Sequence record: MH383160
Direction: 5' to 3' (one strand)
Source: Escherichia phage UB
DNA: 64,000 bases
In this document: piece after piece, positions 1 to 64,000 of the stretch
Position numbering within the stretch: the first letter of the stretch is position 1
How the letters are laid out: every line of letters starts with the position of its first letter
Made by a program: the position numbers and the translations under genes
The notes under the pieces: model-generated
Told to the model about the DNA's origin: nothing
What the model saw: the letters and a program-made list of their open reading frames with translations, nothing else
The model's database searches: none

Positions 1-9643: not shown

Positions 9644-10012
9644 CTAACCTCGTTTACGTTTTTTAATTGTACTGTGCATCTTTTCGAAATAGGGAACCAA
9701 AACATATTGAACAGTTTGCCAGATAACCATTAGATTATGCACTGCACCACCAAGGATACCAAACACTAGAACAATAATTGCCATAATAGGATCACCGTCT
9801 ACCATACCCCATTTAAAGATATGTAAAATCCAAGCAATGACTAGACAAAATAAACTAAGCCAATACGTAATGAAAAATCCGGCTTGTAATTCATAATCAT
9901 CAGCAATTTCATCGTATACCGTTTCTAAAAATGATACACAAAAGAATTTACCAATTATAACCACAGTACTAATAAACAGCATAGCAGTTAAGATAATAAG
10001 AGCAATTTCCAT
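9644..10012 (-). CDS. small membrane protein
   Basis: Hydrophobic 122-aa ORF, tightly packed. Confidence 0.6.
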   Translation of the reverse strand: MEIALIILTAMLFISTVVIIGKFFCVSFLETVYDEIADDYELQAGFFITYWLSLFCLVIAWILHIFKWGMVDGDPIMAIIVLVFGILGGAVHNLMVIWQTVQYVLVPYFEKMHSTIKKRKRG

Positions 10013-10326
10013 TACATCCCTCGTTTACGCTTTTGATTGCGTCTAAATTCAGTTAGTCCACGGCTAATCGGCGGCATCAGACTACATAAAAAAGTAACAG
10101 TTGTTGGTAGTAACATCAAGTCAATCATTGCAGTGTTATCTGGTGGATCAAAAACCAAAAAATACACACAAGAAACACTAATAATGGTTGAACCGATAAA
10201 AGGAATACAAAATTCTTTTATCTGTTTTTCAACATAATCAAACATCTTGAGTACAAATAAAAATCCAACCCAACACATAATGAAATAGAATGAATACAAC
10301 GTGTAAATCAATGTTACGATATCCAT
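10012..10326 (-). CDS. small membrane protein
   Basis: Hydrophobic; start overlaps upstream stop. Confidence 0.6.
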   Translation of the reverse strand: MDIVTLIYTLYSFYFIMCWVGFLFVLKMFDYVEKQIKEFCIPFIGSTIISVSCVYFLVFDPPDNTAMIDLMLLPTTVTFLCSLMPPISRGLTEFRRNQKRKRGM

Positions 10327-10664
10327 TAGTACCTCGCATCAGGAACTTTAGCACGTAATTTATGAACGACTGGGAACAACAACAAACTTACATATGCAAT
10401 AGTTGAACCCCAATAGAATACTAATACAATTGGTTCACCATTAGAACGGAAACCTCTACTAATCATTGAGTAGTGAATAATAGGCATAATCATCGCCATA
10501 CCAAACCATGCGTGTAATTTTAATTGCAGCATGTTATCAGCGATGAATACTGAAATTGGTCGTTTAAAGAACCACATCAGAAAGTAGAATCCAGCACTAA
10601 TAATATAGTACAAAGTACTAACTTTCATATACCACGGCAGTAAATCAATAAAGTACTCCATCAT
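10326..10664 (-). CDS. small membrane protein
   Basis: Hydrophobic 112-aa ORF. Confidence 0.6.
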   Translation of the reverse strand: MMEYFIDLLPWYMKVSTLYYIISAGFYFLMWFFKRPISVFIADNMLQLKLHAWFGMAMIMPIIHYSMISRGFRSNGEPIVLVFYWGSTIAYVSLLLFPVVHKLRAKVPDARY

Positions 10665-11008
10665 TCCTCCGGTATCTTATTTCGAAGTTCAATCATAACA
10701 CAACAAATTTTAATGGTCAATATAAAAGTTAAACATATCATCCCAAGTGTGCCGTAAACTGCGGAAAAAGCTGGTAGTACCTTTCCTGTGAGTGTTGCTA
10801 CAATACATGCAATCAATGTTGATGCAAACAACGATTGATTAATGGCAGAATTCATAAAATCTTCACCATTACGTTTATAGAATTGTCGTTTAAAATACCA
10901 TCCTAGAAACATAACTACCCAAAATGATACATAAGTTGTTAGAATAATCCCTGCAAGTGAATGTGCAACTGAACTACTCCTTAAAAACTCAAGATAAGCT
11001 TCAAACAT
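10661..11008 (-). CDS. small membrane protein
   Basis: Hydrophobic 115-aa ORF. Confidence 0.6.
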   Translation of the reverse strand: MFEAYLEFLRSSSVAHSLAGIILTTYVSFWVVMFLGWYFKRQFYKRNGEDFMNSAINQSLFASTLIACIVATLTGKVLPAFSAVYGTLGMICLTFILTIKICCVMIELRNKIPEE

Positions 11009-11358
11009 TAGAAGTCTCCGCGAATTTTATCTCTACCATGAATAATGAGATGGATTAAGTATACAACTAACCAAATGAACAACCCAAAGAATACAATATA
11101 TTGTGAGATTGAGTTCAAGTGAGGATTAGCACAATAAATTAAGTGTGCCATAAGACCAACAATTGCAAACAAACCTTGAACAAGTGTGTAAAGAACTAGT
11201 GATGAATTCCTCACTGGATACAGTTTAAAAACAATTTTCTTTTTAAAATACCATAGTACTACAACTAGTGCATGATAAAAGAAAAAACCAAAAAGATAAA
11301 TCAAAGTAATACTAATCATTGTATCTGATTTAAAAAATTCTAACATTAGAATCCCCAT
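11008..11358 (-). CDS. small membrane protein, paralog of 11346..11687
   Basis: Shares ITLIYLFGFFFYH..LWYFKKKIVFKLY with neighbour. Confidence 0.65.
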   Translation of the reverse strand: MGILMLEFFKSDTMISITLIYLFGFFFYHALVVVLWYFKKKIVFKLYPVRNSSLVLYTLVQGLFAIVGLMAHLIYCANPHLNSISQYIVFFGLFIWLVVYLIHLIIHGRDKIRGDF

Positions 11359-11687
11359 TTAAAGTTATCACGAGCTTTAATAATAAAATACATAGTACAC
11401 ACCAATAACCAGACGATTAGTCCTGAAAACACAACATATTGTGTAATGTGTGGTGTATTATCAATTTGTAACATGTAAATCACATATGTCATCACACCAA
11501 ATAAAATAAACCCACCTTGTATAATGCTATATACAACTAAGAATACATTATCATACGAATACAATTTAAAAACAACTTTCCTTTTAAAATACCAAAGACT
11601 AATTACAATTGAATGATAAAACAAGAATACAAACATGTATATCAGTGTAATACCAAGCATTATATTAGATTCAAAAAACTCACGCAT
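11346..11687 (-). CDS. small membrane protein, paralog of 11008..11358
   Basis: ITLIYMFVFLFYH..LWYFKRKVVFKLY. Confidence 0.65.
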   Translation of the reverse strand: MREFFESNIMLGITLIYMFVFLFYHSIVISLWYFKRKVVFKLYSYDNVFLVVYSIIQGGFILFGVMTYVIYMLQIDNTPHITQYVVFSGLIVWLLVCTMYFIIKARDNFKWGF

Positions 11688-11752
11688 TGGGTGTCTCCAG
11701 TGATTAAACTTTTGTTATAGTACTACACATTGTTAGTACTGTCAATATGGAA

Positions 11753-12523
11753 TTAAATTTTCTCAAGGAACAAGTTTTCGCACTGTTCTTCCCAATCGTA
11801 TGGGTTGTTGTTATATACTGCCGAAATCAACAGTGGCATACGCAGTGAAGGTGAACGAAGAGAATCTTCGTGCTTCAACATCCAGTTCAGAATTGCTTTA
11901 CTACCATTACGGTTAATACCCTTAGATTCTAAAATGTTAGTCTGATTCATCACGTTCTCAATGTGAATCATGATATCGCTTTTGGTCTGAATCTGTAAGT
12001 CAACGTATACAGAACGAGACATAAGAGCAGCATAGTGAGCAGACATTTTAGTTTTAGCTTTAGCATCTAATGCTAAATCTTTGTTCGTAATGAATACGAT
12101 GCGACCATTAAAATCAAAGCTATTAGGAATACCGTTAGTGGTTAAGTACTTAGAGCTAGTCATATAAGACACAGTACGCTTACCACTATCCAGCACTGCT
12201 TTGAGCAGGTTCATACCGTCTTCTGAATCAAAGATGCTGTCCATATCATCCAGTACTAATACGTTAGTGCTGTGACGATTCTTGTACAGAACTTCGTACA
12301 GAGCAAGAGTAGTCATCTTGCCACTGATAGTAGCTACGTTCCATTCTGCTGCGTCATGAGCTTTCTGGAGGCGTTTAGACAGGGTGTAAGTTTTACCAAC
12401 ACCAGGTGCACCGCTGACAACCATACTTTTTACAGTACTGCTATCGTCGAGCAAACACTCAAGAGCAACCATCATGGAGTTGAAGTTTTTCTGGATTTGA
12501 ATGCTACGTGCTTCTCTGGTCAT
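11753..12523 (-). CDS. P-loop NTPase (AAA-like ATPase)
   Basis: Walker A GAPGVGKT and Walker B VLVLDD. Confidence 0.7.
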   Translation of the reverse strand: MTREARSIQIQKNFNSMMVALECLLDDSSTVKSMVVSGAPGVGKTYTLSKRLQKAHDAAEWNVATISGKMTTLALYEVLYKNRHSTNVLVLDDMDSIFDSEDGMNLLKAVLDSGKRTVSYMTSSKYLTTNGIPNSFDFNGRIVFITNKDLALDAKAKTKMSAHYAALMSRSVYVDLQIQTKSDIMIHIENVMNQTNILESKGINRNGSKAILNWMLKHEDSLRSPSLRMPLLISAVYNNNPYDWEEQCENLFLEKI

Positions 12524-12551
12524 TTCGTTATCCTCATCAGTTGATGAAATA

Positions 12552-12581
12552 ATTATAGCAAAAAGGGTTGACCGAAGTCAA
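12552..12581 (-). promoter_or_regulatory. sigma70-type promoter (TTGACT-N18-TATAAT), -35 inside terminator hairpin
   Basis: Minus strand reads TTGACTTCGGTCAACCCTTTTTGCTATAAT. Confidence 0.5.
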
Positions 12582-12584
12582 CAC
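12560..12584 (-). terminator. UUCG-loop intrinsic terminator (degenerate copy)
   Basis: GTGTTGAC-TTCG-GTCAACCC + TTTTT on minus strand. Confidence 0.5.
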
Positions 12585-12602
12585 TTTTACAAAAAAAACC
12601 AT

Positions 12603-12929
12603 TCAGTACACACAATTACCAATATCAATATTTTTACCATTATAGGTAATTATATATTTTATCTTATTTGGTTTTATAACAAAAACTTTTAATTTTTGAT
12701 TTAATTTATCATTTGAAAAAATAGTATATGAACCACTCCCGTCTTTAAAAACTTCTTGACTTTCGAACATAAATTTCTTTCCATCAATTTTAGCAGCTTT
12801 TGTTGAAACATCCAAATACAGTTGATAAATCTTATCAGATTTTGAAGATTTACAAGTAGTTGATGATTCATTTTTTGCATTCACTGTTGTTGATAAACAC
12901 ATTAACATAACTAACATTAACTTTTTCAT
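12603..12929 (-). CDS. secreted small protein (signal peptide)
   Basis: N-terminal MKKLMLVMLMCLSTTVNA. Confidence 0.6.
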   Translation of the reverse strand: MKKLMLVMLMCLSTTVNAKNESSTTCKSSKSDKIYQLYLDVSTKAAKIDGKKFMFESQEVFKDGSGSYTIFSNDKLNQKLKVFVIKPNKIKYIITYNGKNIDIGNCVY

Positions 12930-12949
12930 TTTAATTAACCTCTTTTATT

Positions 12950-14413
12950 TTATAAAATTACTTCACCAAAAATACCATTAATATCACGTTCAATAATGTA
13001 CTCACCTTCATGTTTGGCTAAGAATTGTTTTATTACTTCAATTACATTTTGACGATGTATGTTGTTGTATGTTTCAGTATAACCATCACCTCTGTTATAA
13101 TAGCCAATATTTTTATGTGGTTTTCCACACAATGCAACAGTATGAACTTGTGTTTCTAACTCCGATGCCAAAAATCCCCCTTCTTCGGTGTGAAAAAAAA
13201 TAACTAATACATTAGTCCAAAAATTATCAACACCATACTCTTCTAAAAAAGATTTGTTAATTTTTTTAAGTCGGGGTTTGATACTGTTACCCTGTTGGGT
13301 TATTCCGAATTTATCCGATTCGTTTGTTTGATCAACGTTCATATATGAACGTGTAGGTTTGTTTTTCTTAAACCCGTACTCATTATACATTGAAAAACCA
13401 TATTCAAAACTGAAAAAATCTGCAATATTAATTTTTTGTTGAATTGAACTATCACTACGAGAATATAAAAACACACTACGGTAATTAGTGTATTCACCGT
13501 CCCAACCAATAAATGTAAACGTCACTTCATCAGTTGAGCGATTACATAATTCTTTTTTAATTTGATATTCACGCTGTTCTTTTGTCCAACGAAACCCGCC
13601 AGTACAGCGACAACTTAAATGCCCCTGTTTGAGTGTGTGCATTTCTTGCTCAAATTCACCAGTACATAAACCATTTTTTGTATATTCATCGTTTGCACAA
13701 ATTGGACATGAGTATACAAGTTTACTAAATCTCCCATAATCATTAACTGTATCACTACGCTTGAACGTGGTCTTTGGATGAAACTTACCAGTATTCATTA
13801 TTTCGTTAATGTGATTTTCCAATCCGTTATTGCTTTCACGATGATACTGTTTCTTTCTTTCATTCCCACATTTAACACATCCATCATTTGTACCATTCGA
13901 TCCAAATAAAATACCATTTATAGTTGCACTGTTCATGAGTTCATCTGGGTGATGTTCACATACAAGAGTTGGTTTATATGTATTACTTTTAATTATACCA
14001 GTTGGAATTGATAATAATTTCTTTCCAGTTTTTGAAATTTTTCTTTCTATTCGAATAATATATTGATAACGAGTCCATTTTGGTATCTCACTACAACCAC
14101 ATGGAATTATTGAATTCAAATATGACGATTGTGCAATAATATACACACCCAAACCATGCAATTGAACATCATTTGCACAAATTTTACAAATTTTAAGATA
14201 GAACTTAGCTTTGGTCTTTGGATTTCGAATTAATCCCAACAGACTTTCATCACATTCTGTATTAGTATCCTGCTCCAATTGATCAAATGAATCAGGAATT
14301 GGCAATTGTGGATGCTTTTCACGAAGAATGAATAACGAAATTCTAAATGCTTCTTCACTTTTTGCCAAGCTTAATGCATTTTCAACTTCAATTGAACGAT
14401 GTACTTTATACAT
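12950..14413 (-). CDS. hypothetical Cys-rich protein (possible zinc-binding / nuclease-like)
   Basis: 487-aa ORF with several CxxC pairs; no confident family assignment. Confidence 0.6.
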   Translation of the reverse strand: MYKVHRSIEVENALSLAKSEEAFRISLFILREKHPQLPIPDSFDQLEQDTNTECDESLLGLIRNPKTKAKFYLKICKICANDVQLHGLGVYIIAQSSYLNSIIPCGCSEIPKWTRYQYIIRIERKISKTGKKLLSIPTGIIKSNTYKPTLVCEHHPDELMNSATINGILFGSNGTNDGCVKCGNERKKQYHRESNNGLENHINEIMNTGKFHPKTTFKRSDTVNDYGRFSKLVYSCPICANDEYTKNGLCTGEFEQEMHTLKQGHLSCRCTGGFRWTKEQREYQIKKELCNRSTDEVTFTFIGWDGEYTNYRSVFLYSRSDSSIQQKINIADFFSFEYGFSMYNEYGFKKNKPTRSYMNVDQTNESDKFGITQQGNSIKPRLKKINKSFLEEYGVDNFWTNVLVIFFHTEEGGFLASELETQVHTVALCGKPHKNIGYYNRGDGYTETYNNIHRQNVIEVIKQFLAKHEGEYIIERDINGIFGEVIL

Positions 14414-14456
14414 TTAAGGTTCCCATTTATTATCATATGATGAATAACAAAAAATT

Positions 14457-14696
14457 TCAAATTGAATTTGATAATATACCTTTCCAGTACTGAACCCGTC
14501 CAGCACCATTAATTTTAGCTTTAATCTTATCTTTTTCGACAAGACCTTCTTTGTAATCAATTGAAGTATTATCACACTTAATTACATCTAAGTCAAGTAC
14601 TTCTTGGGTAGTTAATGATGTATTATCTGCGATTTGTTGTAGAGTAATTACATCAGTACCGAAGTATTCTGCTAAACGTATAAAAGATAGTTTCAT
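14457..14696 (-). CDS. hypothetical protein
   Basis: 79-aa ORF immediately downstream of a terminator-promoter cassette with GAGAGG RBS. Confidence 0.55.
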   Translation of the reverse strand: MKLSFIRLAEYFGTDVITLQQIADNTSLTTQEVLDLDVIKCDNTSIDYKEGLVEKDKIKAKINGAGRVQYWKGILSNSI

Positions 14697-14722
14697 GTAT
14701 TACCTCTCGTTTCGATAAAATA

Positions 14723-14752
14723 ATTATAGCAAAAAGGGCTGACCGAAGTCAA
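14723..14752 (-). promoter_or_regulatory. sigma70-type promoter, -35 TTGACT in terminator arm, -10 TATAAT
   Basis: Minus strand TTGACTTCGGTCAGCCCTTTTTGCTATAAT; leader near-identical to cassette at 16.0 kb. Confidence 0.55.
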
Positions 14753-14755
14753 CCC
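14731..14755 (-). terminator. UUCG-loop intrinsic terminator
   Basis: GGGTTGAC-UUCG-GTCAGCCC + UUUUU on minus strand. Confidence 0.7.
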
Positions 14756-14761
14756 TTTATG

Positions 14762-15121
14762 TTATTCTAAGTCACTCATAGTACTAATAGTTAATCCCAT
14801 TTCTTCTGCAATGTTGCATAGCAAACCAACAGCATTACGAAGAATATCAGTGTTGTCCACCGAGAATGATGAGTTTTCATTTACAGTTGAAGACTCAATG
14901 TAGTACTCAAAATAACGAGAAGTTGAACGCACAACTTTAACACCTTCATACTTCTGTAGTTCAGAGTTGATACGCTCGATTAGTGAATCTTCCAGTACTC
15001 GATAGTCACCATTCATTCCACGTTTCCATCCATCAGCAGGACGGAAATAAAAAGTTTTTGTACGTTGAATTGTTGAGATTGTTAGTGGGTTGTATTCTGC
15101 GATTTCACTTAAAGATGCCAT
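14762..15121 (-). CDS. hypothetical protein
   Basis: ATG with GAGGAA RBS; promoter just upstream. Confidence 0.6.
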   Translation of the reverse strand: MASLSEIAEYNPLTISTIQRTKTFYFRPADGWKRGMNGDYRVLEDSLIERINSELQKYEGVKVVRSTSRYFEYYIESSTVNENSSFSVDNTDILRNAVGLLCNIAEEMGLTISTMSDLE

Positions 15122-15147
15122 GTTGTATTCCTCATTTGGTGATGTAC

Positions 15148-15176
15148 ATAATACAGAAAGATAGAACAGGTGTCAA
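15148..15176 (-). promoter_or_regulatory. sigma70-type promoter TTGACA-N17-TATTAT
   Basis: Minus strand TTGACACCTGTTCTATCTTTCTGTATTAT. Confidence 0.55.
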
Positions 15177-15227
15177 TGTTTATATCTAAAATATCCAAAT
15201 ACTTTGGTGTAGCACATACTACATCAA

Positions 15228-15422
15228 CTAATCCTCGCTGAAGACAACAATAAGGAATGACACGAACAATGCCGCATAACAAGGAGCTATCTTCATGTAC
15301 CACGGGACTTCATAATACCATGTACCCAATTCATCCCACGAAAAGAGTATACTCAAACCGAAGCCGATTAGCGATAGTACAATAAAAGAAATCCAGAAAC
15401 GCTTTGAATATACTAATAACAT
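15228..15422 (-). CDS. small membrane protein
   Basis: ATG with AAAGGAACA RBS; hydrophobic. Confidence 0.5.
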   Translation of the reverse strand: MLLVYSKRFWISFIVLSLIGFGLSILFSWDELGTWYYEVPWYMKIAPCYAALFVSFLIVVFSED

Positions 15423-15460
15423 GTTATGTTCCTTTGTGTAACCGAAGTCAACCCTTTCCT

Positions 15461-15976
15461 TTAATAATTATTCATTTCATCTTTGATTTGTTCTTCAATT
15501 TCGTCGAACATATCAGTACTAGATTCGTTCTTACTACTTACGTTCTGCATATCTTTAACGTACTGTGGACATTCAACATCAGTAAACTTATACCACGTAG
15601 GCTTCATCTGGAGCTTCTCAATCAAACGATCACGAGACATTTTAATCTCTGACTCCGTTGGTACGTAGTCATTACAAAACTCAGCAGGGAAGCCGCTAAT
15701 GTCGTTTACTTCAGTGTTTTGAATCTTCATACCACGACGCAGACATTCGTTGACAATATCAATATGACGCTTCTGTAAGTACAATAACTTGTTGTAGAAG
15801 AATGTTACATGACCTGAACCCAACAGGTAAGTACTGTTAATTTTGAAATCACGAACTCGCTTACGTGCTTGAACGTGTTTTTGTACAGCACCAAATACAC
15901 GTGGGAGTTCACGATATTCAGCCATCAGATGTTGGTCAGCAAGTTCTTTAACGTGTACTAAGTTAATGCGTGTCAT
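15461..15976 (-). CDS. denV: pyrimidine-dimer DNA glycosylase / AP lyase (T4 endonuclease V family)
   Basis: [47 protein letters not shown] matches T4 DenV from memory. Confidence 0.85.
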
Positions 15977-16004
15977 GTATTCATCCTCTCGTTTCGATGA
16001 AATG

Positions 16005-16034
16005 ATTATAGCAAAAAGGGCTGACCGTAGTCAA
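16005..16034 (-). promoter_or_regulatory. sigma70-type promoter in terminator-promoter cassette
   Basis: Minus strand TTGACTACGGTCAGCCCTTTTTGCTATAAT, then conserved leader CATTTCATCGAAACGAGAGG. Confidence 0.55.
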
Positions 16035-16037
16035 CCC
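16013..16037 (-). terminator. intrinsic terminator hairpin (CGUA/UACG loop variant), T-runs both sides
   Basis: GGGCTGAC-CGTA-GTCAACCC flanked by A5 and T6. Confidence 0.7.
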
Positions 16038-16444
16038 TTTTTTCTTTCAATTAAACATAATCTACCAGCATGTACCATGCGATGGTGATTAGAACAAAGA
16101 ATTACACACTTTCGAATTTCATCTTTGATAGATTCTCGACTTTTACTGAACATAGAACTTGGTGTATGTTCTTTGGTATTAGGTTCAAGATGATGAAAGT
16201 CTAAACATTCTGGATACTTCATCATGCAAATACTACAACCATAAAATGATTTAACTCTGGTCATGAAATCTTTATTTTTTCTTTTGATTTCTTCAAGTTT
16301 TTTTACATCAGTTTTTTTATTTCTGGTTTTCTTACTGGTAATATTACTACAACATTTGCATGTATTTCTTTGTTTCCCAGTATCACTTCTTATACCAAAT
16401 TCACTAATGTCTTTTTCAATATTACACGTGATACACTTCTTCAT
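16031..16444 (-). CDS. HNH endonuclease
   Basis: Cys-rich N-terminus plus HNH core ...DFHHLEPNTKEH...ILCSNHHRMVH. Confidence 0.75.
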   Translation of the reverse strand: MKKCITCNIEKDISEFGIRSDTGKQRNTCKCCSNITSKKTRNKKTDVKKLEEIKRKNKDFMTRVKSFYGCSICMMKYPECLDFHHLEPNTKEHTPSSMFSKSRESIKDEIRKCVILCSNHHRMVHAGRLCLIERKKG

Positions 16445-16746
16445 GGTTTAACCCATTTATTCAACAATTCACCCAACTTCACAATCTCATACCCATCCAG
16501 ATAGCCATAGGAACACTCAGGTGTTTCATAAGTTGAACCATCATGGATACCTTGACATTGGCTTTTGGAACGTTCAAGCAATCGTTGCAGTACTGATACG
16601 TCATCAAGAACGTAATACAAGTTAGCATATGGGTCCGTCACAATACAGTACTTAAACATGCCAAATGTATCAATCGATTTTTCAACCTTAGCAAATTGTT
16701 TCTTTTCTTTATTATACAATGCGTACATATTAATCTCCATAATCAA
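16441..16746 (-). CDS. hypothetical protein
   Basis: 101-aa ORF, start overlaps upstream stop. Confidence 0.55.
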   Translation of the reverse strand: MIMEINMYALYNKEKKQFAKVEKSIDTFGMFKYCIVTDPYANLYYVLDDVSVLQRLLERSKSQCQGIHDGSTYETPECSYGYLDGYEIVKLGELLNKWVKP

Positions 16747-17101
16747 GTTTAACTAACTTACCATCCAGATACCCAAAGTTTTCTGGCTTCGCATCTGAAT
16801 AGAAGAAGTCAGTACTTAACTCTGAATTCAATGCTAAAGCACACAACTCCACCCAAAATAAACCCCTATGTTGCACTGGCTTACAACGTTTCTGTACAGT
16901 TACTAGTCCAGTACATGATGACCACAATGTAGGACAGATACTACTATCACTACGATTAGAGTACTGCATCCACGAACGTTCATTGAGGTTAGCTATCATT
17001 CCCGTTAAGAATAACTTCCAGCTTTTGAAGGTTGGAATCTTGATAGCGTATTCCCCAATGAGGATAACAGTTCGGGTTGCACCTTTCAAATCTATATTCA
17101 T
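16730..17101 (-). CDS. hypothetical protein
   Basis: 123-aa ORF. Confidence 0.55.
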   Translation of the reverse strand: MNIDLKGATRTVILIGEYAIKIPTFKSWKLFLTGMIANLNERSWMQYSNRSDSSICPTLWSSCTGLVTVQKRCKPVQHRGLFWVELCALALNSELSTDFFYSDAKPENFGYLDGKLVKLDYGD

Positions 17102-17105
17102 AATA

Positions 17106-17282
17106 TTAGTACGAATCAGATTCCCAGTACTCGATTGCTTCTTTCAGCAATTCTTTAGCACGTTGTTTTGCAATGCGAGCGGGTAACAGATATGTGTACA
17201 TTAACTGACGCTTCACTTCATTCAGTGAAAGCTGTTCATGGTACAGTGCATCCATCAGTCGATTACGAGTACGTAGTTTCAT
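17106..17282 (-). CDS. small hypothetical protein (58 aa, below ORF-track cutoff)
   Basis: ATG preceded by AAGGATAA; fills a 190-bp gap. Confidence 0.45.
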   Translation of the reverse strand: MKLRTRNRLMDALYHEQLSLNEVKRQLMYTYLLPARIAKQRAKELLKEAIEYWESDSY

Positions 17283-17293
17283 ATAAGTTATCC

Positions 17294-17848
17294 TTATTTC
17301 AAAGAATCATAGTAAGCAGTGTCAAAGATTGGAGTCATAATAACATAGTCAATACGGTCAATGTAAGTTGAACTCCACATTTCTGGTTTGTCATATAACT
17401 GACGCTCGCGTTCATTCATACGAGTCAGTACTTCTTCCAATTTACTACGTGAATCCATCAATGTATTACTCGAACCATAAGTGAAGTACTCAGTCCAATG
17501 ATATTCATATTCAGTACTGATAGATTGAATAGTACCATCTTTGAAATGAGCTAAGGCATAACCTTTCTCTACAAAGTTATCAGGTGGAAGAACACCATCT
17601 GGATTAGTTTTCAATGCTTGTGCTAACTTTTCTTTAATTTCAGTTAACGTGCATACTGAACGAATGTTCTTCAGGTTTGATACTTGAAAATCACTGTACT
17701 TTCCAAAGAAAAAGACACGCCAATCTTTAGGTTCATTATCAGATACGGTAGCATCAGGGTGATGGGCGAGTAAACGAAGAAGGCCAGCTTTGTGACCGTT
17801 AATGTAGATTTCATGGATGTGGTTAGCAGTTTTCTTAAAAGTAATCAT
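17294..17848 (-). CDS. hypothetical protein
   Basis: 184-aa ORF with consensus promoter upstream. Confidence 0.6.
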   Translation of the reverse strand: MITFKKTANHIHEIYINGHKAGLLRLLAHHPDATVSDNEPKDWRVFFFGKYSDFQVSNLKNIRSVCTLTEIKEKLAQALKTNPDGVLPPDNFVEKGYALAHFKDGTIQSISTEYEYHWTEYFTYGSSNTLMDSRSKLEEVLTRMNERERQLYDKPEMWSSTYIDRIDYVIMTPIFDTAYYDSLK

Positions 17849-17895
17849 GGTAGATCCTCGATTGTAGGGATGAGAAGTTCATCCCCTTGATAAGC

Positions 17896-17923
17896 ATTAT
17901 ACAGTACTGAATGTGTTTGTCAA
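17896..17923 (-). promoter_or_regulatory. sigma70-type promoter TTGACA-N16-TATAAT with CAGTACTG in spacer
   Basis: Minus strand TTGACAAACACATTCAGTACTGTATAAT. Confidence 0.6.
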
Positions 17924-17924
17924 C

Positions 17925-18320
17925 TCAAAATAAATTCATTTCATGTGCGTATTGTGGTTCAAGATAAGATAAGTTTTTGAAACTGTCTTTCAATTCTGCA
18001 TCATCTACGTACACAGTACCAGGTACATTCCCCATAGTGAAGCCAACCCAAACAGTCATGTTTCCAGTTCCTAAGCGGGGCATTGATAGCGTCCCGTCAG
18101 GTGAAACATCAAACGCTACACTAAAGTCATCCGTTACAACTTCCGAACCATTTTCCAGAATAATACAACCACGTTCTTTAAGCTTCTGAATGTGGATAGC
18201 AGCCTCTACAGCACGTTTAAAGTTATAATAAGACTCTTTATCCTCGAACATTGATTGTTTAACCAGACGCTTGTTTAGCTCGGTTACTTTGTGCATTTGA
18301 CGCATTACTTCAACTCCCAC
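17925..18320 (-). CDS. hypothetical protein
   Basis: 131-aa ORF. Confidence 0.55.
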   Translation of the reverse strand: MGVEVMRQMHKVTELNKRLVKQSMFEDKESYYNFKRAVEAAIHIQKLKERGCIILENGSEVVTDDFSVAFDVSPDGTLSMPRLGTGNMTVWVGFTMGNVPGTVYVDDAELKDSFKNLSYLEPQYAHEMNLF

Positions 18321-18559
18321 AGTTGTAGAATTTCATAAGAGCCTGGTGGTGCTGGATTGATAATCTCAGGGTATTCAGTACTGTTAGGATTACCACCAGC
18401 ATTGAACTCAGCAAGTAATAATTCGAGTTCATTCCTATCATGAACAACAAACACGCAATATCCAGTTCCTTCTTCAAGAACTGTAGTTGATCCCGCACAA
18501 TCCCATACGGTATCAATACATAATAATTCTTTAGTGTTTTTATTACGCAACGCAAACAT
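18305..18559 (-). CDS. hypothetical protein
   Basis: 84-aa ORF; preferred over overlapping 18310..18723. Confidence 0.45.
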   Translation of the reverse strand: MFALRNKNTKELLCIDTVWDCAGSTTVLEEGTGYCVFVVHDRNELELLLAEFNAGGNPNSTEYPEIINPAPPGSYEILQLWELK

Positions 18560-18568
18560 ATATGTCTC

Positions 18569-18937
18569 CTATCGATTCGGCATATTCTTTCGTAGTCGCA
18601 AGAGAAATTCAACCACTGACCATGTTGTAATGAAGGCAATATAAGTTGCAAGGAATCCAGTAAGAATGAATGCAACCAGCGTACTACCATTTGGGGAATC
18701 AGTTTTAATGCCGATGACACCATCGGCTACAGTGAAACATGTAGCCATTAATGTGTAACCTACGTACAACACAAAGAAAAACTCATTCTCCATTGAAGGA
18801 TAGAAACGGTTAAACACTTTATAAAATTTAAAGTACAGTAGGATTATACCAACAAAGGCATAGAATGTAAACAGTGTTGTTATAATATATGAGATTAGGT
18901 TCAAATTATACATATCAACGCTCCGGTAGATTATCAC
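18569..18937 (-). CDS. small membrane protein (FK.YK.LF.R.YP family)
   Basis: Hydrophobic; motif YFKFYKVFNRFYP shared with two neighbours. Confidence 0.6.
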   Translation of the reverse strand: MIIYRSVDMYNLNLISYIITTLFTFYAFVGIILLYFKFYKVFNRFYPSMENEFFFVLYVGYTLMATCFTVADGVIGIKTDSPNGSTLVAFILTGFLATYIAFITTWSVVEFLLRLRKNMPNR

Positions 18938-19262
18938 GTAATGTTTTAATTCGATGATACATTTTCATACCAATATTACCAAAGATACCATATCCAAGTA
19001 CTAAAATGTATGCAATAAGCATAGTAATAATTACTATAGTGCCAAAACTATAATGTACACTACTGATACCCATTGTAGTTTCAACGATTATTTGAGAAAC
19101 TGAAAGAATCAAAAGTACAACTACAATTGGATGATTTGGGTACATTCGGTTGAACAACGTTTTGTACTTAAAGAAGCACAGTACTCCACCGAATAAGAAG
19201 TAAACAATGTAAATGCAAGCAACAGCATAGGCAAACATGTTAGTGTAATAAATCATTACCAA
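18915..19262 (-). CDS. small membrane protein (same family)
   Basis: FFKYKTLFNRMYP. Confidence 0.6.
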   Translation of the reverse strand: MVMIYYTNMFAYAVACIYIVYFLFGGVLCFFKYKTLFNRMYPNHPIVVVLLILSVSQIIVETTMGISSVHYSFGTIVIITMLIAYILVLGYGIFGNIGMKMYHRIKTLRDNLPER

Positions 19263-19265
19263 TCC

Positions 19266-19604
19266 TTACTTTTCAGGGATATTAGAACGCCATATATCAA
19301 TGCGATGAACTAGTCCAAAGAACAACCATACTGGAACGGCAGCTATCATAACAACAAATGAAAACCCAGTCAAGACCGATACCAGATTTAATTCATCAGT
19401 ACTATACCCACATATCAGTACTTCTAATATTCCCCACGTACATGCACAAAACATCAAGAATGAAATTGGGGCATCATAGTAGATACGTTCATATAAAGTA
19501 GTGTATCGGAAGAATGCAATAATGTAGCAAAACATATAATACACCCAAACCAAAGATACTACATAAAATGATACTTTGTTTATTAATTCAAAATATTGTT
19601 CCAT
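19266..19604 (-). CDS. small membrane protein (same family)
   Basis: FFRYTTLYERIYY. Confidence 0.6.
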   Translation of the reverse strand: MEQYFELINKVSFYVVSLVWVYYMFCYIIAFFRYTTLYERIYYDAPISFLMFCACTWGILEVLICGYSTDELNLVSVLTGFSFVVMIAAVPVWLFFGLVHRIDIWRSNIPEK

Positions 19605-19606
19605 TT

Positions 19607-19888
19607 TTACCCCAATATATATTCAGAGAGTAATGTATTAGCTTCATCTTTGTTCTTAAGGTAATACATGTAATATAGATTCGGTTCACCATCTTTAGCA
19701 CTCAAATCGAAGTACTTTAAACTATGTACTTTCATAGTAAAAACAAATAATGACTTAAAACCAATTTCACCGTACTTAATAAACAGTTCATCCAAATGAA
19801 TGTAACTTTTTGATTTGGATAATTCTTTAACGTCTGCATCAATTTCAGATAAAAGATGCTTACCTATTAAGTTTTCAAATGAACGCAT
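19607..19888 (-). CDS. hypothetical protein
   Basis: 93-aa ORF. Confidence 0.5.
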   Translation of the reverse strand: MRSFENLIGKHLLSEIDADVKELSKSKSYIHLDELFIKYGEIGFKSLFVFTMKVHSLKYFDLSAKDGEPNLYYMYYLKNKDEANTLLSEYILG

Positions 19889-19949
19889 GATTTTATCCTT
19901 TACCGCAATTTTTATGGTTTATTAAGAATACACCAGAACATCAGTTCTG

Positions 19950-20591
19950 TCAATAAAAAACTGGATCTTCTTCAGTAATTGGTATTTCTCTACGCACATC
20001 ACACGAAAGAGGATCAGTAATGAATACATTCCCATCTTTATCCATCATCACATTACTTGAATGAATGTCTGGTACAAAACGCCCGTGAAACTCTTTCATG
20101 ATGTTAGCAGCGACCGTTGCAATAGCAATCTCTTCAGAATTTCCACGCATATCATTCACTGAAGTAGCGTACTGACCAGCATGTGCATAAGAATATAAAT
20201 CTCCAATTTTAGTACTAACAAAGTCATCATAATTATTTTTTTGTTTAATTATAGGATAGTACTTGTCCATCTCATACCATCCAAAGTTTCCTTGTTCGTT
20301 TGCACTGTAAATCACTGGAAGAAACTTGGTTCCTGCGTTTTCAATGCAGTACTTTGCATAAGCACGAAAACCATCCCAGCGTGAAGTGGTTACTTTAAAT
20401 GCACGTCCAGGATAGTTTTTATGTTCAACTACTACAGAGTACATCCCCATTCCAAGCAAAGTAAGTCCAGCAGCTTTAACTTGTGGAAAGATTACGCGTT
20501 CAGCATAAGGAATATCAAACTCCATCGCACAACGAGTTTTTGATGGACGCAAAATGTCAATTAAAGTTTTGAATATTTCTTGCTTAGTCAT
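19950..20591 (-). CDS. protein kinase-like fold protein (putative)
   Basis: DIHSSN (D-x4-N catalytic-loop-like) followed by VFITDP; start moved to ATG 20591 with AGAGGA RBS because ATG 20624 lies inside the promoter -10. Confidence 0.5.
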   Translation of the reverse strand: MTKQEIFKTLIDILRPSKTRCAMEFDIPYAERVIFPQVKAAGLTLLGMGMYSVVVEHKNYPGRAFKVTTSRWDGFRAYAKYCIENAGTKFLPVIYSANEQGNFGWYEMDKYYPIIKQKNNYDDFVSTKIGDLYSYAHAGQYATSVNDMRGNSEEIAIATVAANIMKEFHGRFVPDIHSSNVMMDKDGNVFITDPLSCDVRREIPITEEDPVFY

Positions 20592-20619
20592 TACTTTATC
20601 CTCTGTAGTTAATATCAAC

Positions 20620-20649
20620 ATCATAACAAAAAAGGCTGACCGAAGTCAA
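20620..20649 (-). promoter_or_regulatory. promoter in terminator-promoter cassette (TTGACT-N18-TATGAT)
   Basis: Minus strand TTGACTTCGGTCAGCCTTTTTTGTTATGAT. Confidence 0.45.
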
Positions 20650-20652
20650 CCC
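20627..20652 (-). terminator. UUCG-loop intrinsic terminator
   Basis: GGTTGAC-UUCG-GTCAGCC + U-run. Confidence 0.7.
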
Positions 20653-20660
20653 TTTTATTA

Positions 20661-21080
20661 TCATTTACAGTTTTCTATAACTATTGCACGTTTTAGTATT
20701 TTACTTTCATAAACATACTTAAGATGACCTTCTTCACGAATACGATTGAACACATATCCTAGTTTATCTTTTAGTACTGAAGCGGTATCAATGTCAAGAT
20801 TAACTTCAACCCCTCCTGTTAATTTAACTTTATATGTAAAGCTAAAAGCATCACCAGATTCAACCAATGGGACTACTTGTTCATACGTATTCAACATAAC
20901 TCGTTCATCATTAACTAAATTATATATTACTATATCACAAGTTTTTACCCCAATTTCCTCTAATGTAGGAGCATTATCTACTATAACATCTTTTACTGTA
21001 TTTGCAACCTGTTTAGCATCTGCTGCATATACATTAAAACTAAAAAGTACTAAAATAATACTTAAAAAAATCTTTTTCAT
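20661..21080 (-). CDS. secreted protein (signal peptide)
   Basis: MKKIFLSIILVLFSFNVYA. Confidence 0.6.
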   Translation of the reverse strand: MKKIFLSIILVLFSFNVYAADAKQVANTVKDVIVDNAPTLEEIGVKTCDIVIYNLVNDERVMLNTYEQVVPLVESGDAFSFTYKVKLTGGVEVNLDIDTASVLKDKLGYVFNRIREEGHLKYVYESKILKRAIVIENCK

Positions 21081-21089
21081 TATATATCC

Positions 21090-21413
21090 TTATTTTATTT
21101 TACATGTCATATCGGGTTGTGCTTGTTTATTATTTTTAAACGGATTAGGTTTTTTATCTTTCTTTTTATCTTTTAAAGGTTTTTTGTCTTCTTTTTTATC
21201 TTTATCTTTGTCTTTTTTATTTTTATCAGGTTCAGAGGGAGTATTACATTGTGCTGGGGGTTGATTAGTTGGAGTACAGCTATTGTCTGATGGGAGTATT
21301 ACTTCTTTACAATTGTAAAATAGTAAACTTTTATTTGTGGTTAAATTATGAAAACGATAGTTACGTTCATTATTATAATAAATTGTTTTAGTACTTTCAA
21401 TGTCATTGCACAT
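21090..21413 (-). CDS. hypothetical protein with Lys/Asp-rich low-complexity tail
   Basis: KKDKDKDKKEDKKPLKDKKKDKK. Confidence 0.45.
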   Translation of the reverse strand: MCNDIESTKTIYYNNERNYRFHNLTTNKSLLFYNCKEVILPSDNSCTPTNQPPAQCNTPSEPDKNKKDKDKDKKEDKKPLKDKKKDKKPNPFKNNKQAQPDMTCKIK

Positions 21414-21423
21414 TGCTACTGAA

Positions 21424-21675
21424 TCACCGGAACTCTTTTTCTATTCCCATTACATCAGTCTTACGCTCAGATAGTATACCTGAAGTATATGAATCTTTGT
21501 TGTCAAACGCATTAAATCCAATAGTTCTGTCGGTGTCGTGTATTATTCCTTTTGTATATGAGGTAGTATAGAACTCCCCATTTCTGAAATCCTGCCTTGC
21601 TACGGAGCAATGATAATCTGCACCATAAGCAGTACTGGAAAATAATACAATTCCAAATATAATATATTTTTTCAT
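21424..21675 (-). CDS. secreted small protein (signal peptide)
   Basis: Start at internal ATG giving MKKYIIFGIVLFSSTAYG with AGAGGG RBS. Confidence 0.55.
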   Translation of the reverse strand: MKKYIIFGIVLFSSTAYGADYHCSVARQDFRNGEFYTTSYTKGIIHDTDRTIGFNAFDNKDSYTSGILSERKTDVMGIEKEFR

Positions 21676-21704
21676 TGTAATCCCTCTTCTTAATTCCTCT
21701 TTTG

Positions 21705-21733
21705 TATTTACAAAAAAAGGCTGACCGAAGTCA
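21705..21733 (-). promoter_or_regulatory. promoter in terminator-promoter cassette
   Basis: TTGACT in hairpin arm, 17 nt, TAAATA. Confidence 0.4.
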
Positions 21734-21736
21734 ACC
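21712..21736 (-). terminator. UUCG-loop intrinsic terminator
   Basis: GGTTGAC-UUCG-GTCAGCC + U7. Confidence 0.7.
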
Positions 21737-21746
21737 TTTTGTTTTA

Positions 21747-23294
21747 TCATTTACCGTATTTGCTCATGATGTCCTTTTCCCAAGGAGTTACATTTCCATT
21801 TTCGTAATCACGGAAAGAGTCATCAAGTGTAGTCAATGCATAATCATATGCCTCACCGGATTCAACATCAATATCAACAGCACCATTCACTACATCAGTC
21901 CACGCTTTTTGTAGTTTACGAGCGTTGTTACCAACTTTATCTTTAATCCAACTAAGATTTCGGTTTATACTCTTCTTATCAGCACCAGCTTTTTCACCAA
22001 CATCTGCAACCCATTGCATTAATTTCTGTAGTTCGTTATGGGATTTTTCAGTCATTTGGCGGTCTTGTGACAGTTCAGCTTCCATGTCATCAATTTCTTC
22101 GTCTGAATGAACATCTTTCTGTTCAACTGCACCTTCTTCATCTGCACGCTTTAGATAACCATCTGGTGTTACCTTCTCACCATGTTCAGCTTCATACTTT
22201 TTCATAGTGTTGAATGCAGCATCCATAGCTGTTACGAAGCGGCTTTTCTCACCTTGTACATAAGATTTAAGTACGCTGTTAACAGCGTCAGATACGAGCT
22301 TAACCTTATCGTCTTTACCTTCTAAACGGTTTTCAAGTTTAGCTAGTACATTCTTGACTTGCTGTGCATTAGCACGGTCTGCTTTACCAATACTATCAAA
22401 AGTTTTAAGAATACTTTCCAGATTAACATCATCGTGTGAGTGTTCATCAAACTCAATATCATTATTTTCGTCTTCATCCTTGAGCGTTAATCCCATTGAT
22501 GTGAGGTCATCAGCAGCACTTGACATTGACATACGAACTGCACGAGAATCATTTACATCATCTACATTTTCAATTGCCATATCAATAATGTACAGTGCTT
22601 TCTCTAAGTCTGTATATTGTTTAGCTTGATTGATAATATCGTTCACAAACTTAGCACCTAAGTAATCATTTACTTCACGGAATTCGTCTTCAGACATTCT
22701 TCCACTAGGTTTGCTTGGTTGTTGATCGGTCTTTTGTGGTAAGGATTTCTGTTTACCTTCAAGTGCACGCATGATAGTACTGAATACTTCAGTAGGTTCA
22801 GTACTGGTATTTCCACTCATTGCATCAAGTACAGCTTGTGCTTTGACTTTTAATTCTTCTTTAGGTACAGATTGCAATTCTTTCACAATACCTTGGATAA
22901 GTTGTGGTTTATTAGCAAAAATCTTACCTAACTTATCAGACAGTTCTTTGACAGGGTTAACCGCCTTTGGTGCTTCTTGTTTTGGTTCTTCTTTCGCAGG
23001 AGCAGACTTTTCTTTTTCTTCACGTTCCATATCAGCTAGGCGTTGTTTTTGTGTAGCATTAAGAAGTCCCAATGAATTAACATAACGTAGCTTTTCTAGC
23101 TCAGTCATATTGGAAGTATCAGTGCCTTGTGTTGCTACTGTGTTTGCTTTACCAGCTTCACCAGTCCCCATGTTTCTAGAACCTTTAGAACCTTGACCTG
23201 CCATATGTGAATTAGGTCTGCGATTTTTTTCTGACCACTTCTCGCTGTGTCCAGAAATGGTAGCACCATTTTTTGATTTGAAATTATCTGGCAT
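21747..23294 (-). CDS. large acidic hypothetical protein (N-terminal domain paralogous to 24185..24568)
   Basis: 515 aa, Glu/Lys/Asp-rich; YVNSLGLLNATQKQ...KELQSVPKEELK shared with neighbour. Confidence 0.65.
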   Translation of the reverse strand: MPDNFKSKNGATISGHSEKWSEKNRRPNSHMAGQGSKGSRNMGTGEAGKANTVATQGTDTSNMTELEKLRYVNSLGLLNATQKQRLADMEREEKEKSAPAKEEPKQEAPKAVNPVKELSDKLGKIFANKPQLIQGIVKELQSVPKEELKVKAQAVLDAMSGNTSTEPTEVFSTIMRALEGKQKSLPQKTDQQPSKPSGRMSEDEFREVNDYLGAKFVNDIINQAKQYTDLEKALYIIDMAIENVDDVNDSRAVRMSMSSAADDLTSMGLTLKDEDENNDIEFDEHSHDDVNLESILKTFDSIGKADRANAQQVKNVLAKLENRLEGKDDKVKLVSDAVNSVLKSYVQGEKSRFVTAMDAAFNTMKKYEAEHGEKVTPDGYLKRADEEGAVEQKDVHSDEEIDDMEAELSQDRQMTEKSHNELQKLMQWVADVGEKAGADKKSINRNLSWIKDKVGNNARKLQKAWTDVVNGAVDIDVESGEAYDYALTTLDDSFRDYENGNVTPWEKDIMSKYGK

Positions 23295-23333
23295 ATCTAT
23301 TTCTCCATAAAATAATAATACCTATGATTTTAT

Positions 23334-24107
23334 TTATATATTACCATAGATATCCATCCTAGTCAATCTATATTTGTCATTATCAATGATAGTTAATAAT
23401 CTATCTATATCTTTTACGTCTATTGTTTCTGTATAACCACATTTAAACACTGATTTGTTCAAAAACTTACATTTTATTTCTTTTTTAATTATTTTTTCTA
23501 ATTCATTAATTAAATTTCCGTCATTGGAAAAATAACAAATATAAGGAACTGATCGATATTTGTTGGCATTATATTTTCTAAATCTATTTTTACAATTTCC
23601 TGTAATGCCAAATTTATATGATACTAAATTACCAATAGTATCATAAATTTCATTTATATATAAAAATCCAGGTTTGTTGATATCATAACCAGTCTTACTA
23701 CATGATGGACAATTTGTATTAGTATTAATAAAATGATTATAAGAACATTTCCAAGAAGGATGATCAATTATATCACAGTTCAATTCAAGAATAGTGTTTA
23801 TAGAGCCATTAAAAATATATTCTTTACAAGTATATTTTTTCTCTTTACATTTTTGTATAACTCTATCACGGGCAGTTTGTTCTTTGAGAATGTTTCTCCC
23901 ATTACATTCAGGACACCCAGTTCCTTTGTAAATAAACTTTTTAAAAGAACAATTCCATCGTTCGTGTTCTGGATTGGGGCATTTTAAAATTAGTCTTGTG
24001 TTCGTGTTTATATAAACAAATTCTTCACATTTGTAGTTTTTGTCATTGCATATTTTATATACTTTTTCTTCAGCTTCTTTTTGTGTCAATTTAATACCAC
24101 TAGCCAT
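23334..24107 (-). CDS. T5orf172/MUG113-type (GIY-YIG-like) domain protein with Cys-rich zinc-ribbon-like repeats
   Basis: GFLYINEIYD..YKFGITGN..RFRKY core; N-terminal CPNPEH..C, GCPECNG. Confidence 0.6.
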   Translation of the reverse strand: MASGIKLTQKEAEEKVYKICNDKNYKCEEFVYINTNTRLILKCPNPEHERWNCSFKKFIYKGTGCPECNGRNILKEQTARDRVIQKCKEKKYTCKEYIFNGSINTILELNCDIIDHPSWKCSYNHFINTNTNCPSCSKTGYDINKPGFLYINEIYDTIGNLVSYKFGITGNCKNRFRKYNANKYRSVPYICYFSNDGNLINELEKIIKKEIKCKFLNKSVFKCGYTETIDVKDIDRLLTIIDNDKYRLTRMDIYGNI

Positions 24108-24147
24108 GAAATATCATCCTTGAATCTTTGTTATTTCATATATTTAC

Positions 24148-24175
24148 TATATAAAAAAAGGTTGACCTTAGTCAA
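24148..24175 (-). promoter_or_regulatory. promoter in terminator-promoter cassette
   Basis: TTGACT in hairpin arm, ~17 nt, TATATA. Confidence 0.4.
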
Positions 24176-24178
24176 CCC
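24153..24178 (-). terminator. intrinsic terminator hairpin (loop variant), bidirectional
   Basis: GGTTGAC-CTTA-GTCAACC flanked by A7 and T5. Confidence 0.65.
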
Positions 24179-24184
24179 TTTTTA

Positions 24185-24568
24185 TTACTTCTTGAACTTA
24201 TGTTTTTCACTTTCGATTGCATTCACGATTTCATCATGAATTTTACGAAGATTGTGAGTTTTCTTTAGAGATTCATGTAATGCACGGAATGCAGAGTGTA
24301 CAGTTGCTTTAAAGTGCTCTTTAGGAGTTACTTTAAGTTTCTCGATAATATCACGTACATAAATTGGGTGATCTTCAAACACACGATTTAGCTCATGGCC
24401 TAGTGATTCTAGACTGAATGCTTTTTCACGTGAAGGGCGATCATGTGCAAGACTTTGGTCCGGTTTTAGAAGACCTAGTGAATCTAGATACTTGTGCTTA
24501 TGTGCATTGTCTAGACCAGAAATATCAACATCATGTGATGGATCTTTCTTATTCCATTTATCAACCAT
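24185..24568 (-). CDS. hypothetical protein (paralog of N-terminus of 21747..23294)
   Basis: YLDSLGLLKPDQ and KLKVTPKEHFK motifs. Confidence 0.6.
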   Translation of the reverse strand: MVDKWNKKDPSHDVDISGLDNAHKHKYLDSLGLLKPDQSLAHDRPSREKAFSLESLGHELNRVFEDHPIYVRDIIEKLKVTPKEHFKATVHSAFRALHESLKKTHNLRKIHDEIVNAIESEKHKFKK

Positions 24569-24683
24569 TTTTATAACTCCTATAAGAGATAAATTTTACT
24601 ATAATATTTATAGTTCCGTTGTCATTTATATCGAATGACATAAAACATTATATCATAATAAGAATGGTTGTCCCAAAGTTAAA

Positions 24684-25157
24684 TTAGTACTGATCAAGTT
24701 CAGATGTAAAAATGAATGCATCCATGTCTTCCAACGTAAGTTTTAAGTCTGGTACATACTTAAGAATAACGCACTCTGGCTTCTTAATAGCAGCTTGATA
24801 AGCAGCAATGGCAAGGGATTCCAACTGCTGTGCTGTATAATTTTTACGTTCTGCATTAAAAACTTTGTTTTTGATATCACCACCTGGGAGTTTTTCAAAC
24901 TCACGCATAACTGCAGTAAGAACATCGTCAGCAGTGTTACTATATACCCATTGGGGTAATTGCATTACATTATAAATCACACCACTATCATCCATCAAAG
25001 AGATCCATTTGTACCCATCACTAGCACTGAACAAACGCCCTTTTAGTACTGTGTTATTAGTTAAATTTACAAATGCAAAAATATCTTGTTCGTTAAGTTC
25101 AATACTATTAACATTTACCCAACTCATTACGATTCCCCATTCATAAATCACGAACAA
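24684..25157 (-). CDS. hypothetical protein
   Basis: 157-aa ORF. Confidence 0.55.
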   Translation of the reverse strand: MFVIYEWGIVMSWVNVNSIELNEQDIFAFVNLTNNTVLKGRLFSASDGYKWISLMDDSGVIYNVMQLPQWVYSNTADDVLTAVMREFEKLPGGDIKNKVFNAERKNYTAQQLESLAIAAYQAAIKKPECVILKYVPDLKLTLEDMDAFIFTSELDQY

Positions 25158-25737
25158 TATTCATTAAACACAATTTAGGTTTTATAGCATTCAACACCCA
25201 TATGCATTCTTTGTAAGTAGCTATTATATCATCTAAATGCTCAGTTACAATGCTTTCTTGAAAATATTCTTCATCATTGAGCTTTGCTAATTTAGTAACA
25301 TCACACGTAGGCACTATAGGTCTGGATTGTACACCCATTCCATTATTGATATTAGTGAAATGTACAAAATGGTACTTCACAACACCTTTATCTAGATTTA
25401 TTATACATGACAAATTTTCCAACTCAGTTAGTTTTTTATTACAAGTAACATTAATGAAACCAGCATTATAGGCTCTATAATCATCTACTGATATCTCAAA
25501 ATCATTACGTTCAAATATAAGTGAAATGAGTTGGTCCAGTGGTTTGACATTCATATATTTTAATGAATTTACGTATGATACTTCAATCTTAGATGAAATT
25601 ATCTTTTTACTAAGTGCCGTTAAATCTTTGTTAGATTTAACTGTTAAAACAATAGGTTTAAACCTAGAACTTTTGTTCTTTTTTGATACTTTAAAACGAC
25701 CTTTACGATTCATAATTTCCTCAATTAACAATTTCAC
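25141..25737 (-). CDS. hypothetical protein
   Basis: 198-aa ORF. Confidence 0.55.
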   Translation of the reverse strand: MKLLIEEIMNRKGRFKVSKKNKSSRFKPIVLTVKSNKDLTALSKKIISSKIEVSYVNSLKYMNVKPLDQLISLIFERNDFEISVDDYRAYNAGFINVTCNKKLTELENLSCIINLDKGVVKYHFVHFTNINNGMGVQSRPIVPTCDVTKLAKLNDEEYFQESIVTEHLDDIIATYKECIWVLNAIKPKLCLMNIVRDL

Positions 25738-25942
25738 ATTTAACGTGTGGTTTATATAGCATAATTAACCCATTTTTAAGTACAATGATTGTTGCTCTGT
25801 TAGTAATCGAAACGTTTTTAATTATACTTTTTTTATATGTTTCAACATATTTCTCTTCATAATTTATACATTTAACATATTCTTTTTGTTTAGCACTTAC
25901 AACAGTACTGAATAATATCAGTACAAGTACTATATATTTCAT
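25721..25942 (-). CDS. secreted small protein (signal peptide)
   Basis: MKYIVLVLILFSTVVSA. Confidence 0.55.
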   Translation of the reverse strand: MKYIVLVLILFSTVVSAKQKEYVKCINYEEKYVETYKKSIIKNVSITNRATIIVLKNGLIMLYKPHVKCEIVN

Positions 25943-25994
25943 TACTATACCTTATAAACAAAAAGGAATTCATTTAAGAATTCCTATTTTACAA

Positions 25995-26288
25995 TCATTT
26001 ATCTAACATACCATTGTGCAAACGTTCATATACTTCAGTTCGACGCAAATTCACAATATCTTCTGCGTATTTTAATGTAAATGCCCATGCTTTTGGATGT
26101 ACGTTAAGCTTCATACGAATTCGATTTTTCATCAACTCTCCACTTAAACGAATAAATTCGTGTACACCACGACTACCGTATTCAGTAATTAAATCATTAA
26201 TGTACATATCACGAAGAGTTTCATCTGCACATTCTTTAACCATTTCTACGTCAGCGACGATGCTTTCATTAACTGAAGTACTGATCAT
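25995..26288 (-). CDS. hypothetical protein
   Basis: 97-aa ORF. Confidence 0.55.
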   Translation of the reverse strand: MISTSVNESIVADVEMVKECADETLRDMYINDLITEYGSRGVHEFIRLSGELMKNRIRMKLNVHPKAWAFTLKYAEDIVNLRRTEVYERLHNGMLDK

Positions 26289-26300
26289 TTTTAATTTACC

Positions 26301-26567
26301 TTATTTAAATTCGACTGTAATTTTATCACCTTCAACTACGAACTTACAGTTGTAGCGACGTGCCATATCCATGTACATATGCTCAGAGTACCAAGGAACA
26401 TCAATAATCGGATGCTCTGCATATTGTAGAACTTCACGGTCGCCCACTGTAGTAATGATGAAAGGAATGTTCATCTCTCGTAAAAACAGTTCAGCACCAG
26501 GAGAACGATTAATAAATTCAGTATCATTACGTAAAGTAAATCCATTATATTGTAATTTAAGCTTCAT
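26301..26567 (-). CDS. hypothetical protein
   Basis: 88-aa ORF. Confidence 0.55.
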   Translation of the reverse strand: MKLKLQYNGFTLRNDTEFINRSPGAELFLREMNIPFIITTVGDREVLQYAEHPIIDVPWYSEHMYMDMARRYNCKFVVEGDKITVEFK

Positions 26568-26581
26568 ATGTTATCCTCTAT

Positions 26582-26926
26582 TCAATACCATTCTTTAAAA
26601 CCATTAAGTTCGGCTACGTGAGTGATTATAACACATATAACATTCAGGTCAAGTATAATTTGATCATAATTTAATTTTATACGATCATCATTATATGCTC
26701 TAAAAACTACATCGTAATCAAAGAAATTTGCGTTTTCATCATTCATTGAAACGATTCGGTATCTACGTCTTCCATCTGTATTGAATATAGTTAAACACTG
26801 TTGAAACTTTCTCATTAACTGTTTAGATAGGATATTATAATATTCAATATCTTTTTGTGAATTACGTGGGTCATCAGGAAGATAGAATGAAACAAATTTC
26901 TTTAATTCTATTTGAGTTTTATCCAT
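26582..26926 (-). CDS. hypothetical protein
   Basis: 114-aa ORF. Confidence 0.55.
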   Translation of the reverse strand: MDKTQIELKKFVSFYLPDDPRNSQKDIEYYNILSKQLMRKFQQCLTIFNTDGRRRYRIVSMNDENANFFDYDVVFRAYNDDRIKLNYDQIILDLNVICVIITHVAELNGFKEWY

Positions 26927-27359
26927 ATATTACCTCATGTGTTTCTCTTTTACTTTGTCGGAACTCATCCTTTGCTTCCTTAACTGACATGATACGAACT
27001 AATTTAGCACTACCGCAATAGTACTGAACCTGATTACGACCAATGTCTACATGGTGGTCTGGAACTTCATATACAGATATAGCAAACCCAGCACGATGCA
27101 ATTTACCCAAGTCCATAGTGAAGAATCTGAACAAATCTTTCAAACTTTGACAACCAAATACCCATCCACTTTTGATTGAATAGATCCCATCCTCAGTTGG
27201 TTCAGGTTGGAATTGAGAAGGTGTAGTCATAAGCAAACGGTCAAATCCATTTTTAGTACTGTATCTGGTTGAATACCGTGCAAACGGACCTACAGTTCGT
27301 GCAGGATCTAAGTTAGGTTCAATGTAACTAAATTTAAGTTCAAAACGATATACATACAT
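26919..27359 (-). CDS. hypothetical protein
   Basis: 146-aa ORF, first gene after terminator-promoter cassette. Confidence 0.6.
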   Translation of the reverse strand: MYVYRFELKFSYIEPNLDPARTVGPFARYSTRYSTKNGFDRLLMTTPSQFQPEPTEDGIYSIKSGWVFGCQSLKDLFRFFTMDLGKLHRAGFAISVYEVPDHHVDIGRNQVQYYCGSAKLVRIMSVKEAKDEFRQSKRETHEVIYG

Positions 27360-27387
27360 AATTAAAATCCTCTAATTTATTAAGAGA

Positions 27388-27417
27388 ATTATAACAAAAA
27401 AGGCTGACCGAAGTCAA
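27388..27417 (-). promoter_or_regulatory. promoter in terminator-promoter cassette (TTGACT-N18-TATAAT)
   Basis: Minus strand TTGACTTCGGTCAGCCTTTTTTGTTATAAT. Confidence 0.55.
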
Positions 27418-27420
27418 CCT
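27395..27420 (-). terminator. UUCG-loop intrinsic terminator
   Basis: GGTTGAC-UUCG-GTCAGCC + U6. Confidence 0.7.
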
Positions 27421-27605
27421 TTGTTTTGAAGTTCTTGAACTAATTGTCGTACTTCGTTAATATTTTTACACTGCTTTACAGTGAAGTAATCATACTTACG
27501 ACCATAGGTTCTTGGGTCATCACCTTCCATATACTGCTGCACATCAAAGATTTGTAAGTAGGGATGCTGCATAACACGAATATTATCACTTTGATAAATC
27601 AACAT
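27414..27605 (-). CDS. hypothetical small protein
   Basis: Start at internal ATG 27605 with AAGGATTGA RBS, 4 nt after upstream stop. Confidence 0.5.
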   Translation of the reverse strand: MLIYQSDNIRVMQHPYLQIFDVQQYMEGDDPRTYGRKYDYFTVKQCKNINEVRQLVQELQNKG

Positions 27606-27609
27606 AATA

Positions 27610-27960
27610 TCAATCCTTATATTTACACAAGCCACCAAAACTAGTTTCTTTAGCACCACGACGCATCATAACTAATTTAGCATATTGTGTGCCATTACTA
27701 TCTTCATATACATCTACTTCAATAAACGCTAAGAAGTTAGGGTCTGTGTCGTTAGAAAACTCAGTGAAGCTAATGTCGCCTACTGTATGCTCTTTAACAA
27801 ACGTATATGATTGTCCATCAATATATACAATATCTCGATCGTCACTATCACCTTGATAGATATGTTTAATATTACCATCTGTACAAACTAAACCTTCCAA
27901 TGGTTCAGCATATGACAATCCACACATTAACATACATACAAAAAATAAAATAATTTTCAT
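27610..27960 (-). CDS. secreted protein (signal peptide)
   Basis: MKIILFFVCMLMCGLSYA. Confidence 0.6.
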   Translation of the reverse strand: MKIILFFVCMLMCGLSYAEPLEGLVCTDGNIKHIYQGDSDDRDIVYIDGQSYTFVKEHTVGDISFTEFSNDTDPNFLAFIEVDVYEDSNGTQYAKLVMMRRGAKETSFGGLCKYKD

Positions 27961-27962
27961 GA

Positions 27963-28340
27963 TTATTTTCCTCCAACGTTAAGTGATTTCTTGTACTGAT
28001 ATTCTTTATAAGTACTATACCATATATCACCAACGTAAATCAAGTACCACGTAGCAGGATAAAGAGCCAATCCAGTACTGATGTATACGAACTTTTGGTC
28101 AAGGACATCAAATACATACAGAAGGAAAGTTACTCCCATAATGCAAGAACAAATTAACCACAAGTTATAAGCAATCGAATCGCAAGCAAAAATAGAATCA
28201 AGCTTAGAAATTAGGACATATTTGTTTGTTAAAATGAAATGAATTACTGCAACTAAACAATATCCTGCCATAAAAATAGAAATTAAAAAAGACAGAATAA
28301 TTGGAATATTCAACAACAAAAGTAAAATAGTGTTTACCAT
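27963..28340 (-). CDS. small membrane protein
   Basis: Hydrophobic 125-aa ORF. Confidence 0.6.
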   Translation of the reverse strand: MVNTILLLLLNIPIILSFLISIFMAGYCLVAVIHFILTNKYVLISKLDSIFACDSIAYNLWLICSCIMGVTFLLYVFDVLDQKFVYISTGLALYPATWYLIYVGDIWYSTYKEYQYKKSLNVGGK

Positions 28341-28350
28341 TTTTTAAGTC

Positions 28351-28710
28351 CTATATTTCACAGTGTAAGTTCAATTTATCTATATCTAGGTCACGGCGTA
28401 CCGATGAGTCCAAGTAAATTACTATATAGATATCACCATTACCAGTTCTTGGGTCTACAATTAATATTACGTTTGCTAATGTACCAGAATCATCTCTATA
28501 AGTCGAGATTTTTTTATTACCGATAATACTTTCTACTTTAAAACGATAAATCACACCATCAACAACTATATTTTTACCATTTCTAGGGTCGTTAGTCAAT
28601 ACATGCCACGTTCCCTTAGTACTACGACAATATGTTTCTGCTGCTGCACCATAACTAAAACATGAAAATAATGCACACACAAGTGCTATTAATTTTATAT
28701 AACTCTTCAT
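28351..28710 (-). CDS. secreted protein (signal peptide)
   Basis: MKSYIKLIALVCALFSCFSYGAAAE. Confidence 0.6.
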   Translation of the reverse strand: MKSYIKLIALVCALFSCFSYGAAAETYCRSTKGTWHVLTNDPRNGKNIVVDGVIYRFKVESIIGNKKISTYRDDSGTLANVILIVDPRTGNGDIYIVIYLDSSVRRDLDIDKLNLHCEI

Positions 28711-28788
28711 AACAAACCTCTAACGAGAAATACTTCTGTACATATATATAGTACAGAAGTATTTAATACTATAGAGATATTTTCACTG

Positions 28789-29115
28789 TTACATCTTATT
28801 CGTGAACTTGAATTTGATAATATCAATCCAAATTTTAACATTTCCTGCAAATAGTGCTTTGATTAGCCACATAATTGCAACAAAGTTCTCAACTAAATCC
28901 AAAGTTTTAACTACTGCACCGAGTGGGAAGATAAAACTCAAAACCCATACAATTACTGAAACCACAACGACTGCATAGAAAATACGCACAATCGGTGAAT
29001 CAAGCATAAACAACTCAGAGAACTCTTTTTTATCATTATCATCAGTAATGAAGCATTCGTAAACCAGAAGCCAAATCAGAATTAAAGACGGAATTGAAAT
29101 TAGTACTGATAGCAT
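28789..29115 (-). CDS. small membrane protein
   Basis: Hydrophobic. Confidence 0.6.
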   Translation of the reverse strand: MLSVLISIPSLILIWLLVYECFITDDNDKKEFSELFMLDSPIVRIFYAVVVVSVIVWVLSFIFPLGAVVKTLDLVENFVAIMWLIKALFAGNVKIWIDIIKFKFTNKM

Positions 29116-29172
29116 ATTTTTTACCTCAAGTTTAAGTGTTAAGTTTCAGACTACAGGAACCATTATACAGTA

Positions 29173-29415
29173 CTACGAACGTTTGTCAACATTTGTTTCT
29201 TCAATAAGCATAAGATAACTTAACACGAAGAGTAATACCGAAATAATATCAATAACTGTAAAGCTCACTGGAATGATAATAGACACCAGTACTAATGCCA
29301 CGTTTAGCAAGAATACAGTAGTGAGATCTACCATCGTTCGTCTAGTTGCTAATGCCACTAGTGTAGGATAGAACATAAACAATAGTGCAACAACAAAACT
29401 TAGTACTAGATACAT
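29173..29415 (-). CDS. small membrane protein
   Basis: Hydrophobic 80-aa ORF. Confidence 0.55.
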   Translation of the reverse strand: MYLVLSFVVALLFMFYPTLVALATRRTMVDLTTVFLLNVALVLVSIIIPVSFTVIDIISVLLFVLSYLMLIEETNVDKRS

Positions 29416-30086
29416 TTCTTTTTCACCTTAATAAAATTATAACACAAAACCACATCAACATCTGGCTCATCATACAAGTACTCAAAACGTTCTTTACTTC
29501 GTTTAGTACCGATATACTCACCATTCTTATGCCAACGCCATCCACCATCCTTTGGTTGTTCAGACTTCAGTACTGGGTGATAGCACAGGACAATTTCTTC
29601 TGGACCTTCAATTAGGTTCTTGTACTTATTCATAATCTGTTCAAGCGTATCTGCTACACCATAAGATGGATGCATAAGATAAGACTCAGGACGTGGACGT
29701 CCACTTGGTAGAATATCATCAGTACTATTAAAGATAGCACGGAAGTCTTCAGATGTGTATAGACTTCCATCTTCATGGATCATTGGGTATTCATCCACGA
29801 CATCGTAATCAGTGAAGTGTTCAATTGCATGTGCAGGTCGATAACCTGCAAGGATACCTGCATGTTTAGTCTGGACAATAGTCATAACAGATGTATTGTT
29901 GTTTACATTTGGATCATGAATTTCAGCCCAAAACGGATGATTTGGATCAAAAGTTGCATTTACCAATGTACACTCACCAATGTAGTCAAACATAGTTTCC
30001 TTGAAGTTTAAAGAAACTCCACGTAATGCCCAGTCAGGTGAAGTGATGAAATTAAGATTAACTAACATAAGTATCCTCAGATGCAA
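29406..30086 (-). CDS. hypothetical protein
   Basis: 226-aa ORF; no motif I can assign. Confidence 0.6.
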   Translation of the reverse strand: MHLRILMLVNLNFITSPDWALRGVSLNFKETMFDYIGECTLVNATFDPNHPFWAEIHDPNVNNNTSVMTIVQTKHAGILAGYRPAHAIEHFTDYDVVDEYPMIHEDGSLYTSEDFRAIFNSTDDILPSGRPRPESYLMHPSYGVADTLEQIMNKYKNLIEGPEEIVLCYHPVLKSEQPKDGGWRWHKNGEYIGTKRSKERFEYLYDEPDVDVVLCYNFIKVKKKCI

Positions 30087-30100
30087 TTTTTTTGATGTGG

Positions 30101-30316
30101 TTATTGTATCAAAGATGTATCGATTTGTACAACATTTATTGTAACTATTTCGTACATATAGTCAGGTGCATTGAACTCAGCATACCACTCAATGATCTCA
30201 CAAGCAGCATCAACTTGGTTGTTCGCATTAACACGTCTTGCATAGGTACTAGACATTTTATATCTACCATTTACATACACGTTATATACACCATGACACC
30301 ACCACATCTTAGTCAT
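30101..30316 (-). CDS. hypothetical protein
   Basis: 71-aa ORF colinear with block; preferred over opposite-strand 30092..30325. Confidence 0.45.
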   Translation of the reverse strand: MTKMWWCHGVYNVYVNGRYKMSSTYARRVNANNQVDAACEIIEWYAEFNAPDYMYEIVTINVVQIDTSLIQ

Positions 30317-30527
30317 TTATACTAGGCCATACTTTGTATTGTAAGTTCTGGTATTGAAATTTACCAATTTCATTTTTCTTACGGAATGATTCATCTACTT
30401 GAATTTCCGCATCGTACTGACCATCAGCCTGTACAACGTACTTAAATTCTTCTACGTGTGAAAAACGTTGACCTTCACCTTCTGGTTTATAGACTTGTAC
30501 TAAACCTTCAACTAGATATAAATTCAT
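30309..30527 (-). CDS. hypothetical protein
   Basis: 72-aa ORF. Confidence 0.5.
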   Translation of the reverse strand: MNLYLVEGLVQVYKPEGEGQRFSHVEEFKYVVQADGQYDAEIQVDESFRKKNEIGKFQYQNLQYKVWPSIND

Positions 30528-30530
30528 TTA

Positions 30531-30752
30531 TCATTCCTCATCACTTTCAGTTAGTATAATGCTATGTACAGCTTCCACATAGCGGTGTGTTTTGGGTGTG
30601 TTATACTTTGTAATTTCATCAAACAATTTAAACAGTGCATCTACTTCACTAAGAGCACGAATGAATACATCCATCTTGGTGACTACTCTGGAAAACCCGC
30701 GTATGTTATTAAATTCAGAGACGTGTTCATACACAACATAGTATCTATTCAT
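30531..30752 (-). CDS. hypothetical protein
   Basis: 73-aa ORF. Confidence 0.5.
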   Translation of the reverse strand: MNRYYVVYEHVSEFNNIRGFSRVVTKMDVFIRALSEVDALFKLFDEITKYNTPKTHRYVEAVHSIILTESDEE

Positions 30753-31267
30753 ATATTAAAAAGTTCCATGAATTCATTGAATAAAGAAGTTCTAATGCAC
30801 ATAACAAATTCAAAATCAACATCGATGGTGTCAAGTAGTTTGAACAACTTTGGTACTAATGGGTCATTCACCTCAAAGTTATGAATCAAACTTTGTTGAA
30901 ACACATTTTCTTCAGTACTATAATCAATAACAAAATATTCAGCAATACCAGGTGGTGTGTAAACATCATATAAAATATGGCGGTGATGATTTGTTTTAGA
31001 ACTAGGGGAATATATAAGTTCTATTTCATAAGATTTATCAGCACTGCGTGCGTAACAAACAATATCAGTACTCGTTATTTCTGAACCATCACTTCTCTCT
31101 GAAAAACAAACATCAGCATAGCGTTTTCCAGAGAGATTCAAAAGGTCATGAGTTGTTTTACCATAACAGAAATCAGTTTCAATGCGTATCACATCTTGAT
31201 ATTCAATTGGTCTTGTATCGCGGCGTTCACGATTAAACACTAATTTCAACAACTCATTAATATCCAT
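30749..31267 (-). CDS. hypothetical protein
   Basis: 172-aa ORF. Confidence 0.6.
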   Translation of the reverse strand: MDINELLKLVFNRERRDTRPIEYQDVIRIETDFCYGKTTHDLLNLSGKRYADVCFSERSDGSEITSTDIVCYARSADKSYEIELIYSPSSKTNHHRHILYDVYTPPGIAEYFVIDYSTEENVFQQSLIHNFEVNDPLVPKLFKLLDTIDVDFEFVMCIRTSLFNEFMELFNI

Positions 31268-31467
31268 TACTTAGTCTCAATAACCTTTAGATTTACAAAG
31301 TCACCTTTAACCTTCATACATTTGTATTCAGTGCGAGATTCATCACCAGCATCACGAGGCCAATGAGTTGCAGAGTAACACTGATCAGGTGTTTTATATA
31401 CACCTTCACCAACGGTGCGAGTGATTTCACCATTAGTTAGTACTACTGCAAGATATAAAGTAAACAT
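31267..31467 (-). CDS. hypothetical protein
   Basis: 66-aa ORF. Confidence 0.5.
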   Translation of the reverse strand: MFTLYLAVVLTNGEITRTVGEGVYKTPDQCYSATHWPRDAGDESRTEYKCMKVKGDFVNLKVIETK

Positions 31468-31618
31468 ATTAGTCCTTAGAATAATTTATTAATAATAATA
31501 GCACCCAACGCAAGAACTGCAATAATTACAGATACCCACATTACTGCATTCACTGTACCAGTAAGTTCTTTATCAAACTCCCTGCACTTCTTGCGGTAAT
31601 CTTCCCACTCTTTGTTAT

Positions 31619-31834
31619 TCACACTGCCACTCCTAATAGGTCGGTAGCTTTCTTGAGTACTACGTCAATGGTTTCCAGTACTGCACCTTTGTGTTCAATT
31701 GATACAATATTATTATAAGTATCAAGGTCCAAGTACTCCATATATTCAGTTTTGAATACACGAACATCAGTACTAGTGATTTTAATATCACAACCTTTAT
31801 CCCAAATAACCTGCATCATTTCATTGGTAGTCAT
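31619..31834 (-). CDS. hypothetical protein
   Basis: 71-aa ORF. Confidence 0.5.
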   Translation of the reverse strand: MTTNEMMQVIWDKGCDIKITSTDVRVFKTEYMEYLDLDTYNNIVSIEHKGAVLETIDVVLKKATDLLGVAV

Positions 31835-31837
31835 TAT

Positions 31838-32110
31838 TCAACCTTTATCATAAACAAGTTTGTGTGTGCTTAGTACTTTGTTGTGATGTCCAGGGCATTC
31901 ATATACATACAATCGCTCCTGTCGTTTTTCCCAACCACCACAGATACGGCCTGATTGTGTACATACCTCATACTCGTTAATAAAAGACTTACCTGTGAAT
32001 GTACAATCCTGACGAACTAAGTCTTTTGCACTAAACCTGCCGTCATCATTACATGCTGTAAGAAACATTGTACTGCACACAATGATTCCAGTCAAGAGTT
32101 TTTTAATCAT
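31838..32110 (-). CDS. putative lipoprotein
   Basis: Signal peptide with lipobox-like LTAC (MIKKLLTGIIVCSTMFLTACNDDG). Confidence 0.6.
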   Translation of the reverse strand: MIKKLLTGIIVCSTMFLTACNDDGRFSAKDLVRQDCTFTGKSFINEYEVCTQSGRICGGWEKRQERLYVYECPGHHNKVLSTHKLVYDKG

Positions 32111-32475
32111 TTAACATCACCCCAACGGAATCCATTCATATAATTCAAATTCACCTCAACGAGTTCATTTGTTTTTGTACACCAAATTGATAGAGTTTTT
32201 GTAACATCACCAGGTGAACTTTCATACTTCACACAATACCCTTCAATGCGAAGAGTTTTGTTAGTCCAATGTTGCCACTCAATCCAAATTTCATTAGGAT
32301 AATAAACCATATCTTCCTTGAACCTATGGTATTGATCCATCGGTAAGTGACCTTCAACTTCAATTACTTCAGCACTTCGAACAAGTTTGTCAAGCTTGTA
32401 CTTTATCTCAGCAAGATATTCTTCATCATTCAGACGAGTTAATAAATCTGCTGCACGTGTTGTATCAAGGCTCAT
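32107..32475 (-). CDS. hypothetical protein
   Basis: 122-aa ORF. Confidence 0.55.
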   Translation of the reverse strand: MSLDTTRAADLLTRLNDEEYLAEIKYKLDKLVRSAEVIEVEGHLPMDQYHRFKEDMVYYPNEIWIEWQHWTNKTLRIEGYCVKYESSPGDVTKTLSIWCTKTNELVEVNLNYMNGFRWGDVK

Positions 32476-32477
32476 TG

Positions 32478-32723
32478 TTATTCTCCATGAATTACGGAAG
32501 TGTTGATTCGTGTTTTACCGCTAGTGTATCCAGTACTGGTATTTGCATTAGGGCAATAAACTGTATACAAGGTTACGCCAGCACCATCCTTTTGCATACG
32601 ATAAATCTTACATCCTGCTTCTTGTAATTCAATAGGGAGAATAAAATCACTTGTGCGTTCTTTGGTTGAAGCATCACATGCAGTGAGTAAAAATGCGACG
32701 AGTACTGCTACAATGTATTTCAT
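32478..32723 (-). CDS. putative lipoprotein
   Basis: MKYIVAVLVAFLLTACDAS (lipobox LTAC). Confidence 0.6.
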   Translation of the reverse strand: MKYIVAVLVAFLLTACDASTKERTSDFILPIELQEAGCKIYRMQKDGAGVTLYTVYCPNANTSTGYTSGKTRINTSVIHGE

Positions 32724-33031
32724 TAACGAACCTCCACTTCTTGAGAAAGAGCATGAGTCAGTGCATTTGAATTCGAACTATTCATTTCACGCTGACATAC
32801 AAACATAATGGCATCTTGTACTGAACCTGCGATTTCATACTCACGACCTTCTGGATCAGTTACCAGATGTTCAACGATACAACCACCACGCAGTACAGAA
32901 GCACCAGTACTTACACTAATTCTGTAACCTAAGAAATCAAACTGCATACATGCGTCAGTAGGTTTCATCCAATAACCGCTGTTTTGATTCAAATCGATGA
33001 TTACAAAACCTTGAGTGTTAGTTTGAAACAT
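32723..33031 (-). CDS. hypothetical protein
   Basis: 102-aa ORF. Confidence 0.55.
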   Translation of the reverse strand: MFQTNTQGFVIIDLNQNSGYWMKPTDACMQFDFLGYRISVSTGASVLRGGCIVEHLVTDPEGREYEIAGSVQDAIMFVCQREMNSSNSNALTHALSQEVEVR

Positions 33032-33125
33032 AGTTAATTCCTCATTTAATTTAAAAGGGCGGGAACGCAGTGACGAGTACGATTATGCTGTCTTTCCTTT
33101 CACTGCATTCCCTTTTATATAAAAC

Positions 33126-33154
33126 ATAATACTGCTATTATTCAGTACTGTCAA
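33126..33154 (-). promoter_or_regulatory. sigma70-type promoter TTGACA-N17-TATTAT with GTACTG element
   Basis: Minus strand TTGACAGTACTGAATAATAGCAGTATTAT. Confidence 0.55.
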
Positions 33155-33444
33155 TCGATATAAGTACCTTTTTTAACATCACAGACTTCTTCCATCCAAT
33201 GTGGATTTTCGTTTTTATCAGTGAAGATTTGTTCTGCTTCTTCTTTTGTTTCAGCTAGGACAATACGATCCCCTTCATCCAAATCACGGATACGATACAC
33301 TTTCAGTTCTTGTTTCTTCTCAAGAATATTACACAGTTCACGTGCTTTTTCTTCATCGCACTTCCCTTCATTAGCATAAAACCAAATTGCTTTTTTAATA
33401 AGGTCACGTTCTTCTTTAGAAAAAGACATAATATTTCCTATCAT
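33151..33444 (-). CDS. hypothetical protein
   Basis: 97-aa ORF. Confidence 0.55.
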   Translation of the reverse strand: MIGNIMSFSKEERDLIKKAIWFYANEGKCDEEKARELCNILEKKQELKVYRIRDLDEGDRIVLAETKEEAEQIFTDKNENPHWMEEVCDVKKGTYID

Positions 33445-33474
33445 TTGTTAAAGTGGATTTCGTTTGATATAAAC

Positions 33475-33502
33475 ATTATACAGTACTGATATCTTATGTC
33501 AA
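33475..33502 (-). promoter_or_regulatory. sigma70-type promoter TTGACA-N16-TATAAT with CAGTACTG in spacer
   Basis: Minus strand TTGACATAAGATATCAGTACTGTATAAT. Confidence 0.6.
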
Positions 33503-33598
33503 GTATTAATCACCAAAAACCATCAGATACCCAAACCAACCCACACAGACGACTAAGCTAACAATACCAAAGACAATCTCTAAAGTCATGTTGTATCC

Positions 33599-33817
33599 TT
33601 AATCAATGATTTTATATTCACGATGACCATAGAATCCAGCCTCAAGGATGCGATTACCATCAGCATCTTCCAAATCCCACCCACGGGATGTTTCGGCAAT
33701 AATAGTCATGATGTGACCTCTTGGGAAAATTCCACTCATGGTGGATACATCTTCAAGTAATTGAACTTTCTTACCAACATTGGAATTCGGTTTAAACATT
33801 TTATGGCCCTTATTCAT
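33599..33817 (-). CDS. hypothetical protein
   Basis: 72-aa ORF. Confidence 0.5.
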   Translation of the reverse strand: MNKGHKMFKPNSNVGKKVQLLEDVSTMSGIFPRGHIMTIIAETSRGWDLEDADGNRILEAGFYGHREYKIID

Positions 33818-33992
33818 TGATCACATCAAGTACTTTATCCAGCTTTTTACCAATGCTTTCCTTTGGTTTCTCACCATTCTGGAATACATTAGTACTGCAA
33901 TATTCAGGACGCGTATTAGGAAACTTCTCGTTCATCCATGAGTGACCATAAACACCCAACATGATACCAACGATAAGAATGATGATTTGCAT
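33810..33992 (-). CDS. small membrane-anchored protein
   Basis: N-terminal hydrophobic segment. Confidence 0.5.
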   Translation of the reverse strand: MQIIILIVGIMLGVYGHSWMNEKFPNTRPEYCSTNVFQNGEKPKESIGKKLDKVLDVINE

Positions 33993-34007
33993 GATAATTT
34001 CCTCTGA

Positions 34008-34796
34008 TTAAATGTTAGTAGTATAGTACTTGATTTCGTGTTGAATTGCAAGTTCTATTTGTTTATTGAAAAGAATTCCAAACTCTTTGATTGATTCACA
34101 ATCGAATTCAATAGAAAAAGTATACTCTGGTACACGTAGATTGTCAATCCCCAAATACTCTTTTATGTAAATTTTAATGAGTTTACATAGTGCAGTACTA
34201 AGACATTGAATTTCAAAATGTTTTGCACCTTTGTCAAAATACTTGAATGCATCAATATCACCTACAATAAAACTATTCTTTAATGTAGTGAATAGGTTCT
34301 CAGGAAACACGGTAATAGGTGACATTGATTTAAGAATGTATGTATCTTTGGCATTCTTAATGTACTCAATGAAGCAGTAGTTAACGTCAGGCTCGATTGA
34401 ACGATCCGCGTTATGATACCAGTGTTTAAACTCACTGTATTCAGCAAACTTATGCTGGCGTAATGCGTTACATTCTTCACACAGTGCAGTCATGTTCTCT
34501 TTATCATTACCGCCCTGAAGACAGTCCAGTACATTATGGTCTAACGTCATGCGTACAAGGCGTTTCCCTTTAAGTACATAAGGTCTGAATTTATAACGAT
34601 CTTTAGTACTGTGCTTGTGTAAAGTGAATACTACATTTGATTCACCACAACAATCACATTTAAAGCCATCACGTGACATTACATGAATGAGTTTGCGTGT
34701 GTTCGGTCCAAACTCAGATTTAGTAATGTTATCCACAATTTCTGATGGTTGGTAATATTTTGAATTCCGTTGAATCAGTTCATCGATAGTGCCCAT
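34008..34796 (-). CDS. HNH endonuclease
   Basis: HNH core TLDHNVLDCLQGGNDKENMTALCEECNALRQ. Confidence 0.75.
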   Translation of the reverse strand: MGTIDELIQRNSKYYQPSEIVDNITKSEFGPNTRKLIHVMSRDGFKCDCCGESNVVFTLHKHSTKDRYKFRPYVLKGKRLVRMTLDHNVLDCLQGGNDKENMTALCEECNALRQHKFAEYSEFKHWYHNADRSIEPDVNYCFIEYIKNAKDTYILKSMSPITVFPENLFTTLKNSFIVGDIDAFKYFDKGAKHFEIQCLSTALCKLIKIYIKEYLGIDNLRVPEYTFSIEFDCESIKEFGILFNKQIELAIQHEIKYYTTNI

Positions 34797-35027
34797 TTAC
34801 ATTATTCCTTCTATGCAACAACCAAGAATTACTTTTTTAACTTCAACAACTCGTACCAAATAGAATCCATTTGAAAAGTTAAAACTATACATTTGTACTA
34901 AGGCATCTGCTTCAGATTTCGCACGTATACATGATAGATAAATTTCACGTATATCACCATCTAACGATACTTGTTTCTCTGCATCAATGACAATAGAACG
35001 AATCTCAAAACGAACACCATAACTCAT
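34797..35027 (-). CDS. hypothetical protein
   Basis: 76-aa ORF. Confidence 0.5.
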   Translation of the reverse strand: MSYGVRFEIRSIVIDAEKQVSLDGDIREIYLSCIRAKSEADALVQMYSFNFSNGFYLVRVVEVKKVILGCCIEGIM

Positions 35028-35233
35028 TGAGTTTGTCCTACAATAAGCTTTGTGTTAGTATTACTATTGTAACACCACATTTGTTCTTTATTAACTGTAA
35101 TCCAAATATCTTTGTTTACTTGTTCGTATGTACTATCACGTACTGCTATACATTGATTCATGGAATTCATTGGGGTTATTTGTACACCGGAATTAACAGA
35201 AAAAGCTATTACTAAAAAGATTACTGAATTCAT
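35024..35233 (-). CDS. secreted small protein (signal peptide)
   Basis: MNSVIFLVIAFSVNSGVQ. Confidence 0.5.
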   Translation of the reverse strand: MNSVIFLVIAFSVNSGVQITPMNSMNQCIAVRDSTYEQVNKDIWITVNKEQMWCYNSNTNTKLIVGQTQ

Positions 35234-35297
35234 TGGATATTCCTTAATGGTTAATCATCCATCTCTTCGAGATGTCTGTTCGCTTCTAATACTACGT

Positions 35298-35326
35298 ATT
35301 CTACGCGAATGATTAATAACTGTCAA
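35298..35326 (-). promoter_or_regulatory. sigma70-type promoter TTGACA-N17-TAGAAT
   Basis: Minus strand TTGACAGTTATTAATCATTCGCGTAGAAT. Confidence 0.5.
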
Positions 35327-35339
35327 GGACTTTTAATAT

Positions 35340-35820
35340 TGACGGGATTTGAGGAAGGGATTTTTCTTCCCCCCACAAGGAGGGAAATTTGACGCTGATG
35401 GTATCAGAGCTATTGCATTGAAGATTACTCATAAAGAGTGCGAAAGCGGGTCATCCTGTTTCTCTCTACTTCAGTTTCATATGACGGTCTACACTTTTAA
35501 ACATAGTGTATCTTCATTAAGTATCTATGCAATCAAATACTTAATGTGAGTACTCAAATTTTGGACGCAACTTTCCTGTACAAAATTCGATAACTCTCCC
35601 TTAGATAATTCGTAAGGTGTTATCCTTATATGTCTATCAAGGAACCACCAGCTATCCTAACGTGGTTCTTTATACAGCCGCATTGCCGTGAGGGGTTCAA
35701 ACTATGCCCACATCTAACGGGTTTCTTTTGCTGTTCGCACTGTCGGACTGCTCAACTGCCCTCTACGTTTTCGAGTGGATCAGGTACATAAATATCATGC
35801 CAACAGAATTGTACAAGATA
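35340..35820 (-). ncRNA. candidate structured non-coding RNA (unclassified); strand inferred from promoter
   Basis: ~480 bp with no credible ORF, visibly G+C-richer than surrounding DNA, bracketed by an extended -10 promoter and the next gene's promoter. Confidence 0.3.
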
Positions 35821-35850
35821 ATTATATCACAAACTTTTACTTCATCCCAT
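35821..35850 (-). promoter_or_regulatory. extended -10 promoter (TGATATAAT) reading into the ORF-free block
   Basis: Minus strand TTTGTGATATAAT immediately after the sigma-gene terminator. Confidence 0.4.
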
Positions 35851-35876
35851 AAAAAAAGGTTGGCATAAGCCAACCC
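35851..35876 (-). terminator. intrinsic terminator hairpin, bidirectional
   Basis: GGTTGGC-ATAA-GCCAACC flanked by A7 and T5. Confidence 0.65.
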
Positions 35877-35883
35877 TTTTTCT

Positions 35884-36849
35884 TTAGAAATCTTCGTATT
35901 CGTACCCTTTTGCAAGTACTAGCTTCTTAAGCTTTTGCATAGCTTCACTGTACTTTCGATGTATTGATGAACGGGATTTAACATATTTTCCATTATCATC
36001 AACAAAACCATTATCAGCAATCTCACGAAGCGTTTCAGGTTCATATTCACCTAGACCATGAACACGCTGGATAATCTCACGTTCTTTAGTACTCAATTCG
36101 TTAGTCAGTTCATTGATAGCATAACGTAAAGGTGCACGAATACTATCAACATTGAGGTTAAAATCAGAAGCAGGTGAATGAATAATGTCACCTAGTGTAC
36201 CATCGGTAACACCGTCTAATGGTGCATCCAGCGAAGTGTATTCGCTTTGAAATAACAAACAGTTATTAACATGCTGAATCTCAATCCCAGTACCCTCTGA
36301 GATTATTTCAGGAGTTGGGCGAACACCATGTTTACGCATATATTCCTGACAGAATCTTTTTACTTTGATCTTATGAACACTCATATAACGTGGGAAGTGT
36401 ACCATATAGTTAGCGTCAGAACTTTCGTTATAGACTGTCATGTAAATACTAGAAGAAGCATAGGTAATGAACTTAACATTCTTATTAAGATCAAAGGTTT
36501 TTAGTGCTCTCATGAACCCCTCAACACCATATGAAATCTTATCTTCAAATGGGATATAACAAGTACATTTACTTGCTACATCAATAATCAGTCCATAATT
36601 GTAACGAACTAACAGTTCAGTGTTTTTCTTTACATTGATACCAGCTTGAATATCACGAATTAGATCTTCATTGGAAACATTTGGTGGTCGCTTAAGTGTA
36701 ATATTATATTTGAAACTGCTTTGTACTTTACCTTCATTTTCATCTTTATCTTCAACGAAATCTAAGGCTTCTAGTGTGTTGACTTCTTCATTAGCAAAAC
36801 ATTCATCCAGTACTTCTTCGGCAATTGTATTTAAATCAAGCTTTTTCAC
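35884..36849 (-). CDS. sigma-70 family RNA polymerase sigma factor (phage-encoded)
   Basis: Region-2-like ISYGVEGFMRALKTFDLNKNVKFITYASSSIYMTV and region-4-like KEREIIQRVHGLGEYEPETLREIADN; GTG start with TAGGAGATG RBS. Confidence 0.8.
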   Translation of the reverse strand: MKKLDLNTIAEEVLDECFANEEVNTLEALDFVEDKDENEGKVQSSFKYNITLKRPPNVSNEDLIRDIQAGINVKKNTELLVRYNYGLIIDVASKCTCYIPFEDKISYGVEGFMRALKTFDLNKNVKFITYASSSIYMTVYNESSDANYMVHFPRYMSVHKIKVKRFCQEYMRKHGVRPTPEIISEGTGIEIQHVNNCLLFQSEYTSLDAPLDGVTDGTLGDIIHSPASDFNLNVDSIRAPLRYAINELTNELSTKEREIIQRVHGLGEYEPETLREIADNGFVDDNGKYVKSRSSIHRKYSEAMQKLKKLVLAKGYEYEDF

Positions 36850-36870
36850 TTACATCTCCTAATGACGAAA

Positions 36871-37368
36871 TCAAAATCGATATACATTAATATTATCATC
36901 TGTGAAGCAATCATGGTTGTGCACATCCATGAAAGTACTAAACACTTTATCATATAAAGTTGTATGTTCTTCATGAATAGCAGCATCTAGCATGTATTCT
37001 CCACCACTTCCCATAAAGAAAGTGTAGTCTTCATGTAGATATTCAAGTTTTTTAATAAACTTTCCTTTAGTTAAAATCATATGAATAACATAATCTTTAG
37101 AAAGAAGCACACAATGGCAACTTAACTTTCTGTCAGGTATAACTGGTACTTTATTAATTAACCAATCCAGTACTTTATCAATTTCACTTACTACCCCACT
37201 AGCACTGAATAAACGGTCATGTACATATAAAGTTTTTTGATTAACAACTCCATATTGATATTTTGGTCTTAGTGGGAAAAAACCAAATAAGTTTCGTGGT
37301 ATAGTTGACGTAACTCTAGAATCGGTAATCAATAAATTTAATCGTTTATCAATATAAACAGTTGTCAT
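36871..37368 (-). CDS. hypothetical protein
   Basis: 165-aa ORF. Confidence 0.6.
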   Translation of the reverse strand: MTTVYIDKRLNLLITDSRVTSTIPRNLFGFFPLRPKYQYGVVNQKTLYVHDRLFSASGVVSEIDKVLDWLINKVPVIPDRKLSCHCVLLSKDYVIHMILTKGKFIKKLEYLHEDYTFFMGSGGEYMLDAAIHEEHTTLYDKVFSTFMDVHNHDCFTDDNINVYRF

Positions 37369-37369
37369 A

Positions 37370-37789
37370 TTAAACCTTATCTAAGAATTTATCGTATATA
37401 TAAAATTCTTTATCGGTGAATACATTAATTCTAGTATCGAATCTTTGCATTGTGTTCATATACAATGAACTTTTTAAATAAAAATACAAAGCAACAAATT
37501 CTGATATATGCATATTCTTTTTATTGTTACATAAATTCTTAAGCATTTTGATGCTATCAAATTCTTTTTCATCAAATCTGTATTGGTAAAAATTGTATCT
37601 ATTGGAACGGCACTCATAGATACGAAGTGCCATTATATCAATACATGCTTTAGATTTACAGTACTTATTCAATACGTCATAATCACCCGTACATAATGCT
37701 ACAAAGATTCTATGTGCGAGTGTAGCTTTGCCTTCAATCGTATAATAGCCAAAAAATTTAATGATTAAGTACTGAATGAATGTAATCAT
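37370..37789 (-). CDS. hypothetical protein
   Basis: 139-aa ORF. Confidence 0.6.
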   Translation of the reverse strand: MITFIQYLIIKFFGYYTIEGKATLAHRIFVALCTGDYDVLNKYCKSKACIDIMALRIYECRSNRYNFYQYRFDEKEFDSIKMLKNLCNNKKNMHISEFVALYFYLKSSLYMNTMQRFDTRINVFTDKEFYIYDKFLDKV

Positions 37790-37794
37790 TTGAT

Positions 37795-38055
37795 TTAGAA
37801 TTTCTCCGAAATTACTAGAGTGTCATCATAATCTTCTGCAATATCATGAAGAACTTTTAAGTTACTTTCACCAGAAACGCTTTTTACTTCGTTCAAAAGA
37901 TAGTTTAGATCAACTTTAGTTACTTTTTCTGAATCAAACACACAGAAAGTTAATTCAGCGTTTGGACAGATCTTCTTCAGATTATCAGCAACAACTTGTT
38001 TGAAGTTGAAAGATGGGGAAGCAACCAGGTTAACTGCAACGAGAATAGATTTCAT
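37795..38055 (-). CDS. hypothetical protein
   Basis: 86-aa ORF. Confidence 0.55.
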   Translation of the reverse strand: MKSILVAVNLVASPSFNFKQVVADNLKKICPNAELTFCVFDSEKVTKVDLNYLLNEVKSVSGESNLKVLHDIAEDYDDTLVISEKF

Positions 38056-38129
38056 AATGTTTTCCTTTTTAGCTGATAATTAAATTAGGAGCACATTGTA
38101 CTCCATATTATTTGTTATGTCAAATACTT

Positions 38130-38381
38130 TTAGATACCAAGTGCAGTAGATAACTCTTTACGTTTGTTATATGAATCAGATTCAATCTTACTTTTCTTGT
38201 TGAAAAGGGATTCGATATCCTTATAGATTGCTTCGATAGATTTAGTTACTACCCATTCTGATTCTTGAAGCATACCTTGGAGTCGTGCGTACTCAACTTT
38301 GATAGTACTGCGAAGTTCTTCACAAACTTCTTCATTCTTAATTAGTGCAGCACTAAGTTCTTTGACCTTATCGATGTTCAT
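38130..38381 (-). CDS. hypothetical protein (predicted helical)
   Basis: 83-aa ORF. Confidence 0.55.
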   Translation of the reverse strand: MNIDKVKELSAALIKNEEVCEELRSTIKVEYARLQGMLQESEWVVTKSIEAIYKDIESLFNKKSKIESDSYNKRKELSTALGI

Positions 38382-38440
38382 AAGTTCCTTACTCTAATTT
38401 GTTTTTAACAAAATAATTATATATAACATACTAAATTATG

Positions 38441-38866
38441 TCAAGTATTTTTAGTACCTTCTTCTGCCATTTTTGTGATATACCAATTAAGTATTGATTT
38501 GTGTACCATAAAAAATGTGAATGCAAATATAGCAATAGCTGCTGATGTAACACTATTAGATAATGACCCAAGTTGGATGTTAGTACCTAAAATAACAATA
38601 AATGGATACAACACAATCAATCTACTGTAAGGTTCGTCTCCAGTATCACGGAGAAATCCAAGCCTTTCATGATCAGTATCCATAGTGACAATTGGACAGA
38701 ACATAAGTGCAGACATAAGAGCAATACCAATTTGTGCTACATTGGAAATTGTAAACCACAAAGGATTTAAACCATATGAAATATTATTTTCTGTACAGTA
38801 GTAACCAAACGAATTGAATGCACAAACTAAAAATACAAAAATACAAATCTTATTATAGCCTCTCAT
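38441..38866 (-). CDS. multi-pass membrane protein
   Basis: Hydrophobic 141-aa ORF. Confidence 0.6.
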   Translation of the reverse strand: MRGYNKICIFVFLVCAFNSFGYYCTENNISYGLNPLWFTISNVAQIGIALMSALMFCPIVTMDTDHERLGFLRDTGDEPYSRLIVLYPFIVILGTNIQLGSLSNSVTSAAIAIFAFTFFMVHKSILNWYITKMAEEGTKNT

Positions 38867-39285
38867 TTGTTTAGCTCCGTTAATTTTCGTTTAACTTCTA
38901 GATCATGAAACTCATCGGCATATGAGTTTTGAACAGTTCTGATGTATTCCAACATAACAAACATAGTTCCACATACCCATAGATATGTATAGTAATCAAA
39001 TACAAATGCATATAACATACACGGTACTAAAATGAAAGTGTAAACAAAACTATATCGTGTAGTTCCAAATACTTTCAGATATAACAAACGTCGATAATCA
39101 CGGGCAAATGTATTGATGCACACTGAAAATGTAATTAATGTATACCATGAAATACCCTGAATTAAACCTGAAACATTTAAAAGTTTATGTTCATCGGAAA
39201 ACCCCAGTGCATTTAGCACTGGAGCCATAACCCAACCAATAATACTAATAAGAAAAAGATATTTTGCATTACTTAGTGTGAACAT
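38863..39285 (-). CDS. multi-pass membrane protein
   Basis: Hydrophobic 140-aa ORF. Confidence 0.6.
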   Translation of the reverse strand: MFTLSNAKYLFLISIIGWVMAPVLNALGFSDEHKLLNVSGLIQGISWYTLITFSVCINTFARDYRRLLYLKVFGTTRYSFVYTFILVPCMLYAFVFDYYTYLWVCGTMFVMLEYIRTVQNSYADEFHDLEVKRKLTELNK

Positions 39286-39286
39286 A

Positions 39287-39745
39287 TTACTTTAGTCCCC
39301 ATGCTTTTTTGATTGCATCAACAGAGTTTTGGTCCACTACTTCCTTTTTTTCTGATGTAGTTTGAAGTTTATTAATTACATATTCCTTTGCATCTTTTTC
39401 TATCATAAATTTACCATCAACCAACACACCAAAAACTTTAGAATTTCGGGCTGGATATGGATTAATTTCATCAAGAGTACGGACTTTCTTATCAACTATA
39501 ATGGCTTTGATGTAACCAGTTTCAAGTACTGTTGTAATCACAGTCATTTCAATTGCAACTGGTGAATCTTCCCAATACGCAATCCATTTAGTAAAGCTAC
39601 GATCAGGTGAATCTTTTGTGCATTTTAATTTAATTGCACTATTAAAAATGTATTGTTTAAAATTGTCATCGACAACTTCACTAATACTAAAATAACCTTC
39701 ACGCTCTTCAACATTACGTTTGAAATTTGTAGCTAATACATCCAT
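39287..39745 (-). CDS. hypothetical protein
   Basis: 152-aa ORF. Confidence 0.6.
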   Translation of the reverse strand: MDVLATNFKRNVEEREGYFSISEVVDDNFKQYIFNSAIKLKCTKDSPDRSFTKWIAYWEDSPVAIEMTVITTVLETGYIKAIIVDKKVRTLDEINPYPARNSKVFGVLVDGKFMIEKDAKEYVINKLQTTSEKKEVVDQNSVDAIKKAWGLK

Positions 39746-39786
39746 TTTCCATCCCCCTTGGGTTACTTGGTGTGTTAATTATAATA

Positions 39787-40263
39787 CTAAGAATCTTTGT
39801 TGTCAAACTTTTCCCTCAAATATTTTTCTATTAATCTAATTTGTGTTGGTGGTAAGATAAAGTAATCGTACATAGATTTACTACCATGTATCGAACAACC
39901 TACACTAATACTATAATCATATGGATATAAGTATATTGGATCTTGTATATCAGGTATGAAAACTATTCTTGATATATTACCATTTCCTATTCTTACTTGG
40001 ACGTTATCATTATTATTAATATAATTTCTTATACAGTACTCAATTATACCATTTACTTTAGAATCATAACCATAATTTTTATATTCAGGAAAAATGAAAT
40101 AGCGTTCATGGTATAGATATGAGCATAGTAATGCTGGGAAAAAATTCCAAAAACCTTCATGCTTTGCAATTGTTTGTGCATATTTAAAATGATTAGCATT
40201 ACTAAAAATATTATACAGCACAAAATACACAAATGGACTTACCAACAACACTATTGTTAACAT
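39787..40263 (-). CDS. membrane-anchored hypothetical protein
   Basis: N-terminal hydrophobic segment. Confidence 0.55.
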   Translation of the reverse strand: MLTIVLLVSPFVYFVLYNIFSNANHFKYAQTIAKHEGFWNFFPALLCSYLYHERYFIFPEYKNYGYDSKVNGIIEYCIRNYINNNDNVQVRIGNGNISRIVFIPDIQDPIYLYPYDYSISVGCSIHGSKSMYDYFILPPTQIRLIEKYLREKFDNKDS

Positions 40264-40724
40264 CAGAAGCCTCTGTATTTTTCATACACTTCAACGCATT
40301 CCATGATTTTGTCATCGTCCATCATATCATAGCCTTGTAGAAATTCTTCTTTATCAACCTTCCCTGCCATCATATCTGTGTCAGAAATTCTGGAGTCATA
40401 GAAGTAATACATATCTTTATAGTACTGGTTTTTGTGCTGCTCAATCTTTACTTTAGCATATCCAGCACAAAATGAAGGAGATTTAACAACTTCCCATTTA
40501 TGCTTCTTGATGGGTTTATCATTAGCATGTTTTTCCCTGTATGTCTGACGATAACGTTCACGCATTTCAGGCATGTATTCTTCAGCAGTACGTTTAGGGG
40601 GAGTTTTACCAGTCCCAATAGTTTTAATAGTTTGACGTTGTTCTTCTGCGTGTACTGGGTAAATAAAACATGATGTACCAAACAGTACTGCTACGATAAC
40701 CATAAAATTCTTAAACATAATCAA
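40263..40724 (-). CDS. secreted protein (signal peptide)
   Basis: MIMFKNFMVIVAVLFGTSCFIYPVHA. Confidence 0.6.
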   Translation of the reverse strand: MIMFKNFMVIVAVLFGTSCFIYPVHAEEQRQTIKTIGTGKTPPKRTAEEYMPEMRERYRQTYREKHANDKPIKKHKWEVVKSPSFCAGYAKVKIEQHKNQYYKDMYYFYDSRISDTDMMAGKVDKEEFLQGYDMMDDDKIMECVEVYEKYRGF

Positions 40725-40948
40725 ACCTCTTTTACAATAATATCGATTGATACTGGAATTGCAATTTCACTATTACATGAATATACATCAGCACAGTACT
40801 CAATATCTAGTACTTTAAAATATTTCTCAAAACCACAAATGGTAAGATTCAACGTTGACCCAACTGCTGGGAGTACAGGAAATGATAAGAACGCAATTTT
40901 AGAATGAAATTCTTCATTGATATCTTGATATACAGTTGCAGTAATCAC
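40721..40948 (-). CDS. hypothetical protein
   Basis: 75-aa ORF. Confidence 0.5.
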   Translation of the reverse strand: MITATVYQDINEEFHSKIAFLSFPVLPAVGSTLNLTICGFEKYFKVLDIEYCADVYSCNSEIAIPVSIDIIVKEV

Positions 40949-41529
40949 AATGGTAACTCCTGTAGTGGTTTCATAATACCGAGTACTGGGTGATTTTCAA
41001 TCATTGGTCGCCCTGGTACACCAGTGAGGATAACTGGGATAGAACTAATATCTTTTACATAGTTGAATCCCTCAAACGTGAACTCTTGTTTTTTCTCATT
41101 ATACAATACCCATAGTATTACGTCAGCTTTTTTCTGGATATTTTTTAACTGTCGAGTACTAACACATGGTCCAAAGTCAGTCCATGATTTATACTTGATA
41201 CCTTTTACTTCAATACGAAGGTTGTTTACCTTAATATCACATTCACCGTCACGTGCTTCATTTTGGAATGCTGGATCGATATTAAGTTTAATACCAGTAT
41301 TGTTTTCAATTTCATTAAAAAGTACTAAAGATGCGTGCTCACACACCATACCAACAAAATGACTATGTGCATGATTAAAACCATATGGCGATTTACTTGC
41401 TGGAGCCAAAAGTTTATATCGTTCTGATTTTTCAATCGCTTTTGCCATAAAAGAATCAGCTTCATCTTTATATAACTTAACAGTCATTTTTCCATTTTTC
41501 AGTACTAATCTATTATCAATAACATTCAT
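40945..41529 (-). CDS. hypothetical protein
   Basis: 194-aa ORF; consensus promoter upstream. Confidence 0.6.
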   Translation of the reverse strand: MNVIDNRLVLKNGKMTVKLYKDEADSFMAKAIEKSERYKLLAPASKSPYGFNHAHSHFVGMVCEHASLVLFNEIENNTGIKLNIDPAFQNEARDGECDIKVNNLRIEVKGIKYKSWTDFGPCVSTRQLKNIQKKADVILWVLYNEKKQEFTFEGFNYVKDISSIPVILTGVPGRPMIENHPVLGIMKPLQELPL

Positions 41530-41556
41530 AAAAACACCTCATTATTCATTCACTAC

Positions 41557-41585
41557 ATGATAACACCAAATCATACACCAGTCAA
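41557..41585 (-). promoter_or_regulatory. sigma70-type promoter TTGACT-N17-TATCAT (divergent pair)
   Basis: Minus strand TTGACTGGTGTATGATTTGGTGTTATCAT. Confidence 0.5.
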
Positions 41586-41594
41586 GCTCATTTT

Positions 41595-41623
41595 TTGGAT
41601 ATGCATAATAAATACGTTATAAT
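41595..41623 (+). promoter_or_regulatory. sigma70-type promoter TTGGAT-N17-TATAAT for the lone plus-strand gene
   Basis: Plus strand TTGGATATGCATAATAAATACGTTATAAT then AATGGAGGG RBS. Confidence 0.5.
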
Positions 41624-41645
41624 AATTATACCAATGGAGGGATAA

Positions 41646-42800
41646 ATGTCAAGGTCAATTGCTGCGGCTGGACGCTATAAGTTTGGTGAATGTGGTTATG
41701 TTGTTGATGGTGCAATCCTCAATGATGGAACTAGACTAAAAAATATTAGAATCTATCGCCAAAGAAGCCATAGATTATATGATTTAGTTGATCCAAGAAC
41801 TAATATAATATATCGTAAAGTACAAATAACAACTAAAGATAATAAAGGTTATCTATTAAATTACAATAAAACTAATGACCAACTATTAAGTGAAATTAAT
41901 AAAAATTGTTTCTTTGTTCGTGGATATTCTGAAGAGCCACAAGAAACTGATACTGGATTTGTATATAAATTCATGCTACATAAAACAATTTTAGGTAGTT
42001 CACAAACCTTGTATCATATGTATACACCTGAATGTGGTATTATAGATCGTGATATAGATAATATTCTCATTTCACCAGTATTTGTTGGTAATGACTCAAT
42101 TAGTGGTAAATTATTCAACACTGGTTCAGAAATTGATACTAACGGTATGGTAATAACAATCGTATTACCAGACGGGACAGAATACTTTACTACCCAATTT
42201 GTTAATGATGCATTTACAATTCCAGTTGATGTTATCACACAATCAGGGAAAGGTACTGCTACACTCACTTCTCCATATTATAACACTAAAGTGGTGGAAT
42301 TTGATGTTCTTGAAAGTGGTGAGGATATTGATTTTGTTACATCAGTTCTTCTATCCCAATTTGAACCTGTTTCGGAAGGTGTATTTTCTGCGGTTGTTCC
42401 ATTTGATGTTCATGATCGTGGACAGTACTTAGCACTTCAAGCATACAGTGGTGACTTATATCAAGTTGGTGTAGATCTTTCTGTAGACGCAGAAGGTAAT
42501 ATTACTGTGTATCAAACTGACAATTTACCTGTTTCTTTGAGTATAATCGGAAAAACACTGCATACTACTCCTTTCCATAAAGAATATACTTTAAGTGAGT
42601 GGGTTCTCGGTGAAGACTCTATGTACTCTATCTCAGTTCCAGTAACTGAACATGGTAAAGCACTACCACAAGTTCAATTATATTCTTCAGACAATCATGT
42701 AGTTCATAGTGAAATACAAGTGGATGAAGATGATAATGTAATTCTTAAAGTAGTAGAACCGCTTGACTGCTCAGTCGTAATAGTTGGTTACAACGCATAA
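41646..42800 (+). CDS. hypothetical protein (only plus-strand gene inside the minus block)
   Basis: 384-aa ORF with own promoter, strong RBS and terminator. Confidence 0.75.
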   Translation: MSRSIAAAGRYKFGECGYVVDGAILNDGTRLKNIRIYRQRSHRLYDLVDPRTNIIYRKVQITTKDNKGYLLNYNKTNDQLLSEINKNCFFVRGYSEEPQETDTGFVYKFMLHKTILGSSQTLYHMYTPECGIIDRDIDNILISPVFVGNDSISGKLFNTGSEIDTNGMVITIVLPDGTEYFTTQFVNDAFTIPVDVITQSGKGTATLTSPYYNTKVVEFDVLESGEDIDFVTSVLLSQFEPVSEGVFSAVVPFDVHDRGQYLALQAYSGDLYQVGVDLSVDAEGNITVYQTDNLPVSLSIIGKTLHTTPFHKEYTLSEWVLGEDSMYSISVPVTEHGKALPQVQLYSSDNHVVHSEIQVDEDDNVILKVVEPLDCSVVIVGYNA

Positions 42801-42807
42801 TAAAAAA

Positions 42808-42836
42808 AGCCACTACAATGTAGTGGCTTTAATTTT
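42808..42836. terminator. bidirectional intrinsic terminator between convergent genes
   Basis: AGCCACTACAATGTAGTGGCT flanked by A7 and TTTAATTTT. Confidence 0.7.
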
Positions 42837-42842
42837 ATCTAA

Positions 42843-43655
42843 TTATTTGAAATTGTCACGTAGAACTTCTTCAAGTGTTTTATCTGGATTGCTAATGGCT
42901 ACATTATAAATCAATTCTTTAAATGCAGTTAGTGCCTGCTCAGTTGCTTCTGGACCAAAGTTCTCACTAATGCTTTTAAACATACTTTGTGCACGTTCTG
43001 ATTTGATACAACTAGTTACAAACTTGTCAATTTCATTACGAAGCTGCTTAGTTGTCATGTCACCAATGAGCATCTCACTAATTTCTTTTGGTTCATCTGC
43101 ACTTGTTCGGACATTCGTAAAACCAAACACATCATCACCTGAGCCAAAGCTACGTTTTTCTTTTTTAGTTTCTTTTACTGGTTCTTCTTCAACTTCTTGT
43201 TCGTATTCTTTAGTAAAGAGATGAGATAGTACATCATCAAGATTTTTAACCATACCGTCAATACGAGATTCAGCATTCTTGGATACATGTTTGAATGCTT
43301 GCTCTAGTGCTTTTTCTTGAATCTGGTCACGAACATTATTAACTACATTACGAAGTTTTTCATTACAGTTGTCTAAAATTTCTAATACTTCACCAGTTTT
43401 GATTTTTTCCAAAAGTACATCTAAATCAGATTTTACATGTTGTTTTTGACTTACTTCACCATTAAGAATTGAATTCAATTCTTTAGCACCTTCAACTGCT
43501 TCTTCATGTGTTTTAAATTCAACTGGTACGTCAACACCATCCAGTACAATATTAAGCACTTTACCATCAACGTAGGCGTAGGAGTAAGATGCTTTTTTGA
43601 AAGAAATAGTTTTGAAGAAAATGTTGCTCATATTGATATACTCCTTAATGCCCAC
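42843..43655 (-). CDS. hypothetical acidic protein
   Basis: 270-aa ORF. Confidence 0.65.
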   Translation of the reverse strand: MGIKEYINMSNIFFKTISFKKASYSYAYVDGKVLNIVLDGVDVPVEFKTHEEAVEGAKELNSILNGEVSQKQHVKSDLDVLLEKIKTGEVLEILDNCNEKLRNVVNNVRDQIQEKALEQAFKHVSKNAESRIDGMVKNLDDVLSHLFTKEYEQEVEEEPVKETKKEKRSFGSGDDVFGFTNVRTSADEPKEISEMLIGDMTTKQLRNEIDKFVTSCIKSERAQSMFKSISENFGPEATEQALTAFKELIYNVAISNPDKTLEEVLRDNFK

Positions 43656-43986
43656 TAGCTGGGAAGGTTTTAAACATATAGTGACATTGTACTAAATCAT
43701 CGAACTTCAAGCCGAAGTCTTTAGTACCCATCAGTGTGTGGTAAAAATAATGCGAAATTGTATTAGTTTCAGCGTCTTTAATATAGATACCAAATTCGGT
43801 ACAGCAAAACTGAACAACTTCATTATAACTTTCTAACTTGGAAATTACAAGTACTTGATCATAAGAATTTTTATCAAATCCAATGATGTACATTTCCTCT
43901 GTTTCTGGGTGTACAATCATCCCACCGCGAGAAATAATTTTCTCGAAGTTACTGCTCAAGTACTGAATTGTTGAACTTAAGTTCAT
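43645..43986 (-). CDS. hypothetical protein
   Basis: 113-aa ORF. Confidence 0.55.
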   Translation of the reverse strand: MNLSSTIQYLSSNFEKIISRGGMIVHPETEEMYIIGFDKNSYDQVLVISKLESYNEVVQFCCTEFGIYIKDAETNTISHYFYHTLMGTKDFGLKFDDLVQCHYMFKTFPASGH

Positions 43987-44199
43987 TTACAACTCCTTAC
44001 GTATTACTCGTCCGGTAAGATGTTCATCTGTACAGAACTTCATTATAAATGCTTTTAGATGGAAGTCTTCTAAAATTCTATATGCTTGCTTTTTCATAAC
44101 GACTTCCTTCTTCTCCACATCAACAATTATATCATGTTTCTCGTGAAGTTCCTGGATCATTTGATATGAATTCAAACTTAGTACGCTCATAACCACCAA
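43987..44199 (-). CDS. hypothetical protein
   Basis: 70-aa ORF; 5' end overlaps neighbour so start uncertain. Confidence 0.4.
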   Translation of the reverse strand: MVVMSVLSLNSYQMIQELHEKHDIIVDVEKKEVVMKKQAYRILEDFHLKAFIMKFCTDEHLTGRVIRKEL

Positions 44200-44506
44200 T
44201 GTCCTCCATCTCCCACAAAATTTGAACTGCCACTTCTAATTCGTGGTGAATTTGAAAATAACCATTACTTGCAGTATAGATGTAGCCATTTTTAGTAATT
44301 GCATAACCCCACTTTTTACTTTGAGAATGCATCTCACGTTTCAACCCATAAGGTGATGGTGGCTTCTTGACTGGTTCTGGTTCTCGGTTTTCGTTGTAAA
44401 TCTCTTGTTCGATTCGCAACGCTTTATGATATGAGTATACATGAATCAGGCGACAAAGTACAATAGTAATGCAACAAATAATTGTAAATGTTATCAAGCT
44501 CATCAA
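44132..44506 (-). CDS. membrane-anchored hypothetical protein
   Basis: N-terminal hydrophobic helix. Confidence 0.55.
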   Translation of the reverse strand: MMSLITFTIICCITIVLCRLIHVYSYHKALRIEQEIYNENREPEPVKKPPSPYGLKREMHSQSKKWGYAITKNGYIYTASNGYFQIHHELEVAVQILWEMEDIGGYERTKFEFISNDPGTSRET

Positions 44507-44922
44507 TTTGCCCTCTGCCTAGATACATATTCATTAATTGCATCTTCCAAATCATACCCTGACATTTTTACATTATCAATTGAAACATGATATTTTTTCA
44601 GCACTTTTTGTCCAGCAGTGTTCTCCCATATAGACCCATCAGGCTCAATATGAACTTTATGGTTCAGGATGAAATCGAACATTTCTTCTTTTGATAAGTT
44701 TGCTTTACGGGTTTCAATGTGATTAGTATTAAGTAATTCACGAGTATGTTTAATGCCATATTCAGTGTACTCACCAATACTACGATGCAAAACTTTTAAC
44801 TGCTCGGCAGCAGTCTCTTCATCATAAACATGAATAGTTTCAGTACTGTACAAAATATCCTGAATATTACCAGTACTCACTTCTGTCCATGTGTCTTTGA
44901 AATGCACTTTGATTGTTTTCAT
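44503..44922 (-). CDS. hypothetical protein
   Basis: 139-aa ORF. Confidence 0.6.
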   Translation of the reverse strand: MKTIKVHFKDTWTEVSTGNIQDILYSTETIHVYDEETAAEQLKVLHRSIGEYTEYGIKHTRELLNTNHIETRKANLSKEEMFDFILNHKVHIEPDGSIWENTAGQKVLKKYHVSIDNVKMSGYDLEDAINEYVSRQRAN

Positions 44923-44933
44923 GGAAGCTCGTA

Positions 44934-45380
44934 TTAGTTATATGCTGTGAATAGGTCAATGTTTTTATCATCTACACTGATTAATTTACCAGTTGAACTA
45001 ACAAACACAATATTACCACCAGGGGTGATTTGAACACGCTGGTTTACTGAATATTGATCACTAAGGTTATAATTAGCCCATTCAACTACATAACGCTGTT
45101 CAACACCGTTAGTATCATATAGATAAACGTGTGTAACGTCACGCATTTTTAAACGGTCTAACAGTGTAGAGTTGTCCATGAAATCCGATGGTGTATTGCT
45201 GCGTAATGCAATACCGAACTCACCGATAACAGTACTAATTGTCAGTCCGTTTGAAAAACGGCTACAAAGAGTTTTCTCATCAGCAATATGCATCCATAAA
45301 ACATTCTTTACATCAATATCAACAAATTCACAGTTTTCAAAAACCAAACCTACTTTGGAAACTTTACCATTAAATTGCAT
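44934..45380 (-). CDS. hypothetical protein
   Basis: 148-aa ORF. Confidence 0.6.
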   Translation of the reverse strand: MQFNGKVSKVGLVFENCEFVDIDVKNVLWMHIADEKTLCSRFSNGLTISTVIGEFGIALRSNTPSDFMDNSTLLDRLKMRDVTHVYLYDTNGVEQRYVVEWANYNLSDQYSVNQRVQITPGGNIVFVSSTGKLISVDDKNIDLFTAYN

Positions 45381-45389
45381 TAGTAACTC

Positions 45390-45824
45390 CTATTTTTTAT
45401 ATTTTAAAATTAAATCACTCACGGCTTTCATTAGCTTATATGGAATAGCTAATTCTTGAACAGTACTTTCCATAAAATGTTCTTCTTCTGTATCATAAAA
45501 TGTTGAACTAAAGTGTTCACAATCATCTATACTATCATAAAAAGAAGACGTAAGTTTATCAACAATGACAGTGATTTGTTTGTCAGTTTTGGCACATCCT
45601 ACCTGAACGGTTAATCCAATATCATCAGCCTCTACACGAATTATAAACGAATTATTAGTATAGTTCAGCCAACAATCTTCACCAAAGTATACAACACTGT
45701 GTTTCTTCTGAAATGAAGTTGCGGTGTTAAGAACACCAATAACAACATCAACTGTTTTTTCATTTAAAATATTAGACATTTTTATTCCTGCTTCGTATGT
45801 TTCGTGAAATCTCAAATATTCCAT
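45390..45824 (-). CDS. hypothetical protein (weak member of C-terminal FQ-x-S motif family)
   Basis: 144-aa ORF. Confidence 0.55.
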   Translation of the reverse strand: MEYLRFHETYEAGIKMSNILNEKTVDVVIGVLNTATSFQKKHSVVYFGEDCWLNYTNNSFIIRVEADDIGLTVQVGCAKTDKQITVIVDKLTSSFYDSIDDCEHFSSTFYDTEEEHFMESTVQELAIPYKLMKAVSDLILKYKK

Positions 45825-46200
45825 TCAACTGCTCAACAGTTAAACCCTGTAAATCGTAAACTGTTGATAGTTGAAAGAACATCTCTGAATCTATAGTATC
45901 ATGTTCAATTGGAAGACTCAAGAGGTCTTTATTAATAAAATAATCATATGTTCGAATTGTCAAAGAATCACCAAAGATATCAATGTAAAATTTCGGAACA
46001 TTATGTAACGAAACATCTATTAATATGTTTTCAGCATATCTACAAGAAATTTTAGAATTATTTTTATAAGATTGGTATGAAAAATTATAAGGTTCATCGA
46101 CCGATGTGTATGATGAGGTATCACCTTCGGAAAATATTACACCACATTCAATAAGATGTGTTAACGACTTAGGTGGAATTTTTAACATTTCACTTCCCAT
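45772..46200 (-). CDS. paralog-family protein (C-terminal FFQLSTVYDLQGLTVEQL motif)
   Basis: C-terminal motif shared with 46190, 47329, 47687, 53805, 60085, 60908, 61360. Confidence 0.6.
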   Translation of the reverse strand: MGSEMLKIPPKSLTHLIECGVIFSEGDTSSYTSVDEPYNFSYQSYKNNSKISCRYAENILIDVSLHNVPKFYIDIFGDSLTIRTYDYFINKDLLSLPIEHDTIDSEMFFQLSTVYDLQGLTVEQLNGIFEISRNIRSRNKNV

Positions 46201-46609
46201 GCTTACTCATATTACTACGGATCACCCCACTAAGAAAACATATTTTCCTTAATGTATCATAACTGATATTTGTAAGATCATGTACAAAATTCAACTGCAA
46301 GTACATTTCTTCAGTTAATTGATTAAATGTATCATCAACATGAATGTTAGTATGTTCCGTTATATCTATTTCTATATTATTTTCCCAAATATCAATGCTA
46401 ACAGCATAGTCTGATGTATGTCTGGATTGAACTGAAATAAAAATATTATTACTGTTGTATAATGTCTCTGTGTATCCATTCAAAAATGATCCAACGACAA
46501 CATCAAAAATGCCATCTCTAATTGGGTTTTTTGTTTCAAACGTATCACTACAAACTTGACGGTATACAATGTCAACATACTTATCAATTAAAGTAAACAA
46601 ATAACTCAT
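46190..46609 (-). CDS. paralog-family protein (LQLNFVHDLTNISYDTL motif)
   Basis: Start set to ATG 46609 with AGGTGA RBS; listed 46618 start is GTG. Confidence 0.6.
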   Translation of the reverse strand: MSYLFTLIDKYVDIVYRQVCSDTFETKNPIRDGIFDVVVGSFLNGYTETLYNSNNIFISVQSRHTSDYAVSIDIWENNIEIDITEHTNIHVDDTFNQLTEEMYLQLNFVHDLTNISYDTLRKICFLSGVIRSNMSKHGK

Positions 46610-46626
46610 TGCATTCACCTATATAA

Positions 46627-46655
46627 GAAAAAAGGCCGATTCATCGAATCAGCCT
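46627..46655 (-). terminator. intrinsic terminator
   Basis: AGGCTGATTCGATGAATCGGCCT + U-run on minus strand. Confidence 0.55.
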
Positions 46656-46843
46656 TAAGTATAACACAGTAGAAGTTAAAAAGTCAACTTCTAAATTACA
46701 GCATCCAAGAGGAATAAAAAGATACTGTTAGAGGGTAACGAATATAATGAATTTGAGGGTAATATCATTATACGTAAAAAAGTGATAGCTTCTATACATA
46801 AGGAGGAATCAGTACTGACTAGAAGCTATCGGGTTAAACGATT

Positions 46844-47128
46844 TCAGTACTGAGTGTTTAGTTTAGGATGAGTATTTCCATCTTCGATTTGTTTTAGAAT
46901 CGAGTCACGAATTTCTACTGCCCCTTGATAACTATATTTATCTTTTGGGATCACCCATGTATATTCGCCATCAGTGGTTTTAAAATCAATACATGGATTA
47001 TCCCTGTATTCAGATGCAATGATTGCAATAACATGTAATGAATTCAATGAATGATTTGTATAAGGATAATTGTTATTATCTCTGAACGTGAATGTTTTAA
47101 GTTCATCAGGTGCAACAATGAATTCCAT
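46844..47128 (-). CDS. hypothetical protein
   Basis: 94-aa ORF. Confidence 0.55.
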   Translation of the reverse strand: MEFIVAPDELKTFTFRDNNNYPYTNHSLNSLHVIAIIASEYRDNPCIDFKTTDGEYTWVIPKDKYSYQGAVEIRDSILKQIEDGNTHPKLNTQY

Positions 47129-47319
47129 TATTCATCCTCGTACTTCTTGAATGGTGGAACATCTACCTTGAAGTCTTTGCACATCTTAGTTGTACGAACT
47201 TCAGTATTGTTGTGATAATTTTTCTTAAATTCATAAGAAACATAATTACGAATACCAGGTGTATGAATAATAGCAAGAACCAATGTACGACCAAACAAGC
47301 ATAATAAATTCCAGAACAT
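47128..47319 (-). CDS. hypothetical small protein
   Basis: 63-aa ORF. Confidence 0.45.
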   Translation of the reverse strand: MFWNLLCLFGRTLVLAIIHTPGIRNYVSYEFKKNYHNNTEVRTTKMCKDFKVDVPPFKKYEDE

Positions 47320-47328
47320 ATGAATCTC

Positions 47329-47694
47329 CTAATTGTGGGTTTTAACCAAACGTGCGACAGCTAGTATAGCATTAACCTCATCCAATGTCAACCCACCAAT
47401 GTCATTAATCATTGAGTACTGAAATAGTGATTCTTCAGTGTAATTGTAATCATGAGAAGCAATAAAGATTGCTGGTTTAGATGCATCCAAAATTATCTTT
47501 GTCATTGTAGTATATATATCAAATTGATACAATAGATTTTCACCTGTATATGCTACGTAGATATTATTTGAATAGGATGGATGTACCATTGTAAAACCAT
47601 CATAACATAATATTTTTATGTTCGGATCGTCAAAATTGCCTGTATAAAGGTTATTACAAACATCTTGCATTATACGTACTATTAGACTAGTCAT
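47329..47694 (-). CDS. paralog-family protein (FQYSMINDIGGLTLDEVNAIL motif)
   Basis: Shared C-terminal motif. Confidence 0.6.
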   Translation of the reverse strand: MTSLIVRIMQDVCNNLYTGNFDDPNIKILCYDGFTMVHPSYSNNIYVAYTGENLLYQFDIYTTMTKIILDASKPAIFIASHDYNYTEESLFQYSMINDIGGLTLDEVNAILAVARLVKTHN

Positions 47695-48112
47695 TTAAAG
47701 GATTTAGAACCTCTTCTGGAATCAACTTTTGAACTTTAAGTATAGCTTTAATGTCCTCAAATGTTAATCCTAATGTGTCGTTAAGGAGGCAGTACTGGAA
47801 GAATTTTTCTTCAGTATCAATATCGTTAACATTCAATTCAATTGATTCATCATCATAATCATAATCTTCATTATCACATTCATAACTTCTGAATATAACT
47901 TTTTCAAAATACACATCAAATGAATAAAAATGATTATTGAATTCATAACCAAGAAAAATATTAAAACATTTACTCAAATCTGTGGTTTGATTCAAATCTG
48001 GATCATAGCAAAATACTCTAACTTCACCAATATCTTCTAATTGTACATCATGCAGTGACCATGCGTTGTTTTTTAATACATAGTTCACCATTTTAACAAT
48101 GTTGTATGTCAT
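47687..48112 (-). CDS. paralog-family protein (FFQYCLLNDTLGLTFEDIKAIL motif)
   Basis: Shared C-terminal motif. Confidence 0.6.
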   Translation of the reverse strand: MTYNIVKMVNYVLKNNAWSLHDVQLEDIGEVRVFCYDPDLNQTTDLSKCFNIFLGYEFNNHFYSFDVYFEKVIFRSYECDNEDYDYDDESIELNVNDIDTEEKFFQYCLLNDTLGLTFEDIKAILKVQKLIPEEVLNPLND

Positions 48113-48118
48113 AGTGTA

Positions 48119-48208
<90 letters not shown>

Positions 48209-48229
48209 AGAAGTAAGATAACCAACAAG

Positions 48230-48393
<164 letters not shown>

Positions 48394-48436
48394 ATTGACC
48401 TCTTTAGATTAAAACCCCCAGTTTTCTTCTTGAACC

Positions 48437-48534
<98 letters not shown>

Positions 48535-48553
48535 GCATACTCGAAGTACCTCT

Positions 48554-48668
<115 letters not shown>

Positions 48669-48703
48669 ATAAGCTACTGAATCGGGAATCACAACCTCCC
48701 CTC

Positions 48704-48955
<252 letters not shown>

Positions 48956-48967
48956 TTATAATACCTG

Positions 48968-49643
<676 letters not shown>

Positions 49644-49656
49644 TATATCATGTGAA

Positions 49657-49903
<247 letters not shown>

Positions 49904-49904
49904 A

Positions 49905-50421
<517 letters not shown>

Positions 50422-50439
50422 ATACCCAACTTTAATTAA

Positions 50440-50765
50440 AAAAATGGATGGTGACGCTTTTAAACGCCGCTGTTAATTCAGCTTTATAACCATCCGTTTT
50501 AACTTGCCTTTCGGCTACCTTGACGTGGGGCGTACAGGCTGCTAAAAGCAACTTCTGTAAACATATTTCCACGCCTTACCCTTTTAAATAAAAGTCCATC
50601 CGGTTTTCCAGTTTGGTGAAGGACTGTCACCTCTAGTTTCAACCTGCTAGTCAAGTAATAATTGCCTATCGTCCAATTATCAAACCCGTCTAGGTTAACA
50701 TTCACCACTTCCTAGAGTACCAGAGATCTTGTTCTGGATAGCATCGACGTAACTTACACCATATA
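50440..50765 (-). ncRNA. candidate structured non-coding RNA (unclassified)
   Basis: G+C-enriched ~330-bp block with many short inverted repeats; only ORF has an alternative start, no RBS and atypical codons; promoter directly upstream. Confidence 0.3.
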
Positions 50766-50774
50766 CGTCTGATT

Positions 50775-50803
50775 GTGGAATTCATTATATCAGTACTGAA
50801 CTA
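50775..50803 (-). promoter_or_regulatory. extended -10 promoter (TTCAGTACTGATATAAT)
   Basis: TGATATAAT with conserved palindrome in spacer; weak -35. Confidence 0.45.
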
Positions 50804-50992
50804 TTCATCAGTGCTCAAATAAATTGTATCAGTTTTACATTTATACTGAATACGATGATCAATAAACGTACCTTGTTTATAAAGATCTGCATTTTTTACA
50901 TCAGTAATGATTTCAACACCAACATATTGTTTAAAAAGAACTTCTGCTTCTGGATATTGTTTAAGAATTTTAATCAAATCTTTAGCTTTCAT
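50801..50992 (-). CDS. small protein, MKAKDLIK-family
   Basis: N-terminus MKAKDLIKILKQYPEA. Confidence 0.55.
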   Translation of the reverse strand: MKAKDLIKILKQYPEAEVLFKQYVGVEIITDVKNADLYKQGTFIDHRIQYKCKTDTIYLSTDE

Positions 50993-51022
50993 TTAATCCC
51001 ACTCGTTTATGTGTTAAGATAC

Positions 51023-51055
<33 letters not shown>

Positions 51056-51063
51056 CTTTTTTT

Positions 51064-51225
<162 letters not shown>

Positions 51226-51229
<4 letters not shown>

Positions 51230-51390
51230 GTTCGTACCATTATTTCAATAAAGAACCACGGATACGCTTCATGGTTTATAAGTTTATCGTATTCTGCTGG
51301 GTCTGACATGATTTCCCAATGATACTTTCTCCAGTTACCGAAACCTGCATATCTAAAATTAATGTCATTCATCCATTCTTCATGCGTCAT
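51226..51390 (-). CDS. small MTHEEW-family protein (54 aa)
   Basis: N-terminus MTHEEWMNDI. Confidence 0.5.
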
Positions 51391-51441
51391 GGTTTTAACC
51401 TTTAATTAAAATTATCATAGGCATAAATTTAATTACTATCA

Positions 51442-51984
<543 letters not shown>

Positions 51985-51998
51985 AATATTATATTTTA

Positions 51999-52070
51999 TA
52001 AAGGGCCGGAGAATCGAACTCCGATTGGATTCTTAGAAGGAATCTGTTTTATCCATTAAACTAGCCCCTC
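51999..52070 (-). tRNA. tRNA-Arg (anticodon UCU)
   Basis: Acceptor GAGGGGC/GCCCUUU with G-U pairs, D-arm GUUUAAUGGAUAAAAC, anticodon stem GAUUC/GAAUC loop CUUCUAA, T-arm CGGAGUUCGAUUCUCCG. Confidence 0.7.
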
Positions 52071-52113
52071 AGTACTAATAATTATATCACATCTTTATGT
52101 GATGTCCAATTAT

Positions 52114-52386
52114 TTATGATTCGGTTTCGGGATTAAATTTTATAAATTCATCTTTATATTCATCTTCAATCGCAATATCTTCTACTTCTTCAGGCCAAAT
52201 CGTAGTGTCTCCTTGATAAAAGCGATAATTATCAAATACTGCACTACGCGTTCTTCCCTGTTCCCAGCCAATCGTACAGTCATGATATACATCCCCACTA
52301 CTTGTACGAATACTAATGGTGTCTTGAGTTTCATAAAGAACTTCAATGCGTGTGTTACGATTTACGTTGAATTTTTCAAAATGCAT
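52114..52386 (-). CDS. hypothetical protein
   Basis: 90-aa ORF. Confidence 0.55.
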   Translation of the reverse strand: MHFEKFNVNRNTRIEVLYETQDTISIRTSSGDVYHDCTIGWEQGRTRSAVFDNYRFYQGDTTIWPEEVEDIAIEDEYKDEFIKFNPETES

Positions 52387-52439
52387 AATATTATCCTCAT
52401 CTAGAACCAGTGATAATCATTATATAATGAATTAATGAT

Positions 52440-52658
52440 TTATGCAAGTGTTTTAGATACACCGACACCAATAATTCCAGTGATATCGATATGGATATTG
52501 GCAAGTTGATTACTATCATATGGGTTTGTTTCTGTAATAACCAATGTTGTATCATTGACTAAAACCACAGTACCTTTTACACGATAACCATGTAGTAGTA
52601 CTTGAACCTCATCTTCAGGTTTTAATGATTGAATAACTTCAAATAAAGTTGTTTCCAT
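52440..52658 (-). CDS. hypothetical protein
   Basis: 72-aa ORF. Confidence 0.5.
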   Translation of the reverse strand: METTLFEVIQSLKPEDEVQVLLHGYRVKGTVVLVNDTTLVITETNPYDSNQLANIHIDITGIIGVGVSKTLA

Positions 52659-52673
52659 TTTTGTATTCCTTGT

Positions 52674-52856
52674 TTAGTTTTGATTATTTGACTTTCTAAA
52701 TGCCAGTTCGCATATAAACCAGGGTTTTCTGGTATCCAAAACATATGACCTGAAAAGATTTTCATCTCTTAATATATCATAATGTACCTGACGAATGCCA
52801 TTCCCAAAGCAGTCATGTTCTTTATGCTGTTTGGACATCCATTCTTCGTGTGTCAT
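52674..52856 (-). CDS. small MTHEEW-family protein
   Basis: Start set to ATG 52856 (MTHEEWMSKQ); listed 52874 start is TTG. Confidence 0.5.
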   Translation of the reverse strand: MTHEEWMSKQHKEHDCFGNGIRQVHYDILRDENLFRSYVLDTRKPWFICELAFRKSNNQN

Positions 52857-52857
52857 T

Positions 52858-53073
52858 TTATGTATCCAGTACAATTAAGTGCTGCATCTCTTCTTTTGTA
52901 AAGAAAGCACTGTCATGAACAATAGAACCAGTCTTATCAACTACATAGTACAGGTTTCCATATTGTTGAACATCAATTCCGTCAATTTCAATTCGTGGAA
53001 AATTTTGGACAATACAGTCTGCACCGAAAACCTCACCAAAAAAGTTTCCTGCTGGATTGATAATGACTTTCAT
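52858..53073 (-). CDS. hypothetical protein
   Basis: 71-aa ORF. Confidence 0.5.
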   Translation of the reverse strand: MKVIINPAGNFFGEVFGADCIVQNFPRIEIDGIDVQQYGNLYYVVDKTGSIVHDSAFFTKEEMQHLIVLDT

Positions 53074-53091
53074 ATTAAATCACCTTTATTG

Positions 53092-53193
<102 letters not shown>

Positions 53194-53198
53194 TCTTA

Positions 53199-53375
53199 CT
53201 ATTTTTTGTCTCTAATAGCAAGCTCGTAGATGAACCAGTGGTTGGAATCTTCGTCCAAAACCAATGATTCGAACGTTTTTTTATCGTTCAAAACATCATA
53301 ATGGCCTTGGCGTATACCAAATCCAAAATGATCATGTTTATATTTTAGTGACTCTATCCATTCTTCATGTGTCAT
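53199..53375 (-). CDS. small MTHEEW-family protein
   Basis: Start set to ATG 53375 (MTHEEWIESL); listed start is TTG. Confidence 0.5.
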   Translation of the reverse strand: MTHEEWIESLKYKHDHFGFGIRQGHYDVLNDKKTFESLVLDEDSNHWFIYELAIRDKK

Positions 53376-53453
53376 TTTATGTATCCAGTTCAATTAAGTG
53401 TTTCATTTATTCTTCTGTAAAGAAAGCATTGCAATGGACAATGGAAAAGGTTA

Positions 53454-53633
53454 TTATATTTTTTTGTCTCTAACCGCAAGCTCATAGATGAACCAACGAT
53501 TTCCATTCTCATCTAGTACATATGATTCGAACTTATATTTGTCTCGTAAAATATCGAAATGACCATCAATAAATCCATTTCCAAACTGGTCATAACGTTT
53601 TTTCATCATTGCCATCCATTCTTCATGTGTCAT
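53454..53633 (-). CDS. small MTHEEW-family protein (59 aa)
   Basis: MTHEEWMAMMKKRYDQFGNGF...; ATGA overlap with upstream stop. Confidence 0.5.
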   Translation of the reverse strand: MTHEEWMAMMKKRYDQFGNGFIDGHFDILRDKYKFESYVLDENGNRWFIYELAVRDKKI

Positions 53634-53815
53634 CTCTTAATATCCATAACGGCTATACTAAAATATGTACCAAAATCATCACAATTGATAATGTTGTTAT
53701 AGTACTCAATTGGGTTACGCAATGATATATACAATTCAAGCTTAAAATAGTATATATCTGCTGCATTTATATTATAGTGTAGATTAAACCACTCATCAAA
53801 TGTCTTAGGCTGCAT
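53630..53815 (-). CDS. hypothetical small protein
   Basis: 61-aa ORF. Confidence 0.45.
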   Translation of the reverse strand: MQPKTFDEWFNLHYNINAADIYYFKLELYISLRNPIEYYNNIINCDDFGTYFSIAVMDIKR

Positions 53816-54209
53816 TATATTTATCTTTATAAAAATCCATGATTTTAGTCAACAGTACTGCAATCGTATAATCTAAATCAGGATAAAGTAAATTGTACTG
53901 AAATTCTTCCTCAACACTATAGTTAGTGGTACAGTACTGGTAATCTTTATAACCTATTGAAAAATAATTCGGATACAATGTACAACGAAAGCGATAAGCT
54001 TCATCTGTCATATAATCATTGTATTCAACACAGAAGTATAGTGATTTTGAATTTAATTCGATAAGCTCAACGAATCCATCAGGTAATGAATGGTTATAAA
54101 TTACTGAATCTTCATTAAACCATTCATAGTATTTTTCCAAAAAATCACTAATGGATACATCCAGACTTTGTATAGGTGGAGTTATGATAATTTGAACTTC
54201 TTTATTCAT
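53805..54209 (-). CDS. hypothetical protein (C-terminal EFQYNLLYPDLDYT family-like)
   Basis: 134-aa ORF. Confidence 0.55.
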   Translation of the reverse strand: MNKEVQIIITPPIQSLDVSISDFLEKYYEWFNEDSVIYNHSLPDGFVELIELNSKSLYFCVEYNDYMTDEAYRFRCTLYPNYFSIGYKDYQYCTTNYSVEEEFQYNLLYPDLDYTIAVLLTKIMDFYKDKYNAA

Positions 54210-54709
54210 TTCGACCCCTTACTATATTTCACGTATGGGCTATCATACAGATCATAACTTTTTTGTGCACGTTCTTTTCGGCGTTCATACATGATTCTAT
54301 CATACTCTTTAGCTTTCTGATTTGCTTCATTATACAATTTTAAAATTAGCAAAAATGCATCAAGATCGGGATAGTTTACTGGATTGATAGTACTCAGCAT
54401 AAATCGTTCTTCTTCAGTTCTAGCTAAGTCAAATTCATACTTAATAGTTTTATACCCACTCCATTTATATATATGCGTTACTTTATTAGTAAGTACATTA
54501 TATTCAACGAAGTCAGTACTACCATCAAGTACACGAGTAATCTTAATAGATGTACCAATGACAATCTGCACAGAACTCATTTCTGAAGTTTTAAAGTAAT
54601 AAATGTTATTACGGCGAAGATTAACTTCTCGATCTCCAATGCGAACATGCTTAATAACTTCCATTAATGGTTCTGGGACACCACGAATCGGCATGTTAGT
54701 ATTCCTCAA
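54206..54709 (-). CDS. hypothetical protein
   Basis: 167-aa ORF. Confidence 0.6.
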   Translation of the reverse strand: MRNTNMPIRGVPEPLMEVIKHVRIGDREVNLRRNNIYYFKTSEMSSVQIVIGTSIKITRVLDGSTDFVEYNVLTNKVTHIYKWSGYKTIKYEFDLARTEEERFMLSTINPVNYPDLDAFLLILKLYNEANQKAKEYDRIMYERRKERAQKSYDLYDSPYVKYSKGSK

Positions 54710-55265
54710 TAACGGTTAGGAATCTATCCCAACCAGTATAAGTGAAATGATCAAAGTATTGTTTTTCGCCACCTACCATATATACTTCAATTAAACCGTG
54801 GTCGAAATAATTTTTTGGTTTTTTAACTTCAGTTACGATTGCTTTATGTCTGAAACCATTATAATCAGTATATGTTACAATATCGTGAATTTTGATATTA
54901 TCAGGTGTATAAGTGTTGGCGTTATTATTGAGAACATGAAGATGATGGTCTACGATTTCTTTACTGGAAATTACTCCAAATATGTTACCAGAAAATACTT
55001 TATTACCATTACAGGTCAATGCCCAGCCATCACCAACTTCAATAGATTCAAATACATAATGTGTGCAAATTTTAGATACATCTGACGTATCCCAGTAATC
55101 ACCATCAAGATTGGTGAATTTATAAACAGTTTTGAGTTTTTCGCCATCAAATGAAAGCAATGATACTCCGATAACAACCGTTCCGTCTTTAAGAATAATA
55201 TTAAATTTATTATTTGTATTAAAGTATGCTTCTGACTCATATGTGTTGAATTTAATAAAGTTCAT
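54696..55265 (-). CDS. hypothetical protein
   Basis: 189-aa ORF. Confidence 0.6.
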   Translation of the reverse strand: MNFIKFNTYESEAYFNTNNKFNIILKDGTVVIGVSLLSFDGEKLKTVYKFTNLDGDYWDTSDVSKICTHYVFESIEVGDGWALTCNGNKVFSGNIFGVISSKEIVDHHLHVLNNNANTYTPDNIKIHDIVTYTDYNGFRHKAIVTEVKKPKNYFDHGLIEVYMVGGEKQYFDHFTYTGWDRFLTVIEEY

Positions 55266-55312
55266 ATGTTCTCCTTAGTAAGTCATAGTATTATATCAGA
55301 GTTTCATTGCAC

Positions 55313-55705
55313 TTACCAGCATGTTTTCATAACTTCTGTGATGTAAATCATTTTATCTTTTAGTGTGTAAGGGATGCAAATTTCACCTGGGCTTAACGTT
55401 GTGTTCTTTTGAAACTCATCTTCTTCGGAATCAGCCAGGTAAAATGGGTGTGTCACAAAGGTATCATCAACTGGACGATTATGTGGTTTCATTAATGCAT
55501 CATGATTGACAAAATAATAAGCATCAATATCAGGACGGAAATACAAACAATCAACCTTAATGCACGGGTGTAACCATAAGGACAAAGAATATGTTATTTG
55601 GTTACCAATTTGTCTTGGGCCTGATGCAATTGCATTGATGTTATTTTTATCTTGTACCATTTCATAAATGAAATCTATCATTTCGTGTAGTTCTGATTCA
55701 GTCAT
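55313..55705 (-). CDS. hypothetical protein
   Basis: 130-aa ORF. Confidence 0.6.
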   Translation of the reverse strand: MTESELHEMIDFIYEMVQDKNNINAIASGPRQIGNQITYSLSLWLHPCIKVDCLYFRPDIDAYYFVNHDALMKPHNRPVDDTFVTHPFYLADSEEDEFQKNTTLSPGEICIPYTLKDKMIYITEVMKTCW

Positions 55706-55716
55706 TTTATTTCCTT

Positions 55717-55743
55717 AAAAAAATACCCAGTACTTGACTGGGT
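55717..55743 (-). terminator. intrinsic terminator (ACCCAGU-ACUUG-ACUGGGU + U7)
   Basis: Hairpin carrying the CAGTACTTGACTG motif, followed by U-run on minus strand. Confidence 0.6.
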
Positions 55744-55759
55744 ATTTACAAAGTAACGT

Positions 55760-55909
55760 TTAATCAGATTTCTTTTCGTAATCTGTAAAAACAGTCAGGA
55801 TTGTTGCACATAGTGAATCAACTACTGATGCACGTGTGTTATCAAGGTCTTTAGCTAGTGCTTGAATCTCTTGAAGTTTTACTACTAAGTCGATTTTTTG
55901 ATTACTCAT
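55760..55909 (-). CDS. small hypothetical protein (49 aa)
   Basis: ATG with AGGAGAAG RBS; terminator immediately downstream. Confidence 0.45.
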   Translation of the reverse strand: MSNQKIDLVVKLQEIQALAKDLDNTRASVVDSLCATILTVFTDYEKKSD

Positions 55910-55931
55910 TACTTCTCCTATTGGATGTTTT

Positions 55932-56222
55932 TTAGATATTAATTTTTATACCACTAAGGTCTAGAACTTTTTTATTAGATACTGTTTCTGATTCTAATTT
56001 AGTTTCTTTTACCTCAGTGTTAATATTTACGTCATCTTTGAGAATATCAGGGATAATACCATGTTGAATATCATCGTACATAGAAACAACGGTTTCGGCA
56101 CAAGATAACATTTCACGAACTTTGTACTGATAACCCTGTGGTAACTCATTGATGATTTCCATAATATCTAGTAATTTAGTTTGGACATCAATAAGAATTT
56201 TTCTTGATTTTTCTGGTTCCAT
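55932..56222 (-). CDS. hypothetical protein
   Basis: 96-aa ORF. Confidence 0.55.
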   Translation of the reverse strand: MEPEKSRKILIDVQTKLLDIMEIINELPQGYQYKVREMLSCAETVVSMYDDIQHGIIPDILKDDVNINTEVKETKLESETVSNKKVLDLSGIKINI

Positions 56223-56728
56223 TACTCCAACTCCACAACATTACTTTTTTTGGATTTAATCACTGATGGTGGCTCATTAACGCTTGTTTGACCACGAAGT
56301 GATTTTTCCAACGCAATGATGCGTTTTAAAGTTTTTATTGATGGTCGCTTCTTCGTCAACTCAGCTTTTGCTTCTGAATAATATTTTCTTACATATCCAT
56401 AGGCATAATATTTTGAACCAATGAAAATTTCAGCAACTACTGGATTTGAGTATTGTGTATCAATTCCATCTAGATCCGTGTCTACCGAGTAGAATGAAAT
56501 ATTTGTATCACATGCTGAAATTTTAGCCACCAAAAGATTTGCATCGAACTTATCTAAAATTAGAGAAATTGTTTTTTCGGCATCAGCACTATATGGCATA
56601 GCAGACATTAAAAGTTGGAATGTCTTAAAGTACTTACTTCCACTAATCATGGTATTGAAAATCAATCCAATGGTGATTAATGCAAGTGTACCAATACACA
56701 CAAACAAAAACCAATATTCAACACTCAT
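56222..56728 (-). CDS. membrane-anchored hypothetical protein
   Basis: N-terminal TM helix MSVEYWFLFVCIGTLALITIGLIF. Confidence 0.6.
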   Translation of the reverse strand: MSVEYWFLFVCIGTLALITIGLIFNTMISGSKYFKTFQLLMSAMPYSADAEKTISLILDKFDANLLVAKISACDTNISFYSVDTDLDGIDTQYSNPVVAEIFIGSKYYAYGYVRKYYSEAKAELTKKRPSIKTLKRIIALEKSLRGQTSVNEPPSVIKSKKSNVVELE

Positions 56729-56793
56729 TTATAAATCCTCTTACTTTATATGATTAAAATGCCCCATCAAAAATGATGAGGCGGTAAGATAAA

Positions 56794-57003
56794 TTACTTA
56801 CGATTTGCTTTACGCAGTTCAGATAGTTCTTCTTGAAGACTTTTCTTCCATGCAATCAAGTGAGCAAAACGGATTGGCCTTGCACCAGTACCGTGGAATA
56901 CTGCTAGAGCTTCTTCTGCTTGATGAATCTGGAATTGAATGTAGTTCACAGTGCGGTCGAAGTCGGTGATATCTAGTACTTGTGCGTTAGTTTCTTTAGC
57001 CAT
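56794..57003 (-). CDS. hypothetical small protein
   Basis: 69-aa ORF. Confidence 0.5.
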   Translation of the reverse strand: MAKETNAQVLDITDFDRTVNYIQFQIHQAEEALAVFHGTGARPIRFAHLIAWKKSLQEELSELRKANRK

Positions 57004-57118
57004 TTTAATACCCTTTTATTTCTTTTTTATGAAAAACCCTCATCATTGAGGAATGGTTTGCATTTTAATATCTGCCGATAACAAACATTATATCACAATA
57101 TCTGTTCTTGTCCAATTT

Positions 57119-57415
57119 TTAATTATTAGAAAGAACAATTTTTGAAACTGGTAAATCTGTATCATTTACACGTTGTTCATTATATCCATTCTGTACAAGA
57201 ATGTCAATAACTTTAGACTTATCAATTGTAAATGATTCTAACATATCATATCGGTAATAACCAATAGTCTGACTGAACTCATATTTTCCTGGCTGTTGAC
57301 GACAACACGTATTTGTTTCAGCCATAATCTTATTGATTAGGTAATATGTTTCAGTACTATCAATATTTGGAATATAGATCTTATCATCAAAATGAATTAC
57401 TTCATGTTTATTCAT
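57119..57415 (-). CDS. hypothetical protein
   Basis: Start set to internal ATG 57415 (MNKHEVIHF) with GGAGATTGA RBS. Confidence 0.5.
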   Translation of the reverse strand: MNKHEVIHFDDKIYIPNIDSTETYYLINKIMAETNTCCRQQPGKYEFSQTIGYYRYDMLESFTIDKSKVIDILVQNGYNEQRVNDTDLPVSKIVLSNN

Positions 57416-57677
57416 AGAGTGATTCAATCTCCGCTTTAAGAATGGAAATGATCTCTTTCTGAAGGCCAGTAATTTCACTGTTCAAAGATGATAGTCGCTT
57501 CGATAATGCCATGAATTGCTTTGCATCTTCTTTAGAACGGTCATTTCGTACTTTATCAGAACTCCAGTTAGCATATGATTGCTCATCTTTCCTGTTAAGG
57601 ATATCCCAGTCTAAACGTACTAGTTTACGTTCTTTCTTCAGTTCGCTTAAGCGAGATTTCATTTCGTCTTTAGTCAT
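57408..57677 (-). CDS. hypothetical coiled-coil-like protein
   Basis: 89-aa ORF, Lys/Glu-rich. Confidence 0.55.
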   Translation of the reverse strand: MTKDEMKSRLSELKKERKLVRLDWDILNRKDEQSYANWSSDKVRNDRSKEDAKQFMALSKRLSSLNSEITGLQKEIISILKAEIESLYE

Positions 57678-57967
57678 TAGATTGTTCCTTTCATGAAGTC
57701 TGGAATAACGATTACGATAGGAGGATTATACTCTACATAACCATTTTTTGTCAATAGACTTTTAATATCTGAAATCACATTATCATGCTGTTCAATATCT
57801 TTATCACAAAAGATTTCCAATTCTTTCTGAAACGGTTTTTTAACCGAGATGTTTTGAGTCAGTGTTTGGATTCGCTGTAACATATCAATTGGATCTGGAC
57901 TGAACTCATTACCAACATAAAGAGTACCAGATGCATCTTTTTCTAGCAAGACTTCTAAAATTTTCAT
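57677..57967 (-). CDS. hypothetical protein
   Basis: 96-aa ORF. Confidence 0.55.
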   Translation of the reverse strand: MKILEVLLEKDASGTLYVGNEFSPDPIDMLQRIQTLTQNISVKKPFQKELEIFCDKDIEQHDNVISDIKSLLTKNGYVEYNPPIVIVIPDFMKGTI

Positions 57968-58800
57968 TTCGTATCCTTCAATTTACTAAAGTTTTCTCGT
58001 GTAAATCCAGGAACTGGAAAATATACATCACAGTCAACATCAGGATTCATAATTACCATGTCATTACATATTATATCACGAATTTTACTGCCGTCCACGA
58101 TTTTTTGCATTAAATCATTCCATTTTTTACGAGAAATAACGAATGTACTAATTATACATAAATCATGTCCACGTTTTGAAATATATCCTAGTACTTCATT
58201 ATCGTAAACAACACGTATGGTAACTTTTCCAATTGTAACCCCTCTTACTGGATTAATACTAGTATCTTCAAAAATTAATTCTAATTTAAGTTTACCATTC
58301 GAAATAAGTGATGAAGTATATCTAGAAACCATTTTATCAATTTCTTGAGTCAAATCATCTCTATTTAGATATTCAAATACAGAATAAGTTAATTCGTCTG
58401 CACCTAGTTCTTGGATAGTTGGAAGCTGTGCCACCATATCCAAAGATACAGGTTCGATATATATTCTTTCAATATCAGAAGATTGTACAAATAGACAACC
58501 ATCAGGTGTCGTATCTCTAACAATTTCGGCATAATATGTATAAAGATAAAAAACATTAGACTCTGATGAGTCAGTTTCTACCCAAATCTCAGATTGTTTC
58601 ATTTCATCTTTATGAAGAATTCGTTGAGTAAATCCTATGTAAAAACCAAGATATAAATCATCATCAGTTTCAAACGGATTAAACATCAAATACGGATATT
58701 TGTCAAGGTACTCATTGAACTTACGCTGTACATCTCTATCACAATCCATGATATACTTTAGGAATTCAGAAATGATTATTTTTTCTAATGACATAATCAA
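57964..58800 (-). CDS. hypothetical protein
   Basis: 278-aa ORF. Confidence 0.65.
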   Translation of the reverse strand: MIMSLEKIIISEFLKYIMDCDRDVQRKFNEYLDKYPYLMFNPFETDDDLYLGFYIGFTQRILHKDEMKQSEIWVETDSSESNVFYLYTYYAEIVRDTTPDGCLFVQSSDIERIYIEPVSLDMVAQLPTIQELGADELTYSVFEYLNRDDLTQEIDKMVSRYTSSLISNGKLKLELIFEDTSINPVRGVTIGKVTIRVVYDNEVLGYISKRGHDLCIISTFVISRKKWNDLMQKIVDGSKIRDIICNDMVIMNPDVDCDVYFPVPGFTRENFSKLKDTK

Positions 58801-58994
58801 TCCTCAAGATGCATGTAGTACATAAACATCGCCAACCATATAAAAAACCCGAAACAACGAAGTAAAATATCAATTGTTGGATCTGTCCCACCATTAACTT
58901 GGTAAACGATTACTGGGATTAAAGCAATAGTAATAGATACAGCACATAAGATGAATGCAACAAACACCTCAAACATAAACTTAATCGTTTCCAT
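58797..58994 (-). CDS. small membrane protein
   Basis: Hydrophobic 65-aa ORF. Confidence 0.5.
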   Translation of the reverse strand: METIKFMFEVFVAFILCAVSITIALIPVIVYQVNGGTDPTIDILLRCFGFFIWLAMFMYYMHLED

Positions 58995-59553
58995 TATTAT
59001 CCTTCAATGTGTAGTGTAGTACATCTAAAAAGTTATACATTGATTCATTACGCACAACCTTGATTGTTAAATTACGACAACCCAACATACGTTTGAGGCG
59101 ACGCTTCACCGCAGTTAAATCATGTGTACTATTCGTATACAGACCATTAACCTGACCTGGAACAGTTGGCACATGAAGAATGTAATCATAATTCATTAGT
59201 AAGCGTTGATTATATTTCTTTAATGCTTGCTTGTATTCTGAAATATTTTCAAAGAATGTACAATAACGGTCGTAACGATTCATTTTATTCAAAATTGAAA
59301 TACGAAAAGCGTTACCACTATTCCAATCATCTTCAGTTGGGTTTGGGTTGATATGTGCCATGTTAGCTGTACTGTACCCACCACTTGTGAAAACTTCAGA
59401 ATATCCATTCTCAAAAACATACAATGTTGCTTTGTGGCCTCTGAATTTTTTACGGTACTTTGACAGTACTTGAATGTGATTACGCTTGGACTTGTACATC
59501 TCGTAACCTTCATAATCTGAACTGAATTCACAAATTTTATCAACACCAGCCAT
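58981..59553 (-). CDS. hypothetical protein
   Basis: 190-aa ORF. Confidence 0.6.
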   Translation of the reverse strand: MAGVDKICEFSSDYEGYEMYKSKRNHIQVLSKYRKKFRGHKATLYVFENGYSEVFTSGGYSTANMAHINPNPTEDDWNSGNAFRISILNKMNRYDRYCTFFENISEYKQALKKYNQRLLMNYDYILHVPTVPGQVNGLYTNSTHDLTAVKRRLKRMLGCRNLTIKVVRNESMYNFLDVLHYTLKDNNGND

Positions 59554-59753
59554 TTCGTATATCCTCGTTTAATTAATATAGGAGTATTATACATACTCCA
59601 TTTTCATGTGTCAAGCTTTATAATACGGAAGACTTTTTACTAAAGATTCAGACGTATTATTTTTTACCCATGTACTACCGTTGTCATTAGATACGTATCC
59701 AGTACCATTAATAAATTTACGCATAATACCAGTAAAAATATTAGTATACACCA

Positions 59754-59951
59754 TTACTCAGTATCCTTTGGTTTAGAATGTAAACCATACTTTTCATCAT
59801 AACGATCATAGGTAGTACCATTAGTACTAGCTTTGATGCTTTCAGTACGATTGATTGGTTCAATCTTAACACCACGATAACCAATCTCTTCTTTAAATTG
59901 TTCCCATGATTCACGTAGACTCATTTTAGCCCCTTTTGTTATTTCATACAC
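59754..59951 (-). CDS. hypothetical small protein
   Basis: 65-aa ORF. Confidence 0.5.
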   Translation of the reverse strand: MYEITKGAKMSLRESWEQFKEEIGYRGVKIEPINRTESIKASTNGTTYDRYDEKYGLHSKPKDTE

Positions 59952-60084
59952 TCACGTAGGTCAATCTTTTCTACTGACCCACCGAGTACTAGATAGTGAA
60001 AATTAGAATCTTTGTTTGCCATATTCAAAAGATCTGCTTTCTGTTGAAGCGTAAAGCGTGAAGTACTGTTACGTACTGGCATAG

Positions 60085-60528
60085 TTACTCCTTAAAGTAG
60101 ATATCACGAATTTGTTTAATCATCTCTAACTCTTGAAGTCCTATCATACCAAAGTCTTCTTGTATTGTCAACTGCTGAAAGTACATTTCTTCTAAATTAT
60201 TGTACGGAATCTCAACAAGATTCAAAGGCTCACTTTCCACACGATAAATTGTATCTTGTACATCATGTTTTTCGATATGAATACTAAATGTATCTTTTTG
60301 AATTCTAAATTTATAAAATGTTTGATTTGTTGTAAACAAACCAACTTTAGGATGGAATCCCATTTGAATACACAAACAATCTTCATCCTTATATTTCAAG
60401 TATATAGCTTTTGACGTTGCTAGTACTTTAGATTTTGGGAAATAAAAATCACCCATCAGCTTCTGACGTTTCCAGTCCTCATATACAACTGGATGCTTAA
60501 CCTTCTTCAATTGGTGCAGTACTGTCAT
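60085..60528 (-). CDS. paralog-family protein (YFQQLTIQEDFGMIGLQEL motif)
   Basis: Shared C-terminal motif. Confidence 0.6.
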   Translation of the reverse strand: MTVLHQLKKVKHPVVYEDWKRQKLMGDFYFPKSKVLATSKAIYLKYKDEDCLCIQMGFHPKVGLFTTNQTFYKFRIQKDTFSIHIEKHDVQDTIYRVESEPLNLVEIPYNNLEEMYFQQLTIQEDFGMIGLQELEMIKQIRDIYFKE

Positions 60529-60908
60529 AGTTTTTTCCAGTCCAATGAATCGAAATCGATTTGTTCAGGATTATCAACAGCGACAACTCGTGCATTATGA
60601 AGAGTTTCAAAGTAGCCGTTCCACGGTGTACGTACTGGAATTTTTTCATCTCCAATTTTTACAAAGAAAGAGAATTCACATGACATTGGATCAAACCATT
60701 CTTTATGTTTGGCTTCATCGATTATTGTCGCACGTTCGTTACTATATGCATCATCGAGTTTCTTAAAGAATACCCAATGCTCTTTCAAAGACTGTAATGC
60801 TACAACTGCCTCATCCTTTGATTCCCATTGAACATCCAATGTATTGGTAACTGAATCTTCAGTTTCAGTGTCCCCTGTAGTGTAATGTACTTCAATGCTG
60901 TATTTCAT
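60525..60908 (-). CDS. hypothetical protein
   Basis: 127-aa ORF. Confidence 0.55.
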   Translation of the reverse strand: MKYSIEVHYTTGDTETEDSVTNTLDVQWESKDEAVVALQSLKEHWVFFKKLDDAYSNERATIIDEAKHKEWFDPMSCEFSFFVKIGDEKIPVRTPWNGYFETLHNARVVAVDNPEQIDFDSLDWKKL

Positions 60909-61363
60909 TAATCATCGCCTTTTAGTAATTTACAAATTTCAATCATATGATAATAACATGTATTCCAAAATTGTCCATTAGTACTTCCAACATCATGCAC
61001 AGTACTTTGTTGGAAAACATATTCATCGTTGAACATCATTTTAATATCATCAATGTAAAATTCTGGTTTTGAATCATTATTGTATTCAATACTCGTTTCA
61101 CCATCTGGATCAAGTGAAATTGATGATATGTCGTGAATTCCTCTCGGATTTGTTGGATAAATTCTCAACGTAAGAGGATAGAAGTCTGGATCGGTTTCAT
61201 AAGTATATTCGATTATGTAATAACCATCACCAGTAATTGATTGATATTTAAATGTAGTTTCAATTGAATTTGAGATGTTAAATCCCAGTTTCTTTATCTC
61301 ATCTACATGAGATAATATTTTATGTAAAGTTCCTAAAACATGAATCAAATTATCAATTTTCAT
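60908..61363 (-). CDS. paralog-family protein (VFQQSTVHDVG motif)
   Basis: Shared C-terminal motif. Confidence 0.6.
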   Translation of the reverse strand: MKIDNLIHVLGTLHKILSHVDEIKKLGFNISNSIETTFKYQSITGDGYYIIEYTYETDPDFYPLTLRIYPTNPRGIHDISSISLDPDGETSIEYNNDSKPEFYIDDIKMMFNDEYVFQQSTVHDVGSTNGQFWNTCYYHMIEICKLLKGDD

Positions 61364-61902
61364 TTACGAACCTTTGAAAAGTTTAGTTTAAAAGATTTAC
61401 CAAATTCCATTGTAGCTTTACCCAGATTGTTAATATTTTCCTTTAACATTTCTTGCATCTTATTCATACTTTCAATCCAAGCTTCTTCTTCGATACGAAG
61501 AATTGGTCGCAATCGTTCCTGAATATCGATAAAACGTGTATTGAGTTCTACTAATGATTCATATGTGAAATCTTTCATGTCGATAATAGTACTTCGTTGA
61601 AAGAATTCTTCTTCGGATAAATTACTTAAAATGATTTTATCACGACCAATAGATAATGTCAATTCATCATCTTTATTTTTTTTAATTACAATACTAACAG
61701 GTGTTTTTAATGTAATGCAAATATCATGATTATTAAATGTTTCAGTTTGGTTTGACATTCTGAATTGAAGTTTCCCAGATAAAGCATGTACTGGTGATGG
61801 TTTCTTTTTACCAGTAATAACATCTTCCCATGAATCGAGAATATTATTAATAATTTTAACATAAGGAATTGGCATATATGCACCTATGAAAAATCCACGC
61901 AA
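61360..61902 (-). CDS. paralog-family protein (EEEFFQRSTIIDMKDFTYESL motif)
   Basis: Shared motif. Confidence 0.6.
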   Translation of the reverse strand: MRGFFIGAYMPIPYVKIINNILDSWEDVITGKKKPSPVHALSGKLQFRMSNQTETFNNHDICITLKTPVSIVIKKNKDDELTLSIGRDKIILSNLSEEEFFQRSTIIDMKDFTYESLVELNTRFIDIQERLRPILRIEEEAWIESMNKMQEMLKENINNLGKATMEFGKSFKLNFSKVRK

Positions 61903-61917
61903 TGCGTGGATTTGTAA

Positions 61918-62448
61918 TTATTCAAGTATAGTAATTTCAATTAAACGAATTTCGATAAACTCGTTTTCAGTTTCCCATGACGTGCCAAATTTCTTTTCAA
62001 GTTCAGATTTCACATCACTTTTAAATTTTCCCATAGTATTAGGAATAATTTGTTTGGTTAATTTGTCGTAACCACAATAAAACATAGGTTTCTCCCTTCG
62101 AGATATTAGCTGAACAAAATCTTTTGGATATGCAGGTATGTTATGCATCACTTCATGAATACACTCAGTACTTGAATCTTGTACTTTGTACATTACATTA
62201 AGTTTACCTCTGAAATTTGCGGTCATATCAACAATAGTTCCTTTACCCGATTTAAGTAAAGTTCCATTCTTTGAATGAGAGCAATAAAATACCTCATCAC
62301 CAATATTAGGATAATACAAATTAAATTCTAATTCAGATTTTACAGCCAGCCGTTTGAAACTTTCTGTACGTTTTATATAAGTTTGGTATTTGTTTATGTT
62401 CAAAAGAATATCTCTCTTAGTAAATGTGATATAACTGGCATAGTCCAT
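61918..62448 (-). CDS. hypothetical protein
   Basis: 176-aa ORF; 5' end overlaps methyltransferase 3' end so start may be downstream. Confidence 0.55.
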   Translation of the reverse strand: MDYASYITFTKRDILLNINKYQTYIKRTESFKRLAVKSELEFNLYYPNIGDEVFYCSHSKNGTLLKSGKGTIVDMTANFRGKLNVMYKVQDSSTECIHEVMHNIPAYPKDFVQLISRREKPMFYCGYDKLTKQIIPNTMGKFKSDVKSELEKKFGTSWETENEFIEIRLIEITILE

Positions 62449-63260
62449 CCATTCCCAAGCATTTTGTATGCTTGTGTCTTACTAGACACTTTAAAGAAAT
62501 CTTCAGGAACACCCTGTAATTTACAACATTCTACTACACTTAAGTGTCTATAGTCAATATTTCTTTTGCCATTCTCTAATAGATATTGACGACTGATCAC
62601 TGGGTCACGAAACACCAATTGTCGTCTGGATTTATTAAAGTACTGGTTACAATCACCACCTTTAAAATAGTTAGCATCTATACAGTACGAAGCGGTTCTG
62701 TCAGTGTACCAACCATCTTCAATAATATCTTGAAGTTTAGGTGCATTGGATAATGCAGGTGGTATAAAAAGCTTATCAGTACTGTACCAGTAATATCTCT
62801 GCCTGAAGTGAGGCGTATAATGCTGGGAGTTTATCAGTACTGGCGTGATTCCTAAAATACTATTAATGTATTCTTTGAAATCTTCTTTCATTTTAACATT
62901 TTCAAACAGAAATTTCAAGTTAGGATTAAGACTTTTGATATGATCAAAAATTTCAACCATTACTAAAAATAACTGCCCACGTATATCATTTAAACCACCC
63001 TGTTTACCTGCAACTGACCAGGCTTGGCATGGGAAACCACCCATTAATAAATCTATTTTGTCCCACTCAATATCCCATTCTCTCCACTTAGTTACATCAC
63101 CCAATTGGATAATATCAGGAAAGTTAGATTGAGATTCAGCTATTGCGTACTTATCAATTTCGGATGAATAATATTTTTCAACTGGGATACCAGCATCTTG
63201 CAATGCCATATATCCCACACTCATTCCATTAAAAAGAGAAAGTACTCGGATAGGTTTCAT
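62400..63260 (-). CDS. DNA (cytosine-5)-methyltransferase
   Basis: Motif I LSLFNGMSVG, motif IV GGFPCQAWSVAG, ENV, RQRYYW, motif X-like KMLGNGWTMPVISHL. Confidence 0.85.
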   Translation of the reverse strand: MKPIRVLSLFNGMSVGYMALQDAGIPVEKYYSSEIDKYAIAESQSNFPDIIQLGDVTKWREWDIEWDKIDLLMGGFPCQAWSVAGKQGGLNDIRGQLFLVMVEIFDHIKSLNPNLKFLFENVKMKEDFKEYINSILGITPVLINSQHYTPHFRQRYYWYSTDKLFIPPALSNAPKLQDIIEDGWYTDRTASYCIDANYFKGGDCNQYFNKSRRQLVFRDPVISRQYLLENGKRNIDYRHLSVVECCKLQGVPEDFFKVSSKTQAYKMLGNGWTMPVISHLLREIFF

Positions 63261-63312
63261 ATAAAATCCTTTTTATATTGTTAAGGTACTATAATATATT
63301 ATAGCATCTTAT

Positions 63313-63603
63313 TTAGAAATCTTCCAAACTTTTTTCATCACACCATCGTGATGTACAGATGATTGCAGATGCCAGAATTGAAGCACTTGCACGTCCTCCA
63401 CCGAGTAAGTACTGGCTAATTACGCCAATCATATTGAACACTTTATCATACTCGGTTAGTTGTTCAAAACCTTTCTTCCAATGCTGATATTCTTCTTCTG
63501 TGACATTAAACTCACCATCAAGTTCCTTTAAAATCTTTTTAAGCACAGCACTATGTTCACTCATCATCATCTCCATATCGTTCGTCATAAAAATCATCAT
63601 CAC
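63313..63603 (-). CDS. hypothetical protein
   Basis: 96-aa ORF. Confidence 0.5.
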   Translation of the reverse strand: MMMIFMTNDMEMMMSEHSAVLKKILKELDGEFNVTEEEYQHWKKGFEQLTEYDKVFNMIGVISQYLLGGGRASASILASAIICTSRWCDEKSLEDF

Positions 63604-63642
63604 GATCTAATGGTTCTTTTGGCTTTTCAGACATATATTTCC

Positions 63643-63903
63643 TCACATGGTAAAGGTATTATCACCATCCATATCTTCATCAGTTGCTTCAGCTAATGTC
63701 TTGATTGTAAGTAATCCACGCTTCACGTACAACATGAAGACCTTTTCATAATTACCAAACATAATCTCAGGTGACATGTAATTCTCTGTTACAATGACGA
63801 TTGGACGGCCCTGTGAAAGCATACGAAACATAGTACGATATTTGTCAAATGTGCGAAATTCATCCATGTTCATCATGTGGCGTTTACGAACTACTTTAGT
63901 CAT
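63643..63903 (-). CDS. hypothetical protein
   Basis: 86-aa ORF. Confidence 0.5.
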   Translation of the reverse strand: MTKVVRKRHMMNMDEFRTFDKYRTMFRMLSQGRPIVIVTENYMSPEIMFGNYEKVFMLYVKRGLLTIKTLAEATDEDMDGDNTFTM

Positions 63904-63917
63904 CTTAATACCTTTAG

Positions 63918-64000
63918 TTAATTGAACTCTACTTCTGGATAATGATTATAGAACATCTCACGAACTGCGTCAAGATGTTCTTGAAATTGTTTTATATCTT
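63918..64000 (-). CDS. 3' end of a minus-strand gene whose start lies beyond the window
   Basis: Open frame from window edge to stop at 63918-63920 (...EMFYNHYPEVEFN*). Confidence 0.4.
   Translation of the reverse strand, partial: DIKQFQEHLDAVREMFYNHYPEVEFN

Follow-up and report, generated by a model that had tools for sequence, protein, structure and literature searches.

The stretch of DNA that we analysed (the window) comprises 64,000 nucleotides of Escherichia phage UB (MH383160). It comes from an Asteriusvirus: a 10-kb query aligned with coliphage 121Q over 96% of its length at 97% identity. Within it, a short cassette recurs between genes. Allowing up to 3 mismatches to the pattern GGGYTGACCGAAGTCAACCC, we found plus-strand matches at 12565, 14736, 16018, 20633, 21718, 24159 and 27401; none was expected by chance, as judged from 100 shuffles. 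Read on the minus strand, these seven copies at 12.56 to 27.40 kb have the consensus AAAA-GGGTTGAC-UUCG-GUCAGCCC-UUUUU. A covariance model built from 52 copies and run unfiltered over the whole window recovered the same seven copies, at 54 to 75 bits, and also matched a variant at 35827-35884 on the minus strand (E=0.0035); beyond these, it returned no further cassette in the 64 kb. The seven intergenic sites proposed by an earlier, sequence-only reading are thus borne out, and the variant it placed at 35.86 kb is a diverged copy. The seven cassettes cluster within 15 kb, always between minus-strand ORFs, and most of the flanking genes are hypothetical in the annotation of relatives or lack a Pfam match. 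No Rfam family reached its gathering score at the cassettes; in the window only five tRNAs (48-52 kb) did so.

All seven copies share one anatomy on the minus strand: an A-run of 3-6 nt, an 8-bp stem with 4-5 G-C pairs around a 4-nt loop, and 5-7 consecutive T. Predicted hairpin free energies range from -11 to -20 kcal/mol, and their z-scores relative to shuffled sequences from -3.7 to -6.2. The description of the element as a UUCG hairpin with a U-run holds for hairpin and T-run in every copy and for the loop in five; the other two have UACG (16.02 kb) and UAAG (24.16 kb) instead. The upstream ORF stops 0-20 nt before the hairpin or within it. Each copy has the G+C-rich hairpin after a stop codon, directly followed by a U-tract, by which an intrinsic terminator is recognized in sequence. 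The U-tract is short, and a G interrupts it before the -10. In six copies a spacer of exactly 18 nt separates TTGACT from a -10 hexamer; this reads TATAAT in four of them, while the 20.63-kb copy has TATGAT and the 24.16-kb copy TATAGT. In all six, the two hexamers together match the sigma-70 consensus at 10-11 of 12 positions, and five of the six have TG at -15/-14. An 18-nt spacer is suboptimal for sigma-70, for which the TG extension should compensate. The exception to the proposed TTGACT and TATAAT-like pair is the 21.72-kb copy, where the only candidates, TAAATA and TGTAAA, are not credible as a -10 and do not make a sigma-70 extended -10. The sequence-only reading had also assigned the -35 hexamer to the 3′ arm, which is correct in plus-strand notation only; on the transcribed strand the hexamer consists of the 5′ arm and the first loop base. 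GAGG-type ribosome-binding sites lie 6-9 nt ahead of the ATG.

The first cassette (12552-12592, minus strand, as are all that follow) has an A-run, a hairpin at 12584-12565, GUGUUGAC-UUCG-GUCAACCC, and T5. Its -35 TTGACT is at 12581-12576 and its extended -10, TGCTATAAT, ends at 12552, with a predicted transcription start at about 12545. An AAA-ATPase-like ORF has its start codon at 12523, and the upstream ORF stops at 12603. In the second cassette (14723-14763), the hairpin GGGUUGAC-UUCG-GUCAGCCC at 14755-14736 (-18.3 kcal/mol) is combined with a -35 at 14752-14747 and again with TGCTATAAT, the -10 hexamer occupying 14728-14723; the leader AUCGAAACGAGAGG leads to a start codon at 14696. The third cassette (16005-16045) has its UACG hairpin at 16037-16018 (-19.9 kcal/mol), a -35 at 16034-16029 and TATAAT at 16010-16005, and precedes a denV-type pyrimidine-dimer glycosylase (start codon 15976). 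It has the leader of the second copy, ATCGAAACGAGAGG being common to both, as had been claimed. The upstream ORF, 16031-16444, ends with the TGA inside TTGACT and matches in position and length an HNH endonuclease annotated in JP4. The fourth cassette (20620-20660; UUCG hairpin 20652-20633) has a -35 at 20649-20644 and TGTTATGAT with the -10 hexamer at 20625-20620, followed by the probable start codon (20591) of a T7 gp0.7-like protein kinase, so named in relatives. The fifth (21705-21745) is a half cassette, with a UUCG hairpin at 21737-21718, T7 and TTGACT; the next gene starts at 21675, and this copy probably acts as a terminator only. The sixth (24146-24186) has a perfect stem with the UAAG loop at 24178-24159, T7, a -35 at 24175-24170 and TATAGT at 24151-24146 without TG; the start codon is at 24107. 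The seventh (27388-27428) has a UUCG hairpin at 27420-27401, T6, a -35 at 27417-27412 and TGTTATAAT with the -10 hexamer at 27393-27388. Its downstream start codon is at 27359, and here too the TGA in TTGACT (27414) is the stop of the upstream ORF. In the diverged copy (35821-35884), directly downstream of a sigma-factor gene (35884-36849), the hairpin GGUUGGC-UUAU-GCCAACC at 35875-35858 (-19.8 kcal/mol) has a stem in which a compensatory change has replaced A-U by G-C. This change abolishes the -35 (TTGGCT); an extended -10, TGATATAAT, is present further on, at 35829-35821.

Comparison with seven close relatives revealed that four of the seven cassettes coincide with homology breakpoints. Homology with five relatives ends at 12587/12588 in the first cassette; SP27 and JP4 have breakpoints at 14714-14767, around the second; homology with 121Q, G17, PBECO4 and SP27 ends at 16050/16051, at the third; and at the sixth, homology resumes at 24142/24149 in all seven relatives. 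Within 35 nt of a hairpin centre we counted 5 of 21 breakpoint clusters, where 0.47 were expected (P ~5e-5 under a uniform null, which exaggerates the significance, as breakpoints tend to fall in intergenic DNA). In SP27, a single chimeric cassette stands in place of two cassettes and three genes of the window (2.1 kb). Its upstream half is that of the 14.73-kb copy and its leader that of the 12.56-kb copy, with the crossover within an identical stretch of about 20 bp from the 3′ arm to the leader. In JP4, an extra gene begins at the position of the 14.73-kb cassette. Together with the shared leader, these breakpoints in gene content between close relatives support the modular shuffling suggested earlier. 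Cassette recombination is only one source of mosaicism, and 15 or 16 of the 21 breakpoint clusters lie away from cassettes. Several of the variable genes resemble homing endonucleases.

The sequence identifies the cassette as a PeSL (promoter-early stem-loop), a kind of element already described from T4-like phages. As in PeSLs, we find a predicted early promoter with a stem-loop, an AT-rich tract ahead of the -35, a stop codon at the 5′ edge and a Shine-Dalgarno sequence and start codon at the 3′ edge, clustering in a variable region with many small ORFs that lack a known function, location at indels and replacements with a chimeric cassette at a junction, and relatedness in sequence. The carrier is not a T4-like phage, as Asteriusvirus lies outside the Straboviridae, but this concerns where PeSLs were first discovered and not how they are defined. 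The same cassette is also present in Vequintavirinae and Herelleviridae. Comeau, Arbiol and Krisch (2014, PMC4122927) described PeSLs in T4-like Vibrio phages of the KVP40/nt-1 group. These have nearly the sequence and layout of our copies: A3-4 G3, TTGAC, a loop, GTCAG and C3 T3-4, with TAWWAT after 17-18 nt, followed by a leader (for example CATCGAAACGAGA), a ribosome-binding site and ATG. Their neighbours, too, are small ORFs without known function, and their sites, too, coincide with indels among closely related phages. The nt-1 intergenic regions that the 2014 paper names, at 44630-44698, 54921-55011 and 55534 onwards, carry AAAAAGGGTTGAC-AGAT-GTCAGCCCTTTTTTGTATCAT and similar sequences, score 42-45 bits with our covariance model and have the leader CATCGAAACGAGA in common. 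Unlike these, the present copies belong to an Asteriusvirus jumbo phage rather than to the Straboviridae, mostly have a cUUCGg tetraloop, and have a -10 nearer to consensus. Arbiol et al. (2010, PMC2839356) reported PeSLs from two coliphages, phi1 and RB49, and reporter assays showed both promoter and terminator activity for those of phi1 (PMC2839356). Stem-loops that overlap the -35 have been described (PMC2839356, PMC4122927), and make up one of the five phi1/RB49 subclasses. These PeSLs recombine, yielding deletions, insertions and mini-circles (PMC2839356). The phi1/RB49 elements are G-run/C-run hairpins whose position relative to the promoter is variable, whereas the cassettes described here follow one fixed design in which TTGAC itself forms the stem.

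Parts of this element have been annotated in relatives. In Rak2-like phages, GGGTTGACTTCGGTCAGCCC followed by a T-run is given as a rho-independent terminator in the consulted parts of the CBB paper (PMC5259590, Table S8) and of the G17 record, and the same sources contain ARNold calls for this hairpin in G17 and CBB. The Munch annotation also names the hairpin a terminator, and the record of fHe-Yen9-03 marks TGCTATACT as a -10. Among the CBB tables consulted, Table S5 classes a sister element as an RpoD-type promoter and assigns it an UP element, and RpoD-like promoters with an UP-like element are stated there to cluster in the presumed early region (PMC5259590). The hairpin is the same as ours, but in these excerpts terminator and promoter are given as separate features, and we found no mention of their overlap or of a role in recombination in those parts of the CBB paper (PMC5259590) and the G17 record. 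In the literature, we did not find a PeSL report for the Asteriusvirus group.

We consider it probable, at roughly 0.78, that these are PeSL-type terminator-promoter cassettes in the early, hyperplastic region of a 121Q-like jumbo coliphage and that they also serve as recombination substrates. One alternative, which we regard as unlikely, is that the element is a promoter only, and that the hairpin stabilises or marks processed upstream 3′ ends or is a dyad tolerated in a strong promoter. This would fit the short U-tracts, the listing of the sister element in the CBB Table S5 excerpt as a plain RpoD promoter, and two environmental phage contigs (L003 and L011) in which hairpin and -10 are kept and TTCTGG replaces the T-run. 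The latter suggest that the hairpin may do more than intrinsic termination, for example protect RNA 3′ ends. However, the exact 18-mer hairpin occurs at 57 unique sites in IMG/VR, with a -10 at 16-18 nt from the -35 in 52 and, in addition, a T-run directly after the stem in 48. Hairpin and T-run also persist at 21.72 and 35.86 kb without a working promoter; the former lacks the -10 and the latter the -35, suggesting that the two functions are separable. A phi1 PeSL stem-loop terminated about as well as rrnB T1 (PMC2839356). Selection also appears to act on the RNA. Among 38 copies, from which those ascertained by the exact 18-mer were left out, pairing is retained on the sense strand in 299 of 304 stem cells, as G·U in 40, and 43 would mismatch in an antisense reading. 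The outer stem pairs show double changes from G-C to A-U and U-A, and the loop is of UNCG or GNRA type in 17 of the 38. Wobble-compatible transitions, by which the 3′ arm changes, and the preference for these loops argue for selection of a stable RNA hairpin, against a promoter alone. Tuerk and colleagues are said to have described, in PNAS in 1988, C(UUCG)G hairpins in intercistronic regions of phage T4, which are similar in being exceptionally stable cUUCGg tetraloop hairpins between phage genes; those are reportedly elements of RNA stability or termination and not carriers of a -35 hexamer.

It is still less probable that the cassette is only an intrinsic terminator, with TTGACT and TATAAT incidental in AT-rich DNA and the downstream genes served by read-through or other promoters. 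A generic sigma-70 scan did find no overall excess of promoters in the region (109 sites against 98.8 expected from shuffles), and the annotators of G17, Munch and CBB, in the entries consulted, named the hairpin a terminator alone. The case for a promoter rests on the fixed geometry and not on such a scan: 91 of 95 copies have a spacer of 17 or 18 nt, 74 of the 95 have TG ahead of the -10, and the 5′ arm TTGAC is near-invariant (one copy has TTGAT) while the 3′ arm drifts. In bacterial genomes (596 Gb) the 18-mer occurs at 81 sites, of which 28 bear a T-run; a -10 accompanies it at just 2 of the 81, against the 52 of 57 in phages (Fisher p=2e-25); among 18-mers that bear a T-run, a -10 is present in 48 of 51 phage and 2 of 28 bacterial sites. 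The link to a promoter is therefore no automatic consequence of being a terminator. The phi1 PeSL promoters, moreover, were too strong to be cloned without mutations. Least probable of all is a DNA-level inverted repeat, the operator of a dimeric phage regulator (early shut-off) or the target of a site-specific recombinase, with an incidental RNA hairpin: the dyad does overlap the -35, a classic repressor position, the cassettes do lie at gene-content breakpoints, and the PeSL authors left site-specific recombination open, but the two half-sites differ systematically (83 of 95 copies have T·G, a mismatch in a DNA palindrome, at stem position 4), loops vary in length and sequence, outer pairs covary rather than conserve their sequence, one regulator common to the unrelated phage families that have the cassette is unlikely, and the SP27 crossover falls in a stretch of identity of the kind that homologous exchange predicts.

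The terminator-promoter cassette that we favour would work as follows. Host sigma-70 RNA polymerase would transcribe the minus strand, and the nascent RNA would fold into an 8-bp hairpin of the type GGGUUGAC-UUCG-GUCAGCCC, with A/U pairs extending the stem, followed by 5-7 U. Hairpin and U-run would terminate or strongly attenuate the upstream unit just past its stop codon. The same DNA would be a promoter, with the A-run as an UP-like element, the 5′ arm and first loop base as the -35 box TTGACT, the remaining loop, 3′ arm and T-run as a 17-18-bp spacer, and TGnTATAAT as an extended -10, so that a new transcript would begin about 7 nt past the -10 and would carry a leader of 20-30 nt and a GAGG-type ribosome-binding site. 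The hairpin and U-run after stop codons and the fixed -35/-10 geometry support the original idea of a module shared by termination and re-initiation, and both activities are predicted from them. The conserved U·G at stem position 4 may make the element one-directional. Copies that bear it have a sense hairpin whose stability exceeds that of the antisense hairpin by 4-7 kcal/mol; the pair would thus keep the sense hairpin, weaken its antisense counterpart and turn the antisense -35 from TTGAC into CTGAC.

Each block of genes would in this way become an insulated unit. Since about 45-75 bp are near-identical between copies, the cassettes would also be substrates for homologous recombination, by which the intervening genes could be inserted, deleted or swapped. 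What is new here is the presence of a PeSL-type element in a 121Q-like jumbo coliphage; the kind of element itself is known.

A pattern search of the window allowing up to three mismatches matched GGGYTGACCGAAGTCAACCC on the plus strand at 12565, 14736, 16018, 20633, 21718, 24159 and 27401, exactly the seven intergenic sites that a sequence-only reading had listed; the pattern did not occur in 100 dinucleotide-preserving shuffles. Nearly all ORFs here lie on the minus strand, on which the sites read AAAA-GGGTTGAC-TTCG-GTCAGCCC-TTTTT-G(C/T)-TATAAT. A covariance model built from 52 copies and run over the whole window with filters off recovered the seven copies at 54 to 75 bits, together with the variant that had been claimed at 35.86 kb (35827-35884, E = 0.0035), and no further ones. 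In this variant, a compensatory change from A-U to G-C keeps the stem and destroys the −35. Folding energies of the hairpins range from −11 to −20 kcal/mol (z-scores −3.7 to −6.2). Their loop, reported as UUCG, is indeed UUCG in five copies but UACG at 16.02 kb and UAAG at 24.16 kb. Six copies have the anticipated −10 at 18 nt after TTGACT (TATAAT in four, TATGAT in one, TATAGT in one), five of them with TG at −15/−14; the 21.72-kb copy has no credible −10, so the spacing ascribed to all copies does not extend to it. The −35 had been assigned to the 3′ arm, which is correct only in plus-strand notation; on the transcribed strand, it is formed by the 5′ arm and the first loop base. Every copy is intergenic, and at 16.02 and 27.40 kb the TGA inside TTGACT is the stop codon of the upstream ORF. 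Rfam scans covering the window and four related loci gave no family at the cassettes, and a generic promoter/terminator scan was uninformative by itself, giving 109 promoter-like sites against 98.8 expected.

Across 96% of its length, the stretch from 12000 to 22000 shares 97% identity with Escherichia phage 121Q, and it also matches PBECO4, phAPEC6, G17, SP27, JP4, and slurp01, all of them Asteriusvirus, Rak2-like jumbo phages. The cassette region encodes mostly small hypothetical proteins, plus a T7 gp0.7-like protein kinase and a denV-type glycosylase, and a sigma factor gene lies further along the same strand. This gene content is consistent with an early region, and in the related phage CBB RpoD-like promoters with UP-like elements have been assigned to a region of this kind (PMC5259590). 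Five tRNA genes cluster at 48130-52070 on the minus strand.

We propose that the cassette is a dual-use module, an RNA terminator or attenuator and a DNA promoter, and at the same time a recombination repeat; we put the probability of this reading at about 0.78. As RNA, the cassette would terminate or attenuate the upstream unit. As DNA, its UP-like tract, −35, spacer, and extended −10 would serve the next unit, and as a repeat it would be a substrate for homologous recombination. The comparisons establish the anatomy of the cassette, its coupling to a −10 in phages, the pairing of the sense strand, the junctions of recombinants, and its identity with an element already published; termination, initiation, and the purpose of a wobble pair in the stem are inferred.

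The 5′ arm, TTGAC, is nearly invariant, a single copy reading TTGAT, and such constancy is what a −35 would be expected to produce. Drift in the 3′ arm takes the form of transitions that preserve G·U pairing. Among 38 copies not ascertained by an exact 18-mer, 299 of the 304 stem cells are paired on the sense strand, 40 as G·U, and 43 cells would become C·A mismatches in an antisense reading, counts to be taken with the caveat that fitting an alignment to a model biases it in favour of the model's structure. The outermost pair, left free by the search pattern, changes from G-C to A-U or U-A in 14/95 copies, and the non-seed loops include 10 UNCG and 7 GNRA. That the element is a promoter and nothing else fits the data less well than the dual-use module and is improbable. 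Of the 95 copies, 83 have a U·G at stem position 4; in the five window copies that do, the sense hairpin exceeds its antisense counterpart in stability by 4-7 kcal/mol. The wobble pair may make the cassette one-directional, because a perfect palindrome would place TTGAC on the opposite strand, where a −10-like hexamer stands at the right distance in 29/93 copies.

We scanned the exact 18-mer GGTTGACTTCGGTCARCC in IMG/VR phage contigs and in 596 Gb of bacterial and archaeal genomes. The phage contigs held 57 unique sites, 51 with the T-run, 52 with a −10 at 16-18 nt, and 48 with both. The bacterial and archaeal genomes held 81, with the T-run at 28, the −10 at 2, and both at 2. Composite sites are thus 48/57 against 2/81 (Fisher p = 2e-25), and the comparison limited to T-run-bearing sites gives p = 2e-15. 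Judged from these sites, the 18-mer hairpin is an ordinary terminator in bacteria and is coupled to a −10 at promoter distance only in phages. Among the 95 unique copies, 49 have a 17-nt spacer and 42 an 18-nt one, and in 74 the −10 is preceded by TG. Given the phage coupling, a terminator alone accounts for the data less well than the dual-use module, and we consider it very improbable. A DNA-level protein site also fits worse than the module and is very improbable; we rejected its operator version on account of a systematic half-site asymmetry.

The sequence-only reading had also proposed modular shuffling of the cassettes, citing a leader common to the 14.7- and 16.0-kb copies, and CATCGAAACGAGA is present at both. 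BLAST comparison of window positions 8-32 kb with seven Asteriusvirus genomes bears the proposal out. Homology blocks end or start at 12587/12588, at 14714, 14745, and 14767, at 16050/16051, and at 24142/24149, coinciding with cassettes in four cases out of seven. Of the 21 breakpoint clusters, five lie no more than 35 nt from the centre of a hairpin, against an expectation of 0.47 (P about 5e-5, somewhat generous because the null is uniform whereas breakpoints favour intergenic DNA). SP27, the clearest case, has a single, chimeric cassette in place of 2.1 kb with three ORFs; its upstream flank and hairpin are those of the 14.73-kb copy and its leader that of the 12.56-kb copy. What lies between these two cassettes varies: the window and 121Q have one set of genes there, G17 and JP4 another, and phAPEC6 and slurp01 a third. 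JP4 also has an extra gene beginning at the 14.73-kb cassette position. Because many other breakpoints in the seven relatives lie away from cassettes, and several variable genes are annotated there as homing endonucleases, the cassettes are one source of mosaicism and not the sole one. The genes next to cassettes that differ between relatives include three on the minus strand: 12950-14413 encodes a 487-aa protein with a CapR homology domain; 23334-24107 encodes a 257-aa protein with a weak treble-clef zinc-finger match; and the ORF at 16031-16444, matching a JP4 HNH endonuclease, lacks a stop codon of its own, runs into the cassette, and ends at the TGA of TTGACT.

Elements of this class have been described in T4-like phages as promoter-early stem-loops (PeSLs) (Arbiol et al. 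2010, PMC2839356; Comeau et al. 2014, PMC4122927). They form five subclasses, one with a stem-loop overlapping the −35, cluster in hyperplastic regions, lie at indels between close relatives, recombine into mini-circles, and have promoter and terminator activity in lacZ fusions (PMC2839356, PMC4122927). The stem-loop consensus in phage nt-1 is A3-4 G3 - loop - C3 T3-4 (Comeau et al. 2014, PMC4122927). We examined nt-1 from 40 to 60 kb and found that the intergenic regions 44630-44698, 54921-55011, and 55534 onwards carry AAAAAGGGTTGAC-AGAT-GTCAGCCCTTTTTTGTATCAT and similar sequences, like the window cassette, and score 42-45 bits with the covariance model; the third also carries the CATCGAAACGAGA leader. 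Because of these likenesses, the window cassette is, by its sequence, the same element as the nt-1 PeSL. The cassette is real and its first interpretation was essentially right, and its class was already known. In a literature search that took in jumbo phages and GAP32, we met no account of PeSLs from Asteriusvirus or other Rak2-like phages; promoters and terminators go unmentioned in the RaK2 and fEgEco12 papers, and no phage paper with the literal hairpin sequence was found in full-text literature. The CBB supplement lists GGGTTGACTTCGGTCAGCCC plus T-run as terminators and a sister element, in a separate table, as an RpoD promoter, and in the text and tables consulted we found no mention of the overlap (PMC5259590). 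The G17 and Munch annotations call the hairpin a terminator. The fHe-Yen9-03 record marks TGCTATACT as a −10, in agreement with the cassette, and places the −35 elsewhere than at TTGACT.

Near-identical cassettes occur in RaK2, K64-1, GAP32, CBB, and the Eneladusvirus group; in Cronobacter phage CR3 (Vequintavirinae); in Aeromonas phage 65 and KVP40-like Vibrio phages (Straboviridae); in Brochothrix phage A9 (Herelleviridae, with a Gram-positive host); and in environmental contigs, one of which (L003, 118 kb) has no match among GenBank phages. These phages share essentially one unit of 40-75 bp, including the unusual U·G pair and, among those of Gram-negative hosts, the leader AUCGAAAC. A ATCGAAAC-type leader accompanies 20/95 copies, drawn from several groups of Gram-negative phages, and this sharing is a hint of transfer; the A9 copies lack the leader. 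Convergence on the only compact overlap of a cUUCGg terminator with TTGAC is a plausible alternative, because the design (TTGAC, cUUCGg, complement) leaves few free positions. The stronger claim, that a single standard part spreads horizontally as a pan-phage self-insulating boundary, carries genes from one virulent phage to another, unrelated one, and owes its wobble pair to selection for strict one-directionality, strikes us as rather doubtful. A predicted initial transcribed sequence, AUCGAAAC(G/A)A..., lies at 14700-14716 and 15982-15998 and recurs at cassette loci outside the window (L002, L006, L015, L017, L041, L042, L052). This leader is common to cassettes of Asteriusvirus, CR3-like, and nt-1-like phages, stands also downstream of Mot-box type (middle) promoters in nt-1, and may be either a leader element or a relic of shared ancestry.

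Other repeated modules were seen. Roughly 25 nt downstream of cassettes in 121Q outside the window (L012:1956-2200, 5650-5900, 8948-9200) and in other contigs (L002, L020, and L027) there is a conserved segment, CTAGCCCACAGGGTGC / CTAACCCATAGGGTG, followed by a second promoter-like site, AAAAGTACTTGCA-N17-TATAAT. The segment has no Rfam match; a small structured RNA is one possibility, promoters arranged in tandem another. The window has no match to AGTACTTG-N15-19-TATAAT, a second promoter class met downstream of cassettes elsewhere in 121Q. In 64 kb there are 173 occurrences of the palindrome AGTACT (for example at 3105, 8153, 8189, 17902, 46810, 46845, 62777, and 62835) against about 22 expected, the next commonest palindromic hexamer occurring 76 times, and the octamer CAGTACTG occurs 36 times in the window against 0.9. 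Since AGTACT is found in every reading frame of both strands and between genes as well, selection on it looks to act at the DNA level; we found no literature on the excess. Between tandem RCC1-like paralogues, a plus-strand module (843-861, 3297-3317, 5729-5747, 7005-7023) consists of a hairpin built from the AGTACT motif, GCCAGTAC-loop-GTACTGGC, then TTTTCTTTTTG and ATTAAATATAGTATAATGAATAAAGGAGG. It looks like another terminator-plus-promoter unit, possibly serving a different promoter class and copied along with the gene duplications.

For engineering, the cassette would offer a compact, directional terminator-promoter insulator, potentially reusable in synthetic constructs. PeSL-type elements reach well beyond T4-like phages, which raises the question of one cassette spreading between phage families versus repeated invention. 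For Asteriusvirus and other Rak2-like jumbo phages, whose current records, where they list cassette sites, call them terminators in one genome and promoters in another, the cassette provides a rule for annotating early transcription units, and recombination between cassettes explains part of the gene-content variation among these therapeutic-candidate coliphages.

Follow-up and report, generated by a model that had tools for sequence, protein, structure and literature searches.

The denV gene and its product

The window analyzed here, a stretch of 64,000 nucleotides from Escherichia phage UB (sequence record MH383160), carries a gene for a T4-type endonuclease V (DenV) together with the flanking genes and regulatory sequences compiled in Table 1. 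According to the list of open reading frames of the window, the segment 15461..15976 holds exactly one ORF; it lies on the minus strand, starts with ATG, and its first three codons (ATG ACA CGC) give the MTR of a 171-residue protein beginning with MTRINL.

Table 1. Features of the denV locus, with positions counted from the first nucleotide of the window
Feature	Position	Strand	Remarks
denV open reading frame (171 codons and stop)	15461..15976	-	T4 endonuclease V-type DNA glycosylase/AP lyase for pyrimidine dimers (by homology)
C-terminal extension of DenV, residues 133-171	15464..15580	-	variable Ser/Asn-rich linker followed by a conserved acidic terminal peptide (14 residues)
Shine-Dalgarno-like GAGAGG	15985..15990	-	8 nt upstream of the denV ATG; read from the sequence
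Composite hairpin/promoter cassette	16005..16037	-	GGGTTGACTACGGTCAGCCCTTTTTGCTATAAT; directly upstream of denV
Half cassette	15442..15460	-	AGGAAAGGGTTGACTTCGG; directly after the denV stop codon, left half only
Next full hairpin/promoter cassette	14723..14755	-	downstream of the denV module
Small hydrophobic ORF, 64 aa	15228..15422	-	homologue of 121Q gene 218; downstream of denV
Free-standing HNH endonuclease gene, 137 aa	16031..16444	-	flanked by the gene-216 homologue and the promoter cassette of denV
Upstream neighbor	16441..16746	-	homologue of 121Q gene 216; PHROG 8563

When the protein was compared with all PDB sequences by phmmer, entries of T4 endonuclease V were the sole matches. 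Residues 1-131 align without a gap to residues 1-131 of the T4 enzyme (PDB 2end; E=1.3e-53), 84 of the 131 positions (64%) being identical. The protein also matches the Pfam family PF03013 (Pyr_excise) with 56.4 bits (cut-off, 23; E=4e-15) and PHROG 1183, "endonuclease V N-glycosylase UV repair enzyme", at 1.3e-58, and NCBIfam holds no matching model for it. The initial annotation, which had read the ORF from its letters as a T4-type endonuclease V nearly colinear with the T4 protein and had proposed a protein alignment as the check, is confirmed by these significant alignments.

In the T4 enzyme (also known as T4 pyrimidine dimer glycosylase; structures 2END and 1VAS), catalysis and DNA contacts are brought about by Thr2, the nucleophile, and by Arg3, Arg22, Glu23, Arg26, Arg117 and Lys121. 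All seven residues are identical in the window protein and occupy the same positions. Thr2 and Arg3, which had been singled out before as the N-terminal catalytic region, are invariant in an alignment of 71 DenV sequences, the remaining five are invariant or nearly so in the same alignment, and the N-terminal stretch of about 30 residues as a whole hardly varies across the family. An AlphaFold2 model calculated from the 71-sequence alignment reached a mean pLDDT of 90.7 and superimposed on 2end with a target-normalised TM score of 0.94 and an rmsd of 1.3 Å over 133 columns (Foldseek E=1.3e-15), so that the predicted fold matches the compact all-alpha fold of T4 endonuclease V.

Colinearity with the T4 protein stops at about residue 131, and the window protein is 33 residues longer (171 versus 138 amino acids). 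W128, Y129 and K130 of the T4 sequence WYKYY (residues 128-132) are kept, with Phe in place of Y131 and Thr in place of Y132. Whereas T4 DenV ends in WYKYYGKAIYA, that is, about 7 residues past WYKYY, WYKFT in the window protein is followed by an acidic extension of 39 residues. The C-terminal aromatic stretch WYKYY matters for the activity of T4 endonuclease V; WYKF/WYKY variants are usual in the DenV clade of the jumbo phages. Both the unusual tail and the replacement of WYKYY by WYKFT might be taken as signs of a decayed or repurposed relic devoid of glycosylase activity. Such a relic is scarcely credible, however, given that the catalytic and DNA-contacting residues are all kept, that the core of denV shows dN/dS values of 0.07-0.29 in comparisons with eight relatives (for a ninth, CBB, dS was incalculable), and that the ORF is intact, with its own ribosome binding site and promoter, in dozens of genomes. 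The ORF encodes an intact and almost certainly functional DenV.

We infer the enzymatic activity of the protein from its homology with T4 endonuclease V. DenV would scan duplex DNA and, at a cyclobutane pyrimidine dimer, flip out the opposing base. Upon removal of the initiator methionine, the free alpha-amino group of Thr2 would act as nucleophile, assisted by Glu23, and the glycosyl bond of the 5' pyrimidine would be cut; the Schiff-base intermediate would then lead to a nick in the backbone by beta-elimination, with which base-excision repair of the UV damage would begin.

Over the 3.5 kb around denV, the window shows 93-97.5% DNA identity to the best-matching Asteriusvirus jumbo coliphages, whose genomes comprise 347-386 kb; matches at the locus include JP4, vB_Ec-M-J, E9.1, 121Q, SP27, PBECO4, phAPEC6, slurp01 and others, and the nucleotide identity of the denV locus to JP4, 121Q and others is 97%. 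Gene 217 of 121Q and EO157G_2000 of SP27 code for the same 171-residue protein (99.4% amino acid identity), are annotated as endonuclease V, and have the same promoter cassette and the same downstream genes as denV of the window; both genomes differ from the window in lacking the HNH gene upstream. "UV repair endonuclease V" has also been listed among the T4 homologues of phage CBB (PMC5259590), and T4 endonuclease V was reported to occur in a subset of the jumbo-phage subgroup 2.2 (PMC7824862). Being annotated in sister genomes in GenBank and mentioned in comparative papers, denV is a known gene of the 121Q-like and other Rak2-like jumbo phages.

Homologues of DenV were found by tblastn in 1100 of 50,697 phage records (about 2%), and a protein search yielded 1325 clusters; records with a DenV of at least 80% identity number 45. 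The earlier statement that UV-damage repair genes are uncommon in phages thus holds on the global scale, but not within the T4-like Straboviridae and the Rak2-like jumbo phages, in which denV is common and has been noted before (PMC5259590, PMC7824862).

Descent of denV

Among the jumbo phages, the identity of DenV to the query decreases from 96% to 66%, with 81% for RaK2 (Alcyoneusvirus), 70% for a metagenomic contig of 371 kb, 67% for GAP32 and 66% for CBB. Where size can be told, the genomes encoding these proteins comprise 345-386 kb; many of the intermediate matches are located on short metagenomic contigs. The DenV proteins of T4-like phages are 60-67% identical to the query, and none exceeds about 67%. 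In a neighbor-joining tree, the jumbo-phage proteins cluster together, beside the T4-like group. The jumbo group together with a "mid" group from metagenomic contigs of 50-112 kb was monophyletic in 50 of 60 bootstraps, the jumbo group by itself in 36 of 60, and the assemblage of jumbo and T4-like proteins in all 60; monophyly of the T4-like proteins was recovered in only 17 of the 60 replicates, which leaves the deepest branching order poorly supported. On average, DenV proteins share 75.5% identity inside the jumbo group, 75.0% inside the T4-like group and 60.2% across the two. Because divergence within both groups is about equal, the jumbo-phage lineage is as old, in terms of DenV, as the T4-like one.

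The surroundings of denV are conserved beyond the genus as well. Two ORFs of the window, 17294..17848 and 17925..18320, have homologues (44% and 36% identity, respectively) upstream of denV in RaK2 and KP13-7, with order and orientation kept; a homologue of ORF 16441..16746 (35%), preceding denV, was found in Klebsiella phage KP13-7 but not in RaK2. The metagenomic jumbo contig has retained a gene similar to nrdC.10 downstream of denV. Between Asteriusvirus and Alcyoneusvirus, DenV is 81% identical, whereas the syntenic neighbors share only 35-44%. Compared with T4, a member of the Straboviridae, denV resides here in a Rak2-like jumbo phage of about 350 kb and without its T4 neighbors ipII and vs.8; like T4 denV, it is a small gene with an early-type promoter. 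The separate lineage, the kept neighbors and the low dN/dS values of the core together indicate that denV has resided in these genomes for long, has descended vertically and is under purifying selection. The initial annotation had suggested an acquisition of the gene; as a recent event, this does not agree with a jumbo-phage lineage that has diverged as far as the T4-like one, or with the conservation of the neighboring genes in Alcyoneusvirus.

A recent transfer from a T4-like (Tequatrovirus) phage would be conceivable, both partners being coliphages able to co-infect. DenV shares 62-66% identity with T4-like DenV proteins, in contrast to the 38-39% observed for the two other ORFs of the window that have T4 homologues, and the bootstrap value for monophyly of the T4-like proteins is poor. 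We nevertheless consider this route highly unlikely, because no T4-like DenV rises above about 67% identity to that of the window, because the proteins of four jumbo-phage genera and of the 371-kb metagenomic contig cluster and have diverged as much as the T4-like proteins, and because the gene order around denV is common to Asteriusvirus and Alcyoneusvirus. The high identity of DenV is explained by strong constraint, as seen in its almost invariant N-terminal region. An ancient exchange of denV between the ancestors of the jumbo and the T4-like groups is possible, since the T4-like proteins are monophyletic in so few replicates.

In a tblastn search of all window ORFs against the T4 genome, DenV and the two ORFs with 38-39% identity were the ones with homologues in T4. 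The same search was considered as a means of identifying DenV as a horizontal-transfer outlier among the window ORFs, but three T4 matches are too few to show this.

The HNH gene and the hairpin/promoter cassettes

The ORF upstream of denV matches PHROG 2255, "HNH endonuclease", at 1.8e-31, in agreement with its previous designation as an HNH endonuclease; neither Pfam nor NCBIfam gave a match. The HNH (beta-beta-alpha-Me) motif CxxC...HH...CxxxC-N-HH...H is present, with C70/C73, H84-H85, C113/C117, N119-H120-H121 and H125, the cysteine pairs being of the Zn-binding type. In the alignment with 121Q and JP4, the gene stands out as a clean insertion of about 413 bp, flanked by the gene-216 homologue, at its stop codon, and by the hairpin/promoter of denV. 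The denV DNA beyond it is nearly identical in the window, 121Q and JP4.

To describe its distribution, the window and 13 fetched Asteriusvirus loci from GenBank records were compared, the dereplicated IMG/VR loci containing a single Asteriusvirus. The HNH gene is full-length in seven of them (the window, JP4, vB_Ec-M-J, fEgEco12, WPEC3, EC.P1 and ph0011); in three (E9.1, slurp01 and phAPEC6), a remnant of 28 codons produced by an in-frame internal deletion (MKKC|MILCSNHH...) stands beside an intact denV; the gene is absent, leaving a clean junction, from 121Q, SP27 and UE-S1; and in CMSTMSU it is replaced by an unrelated filler of about 340 bp. In all surveyed loci except that of ph0011, denV occupies the shared site. 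In ph0011, a hairpin/promoter cassette follows the HNH gene, unrelated genes come next, and denV is reached only after about 3.4 kb. The full HNH gene co-occurs with long-tail and short-tail alleles of denV alike. Across the whole phage collection, nine records contain a full-length HNH gene at 92% identity or more; seven further records match at 80-90%, and these matches are probably remnants, judging from the three that were inspected. The nearest relatives outside the genus, found in GAP32 and FelixO1-like phages, are 39-48% identical, and there was no HNH match beside denV at five fetched loci from Alcyoneusvirus, CBB, GAP32 and the metagenomic jumbo phage.

Since the HNH gene varies between full, remnant and absent states while denV stays, the two segregate independently. 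This contradicts the suggestion of the initial annotation that denV and the adjacent HNH gene had been acquired jointly as one mobile unit. The two genes are indeed adjacent and co-oriented, and genes resembling homing endonucleases abound in the region; the ORF 12950..14413, for example, codes for a 487-residue endonuclease, and alternative endonuclease genes are found at the same site in JP4, WPEC3 and phAPEC6. In view of the loci with denV alone, of the remnants beside intact denV, of the separation of the two genes in ph0011, of the association of HNH with either tail allele, and of its absence from beside denV in the five loci outside Asteriusvirus, a joint acquisition is nonetheless very improbable.

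In its invasion, decay and loss, the HNH gene behaves like a free-standing homing-endonuclease gene, an independent selfish element. Like the free-standing homing endonucleases of T4 (mobA-E, segA-G), the HNH gene is small, intergenic and located beside a conserved gene of DNA metabolism, and it is polymorphic among close relatives, degenerate copies included. It differs from the T4 Mob proteins in belonging to PHROG 2255, with its closest kin in GAP32 and FelixO1-like phages. The gene has inserted intergenically, upstream of the denV promoter, in a part of the population, and in some genomes its decay has already set in. By analogy with the seg and mob genes of T4, its cleavage target is probably supplied by the highly conserved denV or by gene 216, hence its position. 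Two single-nucleotide polymorphisms in denV (nt 178 and 187) track the presence of HNH or its remnant versus neither in 12 of 13 genomes, a small and phylogenetically non-independent sample; they are too weak to count as a sign of a homing site or a co-conversion tract.

We therefore regard it as very probable that a jumbo coliphage of the genus Asteriusvirus (121Q/PBECO4-like) possesses in this ORF a functional denV, long resident, vertically inherited and maintained by selection, and that the HNH gene is an independent selfish insertion next to it.

The cassette directly upstream of denV combines a promoter with a hairpin. It contains TTGACT and TATAAT separated by an 18-nt spacer with an extended TG, matching the sigma70 consensus at 11 of 12 positions; the -35 hexamer lies inside a hairpin (dG of -20.7 kcal/mol, z of -4.9), which is followed by a U-run. 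Within three mismatches, the cassette occurs in five copies in the window, all of them on the minus strand, versus 0 expected, and the hairpins of the copies have dG values of -11 to -21 kcal/mol and z values of -4.2 to -6.1. The half cassette that follows the denV stop codon formed no hairpin when folded.

Near-consensus sigma70 sites are distributed unevenly in the window, with 32 on the minus strand and one on the plus strand, as compared to 2.5 expected from shuffled sequences. From about 8.2 kb onward, nearly all ORFs of the window point leftward and form a long block of small ORFs. In view of the strand bias of the promoters and of this leftward block, transcription by host RNA polymerase is a reasonable inference, and so is, judged from the promoter consensus, the early timing of the denV block that the initial annotation had assumed. 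As denV has a strong sigma70-type promoter of its own directly upstream, host RNA polymerase probably expresses it early. The promoter within the terminator hairpin would drive denV and the small membrane ORF downstream, which is probably co-transcribed with denV because there is no terminator between them. Among the fetched loci, this 64-residue ORF was found only with long-tail alleles of denV.

In T4-type phages, repeated promoter/stem-loop units, termed PeSL, have been described at recombination breakpoints (PMC2839356, PMC4122927); promoter and terminator activity as well as the formation of mini-circles were shown for RB49/phi1 only (PMC2839356). On sequence grounds, the repeats flanking denV are PeSL-like cassettes. 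As in the PeSL of RB49/phi1, PST and nt-1, a sigma70 promoter and a terminator hairpin with a G/C stem are combined in about 33-50 bp between small ORFs, and the cassettes are located in a plastic region, where they coincide with breakpoints of indels and replacements. Unlike in PeSL, the -35 hexamer is placed within the hairpin rather than next to it, and the genome is that of a Rak2-like jumbo phage. In fEgEco12 and EC.P1, a full cassette occupies the position of the half cassette and is followed by a different gene, which indicates a recombination breakpoint inside the cassette. The breakpoint in ph0011, where a cassette joins the HNH gene to foreign genes, likewise falls inside a cassette. 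Moreover, long-tail and short-tail alleles differ en bloc in the 3' end of denV and in the genes downstream of it.

These observations raise the question of whether denV itself is a PeSL-type shuffled cassette that moves by homologous recombination between cassettes and owes its position to shuffling rather than to descent. A full cassette upstream of the gene and half a cassette straight after its stop codon would fit such movement, as would the breakpoints in fEgEco12, EC.P1 and ph0011 and the exchange of the 3' end with the downstream genes, and movement of this kind has been documented in T4-type phages (PMC2839356, PMC4122927). Still, denV has the same neighbors in distant genera, it is the neighbors and the 3' tail that are swapped and not denV itself, and neither mini-circles nor duplicate copies of denV were seen, the tail peptide being confined to one place per genome. 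Shuffling as the origin of its position is accordingly rather unlikely, and vertical descent of denV, with recombination around it, is the reading we prefer.

The acidic tail of DenV and implications

The tail of DenV carries a net charge of -8, which cancels the +7 of the DNA-binding core, and shifts the calculated pI from 9.5 to 6.5; in the comparison with T4 DenV, the change is from 9.4 to 6.5. AlphaFold2 predicts one helix in the tail, comprising residues 138-169 (pLDDT 70-87). The tail is polymorphic: besides the 171-residue form, there are a 158-residue form, in which 13 residues of the linker are deleted, and tail-less forms of 144/145 residues (slurp01, phAPEC6, WPEC3, CMSTMSU and RaK2). 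The linker is free to vary, dN and dS being about the same. The terminal peptide, [YF]-[ED]-[EDN]-[IV]-E-x-Q-I-K-[DE]-E-M-N-N-Y-COOH, is conserved, its last approximately 14 residues being nearly identical in Asteriusvirus, in the Mimasvirus phage XbC2, whose 179-residue DenV has the C-terminus ...DDEYEDVERQIKEEMNNY, and in metagenomic relatives; the cores of the metagenomic proteins sharing the peptide are 69-72% identical. A tblastn search of the phage collection with a 32-residue query (E<=10) located the tail peptide at the C-termini of DenV, in one place per genome, and in no proteins other than DenV.

Conservation of the terminal peptide on a variable linker suggests a partner-binding or autoinhibitory motif. 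T4 endonuclease V is a textbook model for electrostatic scanning of DNA, and the shift of the pI from 9.5 to 6.5 by the acidic tail could weaken the scanning known for that enzyme. Acidic tails with an aromatic end, to which the DenV tail may be likened, occur in T7 gp2.5, T4 gp32 and bacterial SSB. By this analogy, the tail could dock DenV onto a conserved partner of the replisome or of repair, or fold back on the DNA-binding face and tune scanning. We tentatively propose, as a possibility rather than as the expected outcome, that the acidic tail forms an additional functional module of DenV, one not described so far.

The finding of denV in itself adds little to what was known; the useful outcome is the correction of the mobile-unit reading. 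With an old denV under purifying selection and an HNH gene that behaves independently of it, the locus does not illustrate the carriage of a repair gene by a mobile element. The occurrence of PeSL-like cassettes at recombination breakpoints of a jumbo phage, beyond the T4 family, would broaden the reach of a mechanism proposed for the modular shuffling of genes. Should the tail prove to regulate scanning or to recruit a partner, these phages would offer DNA-repair enzymologists a natural DenV variant worth their attention.

Gene orientation, promoters and hairpin cassettes

The left-end ORFs (33–8222) are directed rightward, and nearly all ORFs from 8200 to 64000 leftward. Near-consensus σ70 promoter-like sites in the latter region, scored at a threshold of at least 11/12, number 32 on the minus strand versus one on the plus strand, while shuffled sequences predict about 2.5. 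A hairpin combined with a σ70 promoter recurs as a cassette (Table), and the positions of these cassettes correspond to breakpoints of gene replacement or insertion in sister genomes. The cassette is similar to the PeSL (promoter-early stem-loop) elements of T4-type phages, but occurs here in a Rak2-like jumbo phage and carries its –35 element within the stem.

Apart from denV, T4 homologues in the window are limited to the NrdC.10-like and MotB.2-like ORFs. Small ORFs lie among the six tRNA genes; the ACT anticodon of the serine tRNA is unusual.

Table. Coordinates of features in the window and in comparison loci (L)
Feature	Position	Strand	Remarks
Hairpin-plus-σ70-promoter cassette	12552–12584, 14723–14755, 16005–16037, 20620–20652, 27388–27420	–	GGGTTGACTWCGGTCAGCCCTTTTTGCTATAAT
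Additional cassette cores	~21736, ~24177		
ORF, 487 aa	12950–14413	–	CapR homology domain (Pfam, 2.2e-23); match to PHROG 681 "endonuclease"
DenV acidic C-terminal extension	15464–15580	–	Net charge –8
denV with tail peptide, XbC2 (Mimasvirus)	L099 460–999	+	
HNH gene remnant, E9.1	L093 1503–1628		
HNH gene remnant, slurp01	L095 ~1205–1285		
HNH gene remnant, phAPEC6	L098 ~3151–3231		
NrdC.10-like protein	11753–12523	–	T4 homologue, 38% identity over 239 aa
MotB.2-like protein	26919–27359	–	T4 homologue, 39% over 54 aa
Six tRNA genes	48129–53171	–	Thr-TGT, Asn-GTT, Met-CAT, Ser-ACT, Arg-TCT, Gly-TCC

The C-terminal tail of DenV

The acidic extension of DenV ends in a peptide, ...IE.QIK[DE]EMNNY, which is kept across Asteriusvirus, the Mimasvirus phage XbC2 and metagenomic relatives (core identity about 70%), whereas the linker preceding it is variable. 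A search of phage records detected this peptide on DenV alone; DenV alleles of 144 or 145 aa are devoid of any C-terminal extension. In the 242-aa homologue of Salmonella phage SD-2_S15 (P0005), DenV is fused in frame, past residue ~135, to a homologue of the window ORF 14762–15121, evidently because a deletion took out both the tail and the 64-aa ORF, together with the beginning of the next gene.

Nuclease genes flanking denV

The HNH remnants of E9.1, slurp01 and phAPEC6 contain an in-frame internal deletion, apparently arisen between short AAGTGT repeats, which fuses MKKC to MILCSNHHRMVH..., and represent a homing-endonuclease gene in decay. In phage ph0011 (L088 2010–2492 (–) and neighbours), an insertion of about 3.4 kb of unrelated genes, with ORFs of 160, 136 and 401 aa, separates the HNH/promoter cassette from denV. 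The adjoining gene-216 homologue (16441–16746 (–)) encodes 101 aa, as compared to 89 aa in 121Q and JP4 (L001, L002), due to a 2-nt indel close to its 3' end; as a consequence, its stop codon and the start codon of the HNH gene overlap (ATGA). The longer form is also present in EC.P1.

The site of the 487-aa ORF, about 1 kb downstream of denV, is occupied by a different gene, a 1119-bp "homing endonuclease", in JP4, by a 1551-bp endonuclease in WPEC3, and by a 1887-bp "exonuclease ABC C subunit" in phAPEC6. This site seems to be another hot-spot where selfish nuclease genes insert.

Follow-up and report, generated by a model that had tools for sequence, protein, structure and literature searches.

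The stretch of DNA analysed here (64,000 nt of Escherichia phage UB, sequence record MH383160; hereafter the window) comes from an Asteriusvirus, a jumbo coliphage of the PBECO4/121Q/JP4 type. An earlier note on this DNA had listed nine short open reading frames (ORFs) below a 60-aa length cutoff, three of them as possible ones. All nine are present (9/9), each on the minus strand. The six that had been firmly placed (ORFs A-F) match the claimed coordinates in every case, while the three placed approximately (G, H, and I) exist at slightly different positions, which are corrected in the following list together with further genes and signals of the same strand and a candidate RNA.

17106-17282, minus strand: ORF A, 58 aa, basic (pI 9.4); 121Q gp213; phrog_38182
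31476-31622, minus strand: ORF G, 48 aa, GTG start; 121Q gp179; phrog_38271
48280-48393, minus strand: ORF B, 37 aa, basic; 121Q gp139; phrog_38501
48437-48465, minus strand: sigma-70-type promoter of ORF B, TTGACA-17-TATTAT
50596-50782: candidate structured RNA of ~185 nt in the tRNA island, conserved, unannotated, without a reading frame
51065-51229, minus strand: ORF C, 54 aa, MTHEEWM family (phrog_10970); 121Q gp127
51226-51390, minus strand: ORF D, 54 aa, MTHEEWM family; 121Q gp125
52674-52856, minus strand: MTHEEWM paralogue, 60 aa from ATG
53199-53375, minus strand: MTHEEWM paralogue, 58 aa from ATG; 121Q gp118
53454-53633, minus strand: ORF E, 59 aa, MTHEEWM family; JP4_CDS0100
53630-53815, minus strand: 61-aa gene, distant MTHEEWM candidate; 121Q gp114
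55717-55745, minus strand: intrinsic-terminator-like hairpin and T-run
55760-55909, minus strand: ORF F, 49 aa, acidic; 121Q gp109; phrog_22175
59611-59754, minus strand: ORF H, 47 aa; 121Q gp99, phi92 gp213; phrog_2381
59754-59924, minus strand: ORF J, 56 aa; 121Q gp98; phrog_6110
59939-60082, minus strand: ORF I, 47 aa; 121Q gp97; phrog_26722
60143-60171, minus strand: sigma-70-type promoter of the I-J-H group, TTGACA-17-TATGAT with TG before the second hexamer

Genes outside the MTHEEWM family

ORF A comes second in an operon with a consensus promoter at 17923-17896, and tblastn finds it in 41 phage records, among them Salmonella phage Munch and Erwinia phage Hallingskeid. ORF F (36 phage records by tblastn) has a 36%-identical homologue in RaK2, which there makes up the N-terminal portion of an 81-aa protein. 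Directly after ORF F, a terminator-like structure can be read from the sequence (ATACCCAGT-CAAGT-ACTGGGTAT); this hairpin is absent from an automated terminator scan of the window, and the UE-S1 record has a terminator annotated at the homologous site. ORF G carries a C-terminal transmembrane helix (residues ~26-44; best 19-mer Kyte-Doolittle score 2.84), and is therefore predicted to encode a small tail-anchored membrane protein. ORF B has its own promoter on one side and tRNA-Thr (48129-48202) on the other, an order that is conserved in every relative in which that tRNA is annotated. It adjoins strongly conserved non-coding DNA (48400-48560) that holds no reading frame.

ORF I is the first gene downstream of the promoter at 60171-60143; its RaK2 homologue is 35% identical, and tblastn returns 36 records. 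The true start of ORF J is the ATG at 59924, in place of the GTG at 59951 given in the ORF track. ORF H is found by tblastn in 233 phage records from several genera, and its AlphaFold2 model (pLDDT 94.3) consists of strands at residues 2-5, 11-15, 18-22, and 30-32 plus a helix. Residues 22-29 read SNDNGSTW, which fits the Asp-box consensus S-x-D-x-G-x-T-W (Quistgaard and Thirup, 2009; PMC2716378). Like the Asp-box (BNR) blades of sialidases, GH74 enzymes, and Vps10/sortilin described there, the protein has the exact motif and, in the model, places it in the turn that joins strand 3 to strand 4 in a meander of four strands. ORF H is confidently modelled as a single Asp-box beta-meander. The top fold matches are Asp-box propellers, but every Foldseek E-value exceeds 1, and the match to Pfam BNR is sub-threshold (E = 0.04; 14.3 bits, where the curated cut-off is 27 bits). 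Unlike the propellers, which have multiple blades, ORF H has one 47-aa blade with a short C-terminal helix, and in its RaK2-type homologues the motif is degenerate.

Selection and expression signals

Comparison with JP4, 121Q, UE-S1, vB_Ec-M-J, A4, and Turkey5 shows all candidate ORFs intact in 4-6 Asteriusvirus genomes, even where nucleotide identity falls to 64-85%. Their length is mostly unchanged, the sole differences being of 1-2 codons in Turkey5 or A4. Against the divergent relatives dN/dS is 0.02-0.33 and substitutions fall mostly at third codon positions, with a synonymous excess (binomial P from 6e-3 to 2e-7) whose per-relative P values are not independent, because the compared genomes share ancestry. 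The ratio is 0.09-0.15 for ORF A, which is intact in six relatives and for which 18.5 of 27 changes in Turkey5 are synonymous (P = 1e-6); 0.13-0.24 for F against UE-S1 and Turkey5; 0.06-0.13 for G, whose GTG start is kept in four relatives; and 0.02-0.07 for I against A4 and Turkey5. Homologues of F, H, and I occur also in RaK2, and those of A, F, H, I, and J in other phage genera. Judged by these substitution patterns, the small ORFs are protein-coding genes under purifying selection.

This bears on the simplest objection, that the ORFs arose by chance in intergenic spacers or are what is left there of longer, decaying genes. In AT-rich DNA a gap of 450-540 nt not uncommonly holds an ORF of 37-54 aa (P = 0.12-0.52), and the probability that the gene strand of a random gap of the same size carries one is indeed 0.52 for the 37-aa ORF B and 0.12 for one 54-aa ORF in the gap of C and D; both cases therefore rest on comparative evidence. 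For the gap-filling ORFs A, E, F, G, H, and I, however, the corresponding probability is 0.0005-0.046. Such an origin is also at odds with the retention of length and frame over the full range of divergence, with the synonymous excess, and with the homologues in other genera, and we consider it scarcely credible.

For ORF B the comparative case depends on ~6-8 synonymous changes per comparison. All six differences from UE-S1 are synonymous (0/0/6 at codon positions 1/2/3), A4 differs by eight synonymous and three non-synonymous changes (P = 3e-4; 3/1/7), and the differences from 121Q are distributed 2/0/6.

The earlier note had also credited the ORFs with good ribosome-binding sites, which is borne out for A, B, F, G, H, and I, and likewise for J, and fails for C, D, and E. 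In the former group the energies of the Shine-Dalgarno (SD) duplex with the anti-SD are -5.4 to -8.7 kcal/mol, compared to medians of -5.45 for genes of at least 100 aa and -0.9 for all ATGs. Individual sites are AAGGA in A (-6.0 kcal/mol), AAAGAGG in B (-6.5), AGGAG in F (-7.3) and G (-6.9), and AAGGAG in I (-8.7), while J reaches -7.0. The sites of C, D, and E are weak (-2.8 to -3.4 kcal/mol; C, -2.8). In four genes the start overlaps the stop codon of the upstream gene, namely C with D and E with the gene at 53630-53815 (both ATGA), G (GTGA), and H with J (TAATG); for D the weak SD (-3.4 kcal/mol) is the sole initiation signal. Translation would thus start from an own SD in A, B, F, G, H, I, and J, and may be coupled to the upstream gene through the overlaps in C, E, G, and H.

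The further claim that the ORFs have their own promoters or terminators is true of B and I (promoter) and F (terminator), whereas the others lie inside operons. Between positions 8201 and 64000 there are 31 near-consensus sigma-70 promoters (11 or more of the 12 positions matching) on the coding strand and one on the other strand, and simulations expect 2.0 +/- 1.6. This surplus over the ~2 expected makes early transcription of the small ORFs plausible; the ORFs would be transcribed, mostly in short operons, by the sigma-70 RNA polymerase of the host, starting at the block's many consensus promoters. A literature search found no RNA-seq, Ribo-seq, or proteome study covering these ORFs for this phage group.

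A gene family and an RNA candidate in the tRNA island

ORFs C, D, and E match phrog_10970 over their full length with the motif MTHEEW (E 1e-26 to 1e-30), and belong to a family of five to six copies in the window, five of which match the MTHEEWM profile with E < 1e-26. The two additional paralogues are those at 52674-52856 (profile E = 4e-28) and 53199-53375; the former appears in the ORF track with a TTG start and 66 aa and was missing from the earlier list because it exceeds 60 aa. The 61-aa protein of 53630-53815 is probably a distant sixth member, linked by sequence through intermediates alone: it shows 46% identity with P0037 and P0014, both of which have an MT(K/S)xEW N-terminus, and the MTHEEWM core profile recognises P0037 with E = 6e-4 and the protein itself with just E = 0.04. 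Genomes carry 4-8 copies, the number varying among close relatives and the copies always lying within the tRNA island, and no members were found outside Asteriusvirus-like contigs. The AlphaFold2 model of E has four short helices (pLDDT 77.5). Together with the two or three paralogues, C, D, and E would form a four-helix family that has been amplified and turned over in the island.

The same island contains the candidate structured RNA at 50596-50782, which we judge to be more interesting than the small ORFs. A rival reading of the small ORFs is that some of them, above all B and those of the tRNA island, are untranslated and owe their conservation to an RNA function, as segments of tRNA precursor transcripts, processing signals, or small RNAs. 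ORF B, between a promoter and tRNA-Thr, could be a chance frame, the SD sites of C, D, and E are weak, and 48400-48560 as well as 50596-50782 are highly conserved without a reading frame. However, the substitutions in B are frame-specific, and dN/dS in the MTHEEWM genes is 0.14-0.33 (0.14-0.32 for D and 0.17-0.24 for the paralogue at 53199-53375). Amino-acid identity among the MTHEEWM paralogues has fallen to 26-62% with length and motif retained, which a constraint on RNA would not bring about. An Rfam search gave no match inside the small ORFs. We regard a purely RNA-level explanation as very improbable.

Known counterparts and probable roles

None of the small ORFs is new, as they are already annotated as hypothetical proteins in relatives. 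Orthologues at the same map positions are gp97, gp98, gp99, gp109, gp118, gp125, gp127, gp139, gp179, and gp213 of 121Q, and equivalents exist also in JP4, PBECO4, UE-S1, vB_Ec-M-J, A4, and Turkey5. The orthologues in 121Q and relatives have the same lengths and 57-100% amino-acid identity, with no substantive difference. Some relatives' records omit or mis-call single small ORFs: that of JP4 has opposite-strand ORFs called at the B locus, and that of UE-S1 starts J at the upstream GTG. Full-length matches to PHROGs 38182, 38501, 10970, 22175, 38271, 2381, 26722, and 6110 (E 1e-9 to 1e-42) lead to families that carry no functional information. That real small genes were missed by the 60-aa cutoff is upheld by conservation, purifying selection, and translation signals. 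The observation is correct but ordinary, because related genomes already list the ORFs as hypothetical proteins.

Taken together, we consider it highly likely (probability roughly 0.85) that the small ORFs represent functional protein-coding genes of an ordinary kind, in an early-type minus-strand block of an Asteriusvirus jumbo coliphage. Their products appear too small for enzymes and would most likely act through binding of partners, A and B as small basic soluble proteins, F as a small acidic one, G as a tail-anchored peptide of the inner membrane, and H as a free-standing Asp-box beta-meander. Copy number is variable and distribution patchy, and we therefore read them as dispensable accessory proteins, which would tune the interaction of host and phage and would not serve core replication or the virion.

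A more specific role, hinted at in the earlier note and in keeping with the many small early proteins of T4 and T7 that inhibit host functions, is that of early host-shutoff or host-inhibitory proteins, toxic to E. coli when expressed alone. The block is rich in sigma-70-type promoters, the proteins are small, some are charged, and one (G) has a predicted membrane anchor. Single copies also look dispensable, because the family content differs among close relatives. Nevertheless, searches of the candidates against Pfam and NCBIfam gave no significant match to a characterised family, neither these nor the PHROGs revealed any similarity to characterised host-takeover proteins, and fold searches were non-significant and yielded no functional lead. 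Of the small early genes that have been tested in other phage systems, most are not known to be toxic. Host inhibition is thus unlikely, and the broader reading as accessory proteins is preferred.

Three unrelated small-protein families are tied to phage tRNA genes, namely the MTHEEWM family, ORF B, and the J-type proteins. Short genes between phage tRNAs and on the tRNA strand are also known as trna.2-.4 of T4 and as small ORFs of T5-like phages. The core of ORF J (SIKASTNGTTYDRYDxKYGLH) recurs with 80-85% identity in 40-aa ORFs within the tRNA clusters of T5-like phages, and is shared with the 40-aa bux_106, product of gene 106 of the T5-like Salmonella phage bux (SIKASTNGTTYDRYDxKFGLH). Unlike the J-type genes of T5-like phages, ORF J lies outside the window's tRNA island, ~6 kb upstream of it. 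It is conceivable, if rather improbable, that the phage tRNAs, and perhaps also the ~185-nt RNA of the same island, are functional partners of these small proteins. If so, the proteins might protect tRNA pools against the tRNA-directed defences of the host, or exploit these pools, and their presence in a recombination-prone region would be more than a mere build-up of unrelated cargo there.

Small open reading frames and their prior annotation

DNA searches assign the window to the PBECO4/121Q group of jumbo coliphages, which the 121Q record places in the genus Asteriusvirus. Positions 44000-56000 are 97.3% identical to phage JP4 over 95% of the query, 98.7% identical to slurp01 and 98.5% to PBECO4, while positions 15000-35000 are 98.3% identical to JP4. 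From about 8200 onward the minus strand holds almost every long open reading frame (ORF). An earlier note, made from the sequence alone, had proposed nine ORFs of fewer than 60 amino acids (here A-I) as real genes. The six that it listed firmly are all present at the coordinates proposed, all on the minus strand; the three approximate ones (G, H, and I) also exist, but were misplaced and have been corrected here. A further small ORF, J, lies between H and I.

Small ORFs of the window and the annotated genes of relatives to which they correspond
17106-17282, minus strand, ORF A, 58 aa; 121Q gp213
31476-31622, minus strand, ORF G, 48 aa, GTG start, corrected coordinates; 121Q gp179
48280-48393, minus strand, ORF B, 37 aa; 121Q gp139
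51065-51229, minus strand, ORF C, 54 aa; 121Q gp127
51226-51390, minus strand, ORF D, 54 aa; 121Q gp125
53454-53633, minus strand, ORF E, 59 aa; JP4_CDS0100
55760-55909, minus strand, ORF F, 49 aa; 121Q gp109
59611-59754, minus strand, ORF H, 47 aa, corrected coordinates; 121Q gp99
between H and I, ORF J, 65 aa from a GTG in the ORF track, annotated in relatives as 56 aa from ATG 59924, which has a good Shine-Dalgarno (SD) site; 121Q gp98
59939-60082, minus strand, ORF I, 47 aa, corrected coordinates; 121Q gp97

These small ORFs are not new, as they are annotated in relatives already. The 121Q equivalences rest on tblastn coordinates that coincide with annotated coding sequences (CDS), and the candidates coincide with CDS in the records of the other relatives as well. 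All candidates match PHROG families over their full length (E from 1e-9 to 1e-42), every one of which is labelled as of unknown function, and scans of all candidates against Pfam and NCBIfam gave nothing above threshold, only sub-threshold noise.

A survey of all gaps of at least 60 nt between the long genes indicates that the list takes in almost every gap that a same-strand ORF fills. Simulations put the probability of finding such an ORF in a random gap of equal size at 0.0005-0.046 for A, E, F, G, H, and I, at 0.12 for a 54-aa ORF in the gap of C and D, and at 0.52 for B, so that for B, C, and D the presence of an ORF is insufficient by itself. Outside the range of the earlier note, a 380-nt gap in the plus-strand block (4172-4551) contains small ORFs at 4222-4392 (56 aa) and 4413-4541 (42 aa). 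A 27-aa ORF at 33506-33589 on the minus strand (MTLEIVFGIVSLVVCVGWFGYLMVFGD), absent from the earlier list and from the feature tables of JP4, UE-S1, vB_Ec-M-J, and A4, has a transmembrane-like sequence and the SD site TAAGGAT (-5.9 kcal/mol); it is intact in these four phages and frameshifted in 121Q, and Turkey5 also has an ORF containing GWFGYLM.

Coding conservation and expression signals

The earlier note had named conservation in relatives as a check, and by tblastn and dN/dS all candidates prove to be kept as open frames under purifying selection. The comparison covered the homologous 48-50 kb of JP4, 121Q, UE-S1, vB_Ec-M-J, A4, Turkey5, and RaK2. Local tblastn recovered every candidate as an uninterrupted frame of equal or nearly equal length in four to six Asteriusvirus genomes, and in RaK2 (Alcyoneusvirus) counterparts of F, H, and I with 35-50% identity at syntenic places. 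Against divergent relatives dN/dS is 0.02-0.33, and in a codon-wise comparison the third position accounts for most of the differences: counted at codon positions 1/2/3, they number 6/3/18 for A against Turkey5, 4/3/17 for G against A4, 8/4/20 for I against Turkey5, and 0/0/6 for B against UE-S1. When each ORF was set against a single divergent relative, synonymous changes exceeded their neutral share with binomial P values from 6e-3 to 2e-7; these tests are not independent of each other, since the relatives share ancestry, although each ORF passes on its own. The main alternative is that the conservation reflects an RNA function, chiefly for B and for the ORFs among the tRNA genes. Against this, the substitution patterns are frame-specific, and paralogues that have diverged deeply in amino acids nevertheless preserve their length. 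By these comparisons, the small ORFs are protein-coding. In JP4, three opposite-strand ORFs (CDS0114-0116; L002 13653-14183, corresponding to about 48200-48740 of the window) are annotated where other relatives have B; the frame of B is intact there (L002 13996-14106), and CDS0114-0116 are probably a mis-annotation.

Good ribosome-binding sites, claimed in the earlier note, are found for seven of the small ORFs: A, B, F, G, H, I, and J have SD-antiSD duplex energies of -5.4 to -8.7 kcal/mol, against medians of -5.45 kcal/mol for minus-strand genes of at least 100 aa and -0.9 for all ATGs, whereas the sites of C, D, and E are weak (-2.8 to -3.4 kcal/mol). The starts of C and E lie inside the stop codon of the upstream gene (ATGA), that of G in a GTGA overlap and that of H in a TAATG overlap. 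Overlapping stop and start codons are the usual arrangement for translational coupling.

The claim that the ORFs have their own promoters or terminators stands for three of them and fails for the rest: a promoter is found directly upstream only of B (48465-48437) and I (60171-60143), and F is followed by a clear hairpin with a T-run (55745-55717), at a place where UE-S1 has an annotated terminator. The automated terminator scan of the window did not report this hairpin. On a larger scale, the minus strand of 8201-64000 contains 31 sigma-70-type promoters with at most one mismatch in the 12 consensus positions, 11 of them perfect (TTGACA-N16-18-TATAAT), against an expectation of 2.0 +/- 1.6 from first-order Markov simulations and a single one on the plus strand. 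There is good sequence evidence that this block is read by host RNA polymerase, and from the promoter excess its genes are probably early. In the literature searched, neither a transcriptome nor a whole-cell proteome of the genus Asteriusvirus was found. The gap upstream of B also contains two copies of the perfect palindrome ATTCAGTACTGAAT (48586-48599 and 48707-48720). At up to two mismatches the window holds 13 matches against 0.73 expected, including 11 looser copies (e.g., 17899-17912, 51030-51043, and 47411-47424), certain of which overlap the spacer or -10 region of sigma-70-like promoters; the palindrome may be an operator or a piece of an extended promoter consensus.

The tRNA island, the MTHEEWM family and a candidate RNA

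ORFs C, D, and E are members of a single family (phrog_10970), named for its N-terminus M-T-H-E-E-W-M; in the window, a search with an iterated profile identifies five clear copies of it.

Features of the tRNA island
48129-53171, minus strand, six tRNA genes
48740-48955, minus strand, 71-aa gene
50596-50782, minus strand, candidate structured RNA of about 185 nt
50801-50992, minus strand, 63-aa gene
51065-51229, minus strand, MTHEEWM copy (C)
51226-51390, minus strand, MTHEEWM copy (D)
51442-51966, minus strand, HNH homing endonuclease gene, between tRNA-Arg and the pair D/C
52674-52856, minus strand, MTHEEWM copy
53199-53375, minus strand, MTHEEWM copy; 121Q gp118
53454-53633, minus strand, MTHEEWM copy (E)
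53630-53815, probable distant MTHEEWM member, linked via intermediate sequences

The relatives carry four to eight copies each and RaK2 none, and all copies lie within the tRNA island. The sets of paralogues differ: the gp125 and gp127 types are present in the window and the gp126 type is missing, and JP4 has the gp126 and gp127 types. Since even close relatives differ in this way, single copies appear to be dispensable. Close relatives likewise vary in tRNA content and endonuclease insertions (in 121Q, tRNA-Ser and tRNA-Leu lie directly upstream of gp125), which points to a plastic island. The family is narrow, with 21 clusters among 5.8 billion sequences searched and, when 1.84 billion representatives were searched exhaustively, about 27 genuine 50% clusters; all clusters that could be assigned a source come from Asteriusvirus-like contigs. 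Three of the 30 exhaustive profile matches (P0025, P0031, and P0032) were rejected on inspection as long, low-complexity or unrelated repeat proteins. An AlphaFold model from 25 sequences predicts four short helices with moderate confidence (pLDDT 77.5), and fold searches of PDB and BFVD matched nothing except a family member. The 63-aa and 71-aa genes of the island have a common 19-aa N-terminal module (MKAKDLIKILKQYPEAEVL and MKAKELIKVLQNNPEADIL, respectively), 63% identical with a pairwise E of 2e-7.

The stretch 50596-50782 is better conserved than the surrounding genes: its identity is 97-99.5% within Asteriusvirus, 94-95% among RaK2-like Alcyoneusvirus phages of Klebsiella, 91% in T4-like phages of the genus Bragavirus (Proteus PM2, Morganella vB_Mm5, and Shigella SdyM006), and 85% in the T5-like genus Novosibvirus (Proteus phage 1). 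In the phages outside Asteriusvirus it directly abuts a tRNA gene on each side, lies on the strand of these genes, and carries no annotation. A five-sequence alignment contains three compensatory changes across three hairpins, and we regard the stretch as a structured-RNA candidate. It had no match in Rfam, even at E up to 10, and none to tRNA or tmRNA; identity with T4 rnaC or rnaD was rejected at the sequence level, as blastn found no similarity. The overlapping 69-aa GTG ORF (50499-50708) is probably spurious. Two further non-coding stretches, 48400-48560 and 35234-35883, are conserved in relatives in all frames and on both strands, and their "ORFs" contain stop codons, which suggests regulatory or RNA elements; in the UE-S1 counterpart of the latter, a repeat_region is annotated, downstream of the phage sigma-factor gene. 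The 90-nt spacer between tRNA-Asn and tRNA-Met (49739-49828), in which no tRNA is predicted, is conserved as far as RaK2, where a 25-aa "ORF" is 72% identical.

Other small proteins and possible roles

Among the remaining products, A and B are basic, F is acidic, and a transmembrane helix is clear at the C-terminus of G (Kyte-Doolittle score of 2.84 for a 19-mer). Homologues of A occur in Salmonella phage Munch and Erwinia phage Hallingskeid; a kinase-like identity for its 123-aa neighbour (16730-17101) was dropped, as Pfam gave no support. H is the most widespread of the ORFs, with tblastn matches in 233 phage records that include phi92 (gp213), Phapecoctavirus, Klebsiella phages, and Salmonella phage Munch; its homologue search returned 3 clusters from a single sequence and 16 from an alignment. 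The very confident model of H (pLDDT 94.3) is a four-stranded meander with a short helix, and residues 22-29 (SNDNGSTW) are an exact Asp-box by the published consensus (PMC2716378), placed between strands 3 and 4. The top structural matches are Asp-box propellers (sialidases, GH74, Ycf48, and sortilin), all with E >1, and the match to Pfam BNR is below threshold; H is therefore described as resembling a single Asp-box blade and is not assigned to the family. The core of J (SIKASTNGTTYDRYDxKYGLH) is 80-85% identical in ORFs of about 40 aa in T5-like Epseptimavirus phages, and in phage bux the ORF with this core sits within the tRNA cluster.

The small ORFs would be expressed early from host-type promoters and translated via their own SD sites or by coupling, and their products may be small binding proteins or, for G, a membrane peptide. 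These products are probably accessory and not core, given their turnover in copy number and their patchy distribution. The earlier note had pointed to host inhibition; nothing in the analysis speaks for this role specifically, and we consider it unlikely. Its observation is confirmed and its interpretation partly supported: by sequence comparison, the ORFs are coding sequences that relatives conserve, they have translation signals, and they lie in a block rich in promoters. They are already known at the annotation level, and current understanding is left unchanged. Applied to 64 kb of jumbo phage, a 60-aa cutoff misses a dozen or more real genes, and such small genes deserve to be called as they were in 121Q. 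The set could be taken straight into screens for toxicity or anti-defence activity, where H (the widespread Asp-box protein of 47 aa), the MTHEEWM family of the tRNA island, and the core motif of J, which is also found in T5-like phages, would be of most use.

Follow-up and report, generated by a model that had tools for sequence, protein, structure and literature searches.

The kinase gene and its surroundings

The stretch of DNA analysed here (the window) comprises 64,000 nucleotides of Escherichia phage UB (sequence record MH383160), and all coordinates below refer to it. On its minus strand lies an open reading frame that starts with an ATG at 20591 and ends with a TGA stop at 19952-19950, i.e., 213 codons and a stop codon, and whose product begins with MTKQEIF and ends with DPVFY. 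The gene and the features of the adjacent DNA are as follows.

19934..19949, minus strand: short terminator-like hairpin directly after the kinase stop codon, found by a terminator scan; weak, with 6 bp and a poor T run
19950..20591 (stop included), minus strand: coding sequence of a stand-alone T7-type kinase, 213 aa, identified from the ORF list and sequence, PHROG matches, hhalign and GenBank labels
20599..20603, minus strand: ribosome-binding site GAGGA, 7 nt upstream of the ATG at 20591
20620..20649, minus strand: σ70-type promoter-like site consisting of TTGACT, an 18-nt spacer and TG-n-TATGAT (extended -10); promoter scan, 10 of 12 matches plus the TG
20628..20656, minus strand: terminator-like hairpin GGGTTGAC-UUCG-GUCAGCC followed by a T run; RNA folding, -17.4 kcal/mol, z = -5.4

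Translation from a further in-frame ATG, at 20624, would lengthen the protein by 11 residues to 224 aa, and this start is used by one database cluster (P0001). We consider the longer frame unlikely: the remaining homologues start at MTK or MKK, the ATG at 20624 sits within the promoter-like element, in its -10 hexamer, and the GAGGA sequence located 7 nt 5′ of the ATG at 20591 favours the shorter frame.

The hairpin at 20628..20656 resembles a terminator of the upstream gene, and the -35 hexamer TTGACT is contained in its 5′ arm; in the G17 record, the same hairpin is entered as a putative terminator. The 23-nt core GGTTGACTTCGGTCAGCCTTTTT found directly upstream of the kinase gene is present in seven copies, all of them minus-strand and located from 12.5 to 27.4 kb (0 expected by chance). 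The consensus of the seven copies is AAAAGGGTTGACTTCGGTCAGCCTTTTTTGnTATAAT, followed by ~20 nt, GAGGA, ~7 nt and ATG, so that the position of the ribosome-binding site is conserved as well, and the promoter part of this consensus reads TTGACT-N18-TATAAT. Such an arrangement suggests that the kinase gene is a separate unit that would be driven by the host σ70 polymerase and expressed early. A literature search retrieved no transcript data for this gene.

The kinase gene is one of ~114 co-directional, mostly small minus-strand ORFs that occupy the window from ~8.2 kb to its end. The median content of Ser, Thr and Tyr is 18.1% in the products of the 114 minus-strand ORFs versus 27.2% in seven plus-strand virion paralogues, in a crude and uninformative comparison that uses neither temporal classes nor a control phage; depletion of these residues is a signature reported for early proteins of T7-like phages. 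The same co-directional block also houses, close to the kinase gene, the virion-protein genes gp035c and gp037c, both of which are listed in the virion proteome table of phage phAPEC6, while the kinase is absent from that table. The first-pass annotation had placed the gene in an “early block”. Given the promoter-like site and the gene arrangement, this is a reasonable simplification, but early expression of the block is not established, with the virion-associated gp035c and gp037c located nearby.

No conserved gene partner of the kinase was found. The neighbours of the kinase gene in a divergent relative (L004) are not similar to those in the window, and in two further relatives (L007 and L008) they are small unannotated ORFs, with no partner or operon logic apparent among the relatives compared.

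The 3 kb of DNA around the gene are 99.5% identical to Escherichia phage vB_EcoM_phAPEC6, 97.9% identical to G17 and, more generally, 96-99% identical to other Asteriusvirus jumbo coliphages with genomes of ~350 kb (G17, 121Q, PBECO4, SP27 and others), and the kinase protein is 100% identical to its SP27 counterpart. In GenBank, the counterparts phAPEC6 gp031c, G17_00108 and 121Q gene 205, as well as those of PBECO4 and UE-S1, carry the label “protein kinase”. The phAPEC6 gp031c record is annotated with the note “Klebsiella phage K11 gp0.7; PKc_like” and the G17_00108 record with “PHA00451 protein kinase”. Escherichia phage G17 and Salmonella phage Munch have also been named as jumbophage carriers of homologues of the T7 gp0.7 kinase, T7K (PMC13645617, Nature 2026). 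The kinases of G17, Munch, phAPEC6, 121Q, PBECO4 and UE-S1 are the same gene as that in the UB window, with no substantive difference. At the level of sequence identification, the gene is thus already annotated and published as a jumbophage T7K homologue and is not new. Beyond the prior records, the present analysis provides equivalences of single residues, describes the promoter/terminator element located upstream and shows that the equivalent of T7K Ser216 is not conserved throughout the jumbophage-type clade.

A single-domain member of the T7 gp0.7 family

The reading of the protein as a kinase had been based on a D-I-H-S-S-N sequence and a downstream ITDP, proposed to be the catalytic loop and the metal-binding Asp, respectively. 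Both motifs are present in the 213-aa ORF, and D175, H177 and N180 of the former and all four residues of the latter are invariant in 25 homologues. Profile searches, which had been put forward as a check, gave concordant matches. PHROG 15752, labelled “protein kinase; inhibitor of host transcription...”, is matched over the full length (E 4.7e-92), and PHROG 2828, the T7 gp0.7 family, is matched with E 8.1e-17. When a profile of the 25-sequence family was aligned with T7 gp0.7 by hhalign, residues 34-210 matched T7K residues 61-230 with 98.5% probability (E 3.7e-15). The identity to T7-type kinases is 19-32% (19-25% in the multiple alignment, 26-32% by tblastn). The kinase domain of T7 gp0.7 (UniProt P00513; also that of T3, Bas64-68 and Salmonella phage JSS1_004) is homologous to the protein from the UB window.

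A search of 5.8 billion proteins retrieved 27 homologues (211-237 aa, identity down to 38%), a number that includes one 224-aa cluster using the upstream ATG and one 180-aa partial sequence. All 27 have a precomputed Pfam hit to PF27024 (Phage_T7_kinase). By tblastn, 773 phage records match the kinase, 27 of them at ≥60% identity and 746 at <60%; in the latter class, the sampled rows were all ~40-kb T7-like podophages, in which the matched gene was a gp0.7-type kinase or unnamed. Matches to annotated gp0.7-type kinases, of which there are hundreds, had E-values of 1e-8 to 1e-15, the best being 2e-15. The claim that such kinases are rare outside T7-like phages is therefore broadly borne out by the 746 of 773 records, with the exception of the jumbophages, which had already been annotated and published. 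A HMMER search over 1.84 billion cluster representatives retrieved 1475 clusters at E≤1e-3 and 194 at E≤1e-10, indicating that metagenomes contain a much greater diversity of the family than isolated phages do.

Other searches were negative. The general protein-kinase models of Pfam-A did not match the protein at E up to 10. A Pfam-A scan gave no significant match for the kinase, for a relative or for T7 gp0.7, the local copy containing no fitting model; since this copy is silent on T7 gp0.7 too, the negative result says nothing about the identity of the kinase. Neither the single sequence nor the profile gave a significant match in searches of PDB sequences (E≥0.015, the best being a spurious match to spectrin), and the best kinase matches there had a non-significant E of ~1. 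Scans with NCBIfam and PADLOC models were also without a match, and the protein is not a recognised defence-system kinase.

The putative catalytic residues, and the equivalent of T7K Ser216, lie at the following positions.

20445..20453, minus strand: glycine-rich ATP-binding loop G47-M-G49, aligned with T7K G74-N-G76 and invariant in both alignments
20394..20396, minus strand: K66 in an A-F-K-V strand (predicted strand 63-68), aligned with T7K K93
20373..20375, minus strand: D73 at the start of helix 75-84 (αC equivalent), aligned with T7K D100 and invariant across clades
20052..20069, minus strand: catalytic loop D175-I-H177-S-S-N180, GAC ATT CAT TCA AGT AAT, read from the sequence
20007..20021 (ITDP, 20021-20010), minus strand: DFG-equivalent metal-binding motif I191-T-D193-P194-L195, from alignments
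20004..20006, minus strand: S196, equivalent of T7K Ser216 in the hhalign alignment

D175, H177, N180, I191, T192, D193 and P194 are invariant in the 25 homologues (38-66% identical by BLAST), and after T7 gp0.7 and six T7-type kinases were added, all of these residues except P194 remained so. Over jumbophage-type and T7-type sequences together, the invariant positions are G47, G49, H57, K66, D73, P92, D175, H177, N180, M182, I191, T192 and D193, with P194 nearly invariant. As can be seen, the N-lobe motifs (the glycine-rich loop, which reads G47-M-G49-M-Y-S-V-V, K66 and D73) are as conserved as DIHSSN and ITDP.

In the hhalign alignment, D175-x-H177-x-x-N180 corresponds to D195-x-H197-x-x-N200 of T7K (D195-M-H-S-G-N200) and D193-P194-L195 to D213-P214-V215, the “DFG-like DPV motif”, which agrees with the roles originally assigned to the two sequences. 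D175 is the presumed catalytic base and N180 a presumed Mg ligand. K66 presumably binds the α/β-phosphates of ATP, as does the lysine of the VAIK motif in protein kinases, and D73 would be the salt-bridge partner of K66. The G76F substitution in T7K, at the position equivalent to G49, gives a catalytic-dead mutant (PMC13645617). The valine of the DPV motif was reported to be less conserved in jumbophage homologues (PMC13645617), and the leucine of DPL in the UB window protein, as opposed to DPV in T7K, is consistent with this remark. Ser216 is the reported inhibitory autophosphorylation site of T7K and was called conserved in all variants (PMC13645617). In the 25-sequence alignment, a serine at the S196 position is present solely in the UB window protein and in a distant relative (P0025), the other homologues having Gly or Ala. 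Judged from this alignment, the prevalence of Gly and Ala among jumbophage-type relatives would qualify the claim of universal Ser216 conservation, and regulation in these relatives may differ from that of T7K.

An AlphaFold2 model built from the 25-sequence alignment had a pLDDT of 93.6 and a pTM of 0.89. It comprises three N-terminal helices (residues 3-40), a β-sheet N-lobe with helix 75-84, helices 127-139 and 152-168, the strands of the catalytic loop and the metal motif and, finally, the C-terminus. The β-sheet N-lobe with αC, the catalytic loop and the metal-binding Asp that characterise a kinase fold are all found in the protein. Foldseek searches against BFVD retrieved protein kinases of T7-like phages with probability 1.0, E ~1e-14 and TM scores of 0.70-0.75 over nearly the whole query; the best match, A0A3T0IG88, has 213 aa and is 62% identical. 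Only kinase-fold entries were matched, and structure prediction, likewise suggested at the outset, led to no assignment to an unrelated fold.

In the protein, D193 is followed by 20 residues, in which one short strand is modelled, and an activation segment ending in APE and helices αF to αI (subdomains VIII-XI) are absent. In hhalign and multiple alignments, nothing in the protein aligns with T7K residues 231-359, the shut-off/DNA-binding domain, so the protein is a member of the kinase-domain family and does not have the full two-domain architecture of gp0.7. The T7K shut-off domain binds DNA and biases the enzyme to nucleic-acid-binding proteins, and jumbophage T7K homologues were described as devoid of it (PMC13645617). 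The protein from the UB window shares with T7K the G-x-G sequence, the lysine, D-x-H-x-x-N, T-D-P in place of DFG and a fold that ends soon after this motif, and both genes are found among small early-type genes. It differs in its size, 213 aa with no shut-off domain versus 359 aa for T7 gp0.7, and in its carrier, a ~350-kb jumbo phage of the myovirus type versus the 40-kb podovirus of T7K. Overall, these data support the view that the gene product is a single-domain member of the T7 gp0.7 (T7K) family without the C-terminal domain, encoded by an Asteriusvirus jumbo coliphage. The initial description as an atypical protein kinase holds with regard to kinase identity, as judged by profiles and Foldseek; rather than a new kind of kinase, the protein is a homologue of the T7 kinase that lacks the C-terminal domain.

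A second, smaller kinase-like reading frame

Another ORF in the window has kinase-like motifs.

16730-17101, minus strand: mini-kinase-like ORF, 123 aa, G-A-T-R-x-V...Y-A-I-K-I-P...A-N-L-N-E-R...S-D-A-K-P-E-N-F-G...K-L-D-Y-G-D-stop

This ORF reads as a kinase that ends directly after the DFG motif. It matches PHROG 4301 (“unknown function”) with E 2.4e-44, and the corresponding stretch is unannotated in phAPEC6. Homologues retrieved by protein search have 118-127 aa, except for one 102-aa partial sequence, and have the same D-Y-G-x end. Positions invariant in 14 protein-search sequences include G7, T9, R10, K21, N38, E41, D103, K105, P106, N108, D120 and G122, which, going by the sequence, make up the complete set of catalytic residues of eukaryotic-type kinases. 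With hhalign, the sequences of the mini-kinase and T7-type kinase families showed no relationship, and HMMs of each of the two families recovered only their own ORF in the window, i.e., no paralogues.

By tblastn, the mini-kinase is present in 125 phage records, which include T-even phages (G4507 and the BASEL phage PaulHMueller), several jumbo phages and Pseudomonas siphophages. We take carriers with 68-69-kb genomes to be N4-like and those of 89 kb and 145 kb to be FelixO1-like and rV5-like, respectively. Among the matches listed, the label is “hypothetical” except in the records of three phages. We rejected the possibility that the mini-kinase is one part of a split kinase, with the next ORF downstream providing the C-lobe that it lacks, because the ORFs found at that place are dissimilar between phages and are unlike the C-terminal half of a longer protein of Kosakonia phage Kc263.

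Small kinase folds in which most of the C-lobe is absent are known from the bacterial effector kinases OspG/NleH and the archaeal RNA kinase ArkI (solved chains of 169-216 residues), which demonstrate that a truncated kinase fold can be active. OspG depends on E2~ubiquitin as its activator. No sequence relationship to these proteins was detected; they were retrieved as fold matches only, and mainly for the 123-aa mini-kinase. ArkI is a tRNA kinase, and in G4507 the mini-kinase gene (gp272) adjoins the tRNA cluster, a location that we mention as worth noting and as a matter of speculation. A literature search on phage mini-kinases found nothing relevant, and this family, whose carriers include a T-even phage of the BASEL collection, is not listed in the kinase survey of PMC13645617. 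The unannotated 123-aa mini-kinase may be a more original lead than the T7-type kinase.

Proposed action of the T7-type kinase and its meaning

Hyperpromiscuous phosphorylation of Ser, Thr and Tyr and anti-defence activity have been shown for T7K and for its homologues from Autographiviridae, and all homologues tested were promiscuous; the substrates of T7K itself comprise most proteins of host and phage, and the enzyme counteracts several defence systems (PMC13645617). We believe that the locus is best explained, with a good deal of confidence, by a stand-alone catalytic domain of the T7K family, 213 aa in length, whose gene would be transcribed early by the host polymerase and which would phosphorylate proteins, most probably in the course of host takeover and/or anti-defence. 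According to this proposal, transcription by the host σ70 RNA polymerase would begin shortly after infection, at the gene's own strong promoter-like element. The product is predicted to adopt a truncated kinase fold with three N-terminal helices, a five-stranded N-lobe with αC, two helices, the catalytic loop and the metal motif, and the modelled chain ends ~20 residues past the metal motif, without an activation segment or helices αF to αI, as do T7-type domains. Judging from the invariant residues and the experiments on T7K, Mg-ATP would be bound by G47-x-G49, N180, D193 and K66, the last in a pair with D73, and with D175 acting as the base, the γ-phosphate would be transferred to Ser/Thr residues, perhaps also to Tyr, in proteins of the host and the phage. 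D-P-L in place of DFG may lead to a constitutively active conformation, an effect that has been suggested for DPV in T7K. With the shut-off/DNA-binding domain missing, neither kinase-independent shut-off of host transcription nor T7K-style steering to nucleic-acid-binding proteins would be expected. By analogy with T7K and the JSS1 kinase, the role of the protein is most probably host takeover and/or the disarming of host defences by phosphorylation.

An active T7-type kinase could instead be a narrow regulator of a few host targets (RNA polymerase, RNase E/III, translation factors), as in the classical view of gp0.7. The domain responsible for the target preference of T7K, i.e., the DNA-binding domain, is absent, the jumbophage clade has diverged, and the annotation of PHROG 15752 is the classical one, RNase III/E regulation and transcription inhibition. 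The PHROG text, however, looks like a description of classical T7 gp0.7 and is unlikely to come from tests on these proteins, the features proposed to underlie hyperactivity (D-P-x for DFG, no activation segment) are kept, and promiscuity was the rule for every T7K homologue tested (PMC13645617). We consider narrow action rather unlikely. Sequence cannot decide between promiscuous anti-defence and narrowly specific action.

Since the C-lobe is truncated, without an activation segment or substrate-binding helices, one can imagine a pseudokinase or ATP-binding scaffold that acts by binding host proteins without phosphotransfer. Pseudokinases typically lack some of the catalytic residues, whereas here G-x-G, K66, D73, D175, N180 and D193 are all invariant down to 19% identity, and T7K has the same truncated layout yet is highly active; with every catalytic residue invariant, a pseudokinase is very unlikely. 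A small-molecule kinase of the aminoglycoside/choline-kinase type, with an antibiotic, nucleotide, sugar or lipid as the substrate, is highly improbable: the demonstrable homologues are protein kinases, and neither the APH-type H-x-D-x4-N motif nor a match to APH/choline-kinase models was found in the protein. That the motifs arose by chance in a non-kinase protein has a single point in its favour, the lack of a match to the general Pfam kinase models, and is excluded, for practical purposes, by the profile and fold evidence.

If the 213-aa protein is indeed a stand-alone T7-type kinase that is hyperpromiscuous, constitutively active and directed against host defences without a targeting domain, then, together with the mini-kinase, it may represent a more general case in which kinases ending after the metal motif are an overlooked tool used by phages to rewire the host; we put this idea forward tentatively and consider it rather doubtful. 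The presence of a domain-minimal T7-type kinase in Asteriusvirus is relevant where phages of this group are candidates for therapy and bears on how target preference arises without a DNA-binding domain.

Inhibitory serine and tandem kinase domains

In the kinase of phage T7 (gp0.7), Ser216 is an inhibitory autophosphorylation site, and this serine is stated to be conserved in all variants (PMC13645617). As can be seen from the corresponding column of our alignment of 25 jumbophage-type homologues, the phage UB kinase has a serine at this position (S196, 20004-20006), whereas most of the other homologues carry Gly or Ala, which, judging from the alignment, is at odds with the published conservation.

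Metagenomic proteins were also found in which about four to six T7-type kinase domains are arranged in tandem within a single polypeptide (P0036, 1021 aa; P0037, 1343 aa; P0061, 813 aa; locus L009, 193-3258). Each unit starts with ...NEL-x-GYK... and ends with ...(I/V)-x-DP. P0036 is encoded close to one end of a phage-like contig of 56 kb; a homologue of Gad2 (anti-Gabija) and a 5'-3' exonuclease are encoded just a few genes from it.

A repeated intergenic element

A conserved intergenic element, AAAAGGGTTGACTTCGGTCAGCCTTTTTTGnTATAAT, is present in seven copies on the minus strand of the window:

12561-12583, minus, copy 1
14732-14754, minus, copy 2
16014-16036, minus, copy 3
20629-20651, minus, copy 4
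21714-21736, minus, copy 5
24155-24177, minus, copy 6
27397-27419, minus, copy 7

The element forms a terminator-type hairpin with a UUCG loop, whose stem includes a TTGACT -35 hexamer located 18 nt from an extended -10; GAGGA followed by ATG is found ca. 20 nt past the element. It is probably a terminator and a σ70 early promoter in one. The annotation of the related jumbo coliphage G17 covers the terminator part only.

Genes near the two kinases

Downstream of the kinase gene, and separated from it by one 93-aa ORF, are three tandem paralogues of PHROG 19285 (unknown function). These small hydrophobic products, each with R-x-N-(I/L/M)-P-x-(K/R) at the C-terminal end, are likely membrane proteins. 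Similar-looking ORFs form a second run about 8 kb beyond, and two nuclease genes follow the mini-kinase (a second, sequence-unrelated kinase-fold ORF), the first of them two ORFs downstream:

19266-19604, minus, PHROG 19285 paralogue
18915-19262, minus, PHROG 19285 paralogue
18569-18937, minus, PHROG 19285 paralogue
10012-11687, second run of small hydrophobic ORFs
16031-16444, minus, HNH endonuclease (PHROG 2255, E 1.8e-31)
15461-15976, past the HNH gene, T4 endonuclease V (DenV) homologue

Actual and apparent counterparts of virion proteins

33-8222, plus, array of at least six paralogues (about 270-400 aa each)
21747-23294, minus, counterpart of phAPEC6 gp035c
24185-24568, minus, counterpart of phAPEC6 gp037c

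The array paralogues are Ser/Thr/Tyr-rich (about 27%) and share the N-terminus MLPF(A/G/P)R(M/L)(V/L/I)KY(G/A)N. By position, they appear to be counterparts of gp003-gp010 of the related phage phAPEC6, "DNA condensation proteins" present in its virion proteome. The two minus-strand genes, whose products are virion-associated in phAPEC6, lie inside the "early-looking" block; gp035c is labelled both "chromosome segregation protein" and "virion structural protein" (PHROG 20398). Proteins of the gp035c and gp037c types may be packaged and injected along with the DNA.

What the first reader, a model, noticed from the sequence alone, without database searches (positions are those of the whole stretch)
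21747..24568. T5orf172-type nuclease-like gene flanked by two genes sharing an N-terminal domain
The 515-aa acidic protein and the 127-aa protein either side of the T5orf172 gene share two N-terminal motifs, which looks like a duplication split by insertion of the nuclease-like gene, i.e. a homing-type insertion footprint.
Basis: seen in the sequence. Interest (0 to 1): 0.4.

Follow-up and report, generated by a model that had tools for sequence, protein, structure and literature searches.

The report
Homing endonuclease gene beside virion-protein paralogs
A selfish "homing" nuclease gene has copied itself, along with the first ~60 codons of the neighbouring virion-protein gene, into the spacer between two anciently duplicated virion-protein genes of a jumbo E. 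coli phage; this is an ordinary but clear example, and the duplication has nothing to do with the insertion.

Summary
The window is Escherichia phage UB, an Asteriusvirus-like jumbo phage. The three minus-strand ORFs are at the stated coordinates. The 515-aa and 127-aa proteins do share an N-terminal module (BLASTP E=4e-9; one PHROG hits both). Both were detected in phAPEC6 virions by mass spectrometry.

The middle gene (257 aa) has two CapR/DUF4379-type zinc-finger modules and a C-terminal GIY-YIG-fold domain of the T5orf172/MUG113 kind. This is the architecture described for phage T5orf172 homing endonucleases.

It is an insertion. About 30 relatives lack it and carry nothing (UE-S1), a 37-aa ORF (121Q type) or other small ORFs in that spacer.

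The acquired cassette is window ~23111-24141. It includes codons 1-61 of the 515-aa gene, which are 65% identical to JP4. The next 357 nt are 98% identical.

The same pattern recurs with other endonuclease genes at this slot:
- RaK2 versus K64-1
- EC.P1 (an HNH gene) versus WPEC3
- TH47 and RCIP0023, judged from protein N-termini only

Inserts that are not nucleases leave the 5' end unchanged.

The paralogs are old (25% identity), complete, separately expressed genes that sit side by side at the empty site.

Verdict: a new member of a known kind, of modest interest.

The parts
24605..24612 (-). TATAAATA (matches the T4 late-promoter consensus), 37 nt upstream of the ATG of the 127-aa gene
   Evidence: One of only two TATAAATA in the 64-kb window (13.4 expected); sequence read. 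Promoter function is inferred, not shown.
24185..24568 (-). 127-aa virion-associated protein (121Q gp199 / phAPEC6 gp037c homolog), the small paralog
   Evidence: It is 100% identical to the 121Q, JP4 and SHEFM2K proteins and matches phrog_16530 at 3.6e-56. phAPEC6 gp037c gave 5 peptides in virions. The model shows a disordered N-terminus and a 4-helix domain at residues 53-126.
24153..24177 (-). Hairpin GGTTGACTAAGGTCAACC followed by T7: a terminator-like member of a repeated intergenic hairpin family; it marks the upstream junction of the cassette
   Evidence: Sequence. The hairpin family has 7 loci in the window (0.03 expected). Identity to JP4/121Q of about 99% starts at 24142-24149. TTGACT in the stem plus TATAGT 18 nt on makes a sigma-70-like site (10 of 12 matches) ahead of the endonuclease gene.
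23111..24141 (-). Acquired cassette: leader, endonuclease gene, TATAAATA/RBS, and codons 1-61 of the 515-aa gene. It replaces 215 bp in JP4 (37-aa ORF plus terminator) and about 89 bp in UE-S1
   Evidence: The window stretch 24180-23140 is contiguous with metagenomic contig L008 at 81%. GC is 28% against 33.7% for the window.
23334..24107 (-). 257-aa free-standing homing endonuclease gene (T5orf172-type)
   Evidence: phrog_681 'endonuclease' 1.2e-42. UniRef names the identical phage UB protein 'Homing endonuclease'. dN/dS is 0.18 against the 76%-identical L008 copy. It is single-copy in the window.
23688..24095 (-). Two tandem DNA-binding modules (aa 5-72 and 73-140), each a helix plus a treble-clef zinc finger of the CapR/DUF4379/DUF723 type. 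C43, C65, C68, C111, C133 and C136 are invariant
   Evidence: (DUF4379 and CapR each hit in 18 of 23 relatives). TH47 and RaK2 homologs have four modules.
23373..23681 (-). C-terminal GIY-YIG-fold nuclease domain (aa ~143-245) of the T5orf172/MUG113 kind. Y150, G167, I168, R175, E204 and E227 are near-invariant
23331..23338 (-). Second TATAAATA, overlapping the endonuclease stop codon, 37 nt upstream of the ATG of the 515-aa gene
   Evidence: The same element precedes the gene in UE-S1, JP4, 121Q, K64-1 and L008.
23111..23294 (-). Replaced (co-converted) 5' tract of the 515-aa gene, codons 1-61. It is the inferred site, in endonuclease-free alleles, of the recognition/cleavage target
   Evidence: It is 65% identical to JP4/SHEFM2K/121Q; the available first 165 nt are 79% identical to L008; the next 357 nt are 98-99% identical to JP4/SHEFM2K. 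dS is 0.80-0.84 here against 0.095 downstream.
21747..23294 (-). 515-aa acidic virion-associated protein (121Q gp201 / phAPEC6 gp035c / RaK2 gp260 homolog), the large paralog
   Evidence: phrog_20398 7.6e-171. phAPEC6 gp035c gave 8 peptides in virions.
22755..23110 (-). The part of the 515-aa protein (aa 62-180) homologous to the 127-aa protein
22439..22753 (-). Optional internal module A of the 515-aa gene. Among the 11 genomes aligned it is present only in UB and JNE01

Best explanation
The 257-aa gene is a free-standing homing endonuclease gene. It has two CapR-type zinc-finger DNA-binding modules and a T5orf172-type GIY-YIG-fold nuclease domain. It sits in the spacer between two old paralogous virion-protein genes.

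Proposed mechanism (inferred): during co-infection, the enzyme cuts endonuclease-free genomes in or near the first ~180 nt of the large virion-protein gene. The break is repaired by copying from the endonuclease-carrying genome. This transfers the nuclease gene together with a recoded, presumably cleavage-resistant, 5' end of that gene.

Phage UB acquired such a cassette (window ~23111-24141) on a JP4-like backbone. The cassette brings its own TATAAATA element, which matches the T4 late-promoter consensus, so the virion gene probably stays expressed.

Shown: the domain architecture, the insertion, the junctions, the replaced tract, and its recurrence in other phages.
Inferred: nuclease activity, the target location, and that the cassette moved by homing.
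For: 1. Architecture.
- phrog_681 'endonuclease' 1e-42.
- Zinc-finger repeats with invariant cysteines and near-invariant Y150, G167, I168, R175, E204, E227.
- 6 of 23 relatives hit Pfam T5orf172.
- This matches the T5orf172 endonuclease architecture described in PMC10448857.

2. Insertion.
- The gene is absent from the slot in the Asteriusvirus genomes surveyed other than TH47. The spacing between the paralogs is 279 nt (empty: UE-S1, ph0011), 459 nt (the 121Q type, which carries only the 37-aa ORF; 14+ genomes) or other values. In UB it is 1080 nt.

3. Junctions.
- 99% identity resumes at 24142. On the other side identity is 65% for codons 1-61, then 98%.

4. The cassette is inherited as a unit.
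- A 76%-identical copy on L008 is again directly upstream of a UB-type 5' end, although its upstream neighbour is different.
- dS of the endonuclease gene (0.79) is about equal to dS of the 5' tract (0.84). The downstream part of the gene has dS 0.095.

5. Recurrence.
- RaK2 vs K64-1: 43% identity for nt 1-183, 98% after.
- EC.P1 (an HNH_3/NUMOD4 gene) vs WPEC3: the first 51 nt are replaced, identity is 99% elsewhere.
- TH47 and RCIP0023 also have deviant N-termini.

6. Control.
- Alleles with non-nuclease inserts or an empty slot (121Q, WPEC3, JNE01, Turkey5, UE-S1, K64-1, and largely A4) keep the common leader MP[SG][NQ]FTDKNGGNMAGHSDKWS.

7. Purifying selection on the endonuclease gene, dN/dS 0.18. 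GC is 25.6% against 33.7% for the window.

8. Precedent: intronless homing with co-conversion in T4 (PMC2988022).
Against: - There is no biochemical or genetic evidence that this protein cuts DNA, and no cleavage site is known.
- The protein itself does not reach any Pfam threshold.
- The slot also accepts non-nuclease inserts, and the upstream junction lies at a repeated hairpin. Ordinary recombination could therefore have moved the cassette.
- UB residues 45-62 resemble those of phage A4, which has no endonuclease gene here. The 5' tract is therefore itself mosaic.
- Only one close relative of this particular gene exists in about 5.8 billion proteins and none in IMG/VR, so recent spread is not documented.
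- The endonuclease-carrying alleles are few and not all phylogenetically independent (about 4 lineages).
Confidence: 0.75

Rival explanations
1. One reading: one ancestral gene or tandem duplication was split by insertion of the nuclease gene, so the shared N-terminal motifs on both sides are the insertion footprint.
For: The two flanking genes do share a homologous N-terminal module, and the nuclease gene does lie between them.
Against: - The paralogs are only 25% identical, whereas the insertion is recent: the flanks are 98-99% identical to genomes without the endonuclease gene.
- Both genes are complete and adjacent, separated by a terminator-like hairpin, TATAAATA and an RBS, in the empty-site phage UE-S1. 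About 30 other genomes have them without the endonuclease gene.
- Homologs of both are detected in phAPEC6 virions.
- Each paralog also occurs without the other: A4, K64-1, RaK2 and Munch.
- The replaced tract (codons 1-61) lies outside the shared motifs.
Confidence: 0.02
2. The cassette was moved by ordinary homologous or illegitimate recombination at a variable 'moron' slot bounded by repeated hairpins. The nuclease gene is a passenger and its activity played no part.
For: - The slot holds at least five different non-nuclease contents in relatives.
- The upstream junction coincides with a hairpin repeated 7 times in the window.
- The large gene is mosaic elsewhere too, with optional modules A and B.
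Against: - The 5' coding tract of the large gene is replaced in every endonuclease-carrying allele examined (UB, L008, RaK2, TH47, EC.P1, RCIP0023). It is replaced in none of the alleles with other inserts.
- Two unrelated nuclease families (T5orf172-type and HNH) show the same pattern at the same position.
- The endonuclease ORF is under purifying selection and its catalytic residues are intact.
Confidence: 0.13
3. The protein is a domesticated endonuclease derivative. It would act as a CapR-like transcriptional regulator of the adjacent late virion gene, or as an exclusion/defence nuclease against competing phages, and not as a selfish homing element.
For: - Relatives carry the CapR homology domain (PF21817).
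- CapR is a repressor of ICP1 capsid expression whose DNA-binding domain is homologous to those of ICP1 T5orf172 endonucleases; the title of PMC8096241 calls it a domesticated endonuclease.
- The gene abuts a TATAAATA element and a virion gene.
Against: - The distribution is sporadic (1 of ~35 close relatives), which is unlike a regulator of a conserved gene.
- The nuclease domain keeps its conserved residues.
- The co-replaced flanking tract is the signature of break repair, not of regulation.
- Exclusion of a competitor's markers is in practice the same mechanism as intronless homing.
Confidence: 0.08

Closest known systems
T5orf172-family free-standing homing endonucleases with repeated CapR/DUF723/DUF4379 zinc fingers (vibriophage ICP1, T5-like phages; Barth, Dunham & Seed 2023, PMC10448857)
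   Same: - N-terminal tandem zinc-finger DNA-binding modules plus a C-terminal T5orf172/GIY-YIG-type domain.
- Location beside a structural gene.
- The number of modules varies between homologs (2 here, 4 in TH47 and RaK2), like the in-frame repeat deletions described for ICP1 gp174.
- The gene sits at a boundary where sequence identity changes.
- 28.8% identity over 94% of its length to T5 gene T5.141, which sits upstream of pb2.
   Different: - The host lineage is an Asteriusvirus jumbo coliphage.
- The window protein itself is too diverged to pass the Pfam T5orf172 or CapR thresholds.
- No activity data exist.
T4 Seg (GIY-YIG) and Mob (HNH) free-standing endonucleases: intronless homing with marker exclusion and co-conversion (SegF, SegG, SegB, MobE; PMC2988022, PMC2330249, PMC2790892)
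   Same: - An intergenic free-standing nuclease gene.
- Present or absent among close relatives.
- A replaced tract of the adjacent gene.
- Different endonuclease families occupy the same slot in related phages. [quoted passage not shown]
   Different: - A different nuclease subfamily (T5orf172/MUG113 rather than canonical Seg GIY-YIG) and different DNA-binding modules.
- Homing here is inferred from comparative genomics only.
Endonuclease genes at the same slot in TH47 (394 aa), RaK2 gp261 (398 aa), RCIP0023 (460 aa) and EC.P1 (175-aa HNH_3/NUMOD4)
   Same: - Same position directly upstream of the large virion-protein gene, each with a deviant 5' end of that gene.
- TH47 and RaK2 share the leader AACAAAGAWTCAAGGATGAT and the N-terminus MASGI[KR]LTQ with the UB gene.
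   Different: - 35-36% protein identity to TH47 and RaK2 by tblastn over the full length.
- Four zinc-finger modules in TH47 and RaK2 against two here.
- EC.P1 carries an unrelated HNH enzyme and a shorter replaced tract (51 nt).

Membership tests
T5orf172 domain family (Pfam PF10544; GIY-YIG clan) | Significant match to the PF10544 (or sister MUG113, PF13455) profile | tested here: inconclusive
   The window protein gives MUG113 E=0.018 (16 bits against a cut-off of 22.3) and no T5orf172 hit. Of 23 aligned full-length relatives, 6 hit T5orf172 (best 2.8e-6) and 4 hit MUG113 (best 3.9e-9). Membership therefore rests on transitive homology.
T5orf172 domain family (Pfam PF10544; GIY-YIG clan) | GIY-YIG-type alpha/beta fold with the conserved Tyr, Arg and Glu positions | tested here: met
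T5orf172 homing endonucleases as described in PMC10448857 | One or more CapR/DUF723/DUF4379 zinc-finger DNA-binding modules N-terminal to the nuclease domain | tested here: met
   There are two modules with invariant C43/C65/C68 and C111/C133/C136. DUF4379 gives E=0.0011 for the window protein, below the cut-off, but DUF4379 and CapR are each hit by 18 of 23 relatives.
Homing endonuclease gene (functional definition) | Present or absent at an otherwise conserved site among close relatives | tested here: met
   The empty site is seen in UE-S1.
Homing endonuclease gene (functional definition) | Flanking sequence is co-converted, or the target site is altered, in alleles that carry the gene | tested here: met
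   UB vs JP4: 65% then 98%. RaK2 vs K64-1: 43% then 98%. EC.P1 vs WPEC3: the first 51 nt are replaced. Alleles without an endonuclease gene keep the common 5' end.
Homing endonuclease gene (functional definition) | Site-specific cleavage of the allele that lacks the gene, and nuclease-dependent super-Mendelian inheritance | not testable with these tools
   This needs an in vitro cleavage assay and mixed-infection crosses.
Paralogous virion-protein family (phrog_16530 / phrog_20398) | Both flanking proteins share the N-terminal module and are virion components | tested here: met
   The mass-spectrometry table for phAPEC6 lists gp035c and gp037c (PMC7247149). Virion association is taken from the homologs, which are 100% (small protein) and about 98% (N-terminal domain) identical.

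The most novel reading that the evidence does not exclude
The first ~60 codons of this conserved virion-protein gene may be a shared battleground for several unrelated homing endonucleases: three size variants of the zinc-finger/T5orf172-type genes, plus an HNH gene. This would hold across two jumbo-phage genera. Each invasion recodes the protein's disordered, G/S/R-rich N-terminal leader, so selfish nucleases would be the main driver of protein-level diversification of a virion component. The leader and the LGLL motif shared with the small paralog might be a virion-incorporation signal that tolerates such recoding.
Probability: 0.15. Interest if true: 0.5.

Novelty: new member of a known kind. 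Interest (0 to 1): 0.3.

Why it matters
The locus is a tidy natural experiment. Near-isogenic pairs with and without an endonuclease gene exist in two jumbo-phage genera (UB/JP4, EC.P1/WPEC3, RaK2/K64-1). In each pair, a homing endonuclease gene is tied to a sharply bounded recoded stretch at the 5' end of a virion-protein gene.

This gives a specific prediction of where T5orf172-type endonucleases cut, which can be tested cheaply. I found no cleavage-site or activity data for this gene family in the papers I read.

It also shows that jumbo phages of the RaK2/121Q group undergo the same endonuclease-driven mosaicism described for T4 and ICP1. It does not reveal a new kind of system.

Tried and rejected
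- Internal repeats in the 515-aa protein. I suspected the shared helical module recurs within it, but self-BLASTP at E<=10 found only the self-hit.
- Function of the shared domain. Pfam gave nothing significant. The AlphaFold model of the 127-aa protein (pLDDT 70; disordered residues 1-50 plus a 4-helix domain) matched only family members in BFVD. Function stays unknown beyond virion association.
- More copies of the UB-type endonuclease gene. There is one 76% homolog among 5.8 billion proteins, none in IMG/VR, and no second copy in the window.
- PDB sequence search with the family profile. It hit only DUF4379-type zinc ribbons (mitoribosomal mS66 and others) and no nuclease. The fold search was needed for that.
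- Cross-genus conservation of the endonuclease-free 5' end at the nucleotide level. It is not higher there than in the rest of the gene (JP4 vs K64-1: 78% vs 75%). There is therefore no evidence of a specially constrained target.
- The RaK2 paper for promoter or sigma-factor information. It has none.
- The first MAFFT alignment of the spacer misaligned the 3' side. It was redone with BLAST and targeted alignments.
Full report
**What the window is.** The 257-aa protein is 100% identical to a protein of Escherichia phage UB, on a 353,081-bp contig. UniRef names that protein 'Homing endonuclease'. Megablast of window 21000-25500 against the phage collection finds 36 jumbo phages (121Q, PBECO4, JP4, phAPEC6 and others). 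The records that carry a taxonomy line are classed as Asteriusvirus. Identity is 83-97%, but no record covers more than 72% of the query.

**The observation.** Three minus-strand ORFs sit at exactly the stated coordinates:
- 127 aa, 24568..24185
- 257 aa, 24107..23334
- 515 aa, 23294..21747 (pI 5.0)

The similarity between the two outer proteins is real.
- phrog_16530 ('virion structural protein') matches the whole 127-aa protein (3.6e-56) and residues 1-181 of the 515-aa protein (1.2e-42).
- A 171-aa metagenomic homolog (P0133) combines the small-protein-type domain with the leader typical of the large protein, MPSNFTDKNGANMAGHSDKWS...GSRGSRNQGTG. Relative to it, the 127-aa protein lacks the first ~14 residues and a ~29-residue G/S/R-rich segment.
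- In phAPEC6 the homologs gp035c (8 unique peptides) and gp037c (5 unique peptides, 48% coverage) were both found in purified virions by mass spectrometry (PMC7247149).
- An AlphaFold model of the small protein (pLDDT 70) shows a disordered N-terminal ~50 residues, with one short helix at the LGLL motif, followed by a 4-helix domain. Fold search in BFVD returned only family members. The module's function is unknown beyond virion association.

**The middle gene.** PHROGs places it in phrog_681 'endonuclease' (1.2e-42). Pfam hits are sub-threshold: DUF4379 treble-clef zinc finger at 0.0011 and MUG113 at 0.018.

Alignment with relatives shows two tandem ~68-aa modules. Each is a helix followed by a zinc finger. 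C43, C65, C68, C111, C133 and C136 are invariant. A C-terminal domain follows, with near-invariant Y150, G167, I168, R175, E204 and E227.

Among 23 aligned relatives:
- 18 hit DUF4379
- 18 hit CapR
- 11 hit DUF723
- 6 hit T5orf172
- 4 hit MUG113

This is the architecture Barth, Dunham & Seed describe for T5orf172 homing endonucleases. They report repeated CapR/DUF723/DUF4379 zinc fingers, modules gained and lost by recombination, and genes placed next to essential or structural genes (PMC10448857). The protein is also 28.8% identical over 94% of its length to T5 gene T5.141, which lies directly upstream of the tail gene pb2.

**It is an insertion.** In JP4, 121Q, SHEFM2K and SD-15 the two paralogs are separated by a 37-aa ORF (121Q gp200) and a terminator. 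I surveyed the spacing between the end of the small gene and residue 63 of the large one:

| Spacing | Content of the slot | Phages |
|---|---|---|
| 279 nt | empty | UE-S1, ph0011 |
| 459 nt | 37-aa ORF | 121Q type, at least 14 genomes |
| 557 nt | no annotated gene | Turkey5 |
| 777 nt | 97-aa ORF | JNE01 |
| 1061 nt | 37-aa ORF plus two small ORFs | WPEC3 type |
| 1080 nt | 257-aa endonuclease gene | UB (the window) |
| 1500 nt | 394-aa endonuclease gene of the same family | TH47 |
| 1560 nt | 37-aa ORF, a 185-aa ORF and an HNH_3/NUMOD4 endonuclease gene | EC.P1 |

The empty site in UE-S1 reads: stop codon, hairpin GGTTGACTTCGGTCAGCC with a T-run, TATAAATA, RBS, ATG.

The paralogs are therefore adjacent, complete and independently expressed genes when no endonuclease gene is present. 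Each also occurs without the other:
- A4 lacks the small gene next to the large one. So do K64-1 and RaK2.
- Salmonella phage Munch has the small gene, followed there by an HNH endonuclease gene.

This refutes the 'duplication split by insertion' reading.

**The real footprint.** BLASTN against JP4 gives about 99% identity from 24142 upward and 97.6% from 20000 to 22438. Identity is only 87% over 22754-23305.

A finer alignment resolves that stretch:
- Codons 1-61 of the 515-aa gene (23294-23111) are 65% identical to JP4, SHEFM2K and 121Q.
- The next 357 nt are 98-99% identical to JP4 and SHEFM2K.

The acquired cassette is therefore about 23111-24141. It replaces 215 bp of JP4.

The only close homolog of the endonuclease (P0002, 76% identity) lies on a 4.8-kb metagenomic contig, L008. 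There it is again directly upstream of a gene starting MPENFKSKNGATLAGHS..., the UB type, although its upstream neighbour is unrelated. Window 24180-23140 aligns contiguously with L008 at 81%.

Synonymous divergence between UB and L008 is the same for the endonuclease gene (dS 0.79, dN/dS 0.18) and for the 5' tract (dS 0.84). Codons 62-180 of UB against JP4 have dS 0.095. The endonuclease gene and the 5' tract therefore share one history, and the rest of the gene has another.

**Recurrence.**
- RaK2 (398-aa endonuclease) against its near-isogenic relative K64-1 (none): a 1439-bp segment replaces 210 bp. It includes the first 177 nt of the large gene. Identity is 43% for nt 1-183 and 98% for nt 184-540.
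- EC.P1 (HNH) against WPEC3: a 605-bp segment replaces 107 bp. It includes the first 51 nt of the gene, and identity is 99% elsewhere.
- TH47 and RCIP0023, which also carry an endonuclease-type gene here, have deviant N-termini as well.
- Every allele with an empty slot or a non-nuclease insert keeps MP[SG][NQ]FTDKNGGNMAGHSDKWS...: JP4, 121Q, SHEFM2K, UE-S1, WPEC3, JNE01, Turkey5 and K64-1, and A4 for its first ~45 residues.

This association is what is expected if the enzymes recognise or cut within the 5' end of the endonuclease-free allele, and if carrier alleles hold resistant sequence that is co-converted during repair. That is how intronless homing works for T4 Seg and Mob enzymes (PMC2988022). 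It remains an inference, because no cleavage data exist.

**Regulatory context.** TATAAATA matches the T4 late-promoter consensus (my own knowledge). It occurs only twice in the 64-kb window, against 13.4 expected. Both copies are on the minus strand, each 37 nt upstream of the ATG of one of the two virion-protein genes. One of them overlaps the endonuclease stop codon.

The cassette thus supplies its own copy of the element for the downstream gene. Upstream of the endonuclease gene the corresponding sequence is degenerate (TATAGTAAATAT). The hairpin's TTGACT plus TATAGT forms a sigma-70-like site. Promoter function is not shown.

**Verdict.** This is a new member of a known kind, a T5orf172-type free-standing homing endonuclease. 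The useful extra is that several endonuclease families have invaded the same slot, each with a recoded 5' end of the virion gene, in two jumbo-phage genera.

Noticed in passing
window 23331-23338 (-) and 24605-24612 (-): TATAAATA is strongly depleted in the window (2 copies against 13.4 expected; all 100 shuffles had at least 2). Both copies sit exactly 37 nt upstream of the start codons of the two virion-protein genes. This suggests T4-like late promoters in this jumbo phage, with counter-selection of the motif elsewhere.
   Followed up: partly
window 12567, 14738, 16020, 20635, 21720, 24161, 27403 (- strand): A repeated intergenic hairpin, GTTGACYNNGGTCARC, usually followed by a T-run. There are 7 loci against 0.03 expected. 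It looks like a terminator, its stem doubles as a TTGAC -35-like box, and one copy forms the upstream junction of the endonuclease cassette.
   Followed up: partly
window 22439-22753 and the alignment: The 515-aa virion-protein gene is mosaic beyond its 5' end. Among the 11 genomes aligned, a ~100-aa module A is present only in UB and JNE01. A ~90-aa module B is present in 121Q, SHEFM2K, TH47, WPEC3, EC.P1, JNE01 and Turkey5, but absent from UB, JP4 and UE-S1.
   Followed up: partly
L004 (Salmonella phage SD-15_S21) 2265-2812; also SD-1, SD-2 and SD-6: In the four Salmonella SD phages the large virion-protein gene is reduced to short ORFs (31 and 152 aa). Only the first 27 residues of the 121-aa N-terminal-domain query (515-aa residues 63-183) were matched. 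Either the protein is dispensable there or the assemblies are faulty.
   Followed up: no
L020 (Salmonella phage Munch) 1303-2718: In Munch the 126-aa paralog is followed by a 319-aa HNH endonuclease (Pfam HNH 2.9e-5), not by the large paralog. This is another nuclease gene at this neighbourhood.
   Followed up: partly
L009 (JGI 3300037067) 1449-2597; P0003 has four of the same zinc-finger modules, but they are fused to a different C-terminal domain that looks like a Vsr/PD-(D/E)xK-type nuclease (several relatives are named 'very-short-patch-repair endonuclease' by JGI). This would be domain shuffling between nuclease families that share one DNA-binding module. The identity of that domain was not tested.
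   Followed up: no
L018 (Klebsiella phage RCIP0023) 1496-2878: A 460-aa protein at the same slot starts like these zinc-finger endonucleases (MAKKITQKEAEERVKQKC...). Its remainder gives no significant Pfam nuclease hit, only weak matches to peptidase C39 and C58 with no stretch passing on its own.
   Followed up: no
window 19950-20624 (-): A 224-aa gene whose homologs in relatives are annotated as a protein kinase that inhibits host transcription (121Q gp205). It was not examined.
   Followed up: no
L005 (TH47, an UNVERIFIED record) 4389-4772: The 127-aa paralog is split into 53-aa and 68-aa ORFs in TH47, probably by a sequencing frameshift in an unverified record.
   Followed up: no
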